Positions 1 through 64,000 of a stretch of 64,000 bases of DNA are shown piece by piece; positions within the stretch are counted from its first letter, which is position 1, and each line of letters begins with the position of its first letter. This DNA comes from Promethearchaeota archaeon (lineage in GTDB: Archaea > Asgardarchaeota > Lokiarchaeia > Sigyniarchaeales > SOKP01): contig JBHLOC010000026.1 in the NCBI GenBank assembly GCA_048940925.1, positions 9,569-73,568 of the forward strand, given 5' to 3'. Below the pieces are notes generated by a model. The model saw nothing but the letters and a program-made list of their open reading frames with translations. It ran no database searches and had not been told where the DNA came from. The position numbers were made by a program, and so were the translations under genes.

Positions 1-103
1 ATTTAATTTTAAATCAAATCAAATAGTTTATTGTTCTACTAATCCTAATTAACCACTTTGTAAAATAGAAAAAAATTAAAGGAGTCTCACATTTACCTAT
101 TAA

Positions 104-619
104 ATGTGGATAAAAAAGAAAATACTCATATTAATTATTGCCATAATTTATACCAGTTTTATGATTTTTGGGATTTATATTACAGTAATTCATAATCATT
201 TTTATCATATAATTCACAATTTATTTTTAGAATTAGCCAAAATTGGTATTTTCTTTTTTATCTATATTATAATTGTTTTATTTATTCTACCCGGCCTATC
301 TCTTAATTTAGTAGTTCATAGGAAGAATTCTGAATTAAAAGAGACCAAAAAAAGAGATCCTAGAAAAGATAAGAATCGAAGCATCTTGTTATTAGCAATT
401 GGCTTACCACTTATGGTTTGGGCAATTATAGGAAGTTATAGATACTATATACTAACAGAATATTACGGTGGTTTAGGAGAATTAGCACTTAATGGCTTTT
501 TAGTATTGTTACAAGGAATCATCTTTATATTTATAATTCCTGGTTTAATAATAGGTATAAAAAGTTATTTTGAAAATAAACATATTAAAAGTAATAATTA
601 CATCGAATATTTTAATTAG
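104..619 (+). CDS. hypothetical membrane protein (about 4 TM helices)
   Basis: 171-aa ORF with four hydrophobic segments; no recognised motif. Confidence 0.6.
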   Translation: MWIKKKILILIIAIIYTSFMIFGIYITVIHNHFYHIIHNLFLELAKIGIFFFIYIIIVLFILPGLSLNLVVHRKNSELKETKKRDPRKDKNRSILLLAIGLPLMVWAIIGSYRYYILTEYYGGLGELALNGFLVLLQGIIFIFIIPGLIIGIKSYFENKHIKSNNYIEYFN

Positions 620-699
620 ATTTAAGAGAAAGAAACCATAAAATATAAAATTATAATTATTTAAAAGCAACATTTCATAACTTAAATAAGTGGCTTAAA

Positions 700-1269
700 A
701 TGGAATTGGATATTAAACCCTTAACTATTGACCTTCTGGATGATTTTCTCTATTATTTTGATTGTGTAGGTTTTCAAGATAATCCAGATTGGTCTGTATG
801 TTATTGTCATTATTATCATTTTTCAGGAACCAGTAAAGAATGGGTAAAGCGAACAGGAGAAGAAAATAGAAGTGCTTCAGAAGAATTGATACTCTCAGGG
901 AAAATGCACGGTTTTTTGGCATACTTAGATAATAAACCGATTGGATGGTGCAATGTTAATTCAAGAGAGAATTTCGCTAAATCTCTTTATAAATATGATA
1001 CTTCTGAATCTCAAGTGAATAAAATTGCGAGTATTGTTTGCTTCTTAATAGCTCATACTCATAGAAAACAAGGAGTAGCCCGGAAACTTTTAAAATACGC
1101 CTGTTCATACTATACAGATAAAGGATATGAGATCATGGAAGCATATCCAAGAAAAAGAAAACTTTCTGACGCCAATTCATATCATGGTCCAGTCTCACTC
1201 TATAAATCTGAAGGATTTTCAATTTATAAAAAATTTAAAAAATTCTATGTGATGCGAAAGAAATTATAA
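700..1269 (+). CDS. GNAT family N-acetyltransferase
   Basis: W-x2-CYC N-terminal motif, acetyl-CoA motif HRKQGVA, EAYP and Y-x-G-P-x-S-L-Y. Confidence 0.85.
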   Translation: MELDIKPLTIDLLDDFLYYFDCVGFQDNPDWSVCYCHYYHFSGTSKEWVKRTGEENRSASEELILSGKMHGFLAYLDNKPIGWCNVNSRENFAKSLYKYDTSESQVNKIASIVCFLIAHTHRKQGVARKLLKYACSYYTDKGYEIMEAYPRKRKLSDANSYHGPVSLYKSEGFSIYKKFKKFYVMRKKL

Positions 1270-1622
1270 TAAGTTAATAATTTTTATTTTTAATCTGAAT
1301 TATATTTCTTAAATAATAAATCGGTTATCTTTATACAAGATTCCGATGAAAACATTTCTAATCTAAACATATTATCTTAATTAACCTATGAAATTTAAAA
1401 TTAAAAAAAATCTCAGGTCTAATGGCTCAGAACTAACTCTACCAACATTCTTCTTAGACATCGCAATTTTGTCGATCGGATGAAATTATTAACCCAAACA
1501 TATTGTATCGAAAATCTACCGCAATCCTTATATATTTGAAATAAATATTATAACTTAAAGAAGTATTTTGTAAAAAATAATAATTAATAAATATTTTAAA
1601 ATTAAAAAGTGGAGGAATAAAT

Positions 1623-1832
1623 ATGGCAAAGAAAGTTTTTGCTTGGAGTCCAGTCCGAAAATTAATGAAAGATAATGGCGCTGAAATGGTTGCTCGAGAT
1701 GCTGTTGATGCCTTAATTGACTATTTAGAGAAATTAGCTAAAGGTATGACAAATAAGGCTCTCGAAATGACCCGACATGCGGGAAGAAAAAAGCTCACAT
1801 TAGAGGATATGGACTTAGCAATGAAAGTATAA
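1623..1832 (+). CDS. archaeal histone (no N-terminal tail)
   Basis: 69-aa histone fold (SPVRKLMK-x2-GAE-x-V-x2-DAV ... RHAGRKKL-x3-D); strong RBS GGAGG; T-run after the stop. Confidence 0.95.
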   Translation: MAKKVFAWSPVRKLMKDNGAEMVARDAVDALIDYLEKLAKGMTNKALEMTRHAGRKKLTLEDMDLAMKV

Positions 1833-2039
1833 AAATAAGTTGTTAAAACTTAAAAAAATTAATTATTTTTTTTTTAAAATATTAAATCCTTATACCTCAC
1901 TATTCAATTCATTTTCTTCTTGTAGCAGGTCATCATTCAATACAAAGTGATGAATTATTATGGTTTTCAAAGTCTAAGAGCACTTTATTTAATAATTTTC
2001 ATTCTGAAATTTTATATCGTTTGAAAATATCTCTTTTTT

Positions 2040-2870
2040 ATGGTATTAAAAAAATCTGAGGGAGATACTGTCAATGAAACTATAATCCCTAATACTATAA
2101 CTACATTAAAGCGCGATTTTGAAGTTTTGGGAATAAAGCATGGATCAATTATTATAATGCATAGTTCTCTTAGTACACTAGGTTGGACTGTTGGAGGTCC
2201 AGTGTCTGTTATACAGGCATTAATGGAAACATTAACGTCAAAAGGTACTTTAGTAATGCCTACTTTTTCTGGTGATAATACTGAACCTTCTAAATGGGAA
2301 AATCCACCGGTGCCTGAAGAGTGGTGGGATATAATTCGTAATGAAATGCCCGCATATCATCCAGAAACAACGCCCACTCGAGGAGTGGGTAAAATTGTGG
2401 AAATCTTTAGAAAATGGCCCAATGTTATACGTAGTAATCATCCTACGACATCTTTTGCAGCTTGGGGTAAGTATGCTAAACTTATTACTAAAAATCATAA
2501 TTTAGAAATAGATTTAGGAGAAAATTCACCTCTCGCCCGGATTTATGAATTAGATGGTAAAATTTTATTATTAGGAGTTAATCATTCGAATAATACTTCA
2601 ATTCATCTTGCTGAATATCGATGTGAATTCCCAGGGAAACGATACATTTTAAACGGCTGTGCAATGATGGTAAATAATGAAAGACAATGGGTCGAATGGG
2701 AAGAATTAGATCATAATAGTGATGATTTTGAACAACTTGGGAAGGATTATGAAGCTGAAATCGGATATAAACCTGGAAAAGTCGGTTTAGCAGAAGCAAG
2801 ATTGATTTCACAACGAGATATTATTGATTTTGCCCAAGGCTGGTTTAAGAAAAACCGTAAGAGTATATAA
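2040..2870 (+). CDS. AAC(3)/YokD-family N-acetyltransferase
   Basis: MHSSLS-x-LGW-x-VGG, GTLVMPTF, RS-x-HP-x2-SF, GE-x-SPL, NTSIHLAE motifs. Confidence 0.92.
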   Translation: MVLKKSEGDTVNETIIPNTITTLKRDFEVLGIKHGSIIIMHSSLSTLGWTVGGPVSVIQALMETLTSKGTLVMPTFSGDNTEPSKWENPPVPEEWWDIIRNEMPAYHPETTPTRGVGKIVEIFRKWPNVIRSNHPTTSFAAWGKYAKLITKNHNLEIDLGENSPLARIYELDGKILLLGVNHSNNTSIHLAEYRCEFPGKRYILNGCAMMVNNERQWVEWEELDHNSDDFEQLGKDYEAEIGYKPGKVGLAEARLISQRDIIDFAQGWFKKNRKSI

Positions 2871-2939
2871 TTAATTATATAGCAATTCAGAAATTTTAAT
2901 TAGAATTGATAAACAGTAACCATTCAATTTCATATTATC

Positions 2940-4130
2940 ATGGAAACAGTTTCTACCTCGAAAAACTATAAATTAAACATATACAAATTCTATATTTTCA
3001 ATATTATTTTGGGCATCCACACAGTAAGAGGTGTCTACATACCATTTATGATGGAATGGGGTGGTCTTACCTTTTTCCAAATAATGATGTTACAGAGCTA
3101 TTTCACATTTATGATATTTATTTTTGAAATTCCGTCTGGTGCGATTGCAGACCGAATTGGTAGAAACTATGCCTTAATGTTATCTGGTGTATTTGTTACT
3201 CTTGCTGCCTTAACTTATAGCATCATTCCGAATATCTTACTATTCTTCTTAGCTGAGACATTTTGGGCATTTAGTTTAGCCTTATCTTCAGGCACAGACG
3301 AAGCATTTTTATTTAATACCTTGAAAACAATGGACAAAGAAAAAGAACTTCCAAAAATAATAAGTAGAAATCAATCATTGAATCTAATTGCATTAACCTT
3401 ATCTGCACCCTTAGGTTCTATAATTGCTGAATTTATCTCTTTGCAATTTACCATGTTTTGTTTGGCTATAATATATAGTGGAGCTACTCTTGTTTCATTG
3501 ACCTTTAAAGAGCCAAAGATTGGGATTACTCACCAATCGCAAAAATATTTAGCTATTATAAAAGAAGGTTTTCATGAATTAAGAAGAAATAAAATATTGA
3601 GAGTCTTGTGCTTTGACAGGGTTTTCATAGGAGTATTAACTTACTTTTTGTTTTGGACATACCAAGTTTATCTTGGACAAGTTAACATTCCTTTAATATG
3701 GTTTGGTTTTATAACAGCATTTATGAATATTGTTAACATGGTTTTCACGCTTTTAATCCCATGGTTTTTGAAGTCATTTAAAAAAAAGCTAGTATTTTTA
3801 ATTATTATTGATCTTATAATTGGATGTGCATACATTTTATTAGGATTCACAATAAACCCAATTTTAGGTGTTTTGTTGATCTTAACGATTGTAGCTTTTG
3901 GTTATCCGAGATATTTAGTATATGTCAATGGAATTAATAGGCAAATTAAATCCGAAAATAGAGCAACAGTACTCAGTACTATAAATATGTTTAGAAGTTT
4001 TCTTGCGGCTATAATATATCCATTTATTGGTATTTTTGTTGAATGGAATCTTTTCGCAGTTTTTATCTTAACTGGAATCTTAATTCTAATTTTTACTGTA
4101 TTGACGCGTGTAAAAAACGAGTATCTTTAA
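2940..4130 (+). CDS. MFS transporter
   Basis: 12-TM pattern; FEIPSGAIADRIGR motif A; SGTDEA; RATVLS. Confidence 0.9.
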   Translation: METVSTSKNYKLNIYKFYIFNIILGIHTVRGVYIPFMMEWGGLTFFQIMMLQSYFTFMIFIFEIPSGAIADRIGRNYALMLSGVFVTLAALTYSIIPNILLFFLAETFWAFSLALSSGTDEAFLFNTLKTMDKEKELPKIISRNQSLNLIALTLSAPLGSIIAEFISLQFTMFCLAIIYSGATLVSLTFKEPKIGITHQSQKYLAIIKEGFHELRRNKILRVLCFDRVFIGVLTYFLFWTYQVYLGQVNIPLIWFGFITAFMNIVNMVFTLLIPWFLKSFKKKLVFLIIIDLIIGCAYILLGFTINPILGVLLILTIVAFGYPRYLVYVNGINRQIKSENRATVLSTINMFRSFLAAIIYPFIGIFVEWNLFAVFILTGILILIFTVLTRVKNEYL

Positions 4131-4271
4131 ATCTATATAAAATCTAGATTTTAAAAGAATAAAATCCATAGATTTGAGGATACTACAATTTTTAATTAGC
4201 ACTCATAAACTCTTTAAGATATGGTGAATTTAATCATGAATAGATAAATCAATATCTGGAGATATAACAAT

Positions 4272-4838
4272 ATGGCTGAAACTAAAGTTACAATAAGTTT
4301 TCCTTTTATAGAAGGAAATGAGATTATTCTCTGTCCTCCCAATATGGAAAATATTACTCTCTATACAAAATGGATGAATTCACCAGAAAATAGAAAATAT
4401 GCAAGATATGAATTTCCTCAAACTTTAGAAGAAGTTAAAAAATTATTTGAACCAAAACAGGAACGCATAAAAACAGAATTATTTTTTGAAATATTTCATA
4501 AAAAAGATAAAAAATCAATCGGATTTACTGGATTAATTCGAATTTTTTGGTTCGATCGCAGCGCCTTTCTTTTTTATATGGTCGGTGAACCCGAATATTC
4601 TAAGAGAGGTATAGCCACTGAAGCTGGAAAATTGGTAGTTGATTATGCTTTTAAAGAACTCAACCTACATAAAATCTCTCTCTATACTTTTCCGCCAAAT
4701 AAAGCCTCAATACGCGTAGCTGAGAAAATTGGTTTCAAACATGAAATCACACTGAAGAAGGAGGAATATATTGATGGAGAACACATTGATAAATTGAAGT
4801 ATTCAATCCTAAAACATGAGTGGATGAATTTTGAGTAA
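4272..4838 (+). CDS. RimJ/RimL-type GNAT acetyltransferase (array copy 1)
   Basis: KRGIATEA...YAF-x-ELNLHKI...N-x-AS-x-RVAEKIGF. Confidence 0.9.
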   Translation: MAETKVTISFPFIEGNEIILCPPNMENITLYTKWMNSPENRKYARYEFPQTLEEVKKLFEPKQERIKTELFFEIFHKKDKKSIGFTGLIRIFWFDRSAFLFYMVGEPEYSKRGIATEAGKLVVDYAFKELNLHKISLYTFPPNKASIRVAEKIGFKHEITLKKEEYIDGEHIDKLKYSILKHEWMNFE

Positions 4839-4868
4839 ATTATATAATAAAAAGGAATAGACAAATAA

Positions 4869-5483
4869 ATGATAAAGGTAAATGAAATGGAAAAAGAAGA
4901 TACATCGGATAAATTAGATAATATTGATTGTTTTCCTTTTATTGAAGGTAAAATTGTGGATCTTTGCGCGCGCAATCCAAAAAATGTGGACTTATATGCA
5001 AAATGGAAAAATGATCCAACTGTGCGACGATACTCCAGAAATGTAATGCCAAGAACTCTAGACGAGCAAAAAAAAAGCCTTGAACGGAAACAGAGACTTC
5101 CTCCAGACCATATTAATTTTGAGATTTGGCATAAAGAAGATAAAAAACCCCTGGGTATAATAGGACTAGGATGGATTGATTGGGTGAATGGTTGGGCGAA
5201 TGCTTTTATTTGGATTGGAGAAAAAGATTATTGGAATAAGAATATTGCAACAGAAGCTACTGAACTACTGATAGAATATGCTTTTAATGAACTTAACCTC
5301 AATAAATTGCATGGTGGTGTTGCCATTAAAAATATTGGTTCATGGTCTGTGGCTGAAAAACTAGGATTTGAATTAGAAGGTATAGGACGTGAAGAAATGT
5401 ATGTTGATGGTGAATACCTTGATAATAAGATACTTCGATTATTAAAAGAAGATTGGCAAAAAATCAAGAAAAAACCTAGCTAA
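4869..5483 (+). CDS. RimJ/RimL-type GNAT acetyltransferase (copy 2)
   Basis: IGEKDYWNKNIATEA...YAFNELNLNKL...N-x-GS-x2-VAEKLGF. Confidence 0.9.
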   Translation: MIKVNEMEKEDTSDKLDNIDCFPFIEGKIVDLCARNPKNVDLYAKWKNDPTVRRYSRNVMPRTLDEQKKSLERKQRLPPDHINFEIWHKEDKKPLGIIGLGWIDWVNGWANAFIWIGEKDYWNKNIATEATELLIEYAFNELNLNKLHGGVAIKNIGSWSVAEKLGFELEGIGREEMYVDGEYLDNKILRLLKEDWQKIKKKPS

Positions 5484-5535
5484 TTGCTATTTTAAAATTT
5501 ATTATAATAAAGATATAGAGCTTAGATGATTTTAT

Positions 5536-6132
5536 TTGACAAAAAACGAGAAAGATGAAAAGCAAGAAGATTTAATTTTCCCATTTATTAAGGGTGAAAG
5601 GATTGATCTAGTAGCCCAAAATTCTAAATGGATTCCTCTCTATTGTAAATGGCAAAATAATCCAAGAGTACGTCATTATGCTCGTCATGCCATGCCATCC
5701 AACCCTGAAGAAATGAAACGCTGGTTTGAACCACCTTCAGAACGAAGTGCTAAAGGTGGCGTATTTTTTACAATTTACCACAAAAAAGATAAGCGTCCAA
5801 TAGGAACTATAGGATTTTTTTGGATCAATTGGCTAAATCGTAATGGGTGGATAATGGGAATGATTGGAGAACCAGAATATTGGGGTAAAGGATTAGTTGG
5901 GGAAGCTGCCACCCTACTTATTAAATATGGATTTACAGAGTTGAATTTTCATAAGATTTATGCGGGAATCTACAATCCAAATATTAGATCATTACGAGCT
6001 GCAGAAAAATTAGGCTTTAGAGAAGAGGTAGTTTTAAAAGATGAACTCTATGTGGACGGCAGGTATGTCGATACGCATCAGTTCTCTATATTTAAAAGAG
6101 ATTGGGTTAAAATGAATAAAGAAAATGTTTAG
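5536..6132 (+). CDS. RimJ/RimL-type GNAT acetyltransferase (copy 3)
   Basis: IGEPEYWGKG...YGFTELNFHKI...PNIRSLRAAEKLGF. Confidence 0.9.
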   Translation: MTKNEKDEKQEDLIFPFIKGERIDLVAQNSKWIPLYCKWQNNPRVRHYARHAMPSNPEEMKRWFEPPSERSAKGGVFFTIYHKKDKRPIGTIGFFWINWLNRNGWIMGMIGEPEYWGKGLVGEAATLLIKYGFTELNFHKIYAGIYNPNIRSLRAAEKLGFREEVVLKDELYVDGRYVDTHQFSIFKRDWVKMNKENV

Positions 6133-6147
6133 GAGAGAAAGAAAAAA

Positions 6148-6708
6148 ATGACAGAATCTCAAGTTCATACATTTATTAGAGGAGAAATGATTGATTTAAT
6201 CCCATTGAACCCAACCCATACCCCATTGTATTCTTTATGGGACAATAATCCAAAAGTCCGAAAATATGATCGAAATGTGTTTCCATTAACAATTGAAGAA
6301 TCTAAGAACATTTTTGAATCAGATGATAGTAAGATAAAAACCAGAATCATGTTTGAAATTTGGTATAAAAAAGATCAAAAACCAATTGGTTATTGTGAAA
6401 TCGATGATATTTTCTGGATAGATCGCCGTGCTCATTTAGGGCTCACAATAGGTGATCCGGAATACTGGGGAAGAGGGATTGGCACTGAAACCATCAAGTT
6501 GTTAACTGAATATTGTTTTGTTGAACTGAATTTCCATAAAATTGCTGCTGAAGCTCTTGCGCCAAATAGGGGTTCACAACGCTGTTTTGAAAAAAATGGC
6601 TTTGAATATGAAGGGAAACTAAAAGAAGATACTTATATTGACGGGGAATTTATTGATTTATTGAAATTTTGTATATTAAAAGATGATTGGATAAAAAATG
6701 TCAGATGA
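6148..6708 (+). CDS. RimJ/RimL-type GNAT acetyltransferase (copy 4)
   Basis: IGDPEYWGRGIGTE...ELNFHKI...PNRGSQRCFEKNGF. Confidence 0.9.
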   Translation: MTESQVHTFIRGEMIDLIPLNPTHTPLYSLWDNNPKVRKYDRNVFPLTIEESKNIFESDDSKIKTRIMFEIWYKKDQKPIGYCEIDDIFWIDRRAHLGLTIGDPEYWGRGIGTETIKLLTEYCFVELNFHKIAAEALAPNRGSQRCFEKNGFEYEGKLKEDTYIDGEFIDLLKFCILKDDWIKNVR

Positions 6709-7282
6709 TGATCAGAAAGAAGATGGAATATTTCCCTTTATCGAAGGAGAAAGCATAGATTTAGTTGCACAGAGCTCTAAATGGATTGAATTGCATTCTA
6801 AATGGAATAATGATCCACAAGTACGTCACTACGCTCGAAATATAATGCCTCATACCCTTGAGGATATAAAAAAATGGTATGAACCTTCTCCTGATCGAGG
6901 TCCAAGAGATGCTGTTTTTTTTACTATTTATCATAAAAAAGATAAATGTCCTATCGGTACGATAGCTTTTGTTCGTATTGATTGGATAAATCGTAATGCC
7001 CTTGTTTTTGGAATAATTGGTGAAAAGGAATACTGGGGAAGAGGTATAATAGTTGAAGCTGCAAAATTGTTGATTAATTATGGTTTTACAGAGTTAAACC
7101 TTCACAAGATTAATGCGAGAGTATTTGACCCAAACAAGAGATCTTTACGTGCTGCTGAGAAAATAGGATTTAATAGAGTAGGAATCATGAAAGAACAACT
7201 TTATGTTGATGGAAAATATGTAGATGAGCATCTATTTTCAATATTTAGAAAAGATTGGATAAAAAGAAATGAACCACTGTAA
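6698..7282 (+). CDS. RimJ/RimL-type GNAT acetyltransferase (copy 5)
   Basis: IGEKEYWGRG...PNKRSLRAAEKIGF; close paralog of copy 3. Confidence 0.9.
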   Translation: MSDDDQKEDGIFPFIEGESIDLVAQSSKWIELHSKWNNDPQVRHYARNIMPHTLEDIKKWYEPSPDRGPRDAVFFTIYHKKDKCPIGTIAFVRIDWINRNALVFGIIGEKEYWGRGIIVEAAKLLINYGFTELNLHKINARVFDPNKRSLRAAEKIGFNRVGIMKEQLYVDGKYVDEHLFSIFRKDWIKRNEPL

Positions 7283-7284
7283 AA

Positions 7285-7839
7285 ATGAGTAAACCATATA
7301 TTTATACGTTTATTGAAGGAGAATTAATATCTCTTATGCCCATAAACTCAGATCACGTTCATTTATATGTTAAATGGATAAATGATCCAAAAGTTCGGCT
7401 ATATAGCCGGAGTGTAGTACCCAGAACTATTGAAGAATGGAAAAAATTATTTTTAAACATGCCTGAGGAGAGAATTAAAACTCATATTTTTTTTGAGATT
7501 TGGCATAAGAAAGATAAAAAACCTCTAGGTGATGTAGGTCTTTTTGATATTAATTGGTTTGATAAAAAAGCATTTATAGGGCTATTAATCGGTGAAAAAG
7601 AATACTGGAATAAGGGAATTGGAACTGAAGCAATAAAATTAACCACCAATTATGGATTTAAAGAACTTAATTTGAATAAACTCTATGCCACTGTTTATGC
7701 TCCTAATAAAGCTTCATGCCGTTGTTTTGAAAAAAATCATTTCATTAAGGAGGCTATATTAAAAAATGATACATTCATAGAGAATAAATATTTAGATCTA
7801 TATTTTTATTCCATTCTAAAGGAATTTTGGTTAAAATAA
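7285..7839 (+). CDS. RimJ/RimL-type GNAT acetyltransferase (copy 6)
   Basis: IGEKEYWNKGIGTEA...PNKASCRCFEKN; resembles copy 4. Confidence 0.9.
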   Translation: MSKPYIYTFIEGELISLMPINSDHVHLYVKWINDPKVRLYSRSVVPRTIEEWKKLFLNMPEERIKTHIFFEIWHKKDKKPLGDVGLFDINWFDKKAFIGLLIGEKEYWNKGIGTEAIKLTTNYGFKELNLNKLYATVYAPNKASCRCFEKNHFIKEAILKNDTFIENKYLDLYFYSILKEFWLK

Positions 7840-8004
7840 TAACCACTAACTCTTGTTTGAAAATTTTTGAATATATTGTAGGATTTCAAGCTCATATATT
7901 AAAAAAAAATCTATAAATATATCCTAATCAAATATAAAATTACTTATACTTAGATTTTAATTAAAATAGAATAGAGACGTTTTGGTGAGTTCTTTTATAT
8001 TGAT

Positions 8005-9396
8005 GTGATAATTATGTCAGAATCTCTAAAGATGAAATTTTCTGATGGCATTACTACAACAAAAATGGTATTCTTTACGTTACAAGGTATTGTTGGCGGT
8101 TTTTTATTTGGAATGTGGGGTCAAATACAGTTTTTTGCTGCCTCAGTGCTTTTAATCCCTCAAATAACAATAACACTAATTTATTTAGTGTATTCTATTG
8201 TTGATGGTATTAATGACCCAATCATAGGATATTTAGCAGATAAATCCAAAAGGTTTACTTCAAGGTTTGGAAAGAGATTTCCGTGGATCATGATCGGTGC
8301 TACCTGCGGACCAATATTCTTGGTTATGTGTTTTCTTCAGATCTCCTCAGATATAACCGTATCAATTATTTGGCTATTGGTAATGATGGCAATATATGAA
8401 ACCTTCATGACTAGCTTTGAAATTAATCACAATTCATTATTTCCTGATTTGTTTCGCGAAGATTTTCATAGAAATAGAGTTATTGTTATTGGTGCAATAT
8501 TAGGTGGAATCATCACAATTTTAGCAGGAGGGCTCATACCAATTTTGATCAATTCAATTGGATATTTAATAACAACTATAACTCTTGTAATAATCGCATA
8601 TATAATTCTTATTCCTTATAGCTATGGTATACGGGAGCCAAAAGAGATGAAAGAATTTCGTGCTAAATTAGATATAACTGAAAGGGGAAGTTCTCCTGTA
8701 AAAGAAGTCGTTAGACGAGTTTTCAAAGATAAGAATTGGATGGGAGTAATAATTGCTGGTTTTTGTTGGTCTGTTGCTGGAGCTTGTTTTTTATATGGAC
8801 TTAACTTTTTTGTTGTAGATAATTTAGGATTAGAGATCGGTGCCACTGCTCTTCCATTAATGATGGTTTACTTTGTTGGATTCGCTCTAGCACCTCTCTG
8901 GGTCTGGATATCAACAAAAATTGGTAACAAGAATGCTTTCATCATAGGTATGAGTTTAAACATAACTGGATATTTACTTCTAGTACTTGTGACTAATTTA
9001 TGGAGTGTAATACTTGTTTTTGCTTTTTGCGGTATAGGATTTAGTGCAACTTCTGGTGTAATCTACGGACTCTTAAGAGCAGAAGGATTAGATAATGCTG
9101 CAGTAAATTCTGGTAAGAGAGAAGAAGGAAGTTATACTGGAATTTTGAAAATATTTACTGCATTTTCATATTTTTTCCAAACTCTCATATTTGCCATAAT
9201 ATCTGGAATAACTGGATATGATCCTAACCTTGGTACAGGAAATACTAATTTTGCTAAGTTTGGTTTAAAATTTCAAATGTCAATTATACCAATGATAATT
9301 CTCATAATTGGTACCATTGCCTTCATTATCTTATATAGATTATCTAAAGAAGATGCTAAGGCAAATAAGGTAAAATTAGAAGAAATAGGGCTTTAG
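8005..9396 (+). CDS. GPH/MelB-type MFS transporter
   Basis: DGINDPIIGYLAD...SRFGKRFPW, SGKREEG-x-Y-x-G; start probably ATG 8014. Confidence 0.9.
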   Translation: MIIMSESLKMKFSDGITTTKMVFFTLQGIVGGFLFGMWGQIQFFAASVLLIPQITITLIYLVYSIVDGINDPIIGYLADKSKRFTSRFGKRFPWIMIGATCGPIFLVMCFLQISSDITVSIIWLLVMMAIYETFMTSFEINHNSLFPDLFREDFHRNRVIVIGAILGGIITILAGGLIPILINSIGYLITTITLVIIAYIILIPYSYGIREPKEMKEFRAKLDITERGSSPVKEVVRRVFKDKNWMGVIIAGFCWSVAGACFLYGLNFFVVDNLGLEIGATALPLMMVYFVGFALAPLWVWISTKIGNKNAFIIGMSLNITGYLLLVLVTNLWSVILVFAFCGIGFSATSGVIYGLLRAEGLDNAAVNSGKREEGSYTGILKIFTAFSYFFQTLIFAIISGITGYDPNLGTGNTNFAKFGLKFQMSIIPMIILIIGTIAFIILYRLSKEDAKANKVKLEEIGL

Positions 9397-9487
9397 ACTA
9401 TTCAAATTAATCTTTTTTTTTTTATTAAATAAGGTTTAGGTTTTAGATTCTCAGTCCAAATATATTCCAATATCAAAAAAGAACGAA

Positions 9488-11773
9488 TTAATTATGTTTT
9501 GGTAATAATAAAACAAAATTACTGCCTTTAGTATAATCTCCCTTAATTCTATCCTCAACCCAAACTTTTCCGTTGAAAATACTAAGTATTTTACTAACCA
9601 ATGAAAGTCCTAGTCCCATTCCTTTTGATCCTTTAAGTTCTCTGTTACCCGGTTTAAATATAATCTCTTTTCTGTCATTATGTATTCCTATCCCATTATC
9701 AATAAATTCAATTTTTAAATATTTTATTTCATTGAATTTTTGATGACTTATTTTGACCAGAATATCAACTTTAGAGTGTTCATTATATTTTATTCCATTA
9801 ATCAGAATATTTTCGAATACATCTTGGAGTAGTTCATTAGCTTTAACTATAATCTTTTTATCTATGGAATCAACTAAAATATTTACTTCTCTGTTAGTGT
9901 ATGCTTTCTTAACATATTCTATTGATTTTTTTAATAAATCATATACAATAGTATTTTCTGTTGAGATTTCTTTTTCTTCTAGGTCAGAGAGTGTCCTAAC
10001 ATTGGATACTAGTTTTGATCCTCGTTCTACTTGTTTTTTTATGATGTCTGATACACTTTTTATATCTTTAGATTTATCAGATTCACCAAGATGAAACGAA
10101 ATCAGTTCTGCTGAGGAATTTACTACCTGAAGAATATTATTTATATCATGAGCAAAAAGATCTTTATAGAAATTTGCTCGATCAAAAGCTTCCTTATACT
10201 TTTTTTCTGATAATTTTAATGCTTCTTCAGCGATCTTACGATCAGTAATATCTAATACAATCCCTTGAAAATGAGTAATATTTCCTTCTGAATCTCTTCT
10301 TATCCAGGTTCTATCATCTATCCATCTGGCATCTCCGTGTTTAGCTAAAATTCGATATTCTTGTTCAAATTCCTCAATATCTTCATTACTATAAATCTCA
10401 ACTTCTTGTGCAACCCTCTTTAAATCATCAGGATGGATAATTTCGCTATATATTACATTTCCAGAATAGAAATCTTCTGGAGTATATCCAAAATGAGATA
10501 TATTTTCAGATACAAACTCAACTGGCCAACCTTCTGAATTTTTCCATAGAAATACCACGCCAGGACTATTATTTACAATATATTCTAATTCTCTTAATCT
10601 TTTATATGAATTTTCAAGTTCTTTTTGGGCTAGTTTTCTATCATTTATATCTAATACCATAGAACGAGATTCAATAACCTTTCCAGTTTCATCAAACATT
10701 GGTTTTACCGTTAAACTTACCCAGATTAAGTCCCCCTTTTTGGTTTTCATTTGGAGTTCTTCATCTTTTATATTCTCACCCTTGAGAAATCGCTGAAATA
10801 AATCTTTCGCTTTTTTTAATCCATGTTTTGTTTCAGCATATAAATCAAAGACAATCATATTTAACAATTCCTCTTTTGTATAGCCTAAGAGTCTTTCTGC
10901 TGCTTTGTTGGTTCGTATAATTAATTTATTTGTATCTATTGAGAAGTAAGCATTAGGAGCTTCTTCATATAGATCTCTGAAAATAAGTTCAGAATCTTTT
11001 AGTTGTCTTTGTGCCTGCTTTTGTTCAGTTATATCAAGAATTGTAACAAAATCTGCAGGTTTTCCTTTATAATCAATAGATTTTGAGAAGACCTCTAAAA
11101 AAATTATTTCAGCATCCTTTCGAATTCCTCTAAATTGGTATTGATTTGTAGCATCTAGGTTACCTGCTTGTTTTTTTTTAGCTTGCTTAGCAACCATTAT
11201 TCTATCTTGAGGATGAATAACATTAAGAAAACCTCCTTTTCCCCACTTCATAATTTCTTCGATAGTATAACCAAAAATACTTGCAAGTTTATCATTTACA
11301 TACTTTATATAATCATCTTGTAAAATCGCAATCCCAAGAAAGGATTGTTCCGTCAACAATCTAAATTTCTCTTCAGATTCTTTGACTTTCTTCCTAGCTA
11401 TTTCACGTGTTGTTATATCTCTTACAATTGTAATAATTTGATGGACTTTTCCATCCTTAATAATTGGAGTTTTTTGTATTTCAGCAATTATATTTTGATT
11501 TGATATAGAGATAGTTTCTGATTTAATCAAAGATTTTCCTTCTTTTTGAACATATTTATACTCCTCAATGACTTTTTCTGATAAGAAAGTAAAAGCTTTG
11601 AAAAGCGATTGACCTAGTAACGTATTACTAAGACCAAGCTCCGTTAACCATTTTTTCATAGCTTTATTTATTAAGATTAATTCAAAGTCATTATTTATTA
11701 CATGCAGCGGATCATCTAAATTGTCTATTACACTTTCATATAATTCGTGATTTATTTTCTCAAAAGCACACAT
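9488..11773 (-). CDS. cytoplasmic multi-PAS sensor histidine kinase
   Basis: four PAS/PAC repeats (DIT motifs), H-box FAHDINNILQ, N-box ENILINGIKY, DNGIGI, GMGLGL. Confidence 0.93.
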   Translation of the reverse strand: MCAFEKINHELYESVIDNLDDPLHVINNDFELILINKAMKKWLTELGLSNTLLGQSLFKAFTFLSEKVIEEYKYVQKEGKSLIKSETISISNQNIIAEIQKTPIIKDGKVHQIITIVRDITTREIARKKVKESEEKFRLLTEQSFLGIAILQDDYIKYVNDKLASIFGYTIEEIMKWGKGGFLNVIHPQDRIMVAKQAKKKQAGNLDATNQYQFRGIRKDAEIIFLEVFSKSIDYKGKPADFVTILDITEQKQAQRQLKDSELIFRDLYEEAPNAYFSIDTNKLIIRTNKAAERLLGYTKEELLNMIVFDLYAETKHGLKKAKDLFQRFLKGENIKDEELQMKTKKGDLIWVSLTVKPMFDETGKVIESRSMVLDINDRKLAQKELENSYKRLRELEYIVNNSPGVVFLWKNSEGWPVEFVSENISHFGYTPEDFYSGNVIYSEIIHPDDLKRVAQEVEIYSNEDIEEFEQEYRILAKHGDARWIDDRTWIRRDSEGNITHFQGIVLDITDRKIAEEALKLSEKKYKEAFDRANFYKDLFAHDINNILQVVNSSAELISFHLGESDKSKDIKSVSDIIKKQVERGSKLVSNVRTLSDLEEKEISTENTIVYDLLKKSIEYVKKAYTNREVNILVDSIDKKIIVKANELLQDVFENILINGIKYNEHSKVDILVKISHQKFNEIKYLKIEFIDNGIGIHNDRKEIIFKPGNRELKGSKGMGLGLSLVSKILSIFNGKVWVEDRIKGDYTKGSNFVLLLPKHN

Positions 11774-12087
11774 TATTAAAGATATTCCCCAAAATTTAAT
11801 ATTTTTAAAAGAATTACAAAAATATCTAATTTATTTGATAATATCACAACCTTAATTTTATGTTTCCTTTAATATTTTATAAAATAGACTTAATTTTTTG
11901 TAATGCCAAAACGTACAAACGTTCTATCTACATGTTTTATATTAGATTTCATATTTAAGCTTTTTTTAAAGCTTAGGTCTTTATTTAATTTTTAATTATT
12001 ATCAGTATTTGGTATAAACTCAATTAACTTGAGTTATATTATATAAAAAAAGAATATAAAAAAAAGAGATTTAGTTTTTAAGGAGAT

Positions 12088-12342
12088 TCAGCCACCGCCT
12101 ATAGGGGGGAAGACTGCTATAACATCACCATCATTAAGAATAGTCTCTTGATTTTTATGTGGCTTTCCATTAACCAGAATTATTGCTCTTCGGTTATCTC
12201 TTGGAATATTATATTTTTCGAATAGCAACTTAACTTTACTCTTTTCGGGGATTTTGATAATTTCATTGTCGGGTCCAAATTCCCTTAATGTTGCGAAAAA
12301 CTTTACTGTAACCGAAATTTCATTATTAGACATCTTCATCAC
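12088..12342 (-). CDS. moaD: MoaD/ThiS sulfur-carrier protein
   Basis: VKFFATLRE...ILVNG...DGD-x-IAVFPPIGGG; downstream of AOR. Confidence 0.9.
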   Translation of the reverse strand: MMKMSNNEISVTVKFFATLREFGPDNEIIKIPEKSKVKLLFEKYNIPRDNRRAIILVNGKPHKNQETILNDGDVIAVFPPIGGG

Positions 12343-12610
12343 GATTAAAATACCACTTATATAATAACGCCATATTTCGTGGAAAAAGAGCTATGGTGTC
12401 TTTATTTTTTACTTTTTTCATTAATCCAGCATATATTCCATTCACAATTATATGGCTAACCTCATTCTCCTTAATGTTTAACCTCTTCAGAATATCAACT
12501 ATATATGTTATTTCTGAATTATCAATATCAAACTTTAATGAAGTGGTACCTATAATTTGTGGTTTAATTTTCTTCCTTAAATCTCCAAATATTTTCAAGT
12601 GTATTGGCAT
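12326..12610 (-). CDS. MoaD-like ubiquitin-fold protein lacking C-terminal GG
   Basis: LKIFGDLR...IIVNG...D-x-IALFP, but ends RNMALLYKWYFNRDEDV. Confidence 0.75.
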   Translation of the reverse strand: MPIHLKIFGDLRKKIKPQIIGTTSLKFDIDNSEITYIVDILKRLNIKENEVSHIIVNGIYAGLMKKVKNKDTIALFPRNMALLYKWYFNRDEDV

Positions 12611-12630
12611 TTTTCTTAATAACCTATTTC

Positions 12631-14370
12631 CTAGAAAACACTATCTAAATCATCATTTGAAACGTCAAAGACCGTATTATGTGGTGGGAGTTTTTCTTCA
12701 AGAATGAATTCAGGAAGTCTATCATGCATGGACGTAAATCCTGCTTTTTTATTAAAATCTAGTTCTGTATCAATAATTGATTTTCCAAATGGTCCTACAT
12801 CATCAACAGTTAGATTTGTTCCTAAAACACCATTTAAAGATTCAACGACACCTTCTAATCCTTCAGGAATATCGAGTACTGCAAAAGCAATAAAAAGACA
12901 ATACCCCGTGGAATCAACAGCAGCTGTGGCTAATTGTAAATTACGAGACACTTCTGCTTTTTTTGGATCCAGTGGATCTAGTTGACCGCCTACGCCTAAA
13001 ACTTCTGGAGCAATAGCATAACCAGCAGTATGGTCAGCACCCATTGGTGTTGTTGCATATGTTACACCTATTCCTTTAATTGCCCTTGGGTCATAAGCAG
13101 GAAATCCTTGACCTTTAACTGTCGGTATCCTTGTAACACCTAACACCTTGCCGGTAATTTCTGTCCCATTAGCTAAAATCTTTCCAGTTGGTGTTTTCTT
13201 GCGTATTTCTTCCATGAGTTTTAAAGCTGTTTTTCCATCTCCAAAATCGGCTAACCCTCCTTCCATTGCTACTGCTAATGTATCTCCCGCTTCTATTGTG
13301 TCACATCCTAGATCATTACAAGCACGGTTTAACTCACCAATTTCATCTAAATTATAGATTCCACAATTTGGACCAAGCGACCAAACACTTTCATATTCAA
13401 GGACACCAACTGGATCTTTACCACCTGGCTTTACCCAAACTTCTGAACATTGTATAATACAACCAGGATTACAAAAGTGTGGTCTTTGACCACCTCTCTT
13501 TTTAATTATGTCTGCCTTTGCTTCACCAGACATTTGTTCCACTCGATCATCTTGACCAGCAGAAAAATTTCTCTGAGGGAGACCGCCTATCTCATTTATT
13601 ATATTGACTAATACACTTGTACCATAAGAGTTAAGTGCACCTCCTGGTTTTGTAACATCATGAGTTGTTAGAGCATCTCTTAATTTTTTAATACCTGCCT
13701 TAAATACTTCTTGATTCGCAATTTCTACTCCTGGAGCACCTGTTTCGTCAACTACTATAAATTTTAAGCCTTTCGATGCCATTACAGCACCTAGACCACC
13801 TCTTCCAGCATATCTACTGGGTAATCCTTCAGGATCATTAAAACAAACTCCTGACATAGATCCAAGGACTTCAGCAGCTATTCCAACTCCGCATATTCCT
13901 ATTTTCTCACCAAATTGTTTGAAAAGATCTTTATAAGTATCATATAATCCTTTTCCCACCCATTTTTTAGCATCAATAAATTCTGCACCATCATTTGTTA
14001 CTTTTAATAGATAATAATCATCCCCTTTATGTTTACCCTCTACGATTATTACACCGATTCGCATTCTTGCTAGCATTTGTGAAAAAGGAGTTCCTGCATT
14101 AGCCTCCTTTATACCACCAGTTAAGGGTGATTTTCCACCAACAGAAATTCTTCCGCTGGAGGGTGCTGCAGTTCCCGTAACAATCCCTGGGGCTAATACG
14201 AGTTTATTATGAATCCCCAATGGATCACAAGTCGGAGGTACTTCTTTAGCAACAATGGTAGAAGTCATGCCGCGTCCGCCTAGTGTTTTATATTCATCCG
14301 GTAAATCTTCGAATTTGGCTTCCAGATTAGTCATATTTACTCTTAATATTCTTTTCGGTATATTTATCAC
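12631..14370 (-). CDS. aor: aldehyde:ferredoxin oxidoreductase (tungsten AOR family)
   Basis: KSPLTGGIKEANAG, AGRGGLGAVMASK, C-x2-GC-x3-C, EYES, YDPR, GADH, DSTGYCLF; true start probably ATA at 14361. Confidence 0.95.
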   Translation of the reverse strand: MINIPKRILRVNMTNLEAKFEDLPDEYKTLGGRGMTSTIVAKEVPPTCDPLGIHNKLVLAPGIVTGTAAPSSGRISVGGKSPLTGGIKEANAGTPFSQMLARMRIGVIIVEGKHKGDDYYLLKVTNDGAEFIDAKKWVGKGLYDTYKDLFKQFGEKIGICGVGIAAEVLGSMSGVCFNDPEGLPSRYAGRGGLGAVMASKGLKFIVVDETGAPGVEIANQEVFKAGIKKLRDALTTHDVTKPGGALNSYGTSVLVNIINEIGGLPQRNFSAGQDDRVEQMSGEAKADIIKKRGGQRPHFCNPGCIIQCSEVWVKPGGKDPVGVLEYESVWSLGPNCGIYNLDEIGELNRACNDLGCDTIEAGDTLAVAMEGGLADFGDGKTALKLMEEIRKKTPTGKILANGTEITGKVLGVTRIPTVKGQGFPAYDPRAIKGIGVTYATTPMGADHTAGYAIAPEVLGVGGQLDPLDPKKAEVSRNLQLATAAVDSTGYCLFIAFAVLDIPEGLEGVVESLNGVLGTNLTVDDVGPFGKSIIDTELDFNKKAGFTSMHDRLPEFILEEKLPPHNTVFDVSNDDLDSVF

Positions 14371-14486
14371 CTCTATATGTATAGCATTATATAATTGTGA
14401 TTCTATTTTATTTATAGCTTATTATTATTATTCAAAACAACGATATGTTCTTGTAAACCAAACGTAAAAAATCATAAGTGAAAATT

Positions 14487-16451
14487 CTACAAGATCTTTA
14501 AATTTTCCTTAAAAATTGGTATATTAAGATAACTTGCATAATTTTGAGTATGGTAAATTTTTTGATTTGCAACTTTATATTCCCCCGATTTACCTTCTCC
14601 TCCCAAATTAGAATTAATATCAAATCTTGGAAAGTTGCTTGAAGTTATTTCTATTCTAATTCGATGTCCTATTCTAAAATAATTTGATGTATTTCCTAAA
14701 TTAATTTCAAATTTATAAGTCTTATTTGGATCTAAAAGCTTTGGAGTTTCTTCACCATGTCTATAGCGTGCTCTAATTCCTGCATCTAGAATATTAATAG
14801 CTTTTCCTCGAGGATATACATCAACTAGTTTCACCATAAAATCAGTATCTATTGCTGATGAGGAAGCATATAGTATCATACTTACAGGACCAGTTACTTC
14901 AACCCCTTTTTCTAAGGGATCTGTTGAATATATAAGAACATCATTTCTTTTTTCTGCATCTCTTTGATTTCGAGCTCCCATCAATATTCCTAAATTACGA
15001 CCTCCTCTCGTGATCACAGGATTTAAAGGATCAAAAGCGTAATTATCTTCAGGTTCTTCATCTGGTTGCTTAAAGTTTAATATCCCATCTCCTTTTATAC
15101 TATTTGCGGTCCATTGGGAATGAATAAATAATTTTTTATACTCAATATTTTTTGGTGGCCAACTCTCTGTATACCTCCATATATTTTTTCCCATTACCCA
15201 ATATTTAATAGATGGATTATTTATATCGGGAAAAGCTTTCTTATTATCCATTAGCCAATAGCGGTTCCAATTTAGGTTTACAATTTCTCTATAAAATCTT
15301 TGCATTCCAGCATTACGAAACATGCTTTCAGGACGACCAGGTGCTCCATGAGCCCAACTTCCTATTATCATTTTTGAAAACTTTCCAGATTTTCCAATGG
15401 CCTTAGCTTTGATTTCTAAAAAGTCTTTTAATTGCTTTTCAAAGAACATATCATACCATCCAGCGAGCATAAAAGCAGGTTGAGAAAACCTCTGCGTATC
15501 CATTTCTAAGAATCCAGGCATCTTTTTAGTATCTTTTTCTAAGCCACGTGTTATTAAAAAATCATTTAGAAATTTAAAGTAGGTATTAAAGTTTCGTTTA
15601 GTAGGTTTAAAATTTTCAACTTTATAATAAGCGACTAATAGATCTTGTACTTCTTTTATAGTTTTTCCTTTTAATTGAGATAATTTAATTCGAGCTTTTT
15701 TATTTATAGGATCATTATATAGTGCATACTTGGGATTTAAGTATCTCTCCTTCATTAAATCTGTTAATGTATCTACCTCAGGAGCATCGTAATGAGACAC
15801 TATGTTTACCATTATTCTATAAATAGAAGTAGTTAAGGCATGTATCTGTAGGCCTCCATTATCTTTCCATAAATTTCTAGTCGAAGTAACAGCAGGAATA
15901 ATACATGTTAATAAATCATTATCCCAAGATAACGCAAGTTGTGTAATTCCAAAATAACTACCCCCAGTCATTCCAATTTTGCCATTATACCAGTACTGTT
16001 TGGATATCCATTCAAGCGTCTCTAATCCATCTTCTCTTTCAGTGAATAAGTAATAATTAAATCCATCAGAATGCCCTGTACCCCTTATATCCTGTATACA
16101 ACATATAAAACCATAGGAAGCATATGCATATCCTAAAATACTCAAACTTTCTTTCCAATATGGTAAACGTACTAGCATTGTAGGGCACTTTCTTTTTTTC
16201 TTAAATACTTCCTTGGGGACATACACATCAGTCGCTAATCGTGTTCCATCCTTTAATTTTAACATATATTCAGGATATCTTTTTATCCCATGCTTAGGGA
16301 TTCCAGATCGTAATAATATTGCTATAATCTTTACAAATGGCACTTTACCATGTTTCATAAAAAAAGATGAAATTTTTTTGATAAATTTAGGAAATTTTGG
16401 CTTAACTGCGACCTTTAAATAAGAAAAGTCAGTCACATAATTTTCTTTCAT
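14487..16451 (-). CDS. CocE/NonD family alpha/beta hydrolase
   Basis: DGTRLATDVY, QDIRGTG-x-SDG, GGSYFG nucleophile elbow, GWYD, W-x-HG, SSNFPRFD. Confidence 0.93.
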   Translation of the reverse strand: MKENYVTDFSYLKVAVKPKFPKFIKKISSFFMKHGKVPFVKIIAILLRSGIPKHGIKRYPEYMLKLKDGTRLATDVYVPKEVFKKKRKCPTMLVRLPYWKESLSILGYAYASYGFICCIQDIRGTGHSDGFNYYLFTEREDGLETLEWISKQYWYNGKIGMTGGSYFGITQLALSWDNDLLTCIIPAVTSTRNLWKDNGGLQIHALTTSIYRIMVNIVSHYDAPEVDTLTDLMKERYLNPKYALYNDPINKKARIKLSQLKGKTIKEVQDLLVAYYKVENFKPTKRNFNTYFKFLNDFLITRGLEKDTKKMPGFLEMDTQRFSQPAFMLAGWYDMFFEKQLKDFLEIKAKAIGKSGKFSKMIIGSWAHGAPGRPESMFRNAGMQRFYREIVNLNWNRYWLMDNKKAFPDINNPSIKYWVMGKNIWRYTESWPPKNIEYKKLFIHSQWTANSIKGDGILNFKQPDEEPEDNYAFDPLNPVITRGGRNLGILMGARNQRDAEKRNDVLIYSTDPLEKGVEVTGPVSMILYASSSAIDTDFMVKLVDVYPRGKAINILDAGIRARYRHGEETPKLLDPNKTYKFEINLGNTSNYFRIGHRIRIEITSSNFPRFDINSNLGGEGKSGEYKVANQKIYHTQNYASYLNIPIFKENLKIL

Positions 16452-16497
16452 TAAATTGATAAAATAAGAATGACTTAAAAAGTTTTAAAATAATGAG

Positions 16498-16605
16498 TGG
16501 CAGGCTCGGGGGGATATATTCAAAAAACGCGATTTGCATATCTTTTTGAACCCCCGGTCTTCAGCTTAGGAGGCTGCCGCCTTATCCAAACTAGGCCACG
16601 AGCCT
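16498..16605 (-). tRNA. tRNA-Arg(CCU) with a 30-nt intron in the T-loop (position 58/59; plus-strand 16516-16545) and encoded CCA
   Basis: acceptor AGGCTCG/CGAGCCT, D stem GCCT/AGGC, anticodon loop CTCCTAA, T stem GGGGG/CCCCC; removing the intron restores TTCAAAT; a bulge-helix-bulge can form. Confidence 0.93.
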
Positions 16606-16688
16606 AAGTTCACTTCTTTTTTCAATAATCCAATGAAAGTATATTATAATAAAAGGTTGAATTAAATATATATATAAAATGTTTGGAA

Positions 16689-16853
16689 TTATAGATTGAG
16701 TTTACTTCTAATGTAGGCTACACCACAAATTCGGCAAAAATATTTATCGTTAATTAACATAGCTTTTTCTATCGGAATCTCCTCTTGACAGTTCATGACA
16801 CAGCAAATTACTATTTTTTGCGTTCCCTCTTCCTCTTTAGACATTCTATTCAT
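16689..16853 (-). CDS. small zinc-finger protein (54 aa, not in ORF track)
   Basis: MNRMSKEEEGTQKIVICCVMNCQEEIPIEKAMLINDKYFCRICGVAYIRSKLNL; C-x4-C...CxxC. Confidence 0.75.
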   Translation of the reverse strand: MNRMSKEEEGTQKIVICCVMNCQEEIPIEKAMLINDKYFCRICGVAYIRSKLNL

Positions 16854-16986
16854 CGAATTTACTGTAAGTTTTTATGTATAGAACTATAAAAATAACAAAC
16901 CAAATCAAAAGGTTTTAATTTATTTTTAGTTAATCACAATTATAATAGTTTTTTTTATAATAATTGTTTTTTCGAGTTTTTGTATA

Positions 16987-17256
16987 ATGTCGCGTGATAG
17001 TTATTCCAGATCAAATCGCCCTATAGATTATTTAAAGGATTCTATTGACAAAATAATTCTCATAAAAGTTAAGCGCAATAGACTCTTCCGGGCAATGCTA
17101 CTTGGCTTTGATGAGCATCTGAACGTCTATGTCAAAGATGCTCAGCAAATATTTGAATATCAAGATGAAGATGGTAATATTCGAGAGGAACATGAAGATC
17201 TTGGAGAAATTGTAATACGTGGTGATAATATTATATTTATAAATCTTGCAGATTAA
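16987..17256 (+). CDS. Sm-like (SmAP/LSm) RNA-binding protein
   Basis: RPIDYL, Sm1 LLGFDEHLNV, Sm2 IRGDNII. Confidence 0.95.
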   Translation: MSRDSYSRSNRPIDYLKDSIDKIILIKVKRNRLFRAMLLGFDEHLNVYVKDAQQIFEYQDEDGNIREEHEDLGEIVIRGDNIIFINLAD

Positions 17257-17565
17257 CCAATCCATCAAATTAATTGAATGTGAGCTTGTTTAACATATTT
17301 CCATCTACTATAGTCTATAATTAGAATTATTGAAAATTATAGTGATATGAGGAAGATTACTTAATAAATTATAAAATAAAATTTGAAATGATGAATTTCA
17401 TTAACTGAATTTAATTCTTACGCAAGATAATCTTAGTTAAAAATATCAAAAAATTTATTTTTTTAATTTCAATCATCTTTCTTGTTATTTTTAAAATAGA
17501 ATTCCCCAAAAATATAATTTTAAGTCAAGATAATCTAAAATAATTGAACGAGAGTTTTTAAAAAA

Positions 17566-19632
17566 TTGAACAATAAAGAGATTAAAGAAAGGCAGGAAGC
17601 TGTAATTATTAATCCTAATTTAGGGCGTCCAATATTTATAAATATTGATCCTAAATTAAAGACTAAAAAGTTTCAAACTGAGATATTATTTATTAGTAAT
17701 ATAAAGGATCCAAAAGAATTTGAAAAAAATGTTAAGGGAAAAATAAAATTAGTTCCGATCCTCGATTATCGATGGAAATTTAGAAAACTTTTCCAAATAA
17801 AGGGTAAAAAAGAAGAAGTTAAGAAAAAAGGGTTTTGGGGCAGACGAAAAAAAAGAAAATTAATAACAAAAGCGGCAAGTAAAGGTGAAAAAGACTATGA
17901 TTTTAAAGTAGAGGATATTGATTATAAATTGAAAAAGTTGAAAGTCCATTCCTATAGAGGAGACGCATTGTCTTCTTCGGTTTTAAATATTGCGGAAATG
18001 TCTACAGTTTCAATGACAAATCTACAATTCATAGAAACTATGACTCCTCAGGATTACTTACTAAAATATGGAAATTTTGGCAATCTTAATAAATTCTATA
18101 AAACCTCTATTGAAGTTGCTCTAAGTAAAGAGATAAGGAAATTTCTGAAGACGAGAAATTTCGTAATGTTTGATATTGTTTATTCAAAAATTAATATTAA
18201 TTATCACTCTATAGTTGTATCTAAACAAGAATGGAATAATTTTTCATTTGTGCATGCTACTGATTTACATTTAGCAGAAAGAAATGATAGAATTTATGGA
18301 ATTGTAAAAAATTGGACTGCATCTTCAATAAAAAAGAATGTTGATGAATTCATAAACATCTTCCGTAAGAAATTAAAAATTAAGAAAATGAAGGAAGATC
18401 AAAAAGAATCATTAACAGAACTTGAAATTCCTCTGAGAAAACGTCTAATAAATCCGAATAACCAATTTCGAAAGTTCATCAAAATAATGAATAGAAGAGT
18501 GCTTAAAAACGACATTGATTTTATTGTAATAACTGGAGATCTTGTAGATTTTACAGTTTTGAGTCGATTATCTAAAAAAGTCCGAAAAATTGGTCAATTT
18601 GAATATAATGAAAGTAATTGGAAAATCTTTAAACAAATAGTTCTCAATTCTAAGGATGAAAAACACTATAAGGGAGTAATTAAAGGTGAAGAGTTGCTCT
18701 GTCCTATACTTACAATAGTAGGAAATCATGATTTTCGACCTTATCATTATGATATTACATGGGCCGAAATGTATAAGAAAATAGGATTAAATGCTGCTGA
18801 AGCTGTAGCATTAAATGAGCTCTTTTCAGCATCACCCATCACCGCACTTGTAAAAACATCAATGGCACTTAAAGGGTATTTATCGGAAATTAATCCTTCT
18901 TTGGATTTTTCCTTATTCCTCGGAAATAATAACTTTATTTTTTTAAATACTGGTTCAGATTCTTTTAAAAATTTTAAAGATTTAATCATGGGTCATCCCT
19001 CTGTAACTGGATTATTAAATAAACAAATTTTATTCTTAGAAAATCTCATAAATCATAAAATTAAAGAGGGTACCAATACATTTCTCTTTTTACATGGTCC
19101 TCCAATAAATACTGGTGAAAAAAAAATAAAAATAAAATTATTTGAAAAAAAAGGAAGTAGAATAATTAAGAATAAAGTAGAAGATTTTAAAGAGTCAATA
19201 TTAAAAAAACTAGGTAAAATAGCTTCAAAAGCTCGAATAGATGGCTCATTCAATGTCAAATATGGAACAGTGTCATCAAATTGGGAAAAACTTATTGAAT
19301 TTTGTAAAGATCATTGCTTGCTTACACTCGCAGGACATACTCACACTCTAAGAGAATATAGATTGGAAGATCCAGAGACTAAAACTAAAGTATATGCAGC
19401 TCTTCCTTTCAGTTTAAAAAAAATTGAAAATCCAGCAGCAGTATTCTTTGATGATTATTCAGAAATTTTAACCGACGCTGAAACAATCCAAACTAAAAGC
19501 CCATTTGTGGTTCAAACCCCTGCATTAGGACTTGGAGGATATAGAAATCCTGAAACTGCTGGTGCATATAGAGAAGTATTTCTTAAAGATGGGAAATTAA
19601 CTTCTTTTAAAGTTAGATATATACATCGTTAA
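17566..19632 (+). CDS. calcineurin-like metallophosphoesterase with large insertions
   Basis: TDLHL, TGDLVD, GNHD, LHGP, GHTH motifs. Confidence 0.85.
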   Translation: MNNKEIKERQEAVIINPNLGRPIFINIDPKLKTKKFQTEILFISNIKDPKEFEKNVKGKIKLVPILDYRWKFRKLFQIKGKKEEVKKKGFWGRRKKRKLITKAASKGEKDYDFKVEDIDYKLKKLKVHSYRGDALSSSVLNIAEMSTVSMTNLQFIETMTPQDYLLKYGNFGNLNKFYKTSIEVALSKEIRKFLKTRNFVMFDIVYSKININYHSIVVSKQEWNNFSFVHATDLHLAERNDRIYGIVKNWTASSIKKNVDEFINIFRKKLKIKKMKEDQKESLTELEIPLRKRLINPNNQFRKFIKIMNRRVLKNDIDFIVITGDLVDFTVLSRLSKKVRKIGQFEYNESNWKIFKQIVLNSKDEKHYKGVIKGEELLCPILTIVGNHDFRPYHYDITWAEMYKKIGLNAAEAVALNELFSASPITALVKTSMALKGYLSEINPSLDFSLFLGNNNFIFLNTGSDSFKNFKDLIMGHPSVTGLLNKQILFLENLINHKIKEGTNTFLFLHGPPINTGEKKIKIKLFEKKGSRIIKNKVEDFKESILKKLGKIASKARIDGSFNVKYGTVSSNWEKLIEFCKDHCLLTLAGHTHTLREYRLEDPETKTKVYAALPFSLKKIENPAAVFFDDYSEILTDAETIQTKSPFVVQTPALGLGGYRNPETAGAYREVFLKDGKLTSFKVRYIHR

Positions 19633-19825
19633 TTGGTGAATGTAGTCATTGCTTTTTTCACTTGAACCCTAATTTCCAAAGATACTATTCATATTAGTTG
19701 ATATTAGCATTGATAAAAGGACTAAGCATTAAATAAAAATCTTAGAAAAAAAAAAGTAGAAAAGAAAATAACAAATTATAACTAAATAAGCATAAAATAT
19801 AACCAAACTTAAATTTATTATTTCA

Positions 19826-21064
19826 ATGTTTTTAGATTTTTTTTTTTCCTTGAAAGCAATATTGAAGGTTAGTATTACAGAATTCATGACCTTATTGGAA
19901 GCACTCGATAAGGGATTAATAAAGAACACAGTTGATTTTTATTATATTTCTCGCTCGATTCTTTGTAAGAATGAACATTATTTTGATTTTTTTGACATAG
20001 CATTCGCTAATTATTTCAAAGATGCAGATTTAGATTTTCCTGAAGATATTAAACAAGAGTTATGGGAGTGGCTTCAAACAAATACATCAATTTTACGCTT
20101 ACCTGGTTCTTTGAAAGAATTTTTTGGGAATTTAAGTTTAAAAGAAATGGAAGAACAATTTAGGAAATTACTTAAAGAACAGGAGCAAGAACATAATTTT
20201 GGAAATAAGTGGATTGGTACTCAAGGAGAGTCAAAATTTGGACACTCGGGTTTAAATATAGATGGTTTAAGAATTGGTGGTAACTATGGTATTCATAGTG
20301 CTTTGAAAATTGCTCAGAAAAGGATTTTTAAGGATTATAGAAAAGATTTAGTAGTTGATACGCGACAAATAAAAATTGCTTTAAAACGACTAAAAAGATT
20401 AGATGAAATCGGTAAAAAAGATGAATTAGATCTCCCAAAAACCATCCATGAGACTGGACGTAATGGTGGTGACATTGAATTAATTTTTAATAAAAGGAAA
20501 AAAAATAATATTAAACTTTTACTTTTAATGGATGTTGGCGGAACAATGGACATCTATATACATCAGGTAAACCTCTTATTCTCCGCTGCTAATAACATAT
20601 CACATTGGAAGGTTTTTAAGTATTTTTACTTTCATAATTGTATATATAATTATTTGTATGATAATGCCAAGCGAAATATAGATCAAGCTATAGAATTCGA
20701 AGATTTATTAAAAAAATACGATGATTCTTATCGGGTAATAATAGTGGGGGATCAAACCATGCATCGGAGCGAATTAGTTAATCCTCATGGCGCTCTTTAT
20801 GATGATGTGAGTAGTAAAAAACCGGGAATATATTATCTCAACGAAATTGCAAAACATTATAAAAAAAATGTGATTTGGCTAAACCCTGAACCACTTAGAT
20901 TTGAATGGATGTCGTGGACCAAAATGAAAATCTCTAAAATCATTCCATCTTTCCCACTTACTATTCAAGGTATTGAAAAAGCTATGGATTACTTAAGAAC
21001 TGGTGGTAAAAATCAATACACTACAGTAGACCTACTTAAGGATGTACCTCTAGCGTTATTTTAA
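19826..21064 (+). CDS. VWA domain-containing CoxE-like protein
   Basis: G-x-KWIGT-x-G-x-S-x-FGHSG, LLMDVGGTMD, YFHNCIY, VGD, WLNP. Confidence 0.88.
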   Translation: MFLDFFFSLKAILKVSITEFMTLLEALDKGLIKNTVDFYYISRSILCKNEHYFDFFDIAFANYFKDADLDFPEDIKQELWEWLQTNTSILRLPGSLKEFFGNLSLKEMEEQFRKLLKEQEQEHNFGNKWIGTQGESKFGHSGLNIDGLRIGGNYGIHSALKIAQKRIFKDYRKDLVVDTRQIKIALKRLKRLDEIGKKDELDLPKTIHETGRNGGDIELIFNKRKKNNIKLLLLMDVGGTMDIYIHQVNLLFSAANNISHWKVFKYFYFHNCIYNYLYDNAKRNIDQAIEFEDLLKKYDDSYRVIIVGDQTMHRSELVNPHGALYDDVSSKKPGIYYLNEIAKHYKKNVIWLNPEPLRFEWMSWTKMKISKIIPSFPLTIQGIEKAMDYLRTGGKNQYTTVDLLKDVPLALF

Positions 21065-21074
21065 AAATTATGTA

Positions 21075-23033
21075 TTAATTGATAATTCTTATTACTCTTC
21101 TCTTTAAATAGACAATTACTCCAATAATAATAATGAGCGTTAAAAATAAGCAGATAGGATATCCTGCAATTTTTTTAGCATCTCCATCTTTTTTTATATC
21201 AGTAGAAGAGATTCCAAGTTGATCATCCTCAGAGAATTGCACAATAACATCATCAGTATAAAGTAATTCAATTTTTGTAGGAGTCTTTGAAAGACTATAT
21301 TTTAGGGTAGTTGTACCATTTATCCAAACTTGTTCTTTAAATAATTCATTTTGACGATGATATATAATTAAGGGAATTTTTTGAGAATAATAATAATCAT
21401 TCGCGTTTTCGTTTAAATCAGTAATCGTAATATTAATTTCTCGCATGTTTGAGTCAAAGTTGATCTCCTCGAAACTATATTTTGGTAAATATTCATTATT
21501 AAACCAAGGTAAAAAGTACCAATCCAGAGAATATCCTACAATAGATTCAAAGCATCTCTGTAAATCACTCAAAGTAGCAATTTCAAAATAGAATTCTTTC
21601 ACAAAATTATTTAATCCTATAAGAAAAGTATCCATGCCTATAAATCGTCTCAAATAATCGAATATTACTGGTGTCTTCTGATATGTTACATATACATAAT
21701 TACCAGAACCTGCTACAAAATCCCCAATTGATTGGTTGATTTTATTTGGTAAACCATTATTTAAATAATACTCCCTAACCGTTTCTAAATAATAGTGTGG
21801 GTTTAAAAGTTGCCACTCTGGGTGTTTCAAATCTCTATAATAATCGGTAATCCATATAGTTAACCCTTCGTCTAAGAAAGCCCAATCTACCTCATCATTT
21901 CCGACGAGCTGATAAAACCATTGATGACCTATTTCATGTACAATTACCATTTCAAGGTAGAAATCTGGTGCATAATTTGGCCAATATTTTATATTGTTGG
22001 CGATATAAACTTGGCAAGGATATTCCATTCCCCCAGCCCAACTGTATTCTTCAACAATATTAAGTGTATTATAAGGATAAATACCAAATGTGTTATTAAA
22101 AAGTTCTACTGTATCTTTCGCTAAATTCAAAGCTTCTAAACTCCACAACCAATCATCTTCTGGAAGAAAAAATGTCGAAATATTAACATTTTTAAACATT
22201 TCTGATTCTACTTCAAAATATTTAGATGCGGAAAATGTGACTTCACGAACTGGATAATGTGGATCATAATGAAGTATCTTTCTTGCTCCTATATATGAAA
22301 CGCTTAAAAGTTCACCAGTAGCAGCAACAATCATGTCATTAGGGACTTCAATATAAAAATCATAATAAGCCATATCAAAATAAAAAGGATCTCCATCGTG
22401 GTAATAAGGATCGACATTCCATCCATCATATTTGTCATAGACACAGGGCATTGGATAACTATTAGCAAATTTATAAATTCGGTTATTATCCGTATCTGTA
22501 CCATTTACATTAGAACGATCATAACCTCCATCGGGAAGGATAATATTAAATTCTATACTAAATTGTGCTCTTTCTCCTGGGATCAATGCACTTGACAGAG
22601 TTACCCACATTAGATGTTCCTCAGGAAGGACTTCATATTCTAGTTCTGTTTTGGGATTAGTTAAATTAGTAATATTGAAGATTTCAATATTTCCCGGTCG
22701 ATTATCATATCTCATCCCAAAAACATAAAGATGAAATGGTAATCTATCAAAGGTTGCTGGATCATTGTTGTAATAATCCACTGTTAGACTTCCTAAAATA
22801 CTGTCAGTTGTTTCATTTAAAATCACTGATAAAGTGTAATTTGAACATTTAAAATTGGTGAAATTCCCTTTCGAATATTGATCATAGTCGGAAAATTTGA
22901 GAGTTTGTGAGGTTATCATATGCTTATTCACATTTTTAATGCATGTAGGCTCATTATGAAATTGAACAAACATAGGTATTATAAAAAGACCTAATAAAGC
23001 AATAAAAATTGCTACAGGATTTTTATTTGCCAT
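21075..23033 (-). CDS. secreted M1-family metallopeptidase with Loki-CTERM-like anchor
   Basis: signal peptide; GGMEYP; HEIGHQWF...LDEG; C-terminal IAGY + TM helix + basic tail. Confidence 0.9.
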   Translation of the reverse strand: MANKNPVAIFIALLGLFIIPMFVQFHNEPTCIKNVNKHMITSQTLKFSDYDQYSKGNFTNFKCSNYTLSVILNETTDSILGSLTVDYYNNDPATFDRLPFHLYVFGMRYDNRPGNIEIFNITNLTNPKTELEYEVLPEEHLMWVTLSSALIPGERAQFSIEFNIILPDGGYDRSNVNGTDTDNNRIYKFANSYPMPCVYDKYDGWNVDPYYHDGDPFYFDMAYYDFYIEVPNDMIVAATGELLSVSYIGARKILHYDPHYPVREVTFSASKYFEVESEMFKNVNISTFFLPEDDWLWSLEALNLAKDTVELFNNTFGIYPYNTLNIVEEYSWAGGMEYPCQVYIANNIKYWPNYAPDFYLEMVIVHEIGHQWFYQLVGNDEVDWAFLDEGLTIWITDYYRDLKHPEWQLLNPHYYLETVREYYLNNGLPNKINQSIGDFVAGSGNYVYVTYQKTPVIFDYLRRFIGMDTFLIGLNNFVKEFYFEIATLSDLQRCFESIVGYSLDWYFLPWFNNEYLPKYSFEEINFDSNMREINITITDLNENANDYYYSQKIPLIIYHRQNELFKEQVWINGTTTLKYSLSKTPTKIELLYTDDVIVQFSEDDQLGISSTDIKKDGDAKKIAGYPICLFLTLIIIIGVIVYLKRRVIRIIN

Positions 23034-23268
23034 AATAAAAAAAAAAGATATTTTGACAATATTTATAGTTTGGCACTTGTCTAAGAACTATTATAGATTA
23101 GATGATACTTTTTTCTAAGTAAACCAAATAATATTCCTTAAAATCAAATGTATTCGTCTCAATATTGTTGAGACAATAATCTTCAAAATACAAACGTTTA
23201 AATAATGAAATATAATTATATATAATTATAATCAATTACAAATAATTAAAACATATCATTGATTTTAA

Positions 23269-23424
23269 ATGCCACATAATTGGGAAATTGGTAAAGAAGC
23301 AAAAGAATTAGATCAAAAATCTATATCAGAAAGAATTAAGATTGGAAAGCATTCTATCAAAAAGATCATTGGGGCATTATTAATTTATGGTTTTACCATG
23401 ACTTTATTCTATTTTTTTCTATAA
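23269..23424 (+). CDS. small single-TM protein upstream of TauE (51 aa, not in ORF track)
   Basis: MPHNWEIGKEAK...IIGALLIYGFTMTLFYFFL; ends 12 nt before the next ATG. Confidence 0.45.
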   Translation: MPHNWEIGKEAKELDQKSISERIKIGKHSIKKIIGALLIYGFTMTLFYFFL

Positions 23425-23436
23425 GGTCTGAAAAAT

Positions 23437-24225
23437 ATGGAATTGATCTTATCTATAATTATTTTAGCCTTTTTATTTGAATCTATGGATTCTATGGCAG
23501 GTATGGGGTTCGGTACTGCGTTATCCCCCTTATTATTTTTATTTGGATATAGTCCACTTCAAGTAGTTCCAACTATCTTAATTTCAGAGGCAATCACAGG
23601 GATAATCGATACTTTCTTTGATCATGAATTTAAGAATGTTCATTATTCTTTCCATCCTTTAAATGATGCCACTAAGATCACCTTAATAATGTCATTTTTT
23701 GGTGCTTTAGCTATATTCAACTCGGTTATAATGGTTTATATGGCAATAAGACTACCTGATTTCTTAATTAAAATCTATGTTGCTGTCCTCGTCATTTTTA
23801 TGGGAATTTCAGGATTAATCAGAATAAAATTAACTAAAATTAAGCAATCTAAGAGACATCTCAAATTGTTAATAGGATTTTCGGCTTTGGCAGGTTTTAA
23901 TAAGGGTATTGGGGGTGGTGGTTATGGTCCAGTAATAACTATGGGTCAAATATTTTCAGGTGTTTATGAAAAAAGTGCTACTGCTATAGTTTCATTTGCA
24001 GAATCACTAGTTTCTATTGTGGGTATTTTAACTTTCTTCCTTATCAGTTTTGCTGGTGTTAAAGTTGATTTGGTTCTTTTGCCCTCCCTATTTACAGGTG
24101 GATTTATTGCTGCTATTTTTGCCCCATATTTAGTAAGGGTATTCCCTAATAAAATCTGGAAATATTTTATACCTATTTATGCGTTTGGAATAGGTTTGTT
24201 TTCTTTATTAAATATATTACTATAA
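23437..24225 (+). CDS. sulfite exporter TauE/SafE family protein
   Basis: DSMAGMGFGTALSP; AGFNKGIGGGGYGP; about 8 TM. Confidence 0.9.
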   Translation: MELILSIIILAFLFESMDSMAGMGFGTALSPLLFLFGYSPLQVVPTILISEAITGIIDTFFDHEFKNVHYSFHPLNDATKITLIMSFFGALAIFNSVIMVYMAIRLPDFLIKIYVAVLVIFMGISGLIRIKLTKIKQSKRHLKLLIGFSALAGFNKGIGGGGYGPVITMGQIFSGVYEKSATAIVSFAESLVSIVGILTFFLISFAGVKVDLVLLPSLFTGGFIAAIFAPYLVRVFPNKIWKYFIPIYAFGIGLFSLLNILL

Positions 24226-24299
24226 TAATAATCTTTGAATTTCAAATAATGGTAAAAAATGGTTTTAAATTAACTTAATGATCCTTTTTAGAACTCAAT

Positions 24300-24488
24300 C
24301 TATTCAATCGTGATTTTAATATTTTTCTCGATATTATGACCTATATTTTTTTCAATAATTTTATTTTGTAAGCCTTCTAAAAATTTATCTATCTTTTTCT
24401 TGTATCGCCACTGAATAGCAGCTATTTTGAAATCCTCTTTTAAACTTAAATTTTCAATATAAAACCTATTTTCTTTTCCTAATTTCAT
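24300..24488 (-). CDS. hypothetical protein
   Basis: 62-aa ORF with a plausible RBS, co-oriented downstream of the Usp gene. Confidence 0.4.
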   Translation of the reverse strand: MKLGKENRFYIENLSLKEDFKIAAIQWRYKKKIDKFLEGLQNKIIEKNIGHNIEKNIKITIE

Positions 24489-24572
24489 TTTATATTCCTA
24501 TCACTTCTTTATCTAAATACTTTCATCTTAAATATTCTTTTAAAACTCTACAAATTCTTTATGTCTAATAAC

Positions 24573-25022
24573 TTATCTTATGATTAAAACATCGCAAGGG
24601 GTATTTTTTAATATTTTTAACGATCGAGTCCCAAGAAATGATTTTTTCAATTTAGAATGATGCCCATTACACCCTAAGATAACAAGATCAAATTCTTCTT
24701 CTTCTACTGTCTTTTTAATATAATCCTCAGGGGTATAATCTTCAATTAGTCGAGATTCTACGGAGATATGTGATCTGTCAAAGATTTTCTTAGTTTCTTT
24801 TAATATTTCTTTCCCTAATTCTTTACGAGAATCCTCGGTAATTGTATAATTATTGGATAGAAGATTGTTTTCAGGATAAAATATTGAGGGATATTTATTA
24901 TGTTTCAATGAATGGAACATCACTATCTTGGAATCCCAATCTTTTTGAAAATCAACAATTTGCTTAGCTGCATTGTCTGAATAGGCTGAACCGTCAGTAG
25001 CAAATAAGATTTTCTTATATAT
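24573..25022 (-). CDS. universal stress protein (UspA family), ATA start
   Basis: frame extends to (M)YKKILFATDGS; DLVILG-x2-G...LG...PCDVLIIR; RBS GAGGTGG 5 nt before ATA, which directly follows an in-frame TAA. Confidence 0.9.
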   Translation of the reverse strand: MYKKILFATDGSAYSDNAAKQIVDFQKDWDSKIVMFHSLKHNKYPSIFYPENNLLSNNYTITEDSRKELGKEILKETKKIFDRSHISVESRLIEDYTPEDYIKKTVEEEEFDLVILGCNGHHSKLKKSFLGTRSLKILKNTPCDVLIIR

Positions 25023-25032
25023 TTAAACCACC

Positions 25033-25617
25033 TCATACTTTTTGTTTAAATAAAAAATTTAATTCATTTTTTTCATAAGGGTATTTTAATGAATTAAAAT
25101 AGTTTTCACAAATTTTTATTAAGTTATTTCTTATGTTTTCTTTAACAATATCTGCCCTTTTGATGATTTCTTTTATCTTGGGAGATATAATCAAATTTTC
25201 TTTTAAAATTTCTGACTCTATAATTTGATTTAAGGAAGGACTAAAATTTTTTTTAACCGTTTTCATTAAAATATTGAGTAAATCAGATCCATAAATGTCA
25301 AATTCTCTTGGCAAGACAATAATAATAACTATTTTATCAAAATTCTCTTCCTTGATTCTTGGCTTTCTTTTTTTTCGTTCTAAAAAAATTTTAAATTTTT
25401 TTGCGAAATAAACTTTTTCATTATAAACTAAATTAACTTGCTCAAAACCTCTTAGATTTTCTGAATTAAGAAACCAGATTGGATGAAATTTTATTGGACG
25501 TATTTGATTTTCATTCTTTTCAATAAATTCGTTTGAAAAAATTAAAATTGGAATTAATCCTTTAATTTCATTAAAGTGTAATATATAAATCTGGCAAAAT
25601 TCTGAGAGTAAAGCCAA
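25033..25617 (-). CDS. hypothetical protein, possibly longin/uDENN-like fold
   Basis: N-terminal ILHFNEIKGLIPILIF hairpin resembles longin/uDENN starts; fold is tentative. Confidence 0.5.
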   Translation of the reverse strand: MALLSEFCQIYILHFNEIKGLIPILIFSNEFIEKNENQIRPIKFHPIWFLNSENLRGFEQVNLVYNEKVYFAKKFKIFLERKKRKPRIKEENFDKIVIIIVLPREFDIYGSDLLNILMKTVKKNFSPSLNQIIESEILKENLIISPKIKEIIKRADIVKENIRNNLIKICENYFNSLKYPYEKNELNFLFKQKV

Positions 25618-26027
25618 ATTACAACCTTCACTTATTTATTTTTTTATAAGATTTTTATTAATTTTGATAATATATTTTAATAAAATGTATTTATTTTGTT
25701 TGTATTCACAAATATTATATACAACTTTGAATATATAAGATTTATGAAACCAGTCGCTTTATTATTGATAAACGATAAATCATGCAAAAATAATCATCTA
25801 ATCACACAATATAACCAAAAAAATTATAGAAATTGTAAGAAATAATCTAATATGATCATAGAAATATTGCATTTTTCCTATTTTTCTTTTTTAAATTAGA
25901 TTTAATATAATATGCTGGATAAAAAAAAGCTATAATTTATTATATCAAACAATTTACGAGTAACTAGATTAATAAACGGAAAATATCTATTCTTATCTCC
26001 AATTTTATACAATATCTTATGAAAAGG

Positions 26028-26357
26028 TCATATTTGCTTAATTACTTCTTTCAAAATAAATTCATTGAAGGCTCCAATCATTACACCTTTATTCACAAAA
26101 ATCTCCCCATTTAATTCAATGTTTTTATGTAAAAGTTTACCATTTTTAAAGAAAATTAATGCAGGTATTGCCTTTATATTTAAAACTTTAGTTAATTTAC
26201 TATTGTCACCTATATCTATTTCTCTTAAGTTTATAATACCTTTATCCCTAAACTTTTCTAATATTGTAGAAAGTAATGTACAGGATTTACACCACTTAGA
26301 ACATAACACAATTAAATATAAACCTTCATTAGGAATATAGATTCCATACTTTTTCAA
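26028..26357 (-). CDS. thioredoxin-family protein
   Basis: WCKSC active site; IPALIFFKNG. Confidence 0.85.
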   Translation of the reverse strand: MKKYGIYIPNEGLYLIVLCSKWCKSCTLLSTILEKFRDKGIINLREIDIGDNSKLTKVLNIKAIPALIFFKNGKLLHKNIELNGEIFVNKGVMIGAFNEFILKEVIKQI

Positions 26358-26568
26358 AAATTTTTCTTTAATATAATAACCTCTATTTCTTATTATTGAG
26401 TAATTTTGATATTGAGATTGATTTTAGGACTAATATCTTACAATATGAAACTAAACTACTCTTATTCTATGATTTGAAAAATTACATTTAGATAAAGTTT
26501 TAATTTTTCATTGATTCCCCTTTAATACATTTAGATTTCAATTTTTTTCAATTGTCTAATGATTAAGC

Positions 26569-26760
26569 TCAATGCTTTAACTTCGCGAAGCAGTCTTCAC
26601 AAAAAAAAATCCTTCGCATTTTTGTTGCATCCCACACCATATGACCTGACTTATGTTTCGTCTCACAACCCCAACACACTTTATTCACTTTGGTATCGAC
26701 AAAGTATTCATTATTCGCATGATATGTGTCATCTTTTATTATTTCTTTATAACTCCTCAA
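26569..26760 (-). CDS. small zinc-finger protein
   Basis: CWGC...FFCEDC; preceded by a copy of the 20-bp palindrome. Confidence 0.65.
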   Translation of the reverse strand: MRSYKEIIKDDTYHANNEYFVDTKVNKVCWGCETKHKSGHMVWDATKMRRIFFCEDCFAKLKH

Positions 26761-26786
26761 TTTTCAATACGTCACTGTTATATTAA

Positions 26787-26806
26787 TTTTGAATTATTAT
26801 TCATAA
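26787..26806. promoter_or_regulatory. 20-bp palindromic operator (consensus TTATGAATAATTATTCATAA)
   Basis: TTTTGAATTATTATTCATAA, 18/20 match. Confidence 0.65.
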
Positions 26807-27194
26807 TACATATTAAAATATAGCCATTTTTATTTAAGCTTTTTGAATAAATTTCAGTTTTGGATTTTTATACTACAATAAATTTAATTTATTTTTGTGC
26901 TTAAAAGTAATTAATTTTGAATAAATTATTATATCGAATATTGTATGAAAAATTTAAAAATTATAATATTTATTCAACATGAAAAAGATTTTATGTTGAA
27001 AATACAATTAATCACAATACTACATAAAATGTAGTGATATATGATCAATCATGGAATTTGACTAGCAGTTTTTTTAAACATCACCTATATGAATAATTAA
27101 TTTGAAAATATTGTCAAATTTTTGTTTTAAATTGTTTTGAAACCATTAATACTCGGAATCTAAATCTTCTCTTATATAATCACTTAACAATAGG

Positions 27195-27214
27195 TTATGA
27201 ATGATTATTCATAA
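27195..27214. promoter_or_regulatory. 20-bp palindromic operator
   Basis: TTATGAATGATTATTCATAA, 3 nt upstream of TTAAATA, before the NifB/NifX gene. Confidence 0.8.
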
Positions 27215-27269
27215 GAGTTAAATATAATTAATAATTTTAAACCATAATATAAAATTTTAATAAAAAAGA

Positions 27270-27665
27270 ATGAGTGTAGGACATATGAATCGAATAATTG
27301 GAATTCCATCTGATGGACCTGAAATATCTGACAATATATCACCTCATTTCGGACATTGTAACTATTTCATTGGAATCGAAATATCAGATGGCAATCAGTT
27401 TAAAAAAGCTTTTAGCCTACCTAACAATGGCCATTCTGGGTGCATGGAACCTGTTATTAACATGAAACAAAGAAATGTGACTGATATGATATTAACGGGT
27501 ATTGGAATGCGTCCATTCATGGGTTTTCAACAAGTTAATATAAATTTATATCAAGGAGTTAATGGAAGTATTGAACAAAATATTAAAATGCTATTAGAAG
27601 GAAAGCTTAGATCACTAAACGACGCTAGCTGTGGAAATAACTCGGATCATGCCCATACTCATTAA
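27270..27665 (+). CDS. NifB/NifX (dinitrogenase FeMo-cofactor biosynthesis domain) family protein
   Basis: ISPHFGHCNYF, GIGMRP, C-terminal C...HAHTH. Confidence 0.9.
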   Translation: MSVGHMNRIIGIPSDGPEISDNISPHFGHCNYFIGIEISDGNQFKKAFSLPNNGHSGCMEPVINMKQRNVTDMILTGIGMRPFMGFQQVNINLYQGVNGSIEQNIKMLLEGKLRSLNDASCGNNSDHAHTH

Positions 27666-27707
27666 ATTATAATATAAATTAATTTTGATAGAGAAAGATG
27701 AATAAGG

Positions 27708-28217
27708 ATGCCAAGTTTTAAAGAAACCTATGATGCCATAAAGGCAGATTGGAACGCTGGTGAAAAGAATTTTAATATTGAATGTGAAATGTTACAAGAG
27801 GGCATGCAAGTTAAATGTATAATGGGTAATCCTGGGGGAGACCCTTTTGAATTACTTATTGATGCCCCTGGAGGATTAGATGGTTCTAATCAGGGACCAT
27901 CACCATTATTAGTTATTTTGTCCTCTATTGGTGCTTGTATTATTGCTGTCACTAAATTCTGGGCTAAAATAATGGATATAAACATCGAAGAATTGAAAGT
28001 TTTTTCACGCGGCCATATAAATTTAGGTGCAATCTTTGGAATCGATGATTCAAAAATAGCAGGCTATGATAAACTTGAACCTGTTATTAGGATCAAAGCA
28101 GATGCTTCAGAAGAAAAGATTAACGAATTAATGGAAAAGGTATTTACTCATTGCCCTGTTATTACCAATTTTGGTGGAGCTTCTAAAATTCAGCCAAAAG
28201 TCCAAATTAGAAAATAA
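27708..28217 (+). CDS. OsmC family protein
   Basis: DAPGGLDG-x2-QGPSP...GAC ... HCPV (two conserved Cys). Confidence 0.88.
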   Translation: MPSFKETYDAIKADWNAGEKNFNIECEMLQEGMQVKCIMGNPGGDPFELLIDAPGGLDGSNQGPSPLLVILSSIGACIIAVTKFWAKIMDINIEELKVFSRGHINLGAIFGIDDSKIAGYDKLEPVIRIKADASEEKINELMEKVFTHCPVITNFGGASKIQPKVQIRK

Positions 28218-28296
28218 ACAATATTCCCTTTTTTTTTTGTATTATTTAAAAGTGCAAACTAATTCTTTAAATTAATATTTCTTCTAAGAATTTATC

Positions 28297-28719
28297 ATGG
28301 AAAATGAAAAATTATTTCCAATATACATAAATCCAAATTTATGCGTACGATGTCAACGATGTATGTATAGTTGTTCGAATAAAGCTATTTTTTTTAAAAA
28401 TTCACTTCGATATGTGAATTACAATAAATGTCAAGGATGTTTAAAATGTGTGGATGTTTGTGAGCATGGTGCTATTGAAGTTATATCCGTTAAGGCAGGG
28501 AAATTGGTGGGGTTTCATATTGACCATGAAAAATGCAGGTTATGTAAACTCTGTATAAATGAGGATTTTTGTTTTCAAAATTTATTTTTGCTTAAAAAAA
28601 ACAAAGAAACAGGAGAAGAAAGGATAAAATTTCAAGATGGAGATTTCCAAAAATGTTCACAGTGTTTAAAATGTTTTAAAGAGTGCCCCTACAATGCTAT
28701 TCTACCAGAATTTATTTAA
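28297..28719 (+). CDS. polyferredoxin (four [4Fe-4S] motifs)
   Basis: CVRCQRC-x3-C, CQGCLKC-x3-C, CRLCKLC, CSQCLKC-x3-CP. Confidence 0.9.
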   Translation: MENEKLFPIYINPNLCVRCQRCMYSCSNKAIFFKNSLRYVNYNKCQGCLKCVDVCEHGAIEVISVKAGKLVGFHIDHEKCRLCKLCINEDFCFQNLFLLKKNKETGEERIKFQDGDFQKCSQCLKCFKECPYNAILPEFI

Positions 28720-28894
28720 TATCACAAAAATAAACATCTTTAGTTTCTTACATGAAGATTGTTAATATATTTAAAAAAAATGATATTAAGATTAAATTCA
28801 AGAAAAAAATAAAAAAAGTATTTATTAGACTGAATTTATGATATGTAATTGATATAAAATTAATTGAGCAAATAATAGAAAAAAGGTGAGTGTA

Positions 28895-29092
28895 TTGAGC
28901 CAAAGAGGCCAGAGAGGTGGTGGTAGAAGAGGACAGAGTGGCGGGAGAGGTAGAATGGGTGGCTCTAAAGCTGCTGGTCCAGATGGTCAATGTATATGTC
29001 CTAATTGTAATACAATTATTTCTCATCAAGCAGGTATTCCTTGTTATAATCAAACATGCCCGAAATGTGGAGCTAAAATGACTAGAAAATAA
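28895..29092 (+). CDS. small RGG-rich zinc-ribbon protein
   Basis: TTG start after AGGTGA; RGGGRRG...GPDG-x-CICPNC...H-x2-G-x-PC-x4-CPKCG. Confidence 0.85.
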   Translation: MSQRGQRGGGRRGQSGGRGRMGGSKAAGPDGQCICPNCNTIISHQAGIPCYNQTCPKCGAKMTRK

Positions 29093-29115
29093 ATAAAAAT
29101 ATGAAACCTTCTATA

Positions 29116-29223
29116 CCTCAAAAATATTTCACCAATCAAATAAGAATATTTTGATTCTTCTATATTTAATTCTATAAATTTTGCTCATTTTTCTTTTGCG
29201 ATAAAAGGGATATTAGATATAGG
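29116..29223 (-). pseudogene. relic of a sirtuin (Sir2/CobB) C-terminus
   Basis: PISNIPFIAKEK*AKFIELNIEESKYSYLIGEIFLR matches the P-x3-IP-x2-AK-x2-GA-x2-IE-x-N pattern; internal stop. Confidence 0.55.
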
Positions 29224-29269
29224 TTTTTATTGTTGTGGTACTGCATAAACCTTTTTTAAAAAAAGGAAA

Positions 29270-29617
29270 GTAAAATTATTATTCTCTATATTCCATTTAT
29301 TATTTAAATTAACTGAGGAATATAATTAAAATTGAAGAGCAAAGACAGAATATGTAAATGGTATCCTGTTTGCCCAATTAAATATTTTGTTGATCATGGG
29401 AAACTTGACCGAAAATGGGTTGAAATTTATTGTTTAATTGGAAATAAAGAGTGTATCAGATATAAATTAGAAGAAAGTGGAAAATATCATCCTGATAATA
29501 TGTTACCTAATGGTGAAATTAAGAATGATCTTTATTACTAGTTTATCTATTAATATGATTCTGATCATTTAATATAAATAGAATATAATCTTGAAAAGAA
29601 AACTCAAGATTAAATTC
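29270..29617 (+). repeat. direct repeat, copy 1 (contains the intact Cys-rich small gene)
   Basis: aligns with about 37395-37703 (aactgaggaat, ttgatcatgggaaacttgac, aattggaaataaagagtgtat, gaatataatctt). Confidence 0.85.
29332..29541 (+). CDS. small Cys-rich protein (CKW-x3-CP...YC...C-x-RY...HPD-x-MLP-x-G family)
   Basis: 69-aa ORF with four Cys and RBS GAGGA. Confidence 0.75.
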   Translation: MKSKDRICKWYPVCPIKYFVDHGKLDRKWVEIYCLIGNKECIRYKLEESGKYHPDNMLPNGEIKNDLYY

Positions 29618-29960
29618 AGCACGATTTATGTCTGCCTACATAAATCTTTTTGCAATTTCAATAGCTCTTATTTTAGTCTTTACACTAACAAATGAATAAT
29701 GCTCACGCAAAATAATCATATGGAAGAATTATGGATTTAATCCAGCTCCAACTATAAGAACTCTGTATGTTAATTCATGGATTTTTTTTGTGTATACTGT
29801 AAGCATAAATCGATTTAAGTTTTGCTCTGCGATGTCATCTTTAATAATCTTTTGCCTGGGATCGCTGCATGTAAAATCATTACATTTTGCTATCATCAAA
29901 TTCGATAACGTTTCTGCAAAATCTCTAATAACATTGCAATCAACAATCCTCAGACAGTAT
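29612..29960 (-). pseudogene. hdrA: hdrA N-terminal fragment, degraded
   Basis: DC...NDFTCSDPRQKIIKDDI...IHELTYR...AGLNP*FFHMIILREH...RFM*ADINRA aligns with the HdrA at 55244; stops and lost Cys. Confidence 0.85.
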
Positions 29961-30112
29961 TTTATGTATATTGTAATTTCGAGTAAAATATATTCGCAAT
30001 CTTCAAACACATTCACTTCTGAGAAATTTAATTTTATATCTTGAGTATTATAAATTAAAATAAGAATGATTAAAATGTCTAATTGAATAAGCTTCACTAA
30101 AATCTCATCTCA

Positions 30113-30248
30113 TCGAACCTACTTCGCTTTTATATGTTAATAGTGAAAATTTATTCGACATATTTATAAATATTAAGTTACATATATAAAATGAAGAGAT
30201 AGTATATATTGGAAAATTACAAATAAAATTAAATCGAATTTTATTCGA
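30113..30248 (+). promoter_or_regulatory. gdhA promoter with three NCGAA-N5-TTCGN sites (30113, 30144, 30234) and TATA box (30163)
   Basis: TCGAACCTACTTCGC, TGAAAATTTATTCGA, TTTATAAA, TCGAATTTTATTCGA. Confidence 0.7.
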
Positions 30249-30249
30249 A

Positions 30250-31605
30250 ATGTTAGATAATAATAAAAAAGAACAAATAAAATTATCTTATCCAGATAAT
30301 TTAGCTGCTACTGATGAAATTGAAGTCTATGAAAGATTAAAGAAAGAGGATTTTCCAAAAGTAAATCCTTTTGAAATGGCAAAAAAACAAATCGATATTG
30401 TTGCAGAAAAGATGGGATTAAATGAAAATATTAGGAAATATCTCAAAAGAGTAGAGCGCTCTTTAATTGTATCTGTCCCAATAAAGATGGATGATGGAAG
30501 TATTGAAATCTTCGAAGGATATAGAGTGCAACACTCGACTGTTCGAGGACCTGGTAAAGGAGGGATCAGATTTGCTCCAACTGTTAATCTTGATGAAGTT
30601 AAAGCATTAGCGACTTGGATGACGTGGAAGTGTAGCTTATTAAATCTTCCTTTAGGAGGCGCTAAAGGGGGCGTATGTGTAGAGCCTAAAAAATTATCTA
30701 AAAACGAATTAGAAAGGTTAACGCGGAGATATACAGCAGAAATTATAAACTTTATAGGGCCTGATATGGATATACCTGCTCCAGATATTAATACAAATGC
30801 ACAAATAATGGCTTGGATTATGGATACATATTCTATGAATAAAGGGAGAGCCATTCCTGGAGTAGTAACAGGGAAACCAATAGAAATAGGAGGTTCAATT
30901 GGGAGAGAAACAGCAACAGGAATGGGTTTATTTTATATACTTGAAGCATTGTGTAATAAAATGAATAAAGATCTAAAAAGTCAAACAATTGTTGTGCAGG
31001 GCTTTGGCAATGTCGGAGGAAATATTGCAAAAATTTTATACGATAATGGATGTAATATTATTGCTGTATCAGATATTTCTGGAGGATTATATGCAAAAAA
31101 GGGATTAAATATTAATGAATTATTAGAATGGAGCAATAAAAATAAATTCTTGAAGGATTTTAAAAATGGACTCTATAAATTTATCAGTAATGAAAATATC
31201 CTCACACTAAAATGTGATGTTTTAATTCCTGCAGCAGTAGAGAATCAAATAAATCAATTAAACGCTTATGATGTAAATTGTAAAATTATATTAGAGGGTG
31301 CTAATGGACCAACTACTCCAGAAGCAGATGATATCTTAAATAAAAAAGGGATAGTAATAGTGCCTGATATCCTTGCCAATGCAGGAGGTGTATGTGTCTC
31401 TTATTTTGAGTATATCCAAGATATACATAGCTATTTTTGGAGTTTAGAAAGAATTAATCACGAATTAAAGCATATTCTTACTAATGCATTTAAAGAAGTT
31501 TATAGAATTTCAAAAGAAAAGAACGTGAGTCTAAGAATAGCATCATATATTATTGCCATTTCAAGATTAGCTAAAGCAATTGATTTGAGAGGATTTTTTC
31601 CTTGA
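30250..31605 (+). CDS. gdhA: glutamate dehydrogenase (Glu/Leu/Phe/Val family)
   Basis: RGPGKGGIRF, MTWK, GGAKGG, PAPD, VTGKP, QGFGNVG, EGANGP, NAGGV. Confidence 0.97.
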   Translation: MLDNNKKEQIKLSYPDNLAATDEIEVYERLKKEDFPKVNPFEMAKKQIDIVAEKMGLNENIRKYLKRVERSLIVSVPIKMDDGSIEIFEGYRVQHSTVRGPGKGGIRFAPTVNLDEVKALATWMTWKCSLLNLPLGGAKGGVCVEPKKLSKNELERLTRRYTAEIINFIGPDMDIPAPDINTNAQIMAWIMDTYSMNKGRAIPGVVTGKPIEIGGSIGRETATGMGLFYILEALCNKMNKDLKSQTIVVQGFGNVGGNIAKILYDNGCNIIAVSDISGGLYAKKGLNINELLEWSNKNKFLKDFKNGLYKFISNENILTLKCDVLIPAAVENQINQLNAYDVNCKIILEGANGPTTPEADDILNKKGIVIVPDILANAGGVCVSYFEYIQDIHSYFWSLERINHELKHILTNAFKEVYRISKEKNVSLRIASYIIAISRLAKAIDLRGFFP

Positions 31606-31656
31606 ATTAACTATTCTGATAACAAATAAAATATTAAAGAGCTTTTTTACTAGAAT

Positions 31657-32550
31657 TCAGTTTTCTTTTTTAACACTAAAATTTATTTTATCAGTCATTT
31701 TAAAAATGTCTATAAAGCTTGATACATGAATTGGTAATTGGATTCCATCAAGGGTTTTTATTTCTTCATTAATAAATCTCCAGAGATTTTTTTCATCTTT
31801 AGCTATAACTTTTACTAATAAATTATAATCACCAGTAGAAGATGCAACTAATTGTATCTCATCATATTTGGAGAGTTTTCTCGCAATATAATCTAATTTT
31901 AATGGATCTATAGAGAGACCAAGAATAGCTATAGAATCATATCCCACTTTAAAAGGATCCACAAGTGTATCAAATTTTTTTATGATACCTTCTTTTATCA
32001 TATTCTGTACTCTGTTATGTATGGTACTAGCAGCCAAATTCACTTTTTTACTTAAATCCTTATAAGAGATTCTATAATTTTCTTGTAATAATTCAAGAAT
32101 TTCTTTATCTTTATCATCAAATATTTGTTTTATATCTTTATCTATTTTCTTTTCAGATTCAATTTTGTGTCGTTCAATAGCATATAAAATTGCTCGTATT
32201 AAACTTGAACCATTAAGTTCATCTTTTATTATATAGTCCTGAGCGCCTTTTTGAAGAGATTTTAAAGCAAAATCCTTATCATCTAAACCAGTTAAAATAA
32301 TTATAGGAATCGTGTTCGTAATATTCAAGACTTTATCTAATGTAGATTCTCTATCACTATCCGGTAGAGTCAAATCTAATAGAACAATATCTAAAATTTT
32401 GCTTTTGAGATGATTTATACTTTCAGAAAGCCTTTGTTTTGATTCTAAATTAAATTTAAAATCTTCAGAAGATTTTAATAATTCTTCAATGAGACGCACG
32501 TCAGCTTTATTATCTTCAATTAATAGTATATTAATTTTTTTTTTTTCGAT
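31657..32550 (-). CDS. REC-Lrp/AsnC fusion response regulator, ATC start
   Basis: frame extends to (M)EKKKINILLIEDN; LLDL-x-LPD, IILTG, DYIIK; C-terminal Lrp HTH + RAM domain. Confidence 0.9.
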   Translation of the reverse strand: MEKKKINILLIEDNKADVRLIEELLKSSEDFKFNLESKQRLSESINHLKSKILDIVLLDLTLPDSDRESTLDKVLNITNTIPIIILTGLDDKDFALKSLQKGAQDYIIKDELNGSSLIRAILYAIERHKIESEKKIDKDIKQIFDDKDKEILELLQENYRISYKDLSKKVNLAASTIHNRVQNMIKEGIIKKFDTLVDPFKVGYDSIAILGLSIDPLKLDYIARKLSKYDEIQLVASSTGDYNLLVKVIAKDEKNLWRFINEEIKTLDGIQLPIHVSSFIDIFKMTDKINFSVKKEN

Positions 32551-32950
32551 TGTTTTTCACCAATAAATAATTTTTAGGTTTCGAATCGACCTTAAGACAT
32601 TTTACATTCTTTGTTCCTTATTCTGAATAATATTCATTTTAATATTTATAATTTTTTTAAAGGACTTCGAATAAGTTAAACTTTTTTTTTTCTGAACTTT
32701 TAATGGAATAGAGTAAGTTAAAATATTTTTAAAATGATATATTATAAATTGAAATCTCATTTTTTCAATTAATAATATTCATTTCTTTATTCGATAAAAT
32801 TTATTTTCTATTGGACAATATTCTTAATAATGAAGAATTTATCCTCAGATAATTAAATGAGAGATCTCAATTTTTATTTTGAATATAAATTTTTAGTTTT
32901 TAAGATTTTCTCCTATTCTGCTTCAAAAATTTAAATAAAAAATTTTTATT

Positions 32951-34030
32951 ATGATTAAGAAAATGCATGAAATGCACTTAAAACTTAAGCAAGAAGGAAC
33001 GAAAATATTTATTATTTTTATTTTAATAATAATTTCATGTTTATTAATTTATTTTTTCGAGATAATATTAAGAACATCACTATTAATAGCACATTTCTTT
33101 TATTTTCCTTCGATTTTAGCATGTTTATGGTGGAAAAGAAAAGGTTTAATTATTCCTATTTTTTTAGCAGTAGTTTTAATTATTTTTAATCTCATCCCTG
33201 AAGATGAAATTTTTAATCTAGAAATTCTAAATACTTTTTTGAGAGCAGTCTCATTAATTATAGTTGGAATAGTAGTATCTTTATTATCTGAGCATATTTC
33301 AAAAAGAGGATTTGAATTTAATGAAATAATGGAAGATTTAAAGCGTTCAAATGAGGATTTACAACAGTTTGCCTATGTAGCTTCACATGATCTACAGGAA
33401 CCTTTAAGAGCAATTGTAAGCTTTTCTCAACTTTTAGAAGATAGATATAAAGATCAAATAGATAAGGATGGTAAAGAATTCATTCACTTTATTACAGACG
33501 GAGCAAAAAAAATGAATACGCTTATTAAGGATTTATTAACTTATTCGAGAATCACAACACAACCTAAATCTCCTAAATTAACTAATCTTAAGGATGTTAT
33601 TCAAGATGCATTATTTAATTTACAAGAATCAATTAAACAAAGTGAGGCGATTATAACTTATGATGATATGCCAGTTCTAAAAGTAGATAGAACTCAGTTT
33701 ATTCAACTATTTCAGAATTTGCTTAGTAATGCAATAAAATTTCGAAGACAAGAACCACCGAAGATACATATTGGAGTAAAAAGAACTAATAATGAGTGGT
33801 TATTTGCAATAAAAGATAATGGAATAGGCATTGAGTCAAAATATTTTGATAAGCTTTTTAATATTTTTTACCGGTTACATACTAAGGAAGAATATCCAGG
33901 TACAGGGATTGGTTTACCTATATGTAAAAAGATAGTTCAACGATATGGTGGAAAAATATGGGTAGAATCTGAATTTGGAAAAGGATCAACATTTTACTTT
34001 ACAATTTTTCAATCAAAAAATAAAGATTAA
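32951..34030 (+). CDS. membrane sensor histidine kinase
   Basis: 4 TM; FAYVASHDLQEPLR; QNLLSNAIKF; DNGIGI; GTGIGL. Confidence 0.93.
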   Translation: MIKKMHEMHLKLKQEGTKIFIIFILIIISCLLIYFFEIILRTSLLIAHFFYFPSILACLWWKRKGLIIPIFLAVVLIIFNLIPEDEIFNLEILNTFLRAVSLIIVGIVVSLLSEHISKRGFEFNEIMEDLKRSNEDLQQFAYVASHDLQEPLRAIVSFSQLLEDRYKDQIDKDGKEFIHFITDGAKKMNTLIKDLLTYSRITTQPKSPKLTNLKDVIQDALFNLQESIKQSEAIITYDDMPVLKVDRTQFIQLFQNLLSNAIKFRRQEPPKIHIGVKRTNNEWLFAIKDNGIGIESKYFDKLFNIFYRLHTKEEYPGTGIGLPICKKIVQRYGGKIWVESEFGKGSTFYFTIFQSKNKD

Positions 34031-34042
34031 AGGTATAAAATT

Positions 34043-34489
34043 GTGATTCAATACAATAGAGTAAAAGCTAAAATCTTACTTGTAGAAGATAATGCAGCAG
34101 ATATCCGTCTGACTACAGAAGTTCTACAAAAGAATAGTATTGTAAGTAAATTAGATGTAGTAAGGGATGGTGTTGAAGCAATAGAATTTTTAAAAAAGCG
34201 GGGAAAATATTCTAATGCAAAAAGACCGAATTTAATTTTATTAGACTTAAACTTGCCAAAAAGAGATGGATTTTACGTATTGGAAGAAATTAAGAATGAT
34301 GAAGAATTAAAAAAGATTCCAGTTGTAATTTTAACAGTGTCTGACGCTAGAGAGGATTTGATAAAAGCCTATAATCTCCATGCTAATTGTTATATAATCA
34401 AGCCTTTAGAAATGAGGGAATTTTATAAGATTGTTAATTCAATTGTGAATTTTTGGTTTACTATAGTAAAAAATTTTGAGATTGAATAA
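34043..34489 (+). CDS. stand-alone response regulator (Rcp1-like)
   Basis: LLVEDN, LLDLNLP, VILT, ANCYIIKP. Confidence 0.93.
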   Translation: MIQYNRVKAKILLVEDNAADIRLTTEVLQKNSIVSKLDVVRDGVEAIEFLKKRGKYSNAKRPNLILLDLNLPKRDGFYVLEEIKNDEELKKIPVVILTVSDAREDLIKAYNLHANCYIIKPLEMREFYKIVNSIVNFWFTIVKNFEIE

Positions 34490-34571
34490 TTCGATTATAA
34501 CATACAAACTCTTTTGAAATTTACCTGTTTTTCTAAAGAGGAACAAAAATTTTCTTCTATTTTTATGGTTA

Positions 34572-35156
34572 TTAAGCAATTTTTATTGAACTTGTGGATT
34601 TATAAACATCTAATAAGTTAGATACATGAATTTGAGGCTTGATTCCATTTATTGTTTTGATTTTTACATTTATGAAATTCCAGAGCGATTTTTCATCCCT
34701 AGCAATTATCTGAGCGATAATATCATGATCTCCAGTTGAAATCGCAACAAGTTGAGTTTCTTCATAGGAGGCAATCTTATTTGCGATATCATTCATTCTT
34801 ATTGGATCTACTGAAAGACCTACTATTGCTATCGTATTATACCCAATTTTCGCGGGATCTATAGTTGTTGCAAACTGCTTAATTATTTCTTCTTCAATCA
34901 TCTTTTTTACTCTATTATGAATTGTACTCGCTGCTAATTTTAGCTTTTCTGCTAATTCTCGATATGAGATCTTATTATTATTTTGTAAAATATTTAAAAT
35001 TTCCTTATCTTTTTCATCCATAGAGTGGCAATTCCAGGGATAATTTTTACGATCATCATTAAAAATAATTCCATGCTCTATTGAAAATCCATCACATCTG
35101 TGATAAATCTTTCTACCTAGCGAATATTCTTCTCCACACTTAGGACAGGTTACTAT
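34572..35156 (-). CDS. Lrp/AsnC regulator with an N-terminal Cys/His zinc-finger extension (ATA start; ATG at 35021 is the alternative)
   Basis: 45 in-frame codons (VTCPKCGEEYSLGRKIYHRC...H...WNCHS) precede the Lrp domain DEKDKEIL...STIHNRV. Confidence 0.8.
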   Translation of the reverse strand: MVTCPKCGEEYSLGRKIYHRCDGFSIEHGIIFNDDRKNYPWNCHSMDEKDKEILNILQNNNKISYRELAEKLKLAASTIHNRVKKMIEEEIIKQFATTIDPAKIGYNTIAIVGLSVDPIRMNDIANKIASYEETQLVAISTGDHDIIAQIIARDEKSLWNFINVKIKTINGIKPQIHVSNLLDVYKSTSSIKIA

Positions 35157-35307
35157 AATAATCAGCTCGTTTCTATTGCTTGAAATTTGGAATTTAAAAT
35201 TAATTTTTATTATTAATCTGAAAAAAATTCATTTCAGTCTTTTTATTAATTTGACATTAATTTAGTTTTTCTAATAAAATATATGTGATCTATATTATTT
35301 AAATCTA

Positions 35308-35384
35308 TCGAAGATAGTTCGGATATCAAATATTATTACCGTATATTATTTACTTTCACTTAGATCCCTCTGTATAATGTTCGA
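35308..35384 (-). promoter_or_regulatory. NCGAA-N5-TTCGN sites at 31-bp spacing upstream of the Zn-Lrp gene
   Basis: TCGAAGATAGTTCGG (35308), CCGTA half-site (35339), CTGTATAATGTTCGA (35370); TTTAAATA 4 nt downstream on the minus strand. Confidence 0.6.
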
Positions 35385-35574
35385 TAGATTAAGATAAGAA
35401 GTACCTATGATGGTAAAAATGCTTATTTCGCTAAACTTTAGAAATTATATTCAAATTAATATCTCAGATAATTGATTGATCAACTTAAGATGTTTATTGT
35501 ATAGATTAACTCTTAATAAAGAACATTTGATAATAGAAAATATTAATTTTAAAGAAGTAAGAGTAAAAGTTATT

Positions 35575-36942
35575 TTAGTTAAATTTAGTTTTTAAGAATT
35601 TATCTATCACCTTTGCTGTTTTATATCCAGCAACTATAGCAGAAATTACTGTAGCAGTCCCTGTGGTTATGTCTCCACCTGCGAAAACATCTTCGATATT
35701 TGTCCTCCCAAACTCATCAGTCTCTATATATCCATCTTTATTTAATTTTAATTCAGGAATAGTTTTTAATAAAATTGAATTAGCATGAGTTCCAATTGCT
35801 AGAATAATTGTATCTGCTTTGATTAAGTATTCAGAATTTTTAATTGGTATTGGTCTACGACGCCCAGATTGATCAGGTTCACATAATCTCATTTTAATAA
35901 CCTCCATTTCTTTTACTGATTCACTTTCATCTCCAATAATTCTTATCGGATTTGTTAAGAATTGAAATTTAATTCCTTCTTCTATTGCATGTTGATATTC
36001 TTCCTTTCTTGCTGGCATCTCAACCTTACTTCGTCTATATACTATTATAACTTTTTGAGCACCTAATCTTAAAGCGACTCGGGCAGAATCTAATGCTGAA
36101 TTTCCACCACCTATAACAACTACAATCTTTCCAATCTTGATGGGAGTATCATATTCTGGAAATTTATAGGCTTTCATTAAATTAACTCTCGTAAGGAATT
36201 CATTAGCAGTAAGAACACCATTTAAATTAGTTCCGGGAATATTTAAAATGATCGGTAAGCCTGCCCCAATTACTATAAAAAATGCTTTAAATCCCATATC
36301 TCTCAAGTCATCAATAGTTAAAGTCTTTCCGATAACACAATTATATTTTATTTCAATATTTAGATTTTTTAATGTATTAATCTCATCTTCCACAATTTTT
36401 TTTGGTAATCGAAATTCGGGGATTCCATACATAAGAACACCACCCCCAGCGTGAAGAGCTTCAAAAATTGTAGTATTATACCCTTTTTTAGCAAGTTTAG
36501 TAGCGCAAGCTAAACCAGCTGGACCTGATCCTATAATTGCAACTTTTAAATAATTTGATGGTACCAAAGTTGGATTGGCTATTACTAAATTTTCTTTTTC
36601 CCAATCCCCAACAAATCTTTCAAGAGCTCCAATTGCAATCGACTTTCCATTCTTTCCTAAAATACAAAGTTTTTCACAATGGATTTCTTGAGGGCAAACT
36701 CTGCCACATATAGATGGAAAAAAATTATATTCTTTAAGATGTATTAACGCATTTCTAAAATCATTATCTTTGATATATTTTATAAAACCAGGAATGTCAA
36801 TATTAATAGGACACCCCAACATACATTTGGGATCTTTACACCCAAGACAGCGTTGAGCTTCAAGATTAGCCATTACAGGGGTGTATCCTAAGGAAATTTC
36901 ATTGAAATTTAAAATCCTTTCACGAATTTCTTGTGTAACCAT
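35575..36942 (-). CDS. NADPH-dependent glutamate synthase beta-chain-like / SudA-type Nfn large-subunit flavo-Fe-S protein
   Basis: EAQRCLGC-x4-C-x3-CP, GRVCPQE-x2-CE-x2-C, GSGPAG, YGIPEFRLP, GGGN-x-A-x-D, FAGGD. Confidence 0.93.
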   Translation of the reverse strand: MVTQEIRERILNFNEISLGYTPVMANLEAQRCLGCKDPKCMLGCPINIDIPGFIKYIKDNDFRNALIHLKEYNFFPSICGRVCPQEIHCEKLCILGKNGKSIAIGALERFVGDWEKENLVIANPTLVPSNYLKVAIIGSGPAGLACATKLAKKGYNTTIFEALHAGGGVLMYGIPEFRLPKKIVEDEINTLKNLNIEIKYNCVIGKTLTIDDLRDMGFKAFFIVIGAGLPIILNIPGTNLNGVLTANEFLTRVNLMKAYKFPEYDTPIKIGKIVVVIGGGNSALDSARVALRLGAQKVIIVYRRSKVEMPARKEEYQHAIEEGIKFQFLTNPIRIIGDESESVKEMEVIKMRLCEPDQSGRRRPIPIKNSEYLIKADTIILAIGTHANSILLKTIPELKLNKDGYIETDEFGRTNIEDVFAGGDITTGTATVISAIVAGYKTAKVIDKFLKTKFN

Positions 36943-37089
36943 TTTTTGTCTTGAAATTTTTTTAAATCCTTGGAACTTAATTGTTCTCTCTTCTCAACTT
37001 TAGTCATCGTCTAACTTCTATTATTTTTGCTAATGATTTACAATTTAAGTAGAAATTTAATAATCAATATATTCTATATATCTTTTTTA

Positions 37090-37225
37090 TCGAATAAAAT
37101 TCGAATTAATGTTTGTAAAGATTTATTAAATCGGTTTATATTTACGCTTAATTTAAATTAATCATATTATTTAAACATACTGAACAAAGTTCGGTTAAAC
37201 ATCAATTAAGCTGAATCCAATACTG
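37090..37225 (-). promoter_or_regulatory. promoter of the SudA-like gene with NCGAA-N5-TTCGN sites (37090, 37180, half-site 37211)
   Basis: TCGAATAAAATTCGA is the exact reverse complement of the gdhA 30234 site; CTGAACAAAGTTCGG lies 4 nt from TTTAAATA. Confidence 0.7.
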
Positions 37226-37290
37226 AGAAATTAAGAATTGATGAATAAATATGAATTAAAGAAAAATATGTTTAAATTCAGGTTCAATGA

Positions 37291-37328
37291 CGTGCCACGA
37301 TCCTTGTATATCGTGTGGTACATATTAA
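37291..37328 (+). pseudogene. relic 3' end of a [NiFe]-hydrogenase large subunit
   Basis: GAT CCT TGT ATA TCG TGT GGT ACA TAT TAA = DPCISCGTY*, preceded by out-of-frame CGT GCC (RA). Confidence 0.55.
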
Positions 37329-37394
37329 TTTTGGTGATAAAATACACTATATAATGATAATAAAACAATACCCCAATTTCAAATTAAATATTTA

Positions 37395-37703
37395 GTAAGA
37401 ATATTATTCTCTGTTCCAAAATTATAATTTAATTTAACTGAGGAATATTTCTAAAATTGAAGCGCAAAAACAGAATATCTAAATGGTAATTTTTGTGCCC
37501 AATTTTGTATTTTATTGATCATGGGAAACTTGACTGAAAATGGGTTGAAAATTATTGTCTAATTGGAAATAAAGAGTGTATTAGATATAAGCTTAAAGAA
37601 AGTGGAAAGTATCATCTATATAATTTTAGCCAAATTACTAATCTGATTTATTTTTTTACTATAAAAAGAATATAATCTTAAAAAGAAAATTTCAAGATAA
37701 ATC
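37395..37703 (+). repeat. direct repeat, copy 2, carrying a pseudogenised copy (37457 to about 37630) of the 29332 gene
   Basis: LKRKNRISKW*FLCP...DHGKLD*KWVENYCLIGNKECIRY; two nonsense codons; 3' end deleted. Confidence 0.85.
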
Positions 37704-37721
37704 TATAATCTACAGGAATCA

Positions 37722-38129
37722 TTAATGATGAAAATGATGGTGTTCGTAGTCATCATCAGCTTCAGTATGAATTTTATCAACCCCATAACCTTTACCTCCT
37801 CCTGGAGAACAAAGACTTTCTCCGCCCTCTAAAGTTCCGTCTAATATTTTTTTGATAACATCATCAATTCTCCCAGTTACACCTACAATTACTTCAATTC
37901 CATATTGGTTAAAAAAAGCTTCGGCTCTACGACCCATACCTCCCGCAATCAAGCAATTTGCGCCTTGTTGATTTACAAATTGGGGTATACTTCCTACAGA
38001 ATGTCCAGGATTTGGAAGCACTTTTTTTTCAATTACCTTATTATCTTCAATCGTGATAAAAGTAAACTCTGGCGCTCGACCAAAATGAGCACAAACATTT
38101 CCTGAATCTGAACTAATAGCTATTTTCAT
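37722..38129 (-). CDS. NifB/NifX family protein with His-rich tail
   Basis: MKIAIS...AHFGRAP, NPGH, GGMG-x-RA, C...EHHHFHH. Confidence 0.9.
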   Translation of the reverse strand: MKIAISSDSGNVCAHFGRAPEFTFITIEDNKVIEKKVLPNPGHSVGSIPQFVNQQGANCLIAGGMGRRAEAFFNQYGIEVIVGVTGRIDDVIKKILDGTLEGGESLCSPGGGKGYGVDKIHTEADDDYEHHHFHH

Positions 38130-38180
38130 TTTTTTTCAATTTTTTTTTTAATATATATAGGGATTTATAAAATTTAAGTT

Positions 38181-38200
38181 TAATGAATAATTATTCATAA
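38181..38200. promoter_or_regulatory. 20-bp palindromic operator between NifB/NifX and DUF134 (weaker copy at 38297-38316)
   Basis: TAATGAATAATTATTCATAA. Confidence 0.8.
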
Positions 38201-38393
38201 AACAATTCTATTAATTCTTTCTTCTTTTATTATATTTAGAACATTATTAAACAAAAATGAAAAATTAAAATACCTTTAATAAATGATTTTTAATAATTAT
38301 GAATAACAATTAATAATAAAAATTTAAATGAATTCTTATACAAAAGGGTATTAATTGGAGAAATAGTCATTATCATAATTTTGGTGATTTGGT

Positions 38394-38816
38394 ATCGGAA
38401 GAAGGAGACATCGAAGATGGGTTACCTATACACCTAATAATATTTATTTTTCAAGTGATCCTCCTAAATCAGAAGATTCAGTAATATTAACCGTAGCTGA
38501 ATTTGAGGCTATGCGACTTAAGCATTTTATAGGTTTAAATCAGAAAGTAGCTGCTGATAGAATGGGAATTAGTCAACCTACATTTTCTAGAATTCTCGAA
38601 AGTGCACATCAAAAAAATACTTTAGCACTACTTGAGGGAAAACAAATTAAAGTGTATGGGGGTAATGTGGACTACTATAAACCAAGCTTTTTAGGATATG
38701 GATGTCAAGATTGTAATTATGAATGGGAAGATGAAAATGCATCTAAAGATAGGAAGGTTAATTGTGTTAAATGTAATTCTAATAATGTATATTTTCTAGT
38801 AAAAGAGTTTATATAG
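38394..38816 (+). CDS. DUF134 (UPF0251) predicted DNA-binding protein with C-terminal zinc ribbon, ATC start
   Basis: (M)GRRRHRRWV...LTVAEFEAMRL...Q-x2-AA-x-RMGISQPTFSRIL-x-SA...CQDC...CVKC. Confidence 0.9.
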   Translation: MGRRRHRRWVTYTPNNIYFSSDPPKSEDSVILTVAEFEAMRLKHFIGLNQKVAADRMGISQPTFSRILESAHQKNTLALLEGKQIKVYGGNVDYYKPSFLGYGCQDCNYEWEDENASKDRKVNCVKCNSNNVYFLVKEFI

Positions 38817-38855
38817 TTTTTGAAGCCTTGAACCTTAAAAAAGAGAGTAATTAAA

Positions 38856-39821
38856 TTACGATAAAGAGTTATCCCATACTATTTCTTTTAGATTCTTATA
38901 AATTTCTTTGATAGCTAAACTTGCTTTAGAATCTGGAGCATAATCTATTACTGCTTCAGCAAAAGACATTGCTTTTGGGATTGTTAAATCAAATGGTATT
39001 TTTCCTATTATTTTATACTCCGTTTCAATTATAAATTTATTAAAATCTTTTTGAAAAGGGCTTTCTAAATCCGCTTTATTAACGAGTACCCCAAAGGGAA
39101 TATTAAATTGTTCAATGACTTCTATAACTCGAACTAGATCATGTAATCCAGAGGGAGTGGGTTCACATATGGTAACCACATAATCTAAATTTGCTACCAT
39201 CGCAATTACCGGACAACCTATTCCTGGAGGTCCATCGATTAAAATCAGATTACTCCTGTCAAATTCATCTATGTCTTTTACATATTCTTTAGCATCTGAG
39301 ACTAATTTTCCCGAAGTGGTGCTCCCTAATCGAGTTTTCCCATATACCAAGGGGATTCCCAATTTACTTTTATATAAGATTATCTCTCCGCTTTTAACCG
39401 GATTTATTTCGAAAGCATGCTGAGGACACAATACTTTACACGCTCCACAACCTTCACATTTCAAATAGTCAATTATGGGAACAGAATTTTGATCGTTCCA
39501 ATTTAATGCATTAAACTCACAAAAATGATTATCAATGCATTCTTTACAATTAATACATTCATCTTCTAAAAATTCTGCTTTCAGAGTAGTAAAAGTATCT
39601 TCTTTTTTTATTTTAGATTCATCTTCAGGAGGGAGAATAATCGCTAAATTTGGTGCATCAACATCACAATCCAACACGATGACTTCCGTCATTGAATCCT
39701 TTTTTGCTAGGCTTGCTAATGATGCGGTAATTGAAGTTTTACCCACTCCTCCTTTGCCTGAAACTATACCCACTATTTTTCTTTCCATATTATTATTCTC
39801 CTTCTGCGGATTTTCCATCAA
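38856..39821 (-). CDS. MinD-superfamily P-loop ATPase with inserted ferredoxin
   Basis: SGKGGVGKT, DCDVDAPNL, two Cys clusters, SGKLV, DGPPGIGCPV, EPTPSG-x-HD. Confidence 0.92.
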   Translation of the reverse strand: MMENPQKENNNMERKIVGIVSGKGGVGKTSITASLASLAKKDSMTEVIVLDCDVDAPNLAIILPPEDESKIKKEDTFTTLKAEFLEDECINCKECIDNHFCEFNALNWNDQNSVPIIDYLKCEGCGACKVLCPQHAFEINPVKSGEIILYKSKLGIPLVYGKTRLGSTTSGKLVSDAKEYVKDIDEFDRSNLILIDGPPGIGCPVIAMVANLDYVVTICEPTPSGLHDLVRVIEVIEQFNIPFGVLVNKADLESPFQKDFNKFIIETEYKIIGKIPFDLTIPKAMSFAEAVIDYAPDSKASLAIKEIYKNLKEIVWDNSLS

Positions 39822-40734
39822 TTTTTAACCACATTTTTAAGTTAATATATATCTCGGTAAATGCAATGAACCCAGGGCCATTCCTGTCAAAATTATTACT
39901 TTTATCCATAAGGGGTGTTCCAAGACAGTAAGAATTCACAATATCCGCATCTAAAGGAATATCACCCAAAATCTCAATGCTTTCATCTTGTAATTCTTTT
40001 AAAAATTGATCTCTAAAACCTAATAATGATGATCTATTCACTATTACCTTGGAATCCTTTCCCAATAAATTTATCAATTCCATTATCCTTAATAAATCTA
40101 GTTTACCAAATTTGGTGGGTTCTGTAATAGGAATTGCCACATCTGATGTATCAATCAAAAGTTCGACATCACAATGAGCTCCTGGTGCAGTATCTAAAAT
40201 GACGATATCGTATTTGTTTGGGGTTTCAGTTATAATTTCTTCAAGGTTTTCTACAAGTTCTTCCACTATTCCTGCTGAACGAGCTTCTGAAGGTTTCAAT
40301 TCACCAAGTATTAGCGACATTCCATTAATTTCAGTAGAGTATGTCCATCCTATCGTTTTAAAATCAGGTTCAATTGCGTTTTCTGGACATATCTTATAGC
40401 ATAATCTACAGCCGTTGCAAAGATTTAACATGGGGATTGGAATTGCATTCTCTATATGTAATAGAGCATGACTTGTACAATTCTGAGCGCATAATCCACA
40501 TCGAGAACACTTGTCCTCTACAATTTTGGGCATGAAAAAAGGAACACTTGTTTTATTCTCAAGTTCTCCCTTTAATAAGAGATATGTATTAGGATTCTCC
40601 ACATCTCCATCAATAAGAAGTACTTTATATCCCTCATTTTTGAACATAACAGCGATATTTACAGCGCATAAGGTCTTTCCGGTTCCTCCCTTACCCCCCG
40701 TAATACAAATTATTATAGGCTTATTACTACTCAT
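39793..40734 (-). CDS. MinD-superfamily P-loop ATPase with inserted ferredoxin
   Basis: GGKGGTGKT, D-x-DVENPN, CSRCGLC, CNGCRLC, DTAPGAHC, TEPT. Confidence 0.92.
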   Translation of the reverse strand: MSSNKPIIICITGGKGGTGKTLCAVNIAVMFKNEGYKVLLIDGDVENPNTYLLLKGELENKTSVPFFMPKIVEDKCSRCGLCAQNCTSHALLHIENAIPIPMLNLCNGCRLCYKICPENAIEPDFKTIGWTYSTEINGMSLILGELKPSEARSAGIVEELVENLEEIITETPNKYDIVILDTAPGAHCDVELLIDTSDVAIPITEPTKFGKLDLLRIMELINLLGKDSKVIVNRSSLLGFRDQFLKELQDESIEILGDIPLDADIVNSYCLGTPLMDKSNNFDRNGPGFIAFTEIYINLKMWLKIDGKSAEGE

Positions 40735-40770
40735 AAGAAAATATTTATTTTTTATTAATTCCTAGCTTTT

Positions 40771-41235
40771 CTAAGGGCGATTTCCGCCACCCATACCACG
40801 ACCACCGCCCATGCCACGACCACCGCCCATGCCACGACCACCGCCCATACCATAATGAGATGCTACATTTGAGGTAGTAATTTTTTGTAGTTTTCCTTCT
40901 ATAAAGAGATTTATAACTTCTTTTATGGACGTTTGTCTATTGGGGGCTTGAAAAATATCTATATTCAAAGAATTAAGTCCATTTGATGCATTTGGACCTA
41001 AAAAGCCTACTATTACCACATTAGCATTATTATTCCCAATTATCTGGGTTGCTTGCACACCTGCACCGCCCATCGCATTAGCTGCATGGTTTGGAACAGT
41101 CCTTACTGCTGTGATTTCATTATTTTCCAATTCAACAAATGTAAAACTTGGACATCTTCCAAATCGAGGACTCATATCATCGTTTAAACCGCCTTTTCCC
41201 ATCGAGGGAATTCCAACAACAACCATTTTTTTCAA
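40771..41235 (-). CDS. NifB/NifX family protein with GMGGGR-repeat tail
   Basis: PRFGRCP-x-F, GGAG-x-QA, GPNA; likely start ATG 41226. Confidence 0.9.
   Translation of the reverse strand: MKKMVVVGIPSMGKGGLNDDMSPRFGRCPSFTFVELENNEITAVRTVPNHAANAMGGAGVQATQIIGNNNANVVIVGFLGPNASNGLNSLNIDIFQAPNRQTSIKEVINLFIEGKLQKITTSNVASHYGMGGGRGMGGGRGMGGGRGMGGGNRP
40784..40851. repeat. 18-bp coding tandem repeat (GMGGGR x3 plus a partial unit)
   Basis: ccacgaccaccgcccat(g/a) at 40796, 40814, 40832. Confidence 0.9.
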
Positions 41236-41272
41236 CCTTCTTTTTTAATTGTCAAAACAAAAGTTTTTTAAT

Positions 41273-41292
41273 TTATGAATAATTATTCATTA
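41273..41292. promoter_or_regulatory. 20-bp palindromic operator between NifB/NifX and mrp
   Basis: TTATGAATAATTATTCATTA. Confidence 0.8.
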
Positions 41293-41421
41293 TCAATAAT
41301 TAAAGAAATTAAAAACTTATAAATTTAACCTATTTAAAACTAAACGATTAGAGAATTTAAACTTAAGAGGTGGATAAATATTCAAGATAGAGATATTCCA
41401 GATATTGATCTAAAGGAAACG

Positions 41422-42252
41422 ATGAAACAAGGGAAAAAAGAACAAATGGACAAATTGACGGTAAGCATCGAAAAAAATATGCAAAAAATTAAACACAAAC
41501 TTGTTATCATATCTGGTAAAGGTGGCGTAGGAAAAACTACTGTAGCAGTAAACTTAGCTACTAATTTAGCTAGTTATGGATTTCGCGTTGGAATCTTAGA
41601 TGTTGATATTACAGGTCCGAATGTATCTAAAATGTTAGGAATCAGTCCAGATATGCGACCACGTGTCGATCCTGATGAGAGGAAGTTTTATCCGCTTAAT
41701 GGCCCATTAAATATTAAAGTAATGAGTATGGCATTTCTGACCGACAATCCAGATTCACCCGTTATTTGGAGGGGACCCATGAAAATGGGTGCTGTCAGGC
41801 AATTTTTAGGGGATGCCATTTGGGGTGAACTTGATTATTTAGTATGTGATTTACCACCAGGAACTTCAGATGAGACATTAGATATTCTACAGTTGATTCC
41901 GGATGAGAATGTAATAGTGGTATCGACACCTCAAGAAGTTGCGCTTATGGATGCTCGAAAGACGATAAGAATGGCTCAGATCATGAAAAGAAATGTACTT
42001 GGGATTATTGAGAATATGTCGGGCTTTAATTGCCCGCATTGTGGAAAATATATCGATCTGTACCCTCCAGGAGGCGCACAAAAAGCAGCAAAAGATTTTG
42101 GAGTTAGACTTTTAGGGCAAATCCCTTTTGAAATTGAAGTAGGCCAACAGGGTGATAAAGGTCTACCATTTGTAGTAAAATATCCTGATAGTAGCTCCGC
42201 TAAAGCTTTTAAGGAAAGTGTTAAAAAAATTAGAGAATTATTAGAAAAGTAG
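41422..42252 (+). CDS. mrp: Mrp/NBP35 Fe-S cluster carrier ATPase
   Basis: SGKGGVGKT, DVDITGP, WRGP, DLPPGTSD, TPQ, ENM-x4-CPHC. Confidence 0.95.
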   Translation: MKQGKKEQMDKLTVSIEKNMQKIKHKLVIISGKGGVGKTTVAVNLATNLASYGFRVGILDVDITGPNVSKMLGISPDMRPRVDPDERKFYPLNGPLNIKVMSMAFLTDNPDSPVIWRGPMKMGAVRQFLGDAIWGELDYLVCDLPPGTSDETLDILQLIPDENVIVVSTPQEVALMDARKTIRMAQIMKRNVLGIIENMSGFNCPHCGKYIDLYPPGGAQKAAKDFGVRLLGQIPFEIEVGQQGDKGLPFVVKYPDSSSAKAFKESVKKIRELLEK

Positions 42253-42253
42253 T

Positions 42254-42709
42254 ATGCCAAAGGATAATATAGATAGATGGGTAGAGGAACTCCAAAAGGA
42301 AATAAATAAAGAAACAATTGAACAATATAATGAATATATTTTTGAATTAATACAAAATCCAAAGAACTGGGGTAAACCAAAAAGTTCTGAAATAAGTGTG
42401 TGGCATGCATATGAAGGTTCATGCGGTGATACAATGCAGTTTTTTTTAAAAATTGAGAATGATATAATTAAAAAGGCTAACTTCATAACTGATGGTTGTG
42501 GGGCTACAGTTGCAGCGGGAAGTCAAACAACAATGATGATAGAAGGAAAATCGCTGCAATTTGCTGAAAATATACAACCGAATGAAATTGATGAAGCGAT
42601 TGGCGGTTTACCTGAGGATCATAAACATTGTGTTGAATTAGCAGCAACAACTTTAAGAAAAGCAATTGAGAAATACAAGTACCAAAGTCAAGAAAAAGAA
42701 TTTCCATAG
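42254..42709 (+). CDS. IscU/NifU-like scaffold protein
   Basis: NP-x-NWG, GSCGDTM, TDGC, GGLP-x3-KHC. Confidence 0.92.
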   Translation: MPKDNIDRWVEELQKEINKETIEQYNEYIFELIQNPKNWGKPKSSEISVWHAYEGSCGDTMQFFLKIENDIIKKANFITDGCGATVAAGSQTTMMIEGKSLQFAENIQPNEIDEAIGGLPEDHKHCVELAATTLRKAIEKYKYQSQEKEFP

Positions 42710-42714
42710 AAAAT

Positions 42715-43650
42715 ATGAAATATGTATATGGGCCAGTACCGAGTAGGAGATTAGGAAAATCATTAGGTATTGATCCAATTCCTTCTAAAACATGCAATTA
42801 TCAATGTATATATTGTCAGCTAGGAAAAACAACTAATTTCACTAATACAAGGAAAAATTATTATCCCAAAGAAGAAATTTCCCGTGAAATTGAAGATGCA
42901 ATTGAATTAAATAAAAATAAATTTGATTATATCACCTTTGTAGGTAGTGGCGAACCTACATTATATAAAGATTTGAAAGATTTAATTTTAAAGGCTAAGC
43001 AATGCACGAAAAAACCAATTTGTGTAATTACAAACGGAAGTTTATTGTATAATACCGATGTCAGCAATACTTTAATGTTAGCAGATGTTGTATTACCCAG
43101 CTTAGATGCTGGAGATGAAAAATCATTCATAAAAATAAATCGACCTCATCCTGCTCTAAAATATGATGAAATAATCCAGGGATTTTTAGACTTTAAGAAA
43201 AATTTTAGTGGTAAATTCTGGGTAGAAGTAATGTTAATGAAAGGGATTAATGATACAAGTGAGGAATTACTAAAAATTAAAGAAATATTAGACTTAATAA
43301 AACCTGATAGAATTGATATTAATGTTCCTATAAGACCTCCTACAGTAGAGTGGGTTAAAATTCCGAGTAAGAATATAATTCCGATTTTAAATGAGATTTT
43401 TGATGATTATAAAAATATTAATTTTCCGGAGCAAGGTAAATTCATTACCTATTCCTTTGATTTTGAACACGAAATACTCTCAATACTAGAGAGACATCCT
43501 ATGAGACAAAGTCAAATTATCGAAACTTTTTCCTCTTTTAATTTTAATAAGGATAAGATTAAAGAACAGTTAAAAAAGCTTAAAGCTCAAAACAAAATTA
43601 AAGTGACACTCTATAATAATCAAATATTTTGGAAATTGAATACAGATTAG
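42715..43650 (+). CDS. radical SAM protein
   Basis: YGPVPSRRLG-x-SLG, CNYQCIYC, GSGEPTL, ITNGSL, PSLDAG. Confidence 0.93.
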   Translation: MKYVYGPVPSRRLGKSLGIDPIPSKTCNYQCIYCQLGKTTNFTNTRKNYYPKEEISREIEDAIELNKNKFDYITFVGSGEPTLYKDLKDLILKAKQCTKKPICVITNGSLLYNTDVSNTLMLADVVLPSLDAGDEKSFIKINRPHPALKYDEIIQGFLDFKKNFSGKFWVEVMLMKGINDTSEELLKIKEILDLIKPDRIDINVPIRPPTVEWVKIPSKNIIPILNEIFDDYKNINFPEQGKFITYSFDFEHEILSILERHPMRQSQIIETFSSFNFNKDKIKEQLKKLKAQNKIKVTLYNNQIFWKLNTD

Positions 43651-43682
43651 GTATTCCATTCAAAATTTAAAGTATAATTTTA

Positions 43683-44063
43683 CTAATTTTCGAGAAGTAG
43701 ATTTTCTAATGCAGTTGATACTTCAGGAGTTAGGTGATGCTCAATTTCACATGATAATTTTTTTATCAATTCGTTATTCTCTAATTTTAGCACATTACTA
43801 AAAAAATCACATAAATTCTGAAAGGTTCGAAATATATCCTGAGCAATTTTTTTTCCTTTTTTAGTTAATCTCAAAGATTTTCTTGGTTTCCAAACTATTA
43901 GTTCTTTTGCTTTCAATTTATATAACATGTTAGTTACCGAGGGGGGTTTAACCTTTAACAATTCTGAAATTTCTGAGTTTGAGACCCAACCTCCTTTATT
44001 ATGTTTTGAAATTAAGTATATTGCCTTTAAATAATCTTCATAACTCTCATTTACTTTTGTCAT
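43683..44063 (-). CDS. DtxR/MntR metal-dependent transcriptional regulator
   Basis: EDYLKAIY, V-x-PPSVT-x-M, LT-x2-G, CEIEHH. Confidence 0.92.
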   Translation of the reverse strand: MTKVNESYEDYLKAIYLISKHNKGGWVSNSEISELLKVKPPSVTNMLYKLKAKELIVWKPRKSLRLTKKGKKIAQDIFRTFQNLCDFFSNVLKLENNELIKKLSCEIEHHLTPEVSTALENLLLEN

Positions 44064-44104
44064 CTTAATCTTGTCCTTTAAAGAATGATAAAATTAAAAA
44101 AAAA

Positions 44105-44473
44105 TTATTCTTCTTTTTCCAATTCAGTTATCCTTTTAGCGATGTCGTCCAATGCGCTTTTAATACCATTCATTTCGGATTCTAGATAGGTTTTCTCTTG
44201 CTTTAACATGGACAATTGATTTTCTTGACTAATTTGTGGTACGACTCCTGGTGTATATGGCGCATAAAAAGGGGTTCTATAACCCCAACCCCAACCTCTT
44301 CCATATCCTAAACCTCTACCACGACCCCAGCCTCTACCACGACCCCAACCTCCACCAAATCCCATCCCAGGACCTTTTGTAAACCCGGGTGTATCATAAC
44401 CAGCACAGTATCCTAATGCTCTCCCAGTCATTGGACCTAATCCTCGAGGTCCAGTTCTATCTCCACCTGGCAT
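44105..44473 (-). CDS. DUF5320 family Gly/Arg-rich protein
   Basis: MPGGDRTGP-x-G-x-GPMTGR-x2-GYC, WGRGRG repeats, C-terminal coiled coil. Confidence 0.88.
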   Translation of the reverse strand: MPGGDRTGPRGLGPMTGRALGYCAGYDTPGFTKGPGMGFGGGWGRGRGWGRGRGLGYGRGWGWGYRTPFYAPYTPGVVPQISQENQLSMLKQEKTYLESEMNGIKSALDDIAKRITELEKEE

Positions 44474-44504
44474 CTTAATTTTTTCACCTCTTATGCATTA
44501 ATTT

Positions 44505-44586
44505 TTATGAATGATTATTCATTTATATTTTCCTATTATAATAATAATTAACTACATATTTAAATATTATGAATATATATTCAAAA
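44505..44586. promoter_or_regulatory. two 20-bp palindromic operators upstream of DUF5320-mntR
   Basis: TTATGAATGATTATTCATTT (44505) and TTATGAATATATATTCAAAA (44567). Confidence 0.75.
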
Positions 44587-44760
44587 TAGATTTTATTAAA
44601 TATTTCATTAAAAATAAATCAAGTCTTATAAATAACTATATTTGCAAAATCAGCTGTTTTATAATTAATATAGAAATAAATAATATATCTACATCATTTC
44701 AATTTGAAATTTTTATTTAACATATAAAATCATTTGATAGAAATGTAGGAATATTTTTTA

Positions 44761-44778
44761 TATTAGGTGTAACTAATA
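44761..44778. promoter_or_regulatory. candidate DtxR/MntR box upstream of feoA1
   Basis: imperfect palindrome TATTAGGTGTAACTAATA. Confidence 0.55.
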
Positions 44779-44855
44779 TTATTTAGCAAAAAAATCACAA
44801 ATGATCTTTATATATTTTAAACTTCAAAAATTGCTAAATAAGGAAAGAAAGTCTC

Positions 44856-45137
44856 ATGGACTCGGAATTTGGGGAATACATCCCAAAATATGATAAAAAA
44901 AAATCAATTTTAAAAACTTTGATTGAATGCCCTATAGGGATAAAATTCAAAGTACAAAGAGTTAATGCAGGTTATCATGCTAAGGGAAGACTTGCTTGTT
45001 TAGGTGTTATTCCCGGAGTTGAAATAATGAAAAAAAAGACTGCTCCCTTTCGAGGACCTATTGAAGTTCTCGTTAAAGGAACCTTATTAGTGATTGGAAG
45101 AGGATTAGCATCTAAAATAGTTGTAAATGATTTATAA
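44856..45137 (+). CDS. feoA: ferrous iron transport protein A
   Basis: RLACLGVIPG...AP-x2-GP...VIGRGLASKI. Confidence 0.92.
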   Translation: MDSEFGEYIPKYDKKKSILKTLIECPIGIKFKVQRVNAGYHAKGRLACLGVIPGVEIMKKKTAPFRGPIEVLVKGTLLVIGRGLASKIVVNDL

Positions 45138-45287
45138 GTCAGAATAATTAAACTTATTCTAATTTTTTTTTAATATATCTCAAATGGTTGATACTCCATG
45201 AATTTAATCTAAGAAAAACTAATTTTTATTTAATTGAGATTAGCTTTCATTTCTAAAATATAAAACCAAGATTTATTAGAAAATAGA

Positions 45288-45413
45288 TTATGTTAAGTAT
45301 CTAAAAGAATATTAAGGTGGGAATAAGTAGACTTCATAAATGGAGCAAAAACCGTTGGAGTTGCGATTTTGAAGGATTTTATTTTAGAAGCAGATGCGAT
45401 TCAATGGTTTTGA
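45288..45413 (+). pseudogene. possible relic of a DsrE-like protein C-terminus
   Basis: LC*VSKRILRWE*VDFINGAKTVGVAILKDFILEADAIQWF*. Confidence 0.35.
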
Positions 45414-45561
45414 AATCTTTATCTTAATATTTTTAGGAAAAGTATCTAATATGTGAGATATATTAGTTATCTCCAATCTAAATATCAAATATTTAAATTT
45501 TAGTTTCATTCTTCTATAAAATCTTAAAATATATTAATGATATTTATAATAATATTTTTAT

Positions 45562-45580
45562 AATTTGTTATGCCTAAATT
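45562..45580. promoter_or_regulatory. candidate DtxR/MntR box upstream of feoA2-feoB
   Basis: reverse strand AATTTAGGCATAACAAATT shares TTAGGYRTAACWAA with the 44761 site. Confidence 0.55.
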
Positions 45581-45639
45581 TATATTTAATTGTTACTTTT
45601 TATTATTAAAAGACTCTTTTTATCTGGTGAATAAGAATA

Positions 45640-45936
45640 ATAAACTCGATAACTGTTGACCGAAAGGATGAAAAATATCAACAAACATCTTTGATTAGAT
45701 GTTTAACGGAATGTAAAAAAGGAGAAATGGTTCATGTCGTAAGTGTTAATGCTGGTTTTAAAGCTAAAAAGCGTCTTGCTAACTTAGGAATTTTACCTGG
45801 AGTGAAAATTATTAAAAAAGAATCCGCTCCATTAAAAGGACCATTAGAAATAAAAGTAAAAGGAACATCCATAGTGATTGGGAGAGGTCTAGCCTCTAAA
45901 ATCTTAGTTAAATGTAATGAAAGATGTGAATTTTAA
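45640..45936 (+). CDS. feoA: ferrous iron transport protein A (ATA start likely; TTG 45691 is the alternative)
   Basis: RLANLGILPG...APLKGP...IGRGLASKI; ATA AAC TCG aligns with ATG GAC TCG of feoA1. Confidence 0.9.
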   Translation: MNSITVDRKDEKYQQTSLIRCLTECKKGEMVHVVSVNAGFKAKKRLANLGILPGVKIIKKESAPLKGPLEIKVKGTSIVIGRGLASKILVKCNERCEF

Positions 45937-46007
45937 TCCATTAGAAGATTTAATATTGGTTATTTTAAAAGATAATTAATATAATAGAAGTTTATGGATA
46001 CTAAATC

Positions 46008-48161
46008 ATGAGTTGTCATTTACCCAAGACACCAAAGCAGAAAAATAAACATGAATATAAGGATACAATTAATATAGCATTAGCTGGTAATCCAAATGTA
46101 GGTAAATCAGTGATATTCAATCAGTTGACAGGGCTGTCACAAACTATTGGAAATTGGCCAGGAAAAACAGTTGAAAAAATGGAAGGGTATATGGATTTTC
46201 TTGATTATCATTTTAATATTGTTGATCTTCCGGGTATATATTCACTATCAACTTATAGTATTGAAGAAATAGTAAGTAGAGAGTATATAGTTTCTGAAGA
46301 AGTTGATTTAATAATAAATGTTATTGATGCTACAAACTTAGAACGAAATTTATTTTTCACATTTCAACTTTTAGAGTTAAATGTTCCAATGATTCTTGCT
46401 ATAAATCAAATGGATATTTTACGTAAGAGAAATATGGATATAGATATCAAGAAACTAGAAAAAATATTCAAACTCCCAGTTCTCCCCCTAGTTGCCATCC
46501 ATGGAGTTGGTGTTCATCAACTTCTTGAAGAAGCAATAGAAATGGTAGCCTATCGTCATCCTCATTTACATCACGATGAAAGTATAAATGAGAAATATAA
46601 GCATCATTCACACAGCTATTCTCGGAAACATCATGTGCATAAAAAGGTGAAATCATGGCCACTTTTAAAAAATGAATTCGAATTTCCTGATTTATCTGCT
46701 ATTCTCACTTTTGGTAAAGAAGTGGAAATAAGAATCAATGAAATTATAGCAAATATTCAAGATAGTCAATTCATTATAGCTAATTCTTACTATCCTTTAA
46801 GATTTATAGCAATTAAACTTCTAGAAAATGATGAAGAAATTAAAAAGTTGATTATAAACCATGAACAAACCTCAAAAATAATTTCGGTGGCTGATAACTT
46901 ACGAAATGAGCTTGAAGAGATACATGGGGAAGATGTAAGTACGATAATCTCTTCAGAAATATATAATAATATTAATAAAATAATACAACAGGTTTTAGTT
47001 GTAAAACCTAAAGAGCAATCTAAGAAAGTGTCTATAGCTGACAAACTTGATCATCTTACCACTCACTCTATTTGGGGTTATGTAATCTTAATCTTGATTA
47101 TTATCGGTATTTATATGTTCACATTTTCAATTGGTGGTTTCTTTGGTGGGCTTATAGAAGACTTTTATGGATTTCTAAGTGATAAAATATATCACATTTT
47201 TGGTCAAGATGATTTAGGGGTTAAGATTTTTTGGGATGGAGGTATGGGAGGATTTGTTGGAGCAGTTGGAGGTGTTTTAGTTTATGTTATTCCTTTTTTC
47301 TTAGTAATTGAAATATTACAAGATTCCGGCTATTTACCAAGAGCAGCATTTTTAATGGATAGGGTCATGCATTCCCTAGGCGTTCACGGTAAAACAATTA
47401 TTCCAATGATATTAGGTTTCGGTTGCAACGTACCAGCTTGTGCAGGTTGTAGGATAATGGAAACCCAAAGAGAAAAAAAGATATCTATTGCCTTAACTTC
47501 CCTTATACCTTGTGCTGCAGTAATGACAGTAGTAATGGGATTAGTGGGGCGATATTTGGGCTTAGGATGGGTGTTTATTCTCTTTATTATAAATTTTTCA
47601 GTTATTTTAATCGTAGGTAAGATTTTAAATAGATTAATGCCAGGGCAATGTACAGAATTAATTATGGAAATGCACGATTATCGTATTCCGAATTATTCTG
47701 TAATTTTGAAGCAAACATGGATAAGGAGTAAAGAATTCATTTATAAAGCAATGCCAATTATAATTGTTACTGGAATTCTGCTGGAGATTTTATTTTTATT
47801 TCGAATATTAGATCCAATAAATATCCTTATTTCACCAATAACAGTTTATTGGTTAGGATTACCACTTATTACTGGAATCTTTTTAATTTATGGAATTCTA
47901 AGGAAAGAATTAACATTAGTTCTTTTAGCTTTATTAGCGAATTCTATGAACTTACCTCTATTGGAATTGTTAAGTCCAATTCAAATGATTATTTTTAGTC
48001 TGGTGACCATGCTTTATATCCCATGTTTTGCTACAGTCGTTTTAATAGCTAAGGAAACTAATTGGAAGTATGCTTTACAAATCGCTCTTCTTGAAATAGG
48101 GTTGGCACTTATGATTGGGGGAATAATTAATTGGGGATTTATTCTTTTTTCTAGTTTATAA
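46008..48161 (+). CDS. feoB: ferrous iron transporter B with a His-rich insert
   Basis: GNPNVGKS, NWPG-x-TVE, DLPG, DSGYLPRAAF, GFGCNVP, YIPC. Confidence 0.96.
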   Translation: MSCHLPKTPKQKNKHEYKDTINIALAGNPNVGKSVIFNQLTGLSQTIGNWPGKTVEKMEGYMDFLDYHFNIVDLPGIYSLSTYSIEEIVSREYIVSEEVDLIINVIDATNLERNLFFTFQLLELNVPMILAINQMDILRKRNMDIDIKKLEKIFKLPVLPLVAIHGVGVHQLLEEAIEMVAYRHPHLHHDESINEKYKHHSHSYSRKHHVHKKVKSWPLLKNEFEFPDLSAILTFGKEVEIRINEIIANIQDSQFIIANSYYPLRFIAIKLLENDEEIKKLIINHEQTSKIISVADNLRNELEEIHGEDVSTIISSEIYNNINKIIQQVLVVKPKEQSKKVSIADKLDHLTTHSIWGYVILILIIIGIYMFTFSIGGFFGGLIEDFYGFLSDKIYHIFGQDDLGVKIFWDGGMGGFVGAVGGVLVYVIPFFLVIEILQDSGYLPRAAFLMDRVMHSLGVHGKTIIPMILGFGCNVPACAGCRIMETQREKKISIALTSLIPCAAVMTVVMGLVGRYLGLGWVFILFIINFSVILIVGKILNRLMPGQCTELIMEMHDYRIPNYSVILKQTWIRSKEFIYKAMPIIIVTGILLEILFLFRILDPINILISPITVYWLGLPLITGIFLIYGILRKELTLVLLALLANSMNLPLLELLSPIQMIIFSLVTMLYIPCFATVVLIAKETNWKYALQIALLEIGLALMIGGIINWGFILFSSL

Positions 48162-48263
48162 ATATAAACAAGTGATAAAAAAAAGAATTTAATTGGTTAA
48201 TTTTTATAATAATTTAATTATACTGACTCTCTCCTATAATTTATTTGAATTATTTTTCCTTGT

Positions 48264-48870
48264 TTAAAATAAAACATCAAAAAATTCCATATTCTTTACG
48301 TTCTTGAGATTATTTTGAAAATAAATCGTTTTTAATTCTTCTAAAGTCTCTGATTTAAGCTTATCTAAGTGATTATAAAATTTTTCCTTTAATTGGTGGA
48401 TTTCTTCTTTGAATAATTTGATTGAGTTATACACTTTATAAGATCTATTGATTGAAAAAATCTATTCTCTTTTTTCTAACGTCTCAATAGCATTTTTATT
48501 CTTATATTGGCTTTTTTTCATAATAGAACTTAAAATAGGTAAATCAGCATTTTCTAAAGAAAGGAGGGTGGCATACACTTGTATCTCAAGTTCGAAAACG
48601 TTGAATAACTGCATTGCAGAAATAATTTTCTCATTTAAATGTATTACTTTTGATTTCTTTCTTAAAGAAGCATTTGTGATTTTTTCAAAATTTATTTGAT
48701 TATTAATTATAATTTCCCTAGAAGCTAAAACATCATTAAATACGTTTCTACCAATATTAGAACGAATTATTACACTATTCCAGCCGCTTTCAGAAGCGCT
48801 AACGCTTCTTATAGGGATATCTGAAAATTCAGCAATAAATTAAGGCATATAAATGATCTTTTTGCACATA
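48264..48870 (-). pseudogene. degraded FrhB C-terminus fused to a TrmB-like wHTH and coiled coil
   Basis: FIAEFSDI...GWNSVIIRSNIG...ELEIQVYATLLSL-x-NADL-x-ILS...KRE*IF; stops and frameshifts, 5' part absent. Confidence 0.6.
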
Positions 48871-48941
48871 TCAGTATTTGAATAATGTCATTATCTCTAT
48901 TAAATTTGAATTAAGACTAATGATGCTTTATATTGCTAAAA

Positions 48942-50246
48942 TTAATGTGTAGCACATGATATGCAAGGATCAAATGCCCTAATAATAGTTTGAATTTGTT
49001 TTTTTACTAATGTTATGTCCCCTGTTTTTTCATATAATTTTTGAGCATATTTAGTAATCATTTCATTAATAAGTGGAATATTTATTTCAGTCGCAATAAA
49101 AAGTTTCAATTTAATTATTAAGCCGTTATTATCAACATAATAATGATGCATAAGAATTCCTCTTGGAGCTTCAACAAATCCGATACCCTCTGGATTTTTT
49201 ATAGAACTTAAGATAGGAAATTTCTGCTTTATAGATAATGAAGGATTATCTAAAATTTTTAATGCTTGTTCTGTTTCAACTAACATTTCTAATAACTTAA
49301 GAAACTCAGAGAATAGAATATTATTTATCCAAGATTTATCAAAATTCTCAAGATACGAGGAAACTTTATCATTTCCATATGTTTCAATGATTTTAAACCT
49401 TGCAAGTGGACCCGTTAATACATTTTTTTTTTTATTAAAATGAAAATCTATCCCCCGTAAATCAGTATCCTTATCAAAATAAAGAGAATAAGATTTTTCT
49501 TGGAATTCAATTGCTTTTCTTTCCGATTCCGTGATTTTAAAAATACCAGAATATCTATCATAAATTCCAAGATTATTTATTCCAATATAAATTGGATTTG
49601 GAAGTGAATATTCATCTGGTGGAATTGAATTAGAAAAATACTCAATAAAGGATTCAATAATCATTTCTAAATTAATTGAAGCTTTTTGCATATATTTTTG
49701 GGCTATAGTAATATTCTTTCGGGAAGGTGAATAAATCACCCCACCTGGAACCGGAGAAATCAAATGTGCAGATCTCCCACCAAATAAGAATTCAATCTCA
49801 TTTCCAAATTTAATTAATTCAAACAGGCTAGTTGTTAATTGTGGATTGAAATTAATTAAATCATATTGCGAAATAGGTTTTTGGTTAATATTAAAAATGG
49901 TTAGAAGATCTGGTAATGATTGAAAGAAAAAATGCATACAATGCGATTTAATTAACTCTCCACATAACAATAGACGTCTTAAAAGAATTGATTGATCACT
50001 AATTTCTACATCGTATAAATTTTCAATTGCTTTACAACTGGTGATCGCTTGTGACGCATAACATAAACCACATATTCGAGATATTAATTTTGGCATATCA
50101 AGTAATCTTTTACCTATTAAAAATTTTTCAAATCCGCGATATGCTGAAATCTCGAAATCAACATTTGAAACATTGTCATCTTGAAATAATATATTTATAT
50201 TTCCATGCCCCTCAACACGGGTACAAACTTCCACTGTTTTCAGCAT
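48942..50246 (-). CDS. mvhA: group 3 [NiFe]-hydrogenase large subunit with no C-terminal extension
   Basis: TRVEGHG, SRICGLC, EAPRG-x-L-x-H, RAFDPCISCATH-stop. Confidence 0.93.
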   Translation of the reverse strand: MLKTVEVCTRVEGHGNINILFQDDNVSNVDFEISAYRGFEKFLIGKRLLDMPKLISRICGLCYASQAITSCKAIENLYDVEISDQSILLRRLLLCGELIKSHCMHFFFQSLPDLLTIFNINQKPISQYDLINFNPQLTTSLFELIKFGNEIEFLFGGRSAHLISPVPGGVIYSPSRKNITIAQKYMQKASINLEMIIESFIEYFSNSIPPDEYSLPNPIYIGINNLGIYDRYSGIFKITESERKAIEFQEKSYSLYFDKDTDLRGIDFHFNKKKNVLTGPLARFKIIETYGNDKVSSYLENFDKSWINNILFSEFLKLLEMLVETEQALKILDNPSLSIKQKFPILSSIKNPEGIGFVEAPRGILMHHYYVDNNGLIIKLKLFIATEINIPLINEMITKYAQKLYEKTGDITLVKKQIQTIIRAFDPCISCATH

Positions 50247-50253
50247 AATAATA

Positions 50254-51012
50254 TCACCATTTTATTTTTGGTCTTGAAAAACGATAAAATAAATCGTTGT
50301 AATTTTTCAAATCTTCAGAAAAATGAATTAAACTTAAAAGATTGATAATATTTGACGTAAAATCTTTTGAAACAGGTCCCATACAACCTTCACACGGAAT
50401 TCCATATTCTATACATTTATATTCACATCCTTCACGAGTTATGGGGCCTAAACATAAAATTCCTCTTTTTAAAAAGCATTCTGTTTCTTTATCATCAAGA
50501 TTAATTTCGTTCAAATTAGGGTTAATTTTATTTATTTCATTAAAAAAATTAATCTTAACTTCCTCTCTTAATGGACAACCAGCACACATATTTTTTTCAG
50601 ACAACTTAGCATCCTTGTTTTCTATTAATCTAATTAAAAAATTTCCAAATAGCTTTATTGGTGGAGGACAGCCAGGTATTATTCCCTCAATCTCAATATA
50701 ACTAGAGATTGGTTCCGCGATAATTGACCTTGAAAGACTTAGGATCCCTCCGAATGCTGCACAAGAACCTAATGCATAGACCTTTTTAGCACTTTTTCGG
50801 ATTTTTTTTAGAAGTGGAATTTCTTTTTCATTAGAAAGACAACCTTCTATCAGTGCAATATCACAATCTTCGATTTTCTCAGCATCGGAAATAAATGGGA
50901 AATAAATAATCCTTGTTCTTTCAAGGAATTGAGGAAAAATGTCTAATGAAATTAAAGTTGAGATGCAGCCACTGCATGATGTGAGAGAGGCGATAATAAT
51001 TTTAGGCTTCAA
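50254..51012 (-). CDS. mvhG: [NiFe]-hydrogenase small subunit (MvhG-like)
   Basis: TTG after GAGGAG; SCSGC, EG, GSCA-x2-GG, PGCPP, CAGC, CLGP-x-T-x2-GC-x3-C, CEGC. Confidence 0.9.
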   Translation of the reverse strand: MKPKIIIASLTSCSGCISTLISLDIFPQFLERTRIIYFPFISDAEKIEDCDIALIEGCLSNEKEIPLLKKIRKSAKKVYALGSCAAFGGILSLSRSIIAEPISSYIEIEGIIPGCPPPIKLFGNFLIRLIENKDAKLSEKNMCAGCPLREEVKINFFNEINKINPNLNEINLDDKETECFLKRGILCLGPITREGCEYKCIEYGIPCEGCMGPVSKDFTSNIINLLSLIHFSEDLKNYNDLFYRFSRPKIKW

Positions 51013-53551
51013 ATTTAGTCTCCTCTGATAATTGTAAATAAAAATTGTTAACGACTTCAGCAAACTTATTACCCTCAACAGCATTCATATGTTCAAGGAT
51101 AATACGTTTGCTTAAATTCTCTCCTGATATACTTTTTAATATTTTAATTTTATTTTCAATTTTTTCTATTCCATCAATATATCTACAAGCGTCTTTTCTG
51201 CAACCAATTATCATTACTCCATCAAATCCCATTTCGAATGATTTAATAATGAAATTAGTATCAATCCTTCCTGTACAAGGAACTCGAATGATAAATATAT
51301 TAGGATAATATGAAATTTTTTTTAAGCCAGCATTATCAGCAGCAGCATAACCACAAGAGCGACAAGAAAAAGCAATTATTTTTGGACTTCTAGTAAATTG
51401 TGAAAAAACTTCAATTGTTTTAAGTATTTTTTCTGATGTATCTAAATTGAGATCTAATGCATTTGTTGGACAGATACTTACACATGTTCCACATCCTTTG
51501 CATTTAAATTTATCAATACTTACTTTATCAGATTCTAGTGTAATAGCATTATAAGGGCAGATTTGTGAGCATAATCCACATAAACCACATTTACTTTCAT
51601 CAAGTTCTATTCCAGAGAATTCTGCAATTAAATGATCTTTGAAGAGTAATGAGATTACTTTTAATGCAACATTATTAACAGTGGAAATAGTAGAATTGTA
51701 ATTTAATGGACCAAATATTGTTCCTACACCATAAATTCCAGATGCTAATGTTTCTTCACTCATAAATCCATTATCATCTAAAGTAAAATCCATAACTTTT
51801 CTAAATCTTTTTAAATCTTTATTTGGGATAAACTTTAGATTTAAAACGATTAGATCGCTAGGGAATTCGATATTATCAGCTATAACGTAATTTATATCTT
51901 TATTAGATTCAATAATAATTTTATCTGCATATATAAATGCAGGGTTAGTTGTTCTCAATAAAACTTTCTCTCTCTCTTTTAATTTACTTAAATCGTAAAA
52001 AATATTAACTTCACAATTAGGGTTTTTTATTTTAATATCCTCAATATACTTTTCTGCTAAATTTTCAGAATATTCAGCAAGATATTTTGAAGGTCCAATC
52101 TCTTGGATAATAGAAATCGAATTTATGGGTTTTTTATCAGATAATCTAAGAAGTTTCCCTTCAGTAATGCCATCAGAAGCTAATATCCGCTCAAATTCAG
52201 GAGAAGTTATAATATTTTTGTGTGGATCATAATGATAAACCTCTAAATTGCTATAAAAGTCAGAACCAATAGCAATAACTTTCACACCAACTTTTATTTT
52301 GAGTTTTTCGTTTTTTTGAGTTAAATCTATTGCCTTATTAACACATGCTCGTTCACAAATTCTACAATTAAGACAATTTTTTATATCTTCTTCATCAATT
52401 ATTGGGACATATGGATAAGAATGAATAAAGGGGATGTATATGACTTTCCGATTAGTTAAACCAAATTCATATTGATCTGGCTTTTCTATGCTACATACTT
52501 CAATACATTGTTTACATCCAGTACATTTTTTCACATCTATATAACGGGGTTTTTTAATTAAATCAAGCGTGAAATCCCCCACTTCTCCTGATACATTTTC
52601 GATCTCAGTATTTGTAAAAACTTCTATATTTTTTTCATTTACTAATTCACTTATTAATTCAGAAATGAAACATATCGAACAATCGCCCATATTATGAATT
52701 CGGTGCCACCTGGCAACTTTTCCTCCTAATGTTGCCGATTTTTCGATAAGATATACTTTAATTCCAGCTTTAGCTAAATTTAAAGCAAGTGAAATCCCTG
52801 CAATCCCACCTCCTAAGATGGCACAGCTCTTTTCTATTTCGACTCTCTTAATTTTTACTTTTTTTTGTAGGTTAACTCGCTCAACAGCAGCTTCAATTAA
52901 TAGTTTAGCTTTTTCTAAAGAAATTGAGGGCTCTATATCTTTTTCCTTAAATTCATGTACCCAACAACATTGTTCTCTAATATTTGCTATTTCTATATTT
53001 GGTCTATCAATAACTTCATCAAATATTCGTTCAAACAGAAGTTGATGTGTTCTCGGAGAACACGCTGCTATCACAATTTTATTTAAAAAATTATCTTTGA
53101 CCCAATTGGTAATTTTAGGAAAATTTTTTTGTTGACATAAATTATCGAAAACTCTAACTGAAACAACATTTTTTAATTTATTTACATAATTTTCGAGAGA
53201 TATAATATTAATCACTCTTGAAATTTCTGTATTACAATTGCAGATTATAACTCCAATTCTGCTTATTTCGCTCCCTTTTGAATCTAAATACTCATCAATA
53301 TATTCTCCAGAAAGGATTCTCTTATTAAGATTAAGAATTTTTAGTATACGTTTTCCATCCTCCGTAAGAAAATATGATTTTTTGTCTTTATCAATAAGTG
53401 AACTAAGTTTTTTAAGATGAAAATTCAATTGACCCGTTGTTTCCAAACCTAATTTTTCCATTAGCTCTGTATACGGGATATAGCCTGCTTTTTCTAATAG
53501 TAGTAAAATTTTCCTTCTAAAAGGATGTGATAATACAGAATATATATCCAT
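51002..53551 (-). CDS. winged-helix (ArsR-like)-HdrA-MvhD fusion protein
   Basis: LSHP-x-RRKIL...G-x-LNFHLKKL...Y-x-LT-x2-G wHTH; HdrA N-domain (ICNC, ACSP, REQC), GGGIAG, DCSIC, ferredoxins; MvhD (C-x2-CGY, PCTGR, GC-x4-C). Confidence 0.9.
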   Translation of the reverse strand: MDIYSVLSHPFRRKILLLLEKAGYIPYTELMEKLGLETTGQLNFHLKKLSSLIDKDKKSYFLTEDGKRILKILNLNKRILSGEYIDEYLDSKGSEISRIGVIICNCNTEISRVINIISLENYVNKLKNVVSVRVFDNLCQQKNFPKITNWVKDNFLNKIVIAACSPRTHQLLFERIFDEVIDRPNIEIANIREQCCWVHEFKEKDIEPSISLEKAKLLIEAAVERVNLQKKVKIKRVEIEKSCAILGGGIAGISLALNLAKAGIKVYLIEKSATLGGKVARWHRIHNMGDCSICFISELISELVNEKNIEVFTNTEIENVSGEVGDFTLDLIKKPRYIDVKKCTGCKQCIEVCSIEKPDQYEFGLTNRKVIYIPFIHSYPYVPIIDEEDIKNCLNCRICERACVNKAIDLTQKNEKLKIKVGVKVIAIGSDFYSNLEVYHYDPHKNIITSPEFERILASDGITEGKLLRLSDKKPINSISIIQEIGPSKYLAEYSENLAEKYIEDIKIKNPNCEVNIFYDLSKLKEREKVLLRTTNPAFIYADKIIIESNKDINYVIADNIEFPSDLIVLNLKFIPNKDLKRFRKVMDFTLDDNGFMSEETLASGIYGVGTIFGPLNYNSTISTVNNVALKVISLLFKDHLIAEFSGIELDESKCGLCGLCSQICPYNAITLESDKVSIDKFKCKGCGTCVSICPTNALDLNLDTSEKILKTIEVFSQFTRSPKIIAFSCRSCGYAAADNAGLKKISYYPNIFIIRVPCTGRIDTNFIIKSFEMGFDGVMIIGCRKDACRYIDGIEKIENKIKILKSISGENLSKRIILEHMNAVEGNKFAEVVNNFYLQLSEETKFEA

Positions 53552-53659
53552 TACTGAAATCCCTTCTTTTTTATTTTATTTCGAGTAAATAATTCTAAAT
53601 TTATTAAAATTAAAATAGTAAGTTAAGCATTCAATATTGGAATTTCTATGTTACTTCTC

Positions 53660-54808
53660 TTAAATTGCTGAAACTTTTGATGAAGATTTCCATTGTATTA
53701 TTTTATTTTTCATGATTTTATCTGTTCGCTCAATTTTAGATCGTGAGAACTGGGTGATTTTTTCTTTTATTTCGTTTATATTGTTATCATCCAAATTTAG
53801 ACATTCAATTACCCCTGAATTTATCATCTTTCTGATTAGATTTATTCCTTTTCTAGTACGAGTAATCACAGTTGTATATTTATCTAATGATCCTAATCCT
53901 CCAAAAGATATATCAGCATAAATATTAGAGAAATCTCTGCAAGCTCCGCAAGCTGATCGCATGTAATTAGTTAACCTCTCAAAGGGAATATGCACCATTT
54001 TTTGAGTAGTTCCAGTATTTTTTAACTTAATAATTAGATTTTCCTTAATGTTTATTTTTTCAATGTCTTTGAATTTAATATTAAACTGGTTCTCGAATTG
54101 TGTAACTTTAGGTCTATCAAAAAAGAAGTTCTCATAGCAAAATAACCCCAAACTAATATCAATATTTTCTGATGGAATTATTCTTAGATTCTGCATGCAC
54201 CTGATGGTGTAAATCTGGCATGGTGTTCCAACTAATGCTAGTTTCTTAAACCTATAACTCCTTAACTTAGGTAATGAGCTTGTATATGTGTGAAATTTTT
54301 GTAAAGTATCTAAATTTGAAGATAAATCTAATTTAATGCCTGAAGAATTTATTAAGTCCTCTCTACTTTTAGCAATTATAGCTTCTCTCGAAAAGGGAGC
54401 CTGTGTTTTTGACACAATTGCCCCATCAATTACTTTCTTTTCTATCAAATAACTAATAATTGAGTTTACAACGCCCCCATCTGTTCCATATTTTAAAAAT
54501 TCTTTATCTGTAGATCGACAGGAATAAATCTTTTCAATAAACCCTATAGGCGTGGATGAAAAGTCTGAAAATTTATAAGTTTCATTGAGCTCTTCATCTA
54601 GAATATGAGTTTGTGGACATATCAAATAACAAATTCCACACTCAAGGCATTTCTCCCTATTTAAATATTCTGGAGGGGAATTGGGCCTCTTAAATCCAAT
54701 CACATCATTTTCTATTGAATTGCAAAAGCTTACGCATCCTCCACACTGCTGACAAATTCCAAGTTCATGAATTTCTTCAATTAAATCCTTAAATATTTTT
54801 ATTCTCAT
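53660..54808 (-). CDS. FrhB/FdhB-family (F420-binding) protein with N-terminal ferredoxin
   Basis: CQQCGGC, CLECGIC, DGGVV, VGTPCQ, GLFCYENF, C-x2-C-x-DF...ADIS-x-G, RT-x2-G. Confidence 0.9.
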   Translation of the reverse strand: MRIKIFKDLIEEIHELGICQQCGGCVSFCNSIENDVIGFKRPNSPPEYLNREKCLECGICYLICPQTHILDEELNETYKFSDFSSTPIGFIEKIYSCRSTDKEFLKYGTDGGVVNSIISYLIEKKVIDGAIVSKTQAPFSREAIIAKSREDLINSSGIKLDLSSNLDTLQKFHTYTSSLPKLRSYRFKKLALVGTPCQIYTIRCMQNLRIIPSENIDISLGLFCYENFFFDRPKVTQFENQFNIKFKDIEKINIKENLIIKLKNTGTTQKMVHIPFERLTNYMRSACGACRDFSNIYADISFGGLGSLDKYTTVITRTRKGINLIRKMINSGVIECLNLDDNNINEIKEKITQFSRSKIERTDKIMKNKIIQWKSSSKVSAI

Positions 54809-55243
54809 TTTTAAAAATCACCAATTTTAATTTATCAAATCAAAAATCTAACTGATTGTTTTAATAACATTTATGATCTCTATGATAATTATTATTGTCA
54901 AACTATATAAATATGACTATTCTTATATATTATGTGATCATAAATAGTAATATATAAGGATGAAATTACATCTCTTTATAACCTAAATAATAATTATATC
55001 TTAAAAAAAGATCAAACAAAGAACAGATATGGTTATTGAATTAAAAAATGACAAAATAATTTGTCAAAATAATCACAATTTTTCTTATCAGATTTTTTAA
55101 ATTTTTCATAACTCATCACTTAATCGCAGTATAATATTAAAAAACAATTATAATTACTTTTTTGTAAATTATGTACTTTTTTAAATTAAAAATTTGGAAT
55201 TTTATCATAAAAAATGTGGTGATTTTTTTAAAAGGTGGATTAA

Positions 55244-57280
55244 ATGTCTGAAATAGAGACCATTGTAAGAATTGGAGTATATATCTGTAGATGAGGAGTC
55301 AATATCAGTGGTAGTATCGATTGCGATCTGGTTGGAGACTATGTTAAGGCTCTACCAAATATTATTGTTGTGAGAGTAAACGATTTTACTTGTAGTGATC
55401 CAGGACAAAAAATTATTAAAAATGATATTTTAGATTTAGACTTAAATCGGGTTGTTGTTGCCGCTTGTACACCCAAAATTCATGAATCCACCTATCGAGC
55501 AGTTTTAGTTGAAGCTGGATTAAACCCATATTACTTTCAAATGGTTAATCTCCGTGAGCATTGTTCTTTTATTCATTCAAATGATAAAAGAAGTGCTACT
55601 GAAAAAGCTATAAGATTAGTGCAAGCTGGAATAAATCGTGCGCGAAACCTAGAAATTATACCTTATAAAAAAATTTCAATGACAAAAGCAGTATTAGTTA
55701 TTGGAGCTGGAATTGCGGGGATGAATGCTGCATTAGATCTAGCAAATCAAGGGATTCCTATTTTTTTAGTTGAGAAAGAAGCAACTATTGGAGGAAAAAT
55801 GGCACAATTAGATAGAATCTATCCAACTGATGATTGTGCTATTTGAATTCTAGCTCCTATAATGGTTGAAGTATCAAAACATCCAAATATAACTTTGTTT
55901 ACCTATAGTGATGTTGTTGAGTTTAAAGGAATTCCAGGAAATTATAATGTGAAAATTCGTAAAAATCCTCGCTATGTTAATGAATCTAAGTGCACAGGTT
56001 GCGGATTATGCACTGTTAAATGTCCTATAAAGGTACCGAGTGAATTTAATAGAGGTATAGGTGAAAGAGGAGCAATATTTATACCCTTTCCTCAAGCAGT
56101 TCCAAAACTAGCTCTAATTGATAAAAAAGTGTGTATTAACTGTAAAAATTGTGAAAGAATTTGTCCTGCTGAAGCCATTGATTTTAATCAATCAACAGAA
56201 CTTTTTGATTTAAATGTGGGAGCTGTAATTATCGCTACTGGATGGGATGAATATCCAATCATGAAGAAAAATGAATACAAATATGGGATTTATCCAAATG
56301 TAATTACTCAAATCGAATTAGAACGTATGTTGAGTCCTATTGGTCCGACAGAGGGTCATGTATATAGGATCTCTGATGCAAAAATCCCCAAAACAGTAGC
56401 GATGATTCAATGTGTTGGGTCAAGATCCTTAAAAGGAAATCCCTATTGTTCTGGTGTGTGTTGAAATGTTGCTCTTAAAAATGCGCAATTATTAAAACAA
56501 GAATATCCTAAGATGGATATTGCTATATTTTATATAGACATGCGAACATGGGATAAAAGAAATGAAGAATATTATAGAAAAGCGAGAGAAGCGGGAGTAA
56601 TGATGATCCGAGGTAAAGTTGGAGATATAAGAGAGGATCCAAATACAAAGAACCTAAAAATTCGAGCTTCTTCCACCCTAACAAATGATATTATTACAAT
56701 GAATGCAAATTTAGTAGTATTATCAACAGGAATGGTTCCTTCTAAAAATACAGCAAAGATAATTGAGATATTAGGTTTAGAGAAAGATATCAATGGGTTT
56801 TTAACCGAGGTTCATGGATGCTTAAAGCCTCAAGAAACAACTAATATAGGTATTTTTATATGTGGATGTGCTACTGGTCCCAAAAATATCCCTTATTCAG
56901 TATCAACTGCATTAGCTGCAGCAAGTAAAGTATCTACGCTGCTTTCTAAAGATATAATAACTCAAGAATTAATCATTGCTGAAGTAAATGGCTATCTATG
57001 TGTAGGTTGCCATAGATGTGAAAAAGTCTGCAATTATAAAGCCATAAAAGTTAATGGAGAAAATATAGCTGAAGTAAACGACTTACAATGTAAAGGTTGC
57101 GGAGTTTGTGTATCATCATGCCCTGCCCGTGCAATTGATCTTAAATATTATCGAGATAATCAAATAATTGAAGAGGTAAAAGGAATTTGTAGTACTGAAA
57201 TTGAATATAAAGAGGAATATATTGAATCTATTGAACTAATTTGGAAAAAAATTAAAGCATTAGCTCCTTATCAAACATAA
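55244..57280 (+). CDS. hdrA: heterodisulfide reductase subunit A, selenoprotein (678 aa; UGA=Sec at codons 17, 201, 407)
   Basis: three track ORFs plus an upstream piece lie in one frame separated only by TGA at 55292, 55844 and 56462, in contexts ICR-U-G, DCAI-U-ILAP, CSGVC-U; the paralog at 59117 has Cys at all three; RBS AGGTGGA. Confidence 0.93.
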
Positions 57281-57351
57281 TCTGAAAAAGAATGATCCTC
57301 TTAATAAAATGTTAGTTGAGAGGAAACTTACCCACTGCAAGGGTTTTCAGG
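57281..57351 (+). promoter_or_regulatory. candidate 3'-UTR SECIS element
   Basis: ATGA (57292) + 9-bp stem TCCTCTTAA/TTGAGAGGA with an AAAA-containing apical loop; lower pairings AAG/CTT and TCTGAAAA/TTTTCAGG. Confidence 0.7.
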
Positions 57352-57501
57352 AAAAAAACAAAATTATAGTTGATATGAATTTATATCATCCGTTTAAATT
57401 AACTTAATTTATTCGAATTGATATCTATCTTTTTCTATTTGAATTTTTTTTAAGTAAACAATATATAAAATAGATTATTTAAAAAATGGTAATTAGTTTT
57501 T

Positions 57502-58617
57502 TTATTTCTTATTTTTTAAAGAAATTAATTTAGTATACCAATCTATTTTCTTATTCTTCCACTCACTAGTCTTATTAAATGGGACTATAAATTGCTCAAT
57601 TATACCTTTTGAAAGCATATTATTTATTAGTTTTTCACCAATGTCCGTTCTAATTAATATCATCGAATATCCTTCTGGTGCTCCAGATGCTCCAACACTA
57701 ATATCTGTAAATCTTCCAGTAAACTCATCACATTCATGGCAATTATTTCTAACTGCGGGATCTAGCGTTTTGATATTGATTTCAAATTCTTTATTATCTC
57801 TTGTTTGGATAAAGAAGTTCTTTTTTATCCATGTTTTCTTGATTTTAGTAGGATCTACATTAGTTTCCCTCTTTAAAATGTCATACAATTGAGTATAAAT
57901 AAAATTCTCAAAACAGAAAAGACCTATTTTGTATTTAATGACATGAGCAGGTTTAATATTCAAAAATTTCATTTTGCTAACAGCCCTACATTGGCAAGGA
58001 GTTCCAACAAATGCCATTCTTAGCTGGTCAATATTAAATATCTTCTTTTTCGTAAGAATCTCTTGCGAAATGTTATACAAGTTTTTTAAAGGGAATATTT
58101 GAGGAGAAATAGAATAACGAGTACCTGCTGATTTAAATAAATCTTCTTTATCAAATATAATTTTTGGAACAGGTTCAAAATTATGGTCAAATTCTGACAC
58201 AATAGCTGCATCAATTTTATGCTTTTCAAATAAATATGTTAGAATTGCTGAAACTACTCCTCCATCTTGTCCAACTTTTTCTAATGCTGAATTTGTTGTT
58301 TTAGCTGCAAGAATATTAACGATGTGTCCAATATGATCTTTAATATAATAGACATCATTTAATTCTGGTAATAATACTTTAGTTTGAGGACAAATGAAAT
58401 AGCAAACACCACATTTTGTGCAATTATTAACACTTTTTTCTGATTTAAAGCCGGGAATATATCCATTCATTTCAATAACATTAAAACCTTGATTTTCACA
58501 ATATGCTACACATGCTCCACACGCACAACATTTATCATTTTTAATTACTTCATTTTCAAGGTCTTCAAATGTTTTTACTTCATTGTTAAAAAAATTCTGA
58601 GTTTCTGATTCAGTCAT
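57502..58617 (-). CDS. FrhB/FdhB-family protein with N-terminal ferredoxin
   Basis: CCACGAC, CTKCGVC, QDGGVV, AGTRY, VGTPCQ, GLFCFENF, CHEC, DISVG. Confidence 0.9.
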   Translation of the reverse strand: MTESETQNFFNNEVKTFEDLENEVIKNDKCCACGACVAYCENQGFNVIEMNGYIPGFKSEKSVNNCTKCGVCYFICPQTKVLLPELNDVYYIKDHIGHIVNILAAKTTNSALEKVGQDGGVVSAILTYLFEKHKIDAAIVSEFDHNFEPVPKIIFDKEDLFKSAGTRYSISPQIFPLKNLYNISQEILTKKKIFNIDQLRMAFVGTPCQCRAVSKMKFLNIKPAHVIKYKIGLFCFENFIYTQLYDILKRETNVDPTKIKKTWIKKNFFIQTRDNKEFEINIKTLDPAVRNNCHECDEFTGRFTDISVGASGAPEGYSMILIRTDIGEKLINNMLSKGIIEQFIVPFNKTSEWKNKKIDWYTKLISLKNKK

Positions 58618-58635
58618 TATAATTTTCTCTTTTTT

Positions 58636-59115
58636 TTAATTGGATTCCAATTCAATTAATCCTACTTTTTTAGGTATTTTAAATTCTCCTAATTCTAAAA
58701 TTGTCTTTGTAAAATCTTTAATTAACTCTGAAAATTGTTTTCCCTCACTTGCTGAAATTGAGTGTAATTGAAATCTATTCTCATTAATTCCAATATATTT
58801 TATCAATTTCTTTAAATGATGCATTCTGACTTCGGTATATTCGAATCCTTTCATATAATGACAATCTCCTTTATGGCACCCTATAATTAATACTCCATCT
58901 ATTCCATTGTTAAAAGCCCTTAGAACAAATGCTGGTTCAACGCGGCTAGAGCACATTACCCTAATAATTCTGATATTCGGGGGATATTGGAACCTAGAAA
59001 CTCCTGCTAAATCTGCACCTGCATAACTACACCAATTACAACAAAAAACTAAAATATTTGGATCAAATTCATCATTTCCTTTTCTTTTAATTTTTAACAG
59101 TGAATATCCCCCCAA
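58636..59115 (-). CDS. mvhD: hydrogenase iron-sulfur subunit MvhD (all-Cys form)
   Basis: FCCNWCSYAGAD, RVMCSSRV, GCH-x-GDCHY, ISASEG; start possibly CTG 59100. Confidence 0.95.
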   Translation of the reverse strand: MGGYSLLKIKRKGNDEFDPNILVFCCNWCSYAGADLAGVSRFQYPPNIRIIRVMCSSRVEPAFVLRAFNNGIDGVLIIGCHKGDCHYMKGFEYTEVRMHHLKKLIKYIGINENRFQLHSISASEGKQFSELIKDFTKTILELGEFKIPKKVGLIELESN

Positions 59116-59116
59116 A

Positions 59117-62100
59117 TTAAGTCACTTTATAACTAATTAAATCTATACCAGTTAATAAGTCAATCATCTTATTAATCTGAAATTTATTAAAATTATTTTG
59201 ATTTATAGCGCCATTTGAACATTCTACGACGCAAGCTCCGCAACCTTTACAAAGAACTTCAATTATATGAGCCTTTCTTAAAGTTGTAGTGTATAAACCG
59301 ATTTGTTTACTAATTTCAACTAATTCGATAGCATTATACGGGCAGATTTCAATACATGTGCCGCATCCTATACATTTTTCTTCGTTTATATAAGAAGTTA
59401 TACATTCGGTTTCTATTTCCCCTTTAACCATTATTATTGCCGATCTACCAGCAGCTCCATATGCTTGAATAATACTTTCGCCTATCCATTTTGGCCAATG
59501 AGCGCCCCCACATAAGAAAATACCTTCTGTAGCAAAATCTATCGGCCTAAGTTTCGCATCAGCTTCTAAGAAAAATCCATCTTTATTTGTTGATACTTTT
59601 AGAAGTTTTGCCAATTGTTCAGTGCCATTAGCAGGAACTTTAGGGGTAGCCAATATTAATAGATCAGTATTATATTCTATTTCTGTTTGAGCACCTATAT
59701 TTTTATATAAAATGAGAAATTTACCATTTTCATCACTGATTTTAATATCATCAATTGAACGGTATTTTTCATAAATAACTTTTTTTCGAAGTCCTCGCCA
59801 TAGATTTTCAGCATTTAAATCTGAGAGTTGAAACTCTCTATATAAAATATGAATATGAGCATTAGGATTGATGCTTAATAATTTTTCAATATTTTTTAAT
59901 GCTACTCCGCAACAAATATTTGAACAATAAGTTTTAATATCAACATCATCATTAAATTCGTTTCTTCTTTGATCTACACATAATATTATGGTTGCATCGT
60001 TAAATCCTGGAACGTCTACATCTTTCATTGCTGTTAATTCTGTTTGGGTAAGCACGCGTCTAGGATATTTTTCTGATAAATCTACCCATCTATTTGTCTT
60101 AATTTGCTTGGTTCCCGTAGCTACTATTATTGTACCCACTTTGAATATTTGATCTTTTGATTCATCTTGAATATTCTTAATTCTAACCTGATAATTTCCA
60201 ACATAACCTTGAATATCAACCACTTCTGTGTTAAATAAAATATGAACATTAGTTCTGTTTTTCAAATCATTAATTTCCCGTAAAATTTCATTTTTTGTAA
60301 TAGGTATATAATATAAATCAATAAATTCGAGTGCAACGCCTCCAAGAAAAGATTTTTTCTCTACGAGATAAATTTCAAATCCTTGGTTTGCTAAGTTATG
60401 GGCAGCACTGATGCCTGCTATTCCACCACCAATTATTAGAGTTGATTTTTTAACTTTAACTTTAATGTTTTCTAATGGTTTTAAATTAATTACTTTTGCT
60501 AAATACATTCTAATTAAATCGCATGCTTTTTTAGTTGCTTTTTTGGGTTCATTTTGATGAACCCAAGAATCTTGATTTCTTATATTTACTAGTTCAAATA
60601 AAAATGGATTCAATCCTGCCTCTCTTAAGGTTTTCTTGAAAAGTTGTTCATGAGTTCGAGGAGTACAAGAAGCAACTATAAATCTATTAAGATTATATTT
60701 TGTTATTAATTTCTTAATTCGTTCTTGGGAATCAGAACTACAAGAATACATATTTTCTTCAACATGAACTACATATGGCAATGTTGAAACATAATCTACT
60801 ACTTCATTAACATTAACAATACCTCCGATATTAATTCCGCATTGACAAACCAAAATACCTACACGAGGTTCATCTTCTGGTTTTACTGGTATTTCTGGAG
60901 GATATCTTAATTCCTTTATATTTTGAAATCTAACAGAATATAATTTTTCACTAATTTTTGCAGCGCAAGCAGAACCTTCAGCGACTGCCATTTGAATATC
61001 ATTAGGTTTTCTAGAATAACCTGTCACGAATACATTCTTATTTTCAAGTAAGATTATATCTTCTTCACGAATATATCCTAAATCGCTACATTCTACATTA
61101 AGTTGTTCTAATAGTTTATAGTAAGAGGGAGCTGGAGATAATGCACTAGCTAATACGGCCATATCTACTTCAAAAGTCCCAACTTTTTGTTTGTCAACAT
61201 CCTCATAATATAATTTTAGCTTTCCGTTATCAAAATTTTCTTTAATATATGAAACATGACCATTAACATAGTTAACTTTATATTCGTTTTTACTTTTTTC
61301 AATAAATTCATAAAAATTTTTACCTTTAGCTCTGATTTCTGTATTAAAAATATAACATTCAATGTTTGGATCATGTTCTTTAACAACAATCGCTTCTTTA
61401 GCCGAATTCATACAACATATAGCAGAACAATATTTTTTACATTCAGGATGATGAACATCTCGAGATCCGACACATTGTATAAATGCAATAGAATGAGGAT
61501 GTTTTTTATCATCTAATCTTATAATTTGACCACCAGTAGGTCCATTTGCAGATAAAAGACGCTCAAATTGCATACTTGATAAGACATTAGGAGAAGAACC
61601 TGCAAAAAAATCATATACTTCTGGCATTTTTTGAGTATATCCTGTAGCAATAACAATAGCTCCTACCTTTAAATTTATTTCTTCTGGTTTTTGTAAAAAA
61701 TCTATCGCATCTGCATCACATACTTTAGCACAAAGACCACATATTTGATAATTAAAATATAAACATTTTGTATCATCAATAAGATAAACTGGAGGCACTG
61801 ACGATGGAAAAGGAATATATATAGCACCTCGAGTTTTTAAATGGGTATCAAATTCGCTAGGAATCCCTTTAACTGGACAAACTTTTTCACATTCTCCACA
61901 GCCTTTACAAACATCTTCTTTAACATATCTTGGTTTTTTTACAACAGTAATAGTATAATTTCCAACTGATCCTTCAATTTTTTTAACGTAAGAATAAGAA
62001 ATTAATTCTATATTTGGATTTCTATAGATATCAACCATTTTTGGAGCTAAAATGCACAAACTACAATCAAGTGTTGGAAATATTTTATCTAGTTGAGCCA

Positions 62101-62230
62101 TAGTTCCACCTATTGTTGGTTTAATTTCAACTAAATATACTCTAAAACCTAATTTAGTGAGATCTAATGAAGTCTGTATACCTGCAATTCCACCTCCTAT
62201 TACCAAAACACTACTCTGCAATTTCAACAT
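59117..62230 (-). CDS. hdrA: large HdrA-like protein with two FAD modules
   Basis: GGGIAG twice; LDKIFPTLDCSLC, QCVGSR, YCSAICC; internal CQCG domain; second YCSNICC; terminal 2x[4Fe-4S]. Confidence 0.93.
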   Translation of the reverse strand: MLKLQSSVLVIGGGIAGIQTSLDLTKLGFRVYLVEIKPTIGGTMAQLDKIFPTLDCSLCILAPKMVDIYRNPNIELISYSYVKKIEGSVGNYTITVVKKPRYVKEDVCKGCGECEKVCPVKGIPSEFDTHLKTRGAIYIPFPSSVPPVYLIDDTKCLYFNYQICGLCAKVCDADAIDFLQKPEEINLKVGAIVIATGYTQKMPEVYDFFAGSSPNVLSSMQFERLLSANGPTGGQIIRLDDKKHPHSIAFIQCVGSRDVHHPECKKYCSAICCMNSAKEAIVVKEHDPNIECYIFNTEIRAKGKNFYEFIEKSKNEYKVNYVNGHVSYIKENFDNGKLKLYYEDVDKQKVGTFEVDMAVLASALSPAPSYYKLLEQLNVECSDLGYIREEDIILLENKNVFVTGYSRKPNDIQMAVAEGSACAAKISEKLYSVRFQNIKELRYPPEIPVKPEDEPRVGILVCQCGINIGGIVNVNEVVDYVSTLPYVVHVEENMYSCSSDSQERIKKLITKYNLNRFIVASCTPRTHEQLFKKTLREAGLNPFLFELVNIRNQDSWVHQNEPKKATKKACDLIRMYLAKVINLKPLENIKVKVKKSTLIIGGGIAGISAAHNLANQGFEIYLVEKKSFLGGVALEFIDLYYIPITKNEILREINDLKNRTNVHILFNTEVVDIQGYVGNYQVRIKNIQDESKDQIFKVGTIIVATGTKQIKTNRWVDLSEKYPRRVLTQTELTAMKDVDVPGFNDATIILCVDQRRNEFNDDVDIKTYCSNICCGVALKNIEKLLSINPNAHIHILYREFQLSDLNAENLWRGLRKKVIYEKYRSIDDIKISDENGKFLILYKNIGAQTEIEYNTDLLILATPKVPANGTEQLAKLLKVSTNKDGFFLEADAKLRPIDFATEGIFLCGGAHWPKWIGESIIQAYGAAGRSAIIMVKGEIETECITSYINEEKCIGCGTCIEICPYNAIELVEISKQIGLYTTTLRKAHIIEVLCKGCGACVVECSNGAINQNNFNKFQINKMIDLLTGIDLISYKVT

Positions 62231-62286
62231 TTATCATAGCTCCTTTAAATTTGTAGACTTGTTAATTCTAGTTTATAAGAATAATT

Positions 62287-63537
62287 TTAAAATAGCATTA
62301 ACATTTTTCCAATAAAACTTGCTAAATCTATCACCTTTATTTTATTTCTTAATTTATTATGATCTTCATTTAAAGAATATTCGTTAATATAGCAATTAAA
62401 ATGTGTTAGGCATTTTGGGCAAGGAACAATTAAATAATCGGCACCAGTATTAACAGCTTCAATAATACGATTTTTTCTTAAAATAGAGGTAAATTCATTA
62501 CAATTTGTAAATGTGGAAACACCACAACAATTCGCATCATCTTTAATATTCTCCATTTCAATCAATTGTACTCCTGGAATTTGATTTATTAGTTCTCTGG
62601 GAGCATCATATAATTTTCCACCCAAACGTCCCATTCGACAAGAATCATGATATGTTACTTTAATCTCAAAATTATGAGGAAATCTAATATTTTCAAGAAT
62701 TCCTTCTTTTAGAAAAAATTCAGAAAAATGAAAGACTTTAAAATCAAAATCTTCTATTACTTTTGGATAATCAAATTTCCATGTTCTATATCCTTCAGCA
62801 CACCCAACAATAATTGTTTTTACTCCAGCATCTCTATAAAGCTGAGTATTGTATTCAGCAAATCTTTTGAATGTATCAACATCACCTCTTCCCCATAAAA
62901 TATCATGTCCGCAACATTTATCGTTTAAAACTACTGGTGTTATTTTAATGTTATTAAGTAAATTTATTATTGTAATTGCTATATTGGTATATTTGAAATC
63001 GAAATGATAAAAAAGTTCTTCCATAAGAGGCAAACATCCAATAAAGTAAGCAATTTCGCCCGAGTCTGTCGTTTTTAATGATTTTCCCTTCAAAAATTCT
63101 AATTTATTTGGATTAATAGAATTATTTGCCATTATATTTGAAATTAAGGGGAAGAGACCATTATGAGTTTCACATTGAGCAATTTTCTCAATTTGTGTTT
63201 TATTATTTCTTAATTTCTTTCTCAACTCTAATATTAATTCAGGTATTCTTAATCCCTGATCTGCTTGATTCATTGGACAATATACATTACATTGACCACA
63301 TGTGAAACAATTCCATATATTATGATTATTCAGAGTTTCTTCCAATGGAATAAAAGTTAAATCTTCAATAAACATTCTCGGATTAAAAATATTTAAATGT
63401 GAGAGTGGACAAACATTTACACATCGATTGCAATTATAACAATAATTTACACTTGCTAATACACCCTCAATTAGTCCCTCTGAAATGTGTTTGTTATATT
63501 CACTAAATTTAACTTTATTGCCAATAGAAGAATTCAT
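62287..63537 (-). CDS. HdrD-like (HdrC-HdrB type) Fe-S protein with two CCG domains
   Basis: CYNCNRC-x3-CP, CFTCGQC-x3-CP, GC...CCG...CAEG, YHDSC...CCG...CPKC. Confidence 0.9.
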   Translation of the reverse strand: MNSSIGNKVKFSEYNKHISEGLIEGVLASVNYCYNCNRCVNVCPLSHLNIFNPRMFIEDLTFIPLEETLNNHNIWNCFTCGQCNVYCPMNQADQGLRIPELILELRKKLRNNKTQIEKIAQCETHNGLFPLISNIMANNSINPNKLEFLKGKSLKTTDSGEIAYFIGCLPLMEELFYHFDFKYTNIAITIINLLNNIKITPVVLNDKCCGHDILWGRGDVDTFKRFAEYNTQLYRDAGVKTIIVGCAEGYRTWKFDYPKVIEDFDFKVFHFSEFFLKEGILENIRFPHNFEIKVTYHDSCRMGRLGGKLYDAPRELINQIPGVQLIEMENIKDDANCCGVSTFTNCNEFTSILRKNRIIEAVNTGADYLIVPCPKCLTHFNCYINEYSLNEDHNKLRNKIKVIDLASFIGKMLMLF

Positions 63538-63546
63538 AGATAATTG

Positions 63547-63684
63547 TCACTCACTATAAAATTCAAAATACCCACATTTATAACACTTATAACCGCTCGG
63601 TGCTTTATGTCTATATATATAGTTATTATCTTCTAGTATTGACCCACATTTCGGACAAAATTCTTTAACTTCTTTTTCTTCCAC
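63547..63684 (-). CDS. small zinc-ribbon protein heading the hdr operon (45 aa, not in ORF track)
   Basis: VEEKEVKEFCPKCGSILEDNNYIYRHKAPSGYKCYKCGYFEFYSE; RBS AGGTGA; GTG 63684 or ATT 63690 start. Confidence 0.75.
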   Translation of the reverse strand: MEEKEVKEFCPKCGSILEDNNYIYRHKAPSGYKCYKCGYFEFYSE

Positions 63685-64000
63685 TAAAATCTATTAATCA
63701 CCTATTTTTTTATACCAAAACTAATATTTTTAGTAATTAATTTAATAATTTTTACAATAATGTGTGTTTTTTTTTTAAATATTTTTTTAAAAATCACTAT
63801 CTCTATAATATAAAATGTAACTCAAACTTAAAAATTCTTACTTTTAATGGAGTTATCTAATAATTATTATGATCTATCTCAATACTCAAATCACAAAAAA
63901 CCATAATTATTACTTTATAAAATGATAAAAACCTATAATCTTAATAGAGATATTGACGGAAATAAACAATTTTATACTTTATCTATATACCTTATTAAAC

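Follow-up and report, generated by a model that had tools for sequence, protein, structure and literature searches.

Genes with no canonical start codon

Several genes in a stretch of DNA from an uncultured Lokiarchaeial (Promethearchaeota) archaeon appear to lack any usable ATG, GTG or TTG before their conserved N-terminus, which raises the question of where their translation begins. The window analyzed here is the whole 64,000-nucleotide stretch (assembly GCA_048940925.1, contig JBHLOC010000026.1, positions 9,569 to 73,568), and it belongs to a metagenome-assembled genome (MAG) that is 100% complete with 8.4% contamination. A preliminary description of this sequence had proposed that eight genes start at ATA, ATC, ATT or CTG behind strong GGTGA-type ribosome-binding sites, and had inferred relaxed start-codon selection in the lineage. 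We found all of its coordinates to be correct. The observation was confirmed for three core sites, is supported for three more, and extends further than was claimed, whereas two of the eight sites remain undecided. The three core cases are bounded by an in-frame stop and have no in-frame ATG, GTG or TTG before the conserved domain:

24573..25022, minus strand: universal stress protein (Usp) gene starting at ATA 25022-25020, directly after TAA, with the Shine-Dalgarno (SD) sequence GAGGTGG at 25034-25028 and a 5-nt spacer
31657..32550, minus strand: receiver-domain plus Lrp/AsnC regulator (REC-Lrp) gene starting at ATC 32550-32548, with GGTGA at 32561-32557, a 6-nt spacer and an in-frame TGA inside the SD
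38394..38816, plus strand: DUF134 gene starting at ATC 38394-38396, with GGTGAT at 38383-38388 and 6 nt between GGTGA and the ATC

The Pfam Usp match starts at residue 2, whereas the first canonical start is GTG at codon 34. In REC-Lrp, the receiver domain starts at residue 8 and the first canonical start is at residue 18. In DUF134, the domain starts at residue 2 and the first ATG is residue 40. Orthologs showed only start-capable codons at these exact positions, while the spacer varied. Sixteen Usp orthologs/paralogs carried ATT (10), ATA (2), ATG (2) and TTG (2), and twelve species carried ATA (9), ATC (2) and ATG (1) in REC-Lrp. Across 47 Lokiarchaeial DUF134 loci, the codon was ATA in 22 (behind GGTGA in all but one, mostly TGGTGAT), ATG in 24 (nearly all with a weaker SD) and TTG in one.

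Four additional genes in the window were supported by orthologs. The last of these was not in the preliminary description:

12631..14361, minus strand: aldehyde:ferredoxin oxidoreductase (AOR) gene, most likely starting at ATA 14361-14359, with GAGGTGA at 14373-14367 and a 5-nt spacer
34572..35156, minus strand: Lrp/AsnC regulator with an N-terminal Zn-ribbon extension (Zn-Lrp), most likely starting at ATA 35156-35154 behind the imperfect SD GAGCTGAT (35168-35161)
63554..63690, minus strand: small Zn-ribbon protein gene starting at ATT 63690-63688, directly after TAG, with GGTGA at 63702-63698 and a 7-nt spacer
41380..42252, plus strand: ParA/Mrp-like (NUBPL) P-loop ATPase gene starting at ATT 41380-41382, with GAGGTGG at 41367-41373 and a 6-nt spacer

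For AOR, TTG occupies the same codon in 5/5 orthologs, and the in-frame GTG at 14370 is part of the SD. The Zn-ribbon extension of Zn-Lrp is conserved (79-82% identity over the whole length), and one ortholog has ATG and one has ATA at the proposed start, although a CTG/TTG start inside the SD cannot be excluded. At 63690, one ortholog has ATG, and another has ATT with the downstream GTG changed to GTA. At 41380, three orthologs carry ATT at the same codon, two paralogs carry ATG, and one ortholog lacks the downstream ATG.

The starts of the following two genes could not be decided:

45637..45936, plus strand: feoA2, with ATA 45637 (spacing 6 from GGTGA 45626-45630), ATA 45640 (spacing 9) or TTG 45691 as possible starts
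58636..59115, minus strand: mvhD/FlpD gene, with canonical TTG 59115 behind AGTGA-N6 or CTG 59100 behind GGGGGA-N6 as possible starts

The feoA2 orthologs, as well as feoA1, carry an N-terminal stretch of similar length from canonical starts, but the FeoA domain is complete from the TTG. In mvhD, orthologs carry ATG, ATC/CTG or TTG at the CTG position or one codon before it. Three further candidates in the window were rejected: ATT 44479, because ATG 44473 matches position 1 of the DUF5320 profile; ATC 55304, which lies inside a selenoprotein gene, downstream of a Sec TGA; and ATT 26372, because TTG 26357 is equally good for the thioredoxin domain. A hexamer coding-potential test did not discriminate, because every stop-free extension scored as coding and the noncoding control contained stops, and it was not used as evidence.

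Genome-wide occurrence of ATH codons in start register

To examine whether these cases could arise by chance, we counted codons that were first in an ORF behind an SD of at least 5 nt at register 6-7 throughout the genome. ATA, ATT and ATC (ATH) occurred 76 times against 18.2 expected (p 5e-24), such that roughly a quarter of these candidates are expected to be background. In comparison, ATG occurred 153 times, TTG 57 and GTG 10, and the other 55 codons showed no excess (134 against 140 expected). CTG was not enriched (2 against 0.6 expected), and use of this codon, which had been suggested for mvhD, is therefore not shown. ATH starts used the GGTGA core more often than ATG starts did (52% against 18%, p 2.5e-9) and peaked more sharply at spacing 6.

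In an unselected sample of 20 such genes, 14 had a Pfam match; in 10 of these the domain started upstream of the first canonical codon, and none of the 20 contradicted the ATH start. The affected genes were not specially regulators, although three of the cases had been noted as such. They include an actin paralog, profilin, uL16, ThiF and an alcohol dehydrogenase. The main Lokiactin starts at ATG, and only an actin paralog starts at ATT. Tuning of expression, as proposed in the preliminary description, remains plausible because the weak codon is conserved.

The same excess was observed in three other genomes, two of the family and one of a neighboring family. The trait is strong in this family and weak in a relative that may be the cultured Prometheoarchaeum lineage. 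One additional genome, G027 (53% GC), gave no interpretable signal, because decoy codons were as frequent as ATH.

Translation apparatus and a model for initiation

No 16S rRNA was found in the genome itself, nor in two family genomes, and the anti-SD was read from a same-order relative, whose 16S 3' end reads GGATCACCTCC. A search for tRNA genes with ARAGORN without introns found 12 tRNAs and no tRNA-Met. When introns were allowed, the initiator gene was found, and its fold was re-drawn by eye; it has A1:U72, anticodon CAU and a GGG/CCC anticodon stem, and looks canonical. Interestingly, the gene for the start-codon proofreading factor aIF1 itself has no canonical start and begins at ATT, and ATT or ATC occupies this codon in the 38 family aIF1 genes where the start aligns. 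However, alignment of aIF1 did not yield a substitution specific to the ATH-rich family. RKWG in loop 1, with its unusual Trp, and the ITFxG motif are shared with G026, an ATH-poor relative.

The data suggest, with a probability of about 0.85, that these are genuine translation start sites, although initiation is inferred from sequence and not measured. In this model, the small ribosomal subunit docks on a strong SD, whose core is GGTGA, from GGAGGTGATC, the complement of the 16S rRNA 3' end, and this docking places the codon about 6 nt downstream in the P site. Initiation in this Lokiarchaeial family is then accepted not only at AUG and UUG but also at AUA, AUU and AUC, and rarely at ACG. The initiator tRNA is presumably the ordinary Met-tRNAi, pairing at the first two bases and mismatching at the third. 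It may also be inferred that efficiency is lower than at AUG and is therefore used to set expression, and that aIF1, by starting at AUU, feeds back on start-codon stringency, as IF3 does in bacteria.

It is possible, although this remains tentative, that stringency in this family is set low and held there by such a loop, which would be convergent with bacterial IF3 and with eukaryotic eIF1. The 60 or more AUH/ACG-initiated genes (an actin paralog, profilin, Roadblock proteins, uL16, stress proteins and regulators) would then form a set whose output rises and falls with aIF1 activity, that is, a global translational control layer in a close relative of eukaryotes. This would be consistent with the observation that, among the five genomes sampled, ATH use tracks the aIF1 start codon (enriched where aIF1 starts at ATH, not enriched where it starts at TTG).

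Alternative explanations

We considered a non-standard decoding step, such as RNA editing of the third base to G, a second initiator-like tRNA reading AUH, or a modified C34 on tRNAi. Only about 30-34 tRNA genes were detected, many of them intron-bearing calls, so an unusual tRNA could have been missed, and nothing excludes base modification. However, three different third bases (A, U and C), plus ACG and UUG, are used, a pattern that fits mismatch tolerance better than one specific editing or decoding event, and the one initiator tRNA found is canonical. In addition, the internal ATA of REC-Lrp aligns with ATC (Ile) in orthologs, so there is no change in the genetic code. Non-standard decoding thus appears unlikely.

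It is also unlikely that the proteins start at the next downstream ATG, GTG or TTG and that the upstream stretch is an untranslated leader. Such starts are chosen by ORF finders restricted to these codons and by Prodigal-type public gene calls, and for feoA2 and mvhD a canonical start gives a complete domain. However, this would delete the first strand and phosphate-binding residues of Usp, the acidic pocket of the receiver domain and 39 residues of DUF134, and would truncate 10 of the 14 sampled proteins that have a Pfam match. The upstream stretch is conserved at the protein level and is bounded by a stop exactly at the ATH in many species, and no SD precedes the downstream codons.

Termination-reinitiation at the stop inside or next to the SD is similarly doubtful. 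Most GGTGA-N6 cases have the TGA of the SD in frame, and for Usp an upstream ORF ends in the SD region, at 25033. However, the in-frame TGA follows automatically from spacing 6, ATH starts also occur at spacing 5 and 7 with other stops, and no ORF of 60 aa or more ends at the SD of REC-Lrp or DUF134, which have no evident upstream ORF to couple to.

Finally, sequencing or assembly errors, frameshifts or pseudogenes, which might be suspected from the contamination of the MAG, the A12 run following the REC-Lrp ATC and a GTG in another frame inside the SD, are very improbable, as the same ATH codon recurs in independently assembled genomes of 12-47 relatives, the A12 run is absent from orthologs, and the ORFs are intact and conserved.

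Consequences for annotation and comparison with known systems

Asgard archaea are read almost entirely through predicted proteins. If a few percent of genes start at ATA, ATT or ATC, Prodigal-type catalogues hold truncated or missing versions of them, including some eukaryotic signature proteins, which distorts domain, structure and phylogeny work. Mechanistically, it would show that a eukaryote-type initiation apparatus guided by an SD can run with relaxed third-base discrimination. The mis-annotation anticipated in the preliminary description is real for Prodigal-type calls: ENA/JGI/Logan gene calls truncate these proteins, giving 100-123 aa truncations of DUF134. However, NCBI/PGAP already calls some of these starts. 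Its records give the full-length protein, starting MGRRRHRRWV, for DUF134 orthologs, two of them on contigs whose DNA reads ATA at that codon. NCBI genetic code table 11, as applied by PGAP, allows ATT, ATC, ATA and CTG as alternative initiators, but these are gene-by-gene homology rescues, and in the literature searched we found no description of a lineage-wide habit, its geometry or the aIF1 link.

In the archaeon Haloferax volcanii, harringtonine ribosome profiling gave evidence that codons other than AUG, GUG and UUG can initiate, and about 30% of the putative alternative start sites were near-cognate (PMC7261190). Those sites were set aside as possible false positives, and they are alternative sites in a mostly leaderless transcriptome, whereas here the codons are SD-led and are the only possible starts of conserved genes.

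In eukaryotes, AUA, AUU, AUC and ACG are among the near-cognate codons used, and eIF1, the homolog of aIF1 that rejects such codons, is autoregulated through a poor start context (PMC5666671); in both cases the factor's own mRNA has a suboptimal start. However, eukaryotes scan from the cap, prefer CUG and use a Kozak context, whereas here the position is set by SD pairing, CUG is not enriched, and ATH is the main start of ordinary genes, not of uORFs or isoforms.

In bacteria, AUU or AUA starts behind an SD occur in E. coli infC (IF3) and pcnB and, with extended SD motifs, in S. aureus infC, cvfC1, ccpN and citZ (PMC13009471). As in the Lokiarchaeial genes, the near-cognate codon lies at a fixed distance behind a strong or extended SD, the weak codon is conserved among relatives, and the fidelity-factor gene itself uses AUH. 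Reporters in S. aureus give about 10-30% of AUG output, whereas no output has been measured for the Lokiarchaeial starts. In those bacteria a handful of genes is affected, whereas here there are about 60 or more, roughly one in five SD-led first-in-ORF starts, in an archaeon with a eukaryote-type initiation apparatus (aIF1, aIF1A and aIF2) rather than IF3.

Start codons of the genes in the window

The window (29-30% G+C) lies on contig C85 of a 4.8-Mb genome in 90 contigs, designated here G000. The related public contigs are all from MAGs and, by their titles, belong to Promethearchaeota/Promethearchaeia, i.e., Lokiarchaeial Asgard archaea. The assembly scores 100% complete with 8.4% contamination, and its 16S rRNA is not assembled. 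The preliminary description of this region had proposed that several genes begin at ATA or ATC behind strong SD sites, and all of its coordinates were found to be right. The three core sites are as follows:

Usp, minus strand: GAGGTGG at 25034-25028, followed by TTTAA and then ATA at 25022, directly after an in-frame TAA.
REC-Lrp, minus strand: GGTGA at 32561-32557, followed by AAAACA and then ATC at 32550, with the TGA of the SD in frame.
DUF134, plus strand: GGTGAT at 38383-38388 and ATC at 38394, again with the TGA of the SD in frame.

In the proteins initiated at these codons (hereafter ATH, for ATA, ATT and ATC), Pfam places the start of the Usp domain at residue 2, of the receiver domain at residue 8 and of DUF134 at residue 2, whereas the first ATG/GTG/TTG lies at residues 34, 18 and 40, respectively. 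Therefore, canonical starts would mutilate all three domains.

We then fetched orthologous loci from other species of the genus and beyond and aligned the DNA at the N-terminus. For REC-Lrp, 12 species carry ATA (9), ATC (2) or ATG (1), always 6 nt after GGTG[A/T], while the spacer differs freely and the A12 run found in the window is not conserved. For Usp, 16 orthologs and paralogs carry ATT (10), ATA (2), ATG (2) or TTG (2). For DUF134, 47 Lokiarchaeial loci (L053-L099) carry ATA (22), ATG (24) or TTG (1). The ATA copies are mostly those of the closer relatives, and all but one sit behind GGTGA, mostly as TGGTGAT, whereas the ATG copies are mostly those of the more distant ones and nearly all have a weaker, degenerate SD. 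This covariation of start codon and SD strength across Lokiarchaeia suggests compensatory evolution. Only start-capable codons occur at this position, and the weak codon persists through many speciations although a single A-to-G change would give ATG, a pattern which argues for a functional start that is kept weak.

Several softer sites were examined in the same way. In the AOR gene, the ATA at 14361 aligns with TTG in 5 of 5 orthologs (GAGGTGAAAAAT TTG CCA AAA AGA ...), and the in-frame GTG is the SD itself. In Zn-Lrp, the Zn-ribbon extension is conserved, and the ATA at 35156 aligns with ATG in one ortholog and with ATA in another, behind GAG[C/T]TGAT; however, a start at the CTG/TTG inside that motif could not be excluded. 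The ATT at 63690 aligns with ATG in one ortholog and with ATT in another, in which the downstream GTG has become GTA. Two of the proposed starts are undecided. In feoA2, the codon at spacing 6 is ATA 45637, while the ATA at 45640 favored in the preliminary description is at spacing 9 but does line up with the ATG of feoA1. Orthologs carry N-terminal stretches of similar length from canonical starts; nevertheless, TTG 45691 gives a full FeoA domain. In mvhD, TTG 59115 has its own AGTGA-N6 site, whereas the proposed CTG 59100 aligns with TTG in one ortholog. In addition, we detected a new case, a ParA/Mrp-like ATPase gene that begins at ATT 41380 (GAGGTGG-N6); three orthologs carry ATT there and two paralogs carry ATG at the same codon.

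The window also contains, at 55244-57280 (plus strand), three adjacent ORFs that are one HdrA-like flavoprotein gene with three in-frame TGA codons at Cys-motif positions (ICRUG, DCAIU, GVCUN). It is therefore a selenoprotein with three Sec, and the genome has a tRNA-Sec at C3:50050-50137.

Genome-wide occurrence of ATH starts

Upstream of high-confidence ATG starts, the enriched 5-mers were pieces of GGAGGTGAT, with spacings that put the end of GGTGA about 6-7 nt before the start. For every codon, we counted how often it followed a piece of at least 5 nt of this motif at each register from 0 to 15, was the first possible start of its ORF, was followed by at least 100 codons and, if non-canonical, had no canonical codon within 10 codons downstream. 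At register 6-7, the counts were ATG 153, TTG 57, GTG 10, ATA 31, ATT 32 and ATC 13. The ATH total of 76 compares with 18.2 expected from the off-register bins (p 5e-24). In contrast, the five commonest A/T-rich decoy codons gave 29 against 44.6 expected, and all other 55 codons together gave 134 against 140. Thus, GTG is rarer among these SD-led starts than ATA or ATT, while TTG is common. CTG is not enriched. ACG is enriched (6 against 0.6 expected, p 4e-5) and also appears to serve as a start codon behind GGTGA-N6/7 (e.g., C56:54439 on the plus strand, C71 on the minus strand and C55:59277 on the plus strand); the cases look like real N-termini, examples being a Rossmann-fold oxidoreductase and a crotonase-like protein.

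With GGTGA alone at spacing 6, ATH (43) outnumbers ATG (16), and recognizable N-termini include those of Usp, a Rossmann-fold oxidoreductase, an ABC ATPase, IscU/NifU and ThiF. The excess of about 58 genes corresponds to about 1.4% of ORFs of at least 120 codons and to roughly a fifth of SD-led first-in-ORF starts. It is a lower bound, because weaker SDs were not counted.

As an independent check, we took the first 20 candidates in contig order whose next canonical codon is at least 30 codons away, without any other selection. Ten have a Pfam domain that begins upstream of that codon (actin, ThiF, PALP, DUF3592, DUF371, Roadblock/LC7, tRNA_bind, profilin, ribosomal uL16 and ADH_N), four are uninformative and six have no Pfam match. 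None contradicts the ATH start. The canonical-start gene calls of three of these ATH-initiated genes would lack 38-58 N-terminal residues:

C7:31497-32642, plus strand: an actin paralog, starting at ATT.
C40:170304-170675, minus strand: a profilin, starting at ATA.
C41:83741-84373, plus strand: ribosomal protein uL16, starting at ATC.

The ortholog of the actin paralog in another genus has TTG at the same codon, whereas the main Lokiactin starts at ATG.

Possible mechanism of initiation

ATH starts are tied to the start-proximal GGTGA core more often than ATG starts are (52% against 18%, Fisher p 2.5e-9), and they also peak more sharply at spacing 6. At spacings 4-9 behind GGTGA, 63% of ATH starts sit at spacing 6, compared with 62% for TTG and 26% for ATG. 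This fits a model in which a rigid SD duplex holds the weak codon exactly in the P site. The 16S 3' end, read in a same-order relative, is GGATCACCTCCTTT. The initiator tRNA gene (C31, about 30449-30580, minus strand) has A1:U72 and anticodon CAU and, once its intron is placed at the canonical 37/38 position, also the GGG/CCC anticodon stem. It seems to carry two introns, one at 37/38 and one in the variable-loop region. No special decoder is evident, although only about 30 tRNA genes are detectable in the assembly. Internal ATA aligns with ATC and so reads as Ile. The simplest reading, which is inferred, is third-base mismatch tolerance by the ordinary Met-tRNAi.

We also examined aIF1. The genome has two copies (62% identical), neither of which has a usable canonical start before the Zn-knuckle and SUI1 domain, and both begin ATT-AAA:

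C31:2212-2526, plus strand: aIF1 paralog starting at ATT.
C58:42821-43135, minus strand: aIF1 paralog starting at ATT.

Several relatives also have two copies. Across the family, ATT (35) or ATC (3) occupies that codon in the 38 aIF1 genes where the start aligns, behind a conserved leader, AAGGTTGTGAWAAGAGAGT. This leader is strongly conserved in copy 1, where the ATT lies 9 nt after GTGA, an atypical geometry that may be regulatory. In two further family genera, the aligned codon is not a start. One neighboring genus has ATA, and another, whose sampled genome (G026) is complete, has TTG. The closest solved structure is M. jannaschii aIF1 (4MO0). We found no substitution specific to the ATH-rich family.

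Distribution in related genomes

The same tally was carried out on sampled DNA of relatives. Two genomes from other genera of the same family, G077 and G038, gave 6 against 1.2 expected and 9 against 1.2, respectively, and G024, from a neighboring family, with aIF1 starting at ATA, gave 6 against 1.0. G026, which may be the cultured Prometheoarchaeum lineage and whose aIF1 starts at TTG, gave 4 against 2.0 in 800 kb, with 34 ATG; its ATH:ATG ratio differs from that of the genome studied here (Fisher p 0.004), and TTG is almost unused in it (1 against 34 ATG). Thus, ATH use tracks the ATH start of aIF1 in this small sample; it should be noted, however, that the genomes are not phylogenetically independent. 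The results for G027 (53% G+C) were uninterpretable.

Comparison with known non-canonical start sites

Public protein entries show both behaviors. NCBI/PGAP entries give the full 139-aa MGRRRHRRWV... protein, and two of them (P0004 and P0008) sit on contigs whose DNA reads ATA at that codon, whereas ENA/JGI/Logan entries are truncations of 100-123 aa.

The data confirm the observation made in the preliminary description and support its interpretation of relaxed start-codon selection in this lineage, although the evidence is entirely comparative and statistical and no initiation event has been observed. Searches for non-canonical starts in Asgard or Lokiarchaea found no paper on the subject. 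Start sites of this kind are known; what is new here is their large-scale occurrence in an archaeon. The closest documented analogs are bacterial AUU/AUA starts behind extended SDs, including infC, at about 10-30% of AUG output (PMC13009471), near-cognate sites that were seen but set aside in Haloferax ribosome profiling (PMC7261190), and eukaryotic non-AUG initiation policed by eIF1.

Follow-up and report, generated by a model that had tools for sequence, protein, structure and literature searches.

A winged helix fused to an HdrA-MvhD hydrogenase subunit in Promethearchaeota and an operator-like palindrome at its own promoter: a candidate self-repressing enzyme

The window, that is, the whole 64-kb stretch of DNA analyzed here, contains an operon on the reverse strand that encodes the two subunits of a [NiFe] hydrogenase, an FrhB-like protein and an 849-aa protein combining a winged helix with HdrA and MvhD. 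The features considered below are the following (palindromes have no strand).

48942..50246, reverse strand: mvhA, large subunit of the [NiFe] hydrogenase, carrying RICGLC and ending in DPCISCATH with no tail after it
50254..51012, reverse strand: mvhG, the hydrogenase small subunit (Pfam Oxidored_q6, NCBIfam VhuG-like)
51002-53551, reverse strand: fusion gene, 849-aa product (winged helix, linker, HdrA body and MvhD)
51005..51406, reverse strand: MvhD domain, residues 716-849
51407..53260, reverse strand: HdrA body, residues 98-715 (N-domain cluster, FAD, inserted ferredoxin, C-terminal ferredoxin)
52052..52108, reverse strand: relic of the HA4 cluster-binding motif, residues 482-500, four of four Cys gone
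53261..53311, reverse strand: flexible linker, residues 81-97 (AF2 pLDDT below 50 at residues 82-94)
53312..53551, reverse strand: winged-helix domain (ArsR/HxlR-like, DUF7347), residues 1-80
53660..54808, reverse strand: FrhB-like gene (2x[4Fe-4S], FrhB_N and FrhB_C), the first operon gene in the window clade
54883..54900: palindrome 1, operator-like, exact; the TATA box lies 3 nt upstream of it and the ATG of the FrhB-like gene 74 nt downstream
54904..54911, reverse strand: promoter TATA box of the operon, TTTATATA, as read in the sequence itself
55049..55066: palindrome 2, operator-like, exact, in the divergent intergenic region
55073..55090: palindrome 3, operator-like, one mismatch, the window site at -282
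55244..57280, forward strand: divergent HdrA with three in-frame TGA codons (Sec; U17, U201 and U407)
59117-62230: tandem HdrA

The first-pass annotation had described the 849-aa product as an ArsR-like winged helix fused to HdrA and MvhD, and this description held, with the open reading frames lying where it had placed them. Pfam recognized DUF7347 at residues 2-71 (40.8 bits, cut-off 27.6) and FlpD/MvhD (PF02662) at residues 725-841 (115.6 bits, cut-off 22.3). Searches with phmmer against the PDB matched the protein to the solved HdrA chains 8rvu and 5odc (E 1e-100 to 1e-102) and its C-terminus to MvhD chains (E around 1e-22; 4.6e-22 for 5odc_D). Because the alignments with 8rvu and 5odc begin at residue 2-10 of the solved chains but only at residue 95-98 of the fusion protein, residues 1-94 are an add-on. 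The NCBIfam HdrA models scored far below their cut-offs, with 564 against 1100 for HdrA2, and 403 against 1300 and 360 against 1400 for the others. The AF2 model of the whole protein (mean pLDDT 87) has a confident winged helix followed by a disordered linker at residues 82-94.

As modeled, the N-terminal domain is a winged helix of the transcription-factor type. It was predicted with pLDDT 83-96 and the topology H-H-H-H-E-E-H (pLDDT 85 when modeled as a stand-alone domain), and the top Foldseek matches, to winged-helix regulators that bind DNA as dimers, were YodB, NolR bound to DNA, CadC and the ArsR of A. fulgidus, with TM-scores of 0.6-0.7. In Pfam, the fusion protein also matched HTH_24 just under the cut-off (21.0 against 21.9). 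The winged helix is the best-conserved domain of the protein (mean identity 81%). Its recognition helix is invariant, the invariance of TGQLNFHLK is 95% or higher, and the net charge is +6, against +1 over the other 752 residues. Residues 1-97 contain no Cys, and no metal or thiol effector site was found in the winged helix, so that a gating mechanism is not visible in the domain itself. A search for shorter stand-alone homologues yielded nothing but fragments of the same fusion at contig ends. In other Asgard families, the winged helix also had weak matches, 250-400 aa long.

Winged helices serve as protein-protein modules in archaea and eukaryotes, and the domain could likewise be a docking or dimerization module of the hydrogenase complex, with a separate regulator encoded elsewhere acting at the promoter palindromes. 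The linker, with a mean identity of 76%, is also somewhat conserved, as such a structural role would allow. Against it stand the closest folds, which all belong to DNA-binding regulators, the basic charge and invariant recognition helix of the domain, and the AF2 model, which puts the winged helix on a disordered tether and not packed on the body. We return to this alternative with the palindrome.

The conserved columns of the HdrA body tell of both retention and loss, as had been noticed from the sequence of the window. The GxGxxG Rossmann motif for FAD is kept (G247, G249 and G252 invariant; Pfam NAD_binding_8), as are the N-domain ligands of the HA3 cluster (C104, C106, C139 and C164, invariant or nearly so), the Cys pair of DCSIC (C294 nearly invariant) and all 16 Cys of the inserted and C-terminal 2x[4Fe-4S] ferredoxin domains (invariant or nearly so). 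The loss of QCVGSR and YCSxxCC is equally clear in the alignment, where HCVGSR...YCSRVCC of solved HdrA becomes QEIGPS...YLAEYSEN; zero Cys remain, and the HA4 motif C-x(12-16)-C-x3-CC therefore has no Cys in the 849-aa protein. The neighboring HdrAs that keep the motif, as had been stated, are the three-Sec HdrA (55244-57280) and the tandem HdrA (59117-62230). The 717-aa ORF at 46008 was identified as FeoB.

HA4 is the exit path of electrons toward HdrBC (HdrB), and the HdrA N-domain moves during catalysis (PMC13580544). Zero to three drifting, unconserved Cys are left at HA4 in 76 clade members, whereas four are present in canonical HdrAs and in divergent fusion proteins, namely those of Bathyarchaeia, of other Asgard families and P0129. 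Since the divergent fusion proteins keep HA4, the fusion is older than the loss, which contradicts the earlier proposal that HA4 loss marks a sensor. Purifying selection acts on all the other cofactor sites and speaks for a redox protein that still works. No hdrBC genes are present in the fusion operon. Judging from these sequences, the Promethearchaeota genes routinely annotated as 'MvhADG-HdrABC' lack the HdrBC-facing cluster, so that bifurcation onto heterodisulfide is probably not what they do, and the annotation needs to be corrected accordingly.

The position of the hydrogenase genes is strictly maintained, mvhG-mvhA following the fusion gene in every locus with downstream sequence, in agreement with the linkage originally suggested. 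The overlap of the fusion gene with mvhG also stood, with its extent corrected: the likely start of mvhG is a TTG at 51012 with a GAGGAG Shine-Dalgarno sequence, which makes the overlap 11 nt, and the orthologues (around 250 aa) have an 11-nt overlap too. The best NCBIfam matches of the large subunit were the group 3 families ShyA, VhuA and FrhA. As for the FrhB-like gene, it does lie upstream at the window locus, but orthologues (66-84% identity) were found directly upstream in only about 25 of 84 loci, all of closest relatives. CofD and CofE are present, and an F420 link is plausible, although it is not conserved across the system. A second enzyme-HTH fusion, FrhB-TrmB, is found at a few of these loci and could bind DNA there. 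A link to a HoxJ-like histidine kinase was considered and rejected: no kinase gene is present in the window operon, and a HATPase_c gene follows mvhA in just 5-7 of 84 loci. The same genome has a second [NiFe] hydrogenase, adjoining HdrCB.

The fusion is widespread. A relative of the winged helix was found in 166 species genomes, of which the best 80 were retained. At species level, at least 80 Promethearchaeota genomes carry the fusion (166 matches), and so do members of several further Asgard families and of Bathyarchaeia. The architecture is common to 155 clusters at 90% identity, the N-domain was matched in 155 of 400 Asgard genomes, and open frames of 840-900 aa were found in at least eight families. 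An assembly chimera, which confinement to this one assembly would have suggested, is ruled out by the 155 clusters and the 166 species genomes with relatives. From these sequence comparisons, the fusion is genuine and old, and mvhGA is always linked to it. Within the genus, 14 of 53 genomes lack the gene, several of those at least 97% complete, and the Bathyarchaeia operon adjoins a NuoEFG-like diaphorase module.

Right next to the operon's TATA box lies an 18-bp palindrome, TGAYAA-N6-TTRTCA. In the window, exact copies were found only at 54883 and 55049 and a one-mismatch copy at 55073, all in one intergenic region. The whole 4.8-Mb genome has five exact copies, against three in the backwards control; two of the five are those of this intergenic region, and the other three (C41, C73 and C77) are intragenic or in a convergent gap. 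Related loci, 1.0 Mb in all, hold 96 exact copies, and 77 of these lie no more than 400 nt upstream of the operon; 59 of 81 loci have an exact copy and 74 of 81 a copy with at most one mismatch. An unbiased enumeration of dyads ranked GATAA-N6-TTATC first, with a 142-fold enrichment. The arrangement recurs as well: most orthologous loci have the equivalent of palindrome 1 near -92, counted from the start of the operon, that of palindrome 2 lies at about -215 to -260, and the layout of TATA box, 3 or 4 nt and palindrome is common across loci. The palindromes lie in the intergenic region that the operon has in common with the three-Sec HdrA, which may be under the same control.

The palindrome was also found at the promoter of the fusion gene in lineages whose winged helix is only 37-59% identical, and upstream of the fusion gene where the neighbors are unrelated (loci L004 and L093; families f21, f19 and f31). 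It thus accompanies the fusion gene through unrelated contexts, down to 37-41% identity. A promoter palindrome with at most one mismatch is missing in families f28 (0/4), f4 (0/3) and f6 and in Bathyarchaeia, where only scattered TTGTCA/GACAA half-sites were seen. At the second hydrogenase locus, matches were limited to two-mismatch ones at chance level, and the stretch before the HdrBC-HdrAA cluster (63538-64000) has none with at most one mismatch. No further gene for a transcription factor recurs consistently across the loci. A conserved, divergently encoded 209-aa protein was considered as an alternative regulator and rejected; neither the window clade nor L004 and L093 have it, and therefore it cannot be the common binder. 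It belongs to no Pfam family and matches only hypothetical proteins of Promethearchaeota.

These observations bear directly on the structural alternative raised above. Several lineages have the fusion without the canonical palindrome, as would be expected if the domain only held the complex together, but the site travels with the fusion gene down to 37-41% identity and is essentially unique to the fusion locus in the genome, and we regard a purely structural winged helix as unlikely. A locus-specific palindrome on the operon promoter makes DNA binding by the N-domain a well-founded inference from sequence. With the palindrome at its own locus only, the circuit looks like autoregulation by a bifunctional enzyme, in the manner of PutA, and not like a HupUV-type sensor with control over other hydrogenases.

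The same restriction weakens the proposal of the first-pass annotation, that the fusion and MvhAG form a catalytically rewired H2- and redox-sensing complex, a one-component counterpart in archaea of regulatory hydrogenases, with transcriptional control as its sole job. Several features would suit such a sensor: HA4 is gone in the whole Promethearchaeota clade, the second [NiFe] hydrogenase by HdrCB could be the metabolic enzyme, MvhA ends at DPCISCATH without a tail, and the fusion gene is dispensable in 14 of 53 genomes of the genus. However, the fusion predates the HA4 loss, and conservation extends to FAD, HA3, the Cys pair, the four ferredoxin clusters, MvhD and the [NiFe] ligands. Moreover, operator-like copies occur at its own locus only, with none at the second hydrogenase, so that a four-protein sensor would regulate mainly itself. 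The diaphorase beside the Bathyarchaeia operon is the context of an enzyme, and the large subunit resembles group 3 and not group 2b. A dedicated H2 sensor is therefore less likely than a working hydrogenase subunit repressing itself, and in our view it is quite improbable.

The reading we favor, with a probability of roughly 0.6, is that of a working hydrogenase subunit that would also repress its own operon, as a PutA-like 'trigger enzyme'. With its HdrA and MvhD parts, the 849-aa protein would transfer electrons, as the flavin and iron-sulfur subunit, in a soluble [NiFe] hydrogenase of the group-3 type, where MvhG and MvhA would be its partners; in the window clade, an FrhB-like module, possibly F420-linked, would have been added. 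With HA4 lost, the coupling is most likely to ferredoxin (or F420) and not to heterodisulfide; the enzyme of the HA4-less clade would then link H2/H+ with ferredoxin, plus F420 where FrhB is present. Dimerization of HdrA would bring two N-terminal winged helices together, and the pair could bind the 18-bp palindrome, which lies after the TATA box and before the expected start of transcription, with a second bound copy in the divergent promoter, 120-170 bp further upstream, blocking the recruitment of RNA polymerase. The sequences show the architecture, its conservation and an operator-like element specific to this locus; from these we infer all three steps: binding of the palindrome by this winged helix, repression and gating.

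As for gating, the winged helix would be tethered by its flexible linker to the HdrA N-domain, the bearer of the mobile 'shuttle' cluster HA3, and through this tether the catalytic, redox or assembly state could change DNA binding. Repression may also do without any such input, if free, unassembled or excess protein represses the operon for subunit dosage, independently of H2 and redox state. This simpler form of autoregulation draws on the same evidence for DNA binding, and it agrees with a domain that has no sensing residue (no Cys in residues 1-97); still, a tether on the catalytically moving N-domain (PMC13580544), as predicted from sequence, offers an obvious coupling, and we consider control by dosage alone a minor possibility, if a somewhat better one than the structural winged helix. 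Redox gating is itself speculative. That the [NiFe]-hydrogenase complex is itself a transcription factor, with the H2, ferredoxin or F420 state directly setting operator occupancy, can be put forward only tentatively, slightly ahead of the dosage model.

Hydrogen metabolism has a central place in models of Asgard syntrophy and of eukaryogenesis. To our knowledge, nothing is known about how Asgard archaea regulate it, and the fusion provides a conserved candidate regulator together with a candidate operator with exact coordinates. Our literature search found no paper that mentions a winged helix on HdrA, nor, as far as it went, a description of any hydrogenase that controls its own genes, as is probably the case here. 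If the favored reading is true, this would be the first hydrogenase or Hdr subunit known to bind DNA, as far as the literature found extends, and an archaeal counterpart of PutA-type trigger enzymes; taken with the FrhB-TrmB fusions, it would hint at a wider habit of wiring redox enzymes to DNA. Should the state-gated form be true, Lokiarchaeia-type Asgard archaea would have a direct circuit from H2 to transcription, without a kinase or a separate regulator.

Compared with known systems, the fusion protein shares with the MvhADG-HdrABC complex of methanogens (5odc, 8rvu) the HdrA fold, FAD, HA3, the Cys pair and both ferredoxin domains, and here too MvhD is encoded together with group-3-type MvhG and MvhA. 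It differs from that complex in having HdrA and MvhD in one polypeptide, in the added N-terminal winged helix, in the loss in the window clade of HA4, the route to HdrC/HdrB, and in an operon without hdrBC. The order HdrA-MvhD is that of HdrA2 of Methanosarcina (NF040770), the best-scoring NCBIfam model. The HdrA2 family is linked to F420, which parallels the FrhB-like partner found here, but HdrA2 lacks the winged helix, retains HA4 and has HdrB2C2 as its partner, and the fusion scores 564 bits against the cut-off of 1100.

Among regulators, the ArsR/SmtB and HxlR (YodB) repressors have the same fold, the recognition helix here contains HL, and the 18-bp palindrome fits a dimer. In contrast to them, the domain described here has no metal- or thiol-sensing site, and it is joined to a redox enzyme of 750 residues, with no close stand-alone homologue found. 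HupUV/HoxBC with the HoxJ/HupT kinase (group 2b) relay the state of a hydrogenase to transcription, as would be the case here; they signal through a histidine kinase and a response regulator and control other hydrogenase operons, whereas the present hydrogenase is group-3-like, with a fused DNA-binding domain and an operator-like site at its own locus only. A parallel in logic is PutA of enteric bacteria, and also BirA and NadR, in which the polypeptide of an enzyme carries a DNA-binding domain. In PutA, the redox state of the flavin switches function. By analogy, the fusion protein would repress its own operon via sites in a divergent promoter region, although PutA uses a ribbon-helix-helix instead of a winged helix, its chemistry differs, and it is bacterial and not archaeal.

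The arrangement described in the first-pass annotation, in which a gene for an 849-aa fusion of a winged helix, HdrA and MvhD overlaps mvhG, is followed by mvhA and has an FrhB-like gene upstream, was found complete at the locus:

53660-54808, minus strand: FrhB-like gene
51002-53551, minus strand: fusion gene, 849 aa
50254-51012/51084, minus strand: mvhG
48942-50246, minus strand: mvhA, with the [NiFe] ligand motifs RICGLC and DPCISCATH

The start of mvhG is most likely the TTG at 51012, with GAGGAG in front of it; this start gives an 11-nt overlap with the fusion gene, the same as in orthologous loci. By NCBIfam models, both hydrogenase subunits are group-3-like. MvhA ends exactly at DPCISCATH, without the C-terminal extension for endopeptidase cleavage, and its orthologues are of similar length (433-438 aa). 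Past mvhA lies a decayed FrhB C-terminus joined to a TrmB-like HTH (48264-48839, minus), a second enzyme-HTH fusion, with an in-frame stop and its N-terminal two thirds gone; relatives encode an intact 478-aa Fer4-FrhB_N-FrhB_C-TrmB protein (related loci L009:11812-13248, L015:9859-11295 and L044:856-2292). The 717-aa ORF at 46008-48161 is FeoB rather than an HdrA and is part of an iron-uptake unit (43683-48161) with a DtxR-type repressor (43683-44063), DUF5320 and FeoA (44856-45137).

Pfam places a DUF7347 winged helix at residues 2-71 (40.8 bits against a cut-off of 27.6) and FlpD/MvhD at residues 725-841 (115.6 bits), with the HdrA body between them. Because the solved HdrA chains 8rvu and 5odc (E 1e-100 to 1e-102) pair their own residue 2-10 with residue 95-98 of the query, an otherwise complete HdrA carries ~94 extra residues at its N-terminus. 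In the AF2 model of the full-length protein (mean pLDDT 87), residues 1-80 fold confidently as H-H-H-H-E-E-H, and the pLDDT of the linker behind them falls below 50 at residues 82-94. Modelled alone (pLDDT 85), the winged helix matches YodB, DNA-bound NolR, CadC, A. fulgidus ArsR, HlyU and BigR with TM of 0.6-0.7. It is the most conserved domain across 76 species (mean identity 81% vs 67-80% elsewhere), and its recognition helix, TGQLNFHLK, shows at least 95% invariance. The domain lacks Cys and carries a net charge of +6 (+1 for the other 752 residues). On this evidence the winged helix looks like a functional DNA-binding domain.

Residues 1-97 alone retrieved 155 clusters at 90% identity, of ~849 aa and with DUF7347 plus FlpD, labelled Promethearchaeota, Loki-, Hel-, Hermod-, Hod- and Thorarchaeota. 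A relative of the winged helix occurs in 166 species-representative genomes, the best 80 of which were retained. These clusters and genomes rule out an artefact of this assembly. The N-domain was matched in 155 of 400 sampled Asgard genomes, where at least eight families have the fusion as an open frame of 840-900 aa, and an exhaustive profile-free search recovered full-length fusions down to 37-41% identity, one cluster being from Bathyarchaeia. In the genus itself 39 of 53 genomes carry the operon; since several near-complete genomes lack it, it is accessory. The expected linkage is also kept, mvhG and mvhA lying downstream of the fusion gene in every locus with sufficient 3' sequence. The directly upstream FrhB-like gene is limited to the closest relatives, and in Bathyarchaeia a NuoE/F/G-like module takes its position. 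At the Bathyarchaeal locus L002 (1828-6629), NuoE-, NuoF- and NuoG-like genes and a 477-aa Oxidored_q6-ferredoxin protein precede the fusion operon, whose HdrA has an intact HA4 cluster, and this suggests an NAD(P)H-linked hydrogenase complex.

Alignment to solved HdrA confirmed that the HA4 motif, which binds the FAD-proximal [4Fe-4S] cluster, is lost: HCVGSR...YCSRVCC has become QEIGPS...YLAEYSEN, with no Cys remaining. All other cofactor ligands (four N-domain Cys, the DCSIC pair, GxGxxG and sixteen ferredoxin Cys) are invariant or nearly so. HA4 delivers the high-potential electron of FAD to the active site of HdrB (PMC13580544). At these positions, the 76 proteins of the Promethearchaeota '849-aa' clade each have 0-3 Cys, none of which is conserved. 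The divergent fusion proteins P0124, P0125, P0126 (Bathyarchaeia) and P0129 keep all four, as canonical HdrAs do, so the loss is a later, clade-specific event. By these alignments, the fusion is older than the HA4 loss, which is not what defines it and, contrary to the first-pass annotation, does not mark a rewired sensor. The loss suggests that the Promethearchaeota enzyme no longer feeds HdrBC; the hydrogenase would instead couple H2/H+ to ferredoxin, and, in lineages with FrhB, to F420. The genome encodes CofD and CofE.

Orthologous operons have in common an upstream TATA box and, 3-4 nt behind it, an 18-bp palindrome, TGAYAA-N6-TTRTCA. The window has three copies, all inside the 435 bp that separate the FrhB-like gene from a divergent Sec-HdrA gene:

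54883-54900: palindrome, exact
55049-55066: palindrome, exact
55073-55090: palindrome, one mismatch

No further exact copy occurs in the 64-kb window. The 4.8-Mb genome has five (three in a backwards control), and the three outside the operon region lie within genes or in the gap between convergent ones. In the 1.0 Mb of sequence from 84 loci, 77 of the 96 exact palindromes are at most 400 nt upstream of the operon start, mostly paired, one near -92 and the other near -215 to -260; an exact copy is present at 59 of 81 loci, rising to 74 if one mismatch is allowed. When all 5-mer dyads with spacers of 0-12 were enumerated without bias, GATAA-N6-TTATC came first (142-fold enriched). The palindrome recurs in distant fusion lineages despite unrelated neighbours and differing GC content: L004 has two immediately 5' of the fusion gene and one past mvhA (a count reached in 0 of 200 shuffles), L093 has two upstream one-mismatch copies (equalled in 1 of 200), and copies lie at -97 and -254 in Asgard family f21, at -57 to -62 in f19 and at -143 in f31. 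Families f28, f4 and f6 and the Bathyarchaeia showed scattered half-sites and no promoter palindrome. Some loci have an additional copy upstream of an operon for a 217-aa protein of no known function and a 558-aa Mpt_N-domain protein. A Promethearchaeota-specific ~209-aa protein of no known family (L063:6062-6691, minus) has homologues in 49 of 84 loci; its gene is usually divergent from the fusion gene and often followed by Mpt_N-domain (methylene-H4MPT dehydrogenase N-terminal) proteins, and at L029 (506-2823), L032, L034, L035 and L039 a separate palindrome lies ~87 nt upstream of this pair. In the genome the palindrome is all but confined to the hydrogenase operon. Its position is where archaeal repressors act, and its size and symmetry match those expected of a dimer of winged helices. 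No DNA-binding domain other than the one fused to HdrA accompanies it in all these contexts.

The divergent HdrA gene (55244-57280, plus), broken into three ORFs by ORF calling, has three in-frame TGA (U17 in CxUG, U201 in DCAIU, U407 in CSGVCU) and keeps the HA4 motif; the genome is rich in HdrA paralogues, several with in-frame TGA. A separate cluster (57502-63537, minus), whose place beside the hydrogenase operon is kept in many relatives, L006 among them, encodes a 416-aa HdrB/C-like CCG protein, a 1037-aa tandem HdrA-HdrA, a 159-aa MvhD on its own and another FrhB-like protein of 371 aa. At L006:11685-13659 and 4-6 other loci, mvhA is followed by genes for a HATPase_c membrane protein and a response-regulator/AsnC-HTH. 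The same genome has a second [NiFe] hydrogenase locus (contig C48, L091:5154-9491, minus), without the palindrome, where a small subunit of 440 aa and a large subunit of 435 aa are encoded together with HdrC and HdrB.

The first-pass annotation saw in the fusion and its hydrogenase a dedicated H2/redox sensor. The winged-helix fusion is real and has a candidate operator, and a sensor would fit the tailless MvhA, the patchy distribution of the operon and the second hydrogenase in the genome. Nevertheless, dedicated sensing has a low probability: HA4-intact fusions exist, every other redox site is conserved, the neighbouring genes in Bathyarchaeia are those of an enzyme, the second hydrogenase, which adjoins HdrCB, has no palindrome, and self-control alone would make little sense for a sensor. 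The most economical reading of these sequence comparisons is that the fusion protein represses its own operon and the divergent neighbour while serving as the electron-transfer subunit of the hydrogenase. Redox or catalytic state could gate DNA binding, which is conceivable because the linker joins the winged helix to the HdrA N-domain bearing HA3, a cluster described as a moving 'shuttle' (PMC13580544).

In our literature search, neither DUF7347 nor a winged helix on HdrA was mentioned; Asgard hydrogenase papers treat these genes as MvhADG-HdrABC, and of HdrA fusions a paper on archaeal fusions notes HdrA-HdrA-MvhD alone. The top NCBIfam model is HdrA2 of Methanosarcina, also an HdrA-MvhD fusion, but the window protein scores 564 bits, far under the cut-off of 1100. 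As an enzyme subunit and putative autorepressor, the fusion protein may be likened to the trigger enzyme PutA.

Follow-up and report, generated by a model that had tools for sequence, protein, structure and literature searches.

The 64,000-nucleotide stretch of DNA analysed here as a whole (the window), which derives from a Promethearchaeota archaeon, harbours an hdrA gene with three in-frame UGA codons; with high confidence, this is a functional monocistronic gene whose three UGAs are translated as selenocysteine (Sec) by the archaeal/eukaryotic-type pathway of the same genome, by means of a single lokiSECIS element. HdrA is the electron-bifurcating subunit of heterodisulfide-reductase-type complexes and contains FAD and [4Fe-4S] clusters. 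The closest DNA relatives of the locus are MAGs labelled Promethearchaeota/Promethearchaeia (Lokiarchaeota-type Asgard archaea), and the host genome, of 4.8 Mb and with a GC content of 29.7%, shows 17 HdrA matches. The coding features of the locus are the following:

55234–55238, forward strand: GGTGG, a ribosome-binding-like motif read from the sequence, 5 nt before the ATG.
55244–57280, forward strand: coding sequence of the predicted hdrA selenoprotein, 678 codons plus a TAA stop, matched over its full length by HdrA structures.
55292–55294, forward strand: UGA, predicted Sec17, belonging to the HA3-cluster domain, whose N-terminal CxC(U)G motif has it in second position.
55844–55846, forward strand: UGA, predicted Sec201; this is where HdrA canonically has Sec (DDCxxU), and it corresponds to Cys/Sec197 in the methanogen protein.
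56462–56464, forward strand: UGA, predicted Sec407; it replaces the second Cys of CSxxCC, a motif of the thioredoxin-reductase-like domain, and has a putative role as HA4 ligand.

Translation of 55244–57280 on the forward strand with TGA read as U corroborated the first-pass annotation in that the TGAs at 55292, 55844, and 56462 (codons 17, 201, and 407) are the sole interruptions of the frame; likewise, the claim that they replace Cys residues of the paralogue at 59117–62230, in the motifs CQCG, DCSLC, and CSAICC, is borne out by the alignment, which has Cys at all three positions. The codon at 55244 is considered the start because the GGTGG motif precedes its ATG at a distance of 5 nt and the orthologues align from residue 1. 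Standard ORF calling breaks the frame into three fragments (55370–55846, 55862–56464, and 56513–57280), which should be annotated as one selenoprotein gene; the same merging is due for at least four further hdrA-vhuD pairs and for two selD genes of the genome.

The product is a member of the HdrA family and an FAD- and [4Fe-4S]-containing flavoprotein. Among chains of solved structures, residues 9–650 align to residues 5–651 of 9sfi_A (E 1.2e-210), followed by 5odc_A (E 2.1e-209) and then by 8rvu and 7bkb; the identity to methanogen HdrA is about 55% over the full length, with all the cofactor-binding Cys motifs present. The N-terminal Cys domain aligns both with the solved HdrA chains and with the paralogue at 59117, and the three TGA codons face Cys in the chains of 9sfi and 5odc, or Sec in the case of the canonical site; in fact, the residue of 9sfi_A opposite U201 is deposited as "X" and corresponds to the canonical HdrA selenocysteine. 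The motifs outside the ferredoxin domains, CxCG, FxC, AAC, DCxxC, QCVGSR, and YCSxxCC, are all retained, with TGA (Sec) at three positions, and Pfam places a Pyr_redox_2/FAD domain at about residue 150 and Fer4 domains (2x[4Fe-4S]) at 244–312, the inserted one, and at 579–632, the C-terminal one. The best NCBIfam models are HdrA2 and HdrA, with a match spanning profile positions 1–644 of 777, and both scores lie below the equivalog cut-offs (NF040770, 821.9 bits against 1100; NF041778, 613.6 against 1400); the protein is therefore filed as an HdrA-family flavoprotein, an assignment that does not imply CoM-S-S-CoB as the substrate, which is unlikely in a non-methanogen host.

The conservation of the three sites was examined in 79 homologous loci, translated with TGA as U and compared column by column. 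At column 17, 61 of the 62 Asgard homologues that extend over it have TGA, and 13/13 bacterial ones have Cys; the sole Asgard exception, L023, has the codon GGA (Gly), which points either to a dispensable residue 17 or to an error in the MAG. At column 201 all the 67 Asgard homologues have TGA, as do 24 further Asgard paralogues, and the bacterial sequences have Cys in 12 cases and TGA in one Chloroflexota MAG. Column 407 is different, since TGA occurs only in the query and in L018, an independent MAG with 90% amino acid identity to the query and a dS of 0.32; Cys occupies the position in all the other homologues examined (encoded by TGT or TGC in 17 other close orthologues), so that the frequency of Sec407 is 2 of about 91 Asgard HdrAs. 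The occurrence of TGA17 in 61/62 and of TGA201 in 67/67 homologues, together with a third TGA common to L018, is therefore far beyond chance, and these columns contain TGA or Cys, with the same single Gly at column 17, and no random stops.

Other positions are also used for Sec in this family. In about 90 Asgard HdrAs, the further recurrent Sec columns are 50, 75, and rarely 619 (once among the fetched homologues), and 20 more Asgard HdrA paralogues with at least three TGAs have the third Sec at 50 or 75 in all cases. No Sec407 was found in these 20 paralogues or in the four other Sec-hdrA genes of the genome, which use only the positions 17, 50, 75, 201, and 619, and a metagenome-wide pattern scan for the CSGVC-U-NVA context gave three chance matches, none of them in an HdrA. 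Sec17 and Sec201 are ancient sites fixed across Asgard HdrAs, the former near-universally, and Sec407 is a recent gain in a tip lineage, derived from TGT by a single step to TGA. As a young site seen in two genomes only, Sec407 could be slightly deleterious or inefficiently decoded.

A structured element lies immediately 3' of the stop codon, with the following parts:

57282–57350, forward strand: lokiSECIS, supported by fold and covariation; helix I pairs 57282–57288 with 57344–57350.
57292–57295, forward strand: AUGA core, beginning 11 nt past the UAA stop.
57296–57304 with 57316–57324, forward strand: helix II, 9 bp.
57305–57315, forward strand: apical loop of 11 nt, starting with UAAAA and ending with AG.
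57325–57326, forward strand: 3' core AA, followed by C.
57331–57343, forward strand: side hairpin between the core and helix I.
57371–57388, forward strand: short predicted AT-rich hairpin 3' of the SECIS, with a similar sequence in most close orthologues; possibly the transcript end.

The fold of the element has a z-score of -2.66, and its conservation in 18 orthologues is accompanied by compensatory changes in all three helices. In the 19 orthologous 3' ends, 95% of the cells pair, and register-shifted controls drop to 32–59%; pairs changed on both sides number 6, against 1.7 ± 1.0 in shuffled alignments, with 0/500 shuffles reaching the observed value. The loop starts with AAAAA in most orthologues, its final G is invariant in the alignment, and the 3' core is AA in the query and most orthologues and GA in L026 and L031. 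A covariance model (R1) built from the element and run on the window, the genome, and the Asgard loci finds one copy in the whole window, namely that behind hdrA, and related copies in the genome behind four hdrA-vhuD pairs (contigs C19, C64, C41, and C29) and behind one small unknown ORF. A weaker match on C7 lies behind a double stop, TGATGA, and was rejected as a selenoprotein gene. In each of 45 other Asgard loci one copy is located about 0.4–0.5 kb beyond the hdrA match, and vhuD lies between hdrA and the SECIS where this was checked (L033–L035 and the four tandems of the genome); in these 45 related elements 20/21 pairs are changed on both sides, a value that leans towards structure because the alignment is fitted to the model. 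At gathering thresholds, Rfam matched nothing in the whole window, and the lokiSECIS is therefore outside the curated families.

Local signals of the bacterial type do not account for the recoding. No significant hairpin follows directly after UGA17 or UGA201 (z = +0.16 and +0.76, respectively), and the modest hairpin some 38 nt past UGA407 (z = -2.46) has no link to recoding, given that orthologues with TGT at that codon largely retain its sequence. The presence of a single SECIS at the locus, together with the lack of local hairpins connected with recoding, therefore indicates that one 3'-UTR element serves all three UGAs, in accordance with the first-pass annotation.

The coding sequence between and after the TGAs is under purifying selection. 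Nei-Gojobori estimates against four orthologues give a dN/dS of 0.07–0.19 in the segments 18–200, 202–406, and 408–678 and of 0.03–0.36 in the 16-codon head, with a whole-gene value of 0.1–0.15; between the query and L018, both with TGA407, the segment after this codon has a dN/dS of 0.19 at a dS of 0.27. The 16 codons from TGA407 to the next ATG differ between these two genomes by two synonymous changes and no amino acid change up to residue 422. The purifying selection after the TGAs and the constraint on codons 408–423 therefore indicate that translation proceeds through all three UGAs and that the gene is neither a pseudogene nor split.

Among the rival readings, the one that best withstands these data, unlikely as it is, is that of a split HdrA in which UGA17 and UGA201 encode Sec and UGA407 acts as terminator, giving residues 1–406 and a C-terminal piece initiated at the ATG at 56513. 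Such an arrangement is favoured by the youth and rarity of TGA407 (those 2 of about 91 sequences) and by a 255-aa ORF whose ATG starts 16 codons downstream of it; however, codons 408–423 would then be untranslated, and they are precisely those whose protein sequence is identical up to residue 422 in the query and L018. Moreover, the change strikes exactly a Cys codon, through the single step mentioned above, and the same SECIS already recodes UGAs closer to the 5' end as well as, where the locus is a tandem, ones closer to the 3' end.

A pseudogene, with three nonsense mutations as the cause of hdrA inactivation, is less probable still and is refuted by the tests: the fragmented ORF calls and the redundancy offered by the 17 HdrA matches, which would permit decay, are outweighed by the fact that all three stops are TGA and fall each on a conserved Cys column, that the frame is free of TAA/TAG stops and frameshifts, that TGA17 and TGA201 are kept across at least 60 species-level genomes, that dN/dS is about 0.1–0.2 after each TGA, also between the two genomes with TGA407, and that a conserved SECIS lies 3' of the stop. 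Selection after each TGA is purifying, not relaxed as in a pseudogene, and the recoded full-length gene remains the preferred reading.

A complete set of candidate components for Sec synthesis and insertion, comprising tRNA-Sec, SepSecS, an EFSec-like factor, a PSTK-like kinase, and SelD, was found when the genome was searched for the Sec machinery:

C3, 50049–50141: tRNA-Sec, anticodon TCA.
C3, about 0.6 kb from the tRNA-Sec: SepSecS, 439 bits, above the cut-off.
C3, on the contig of the tRNA-Sec: selB-family (EFSec-like) factor, best family match at 239–240 bits against a cut-off of 242.
C8: PSTK-like kinase, best family match, below the NCBIfam equivalog cut-off.
C72: two SelD genes, above the cut-off, each with an in-frame TGA.

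UGA retains its function as a stop in this genome, since 262 of 1973 stop-to-stop ORFs of at least 300 codons, genome-wide, end with TGA (13%, about as often as with TAG); a genome-wide reassignment is therefore excluded. Cys insertion at Sec codons is known in other systems under selenium limitation. This precedent and the AT-rich genome (29.7% GC), of a composition that accompanies UGA reassignments in some lineages, would speak for a UGA reassigned throughout or read as a standard amino acid (Trp, Gly, Cys), an explanation that is hardly credible in view of the TAG-like frequency of TGA stops, the restriction of in-frame TGAs to known selenoprotein families with a downstream SECIS, and the dedicated tRNA-Sec and SepSecS.

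In the recoded full-length gene, selenium would actually be inserted at each of the three UGAs, as judged from sequence. The route would start from tRNA-Sec and proceed through PSTK and then SepSecS with selenophosphate made by SelD; the Sec-tRNA would be delivered by the EFSec/aSelB-like factor, and the single eukaryote-like lokiSECIS past the UAA would act on UGAs located about 0.83, 1.45, and 2.0 kb upstream.

At this locus the SECIS is directly behind hdrA, a convergent gene of the FrhB family comes next, and the vhuD tandem is missing; the same layout of a solo hdrA with a SECIS directly behind it is found in 18 orthologous loci, and the four other Sec-hdrA genes of the genome do have the hdrA-vhuD tandem. 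The neighbourhood consists of wHTH-HdrA-MvhD (-), FrhB (-), Sec-hdrA (+), FrhB (-), MvhD (-), and a 1037-aa HdrA (-), an order that recurs in most orthologous loci whose length covers both flanks; a CCG-domain (HdrB/D-like) gene is encoded in the convergent neighbouring operon at 62287–63537 on the reverse strand. The solo hdrA with its private SECIS most likely arose from a duplicated hdrA-vhuD-SECIS tandem by loss of vhuD, as suggested by the nearest paralogue clade, which is 70–75% identical, includes the gene on C19, keeps vhuD, and has the SECIS most similar to the query element (77 bits against 35–50 for the other clades). On that history, a lokiSECIS can pass to the upstream gene upon vhuD loss.

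The roles of the three residues can be considered on the basis of HdrA structures. The Cys197 of methanogen HdrA, equivalent to Sec201, is the fourth ligand of the N-terminal cluster HA3 of the partner protomer, according to Chadwick et al. 2022 (PMC9012536), which summarises Wagner et al. 2017. In cryo-EM structures an additional density is held by this Cys/Sec and the partner in its CxxC; one study interprets it as a selenylsulfide acting as relay between HA3 and FAD (PMC13518236), another as an unknown ligand (PMC13580544). Sec17 is among the only four conserved Cys positions of the N-terminal HA3 domain (15, 17, 50, and 75), and both Sec17 and Sec201 would relate to HA3, the "shuttle" cluster, and to the Cys-Sec pair adjoining the bifurcating FAD. 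Within the flavin domain, residues 390, 402, 406, and 407 (CX11CX3CC) are the only conserved Cys left for HA4 and are all lost together in the wHTH-HdrA paralogue; for this reason, the motif with Sec407 is taken as the probable binding site of HA4, which is first to accept electrons on the high-potential branch. The earlier proposal of selenium in three different metal-ligand motifs consequently stands with regard to three distinct Cys motifs and has to be amended with regard to the clusters, because Sec17 and Sec201 would converge on HA3; the ligand roles themselves are putative for all three residues of this protein.

A tentative extension of this picture is that Sec407 is a recently gained, natural selenolate ligand of HA4, and that the recurrent sites 17, 50, and 75 and the 201 of the partner all belong to the ligand sphere of HA3. 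If this were true, Asgard archaea would progressively exchange sulfur for selenium in both of the special clusters that lie on either side of the bifurcating flavin, and the query and its Cys407 orthologues would constitute a natural pair for understanding how Se ligation tunes bifurcation. Sec407 is in any case a sixth Sec site in Asgard HdrA, beside the high-potential exit of the bifurcating flavin, and the first outside the region of HA3 and the Cys-Sec pair and outside the ferredoxin motifs. The published Sec positions of Lokiarchaeota can likewise be re-read against post-2017 structures, with selenium concentrating around cluster HA3, which bears on how the Cys-Sec pair functions in flavin-based electron bifurcation (PMC13518236, PMC13580544).

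HdrA as a selenoprotein and the use of Sec in Lokiarchaeota, both given as established in the first-pass annotation, have published precedent in PMC4989117 and in PMC11227280. In particular, Mariotti et al. 2016 (PMC4989117) report Lokiarchaeota HdrAs with up to four Sec at five positions and one distant SECIS. The query shares with these proteins the family and the lineage, several Sec in place of conserved Cys, among them always the canonical site near residue 200, and one lokiSECIS for UGAs up to about 2 kb away with a UAA stop. The recurrent positions found here (17, 50, 75, 201, and 619) are five as in PMC4989117, a comparison by count only, and Sec407 is outside these five in about 90 Asgard HdrAs. 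The lokiSECIS is defined in the same paper by an AUGA that abuts the 5' side of a 9-bp stem, by a loop of 11 nt whose first five nucleotides are A-rich and whose end is AG, and by GA or AA next to the 3' side of the stem; the query element displays all these features. The AA core variant is reported for VhuU in PMC4989117, and Huang et al. 2024 (PMC11227280) describe an AUGA_AA variant in certain hdrA/frhD genes of Lokiarchaeia. The multi-Sec HdrA of Lokiarchaeota being already published in 2016, the novelty is incremental and consists of the third site, Sec407, and of the stand-alone layout with a private SECIS. In PMC11227280 and in PMC4989117, hdrA and vhuD/frhD are described as always adjacent, with a shared SECIS behind vhuD; in contrast to the tandems described there, the query and 18 orthologous genomes have hdrA alone with the SECIS directly behind it and constitute an exception to the rule "always tandem with vhuD".

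Similarities and differences also emerge with more distant systems. The canonical DDCxxU Sec, the "X" of 9sfi_A, is shared with Methanococcales HdrA, known alongside VhuD as a selenoprotein and related to the solved HdrABC-MvhAGD and Hdr-Vhu-Fwd structures (5ODC, 9SFI; PMC13518236). Methanogen HdrA contains only one Sec, with a SECIS of the archaeal type, whereas the query has three Sec, a eukaryote-like lokiSECIS, and a non-methanogen host. As regards the eukaryotic decoding apparatus, no SBP2 is known in Asgard archaea according to PMC4989117. In comparison with the eukaryotic type I SECIS, the query element has a shorter helix II (9 bp) and AA instead of GA in the 3' core, and it is drawn as a three-way junction on account of an extra side hairpin that separates the core from helix I; on the other hand, the two share the 5' AUGA kink-turn core, an apical loop that starts with unpaired A's, the 3'-UTR location, and the action at a distance on several UGAs.

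The SECIS element downstream of the window hdrA carries a side hairpin, which is also covered by the alignment of related Asgard elements (A2):
window 57331-57343, side hairpin that separates the closing helix from the SECIS core
This hairpin is conserved across 45 other Asgard hdrA/vhuD SECIS elements, where it shows compensatory changes, and its conservation suggests that a three-way junction may be the functional unit of the SECIS; in the portions consulted of two SECIS papers, Mariotti et al. (PMC4989117) and Huang et al. (PMC11227280), no description of it was found. Another local hairpin lies within the gene:
window 56500-56525, AUAUCC...GGAUAU hairpin about 38 nt 3' of UGA407 (z = -2.46)
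It is largely retained in orthologues with TGT at position 407 and is therefore probably a side effect of the protein-coding sequence.

Besides the window hdrA, the source genome (G000) encodes four hdrA-vhuD selenoprotein tandems with 2-4 Sec per HdrA and 2 per VhuD, each served by one SECIS 3' of vhuD, all of which would be broken up by standard gene calling:
G000:C19:3278-5740, hdrA-vhuD tandem
G000:C64:18461-20918, hdrA-vhuD tandem
G000:C41:144114-146546, hdrA-vhuD tandem
G000:C29:20583-23073, hdrA-vhuD tandem
HdrA is strongly expanded in the genus: genomes of the relatives G001-G024 contain up to 17-18 matches each, and all-Cys and Sec-containing paralogues coexist. Contig C41 also encodes a candidate new small selenoprotein:
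G000:C41:223027-223263 (L120:128-364), minus strand, 78-aa ORF with an in-frame TGA and a SECIS-model match
The TGA sits in the motif GGTS-U-SSPC, one transmembrane helix is predicted and the SECIS-model match (49.7 bits) begins 6 nt 3' of the stop; no Pfam family was assigned (best E 0.03).

Among homologues of the window HdrA, two depart from the usual residue:
L023:146-148 (MAG JBHLKA010000071.1), codon 17 is GGA (Gly), TGA in all other Asgard orthologues
L085 (Chloroflexota MAG JBMOMT010000014.1), bacterial homologue whose canonical Sec site, in the column of residue 201, is TGA
L023 is the sole Asgard orthologue lacking Sec or Cys at position 17, which reflects either dispensability of this residue or a MAG error. 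The residue-201 column, TGA in L085, holds Cys in the 12 other bacterial homologues.

One orthologue lacks the usual hdrA stop codon:
L030:5032-5052 (MAG JBHLKM010000002.1), TTA in place of TAA
Here the next in-frame stop, six codons downstream of the TTA, is the UGA within the SECIS AUGA core, an arrangement that Mariotti et al. also report for VhuU.1.
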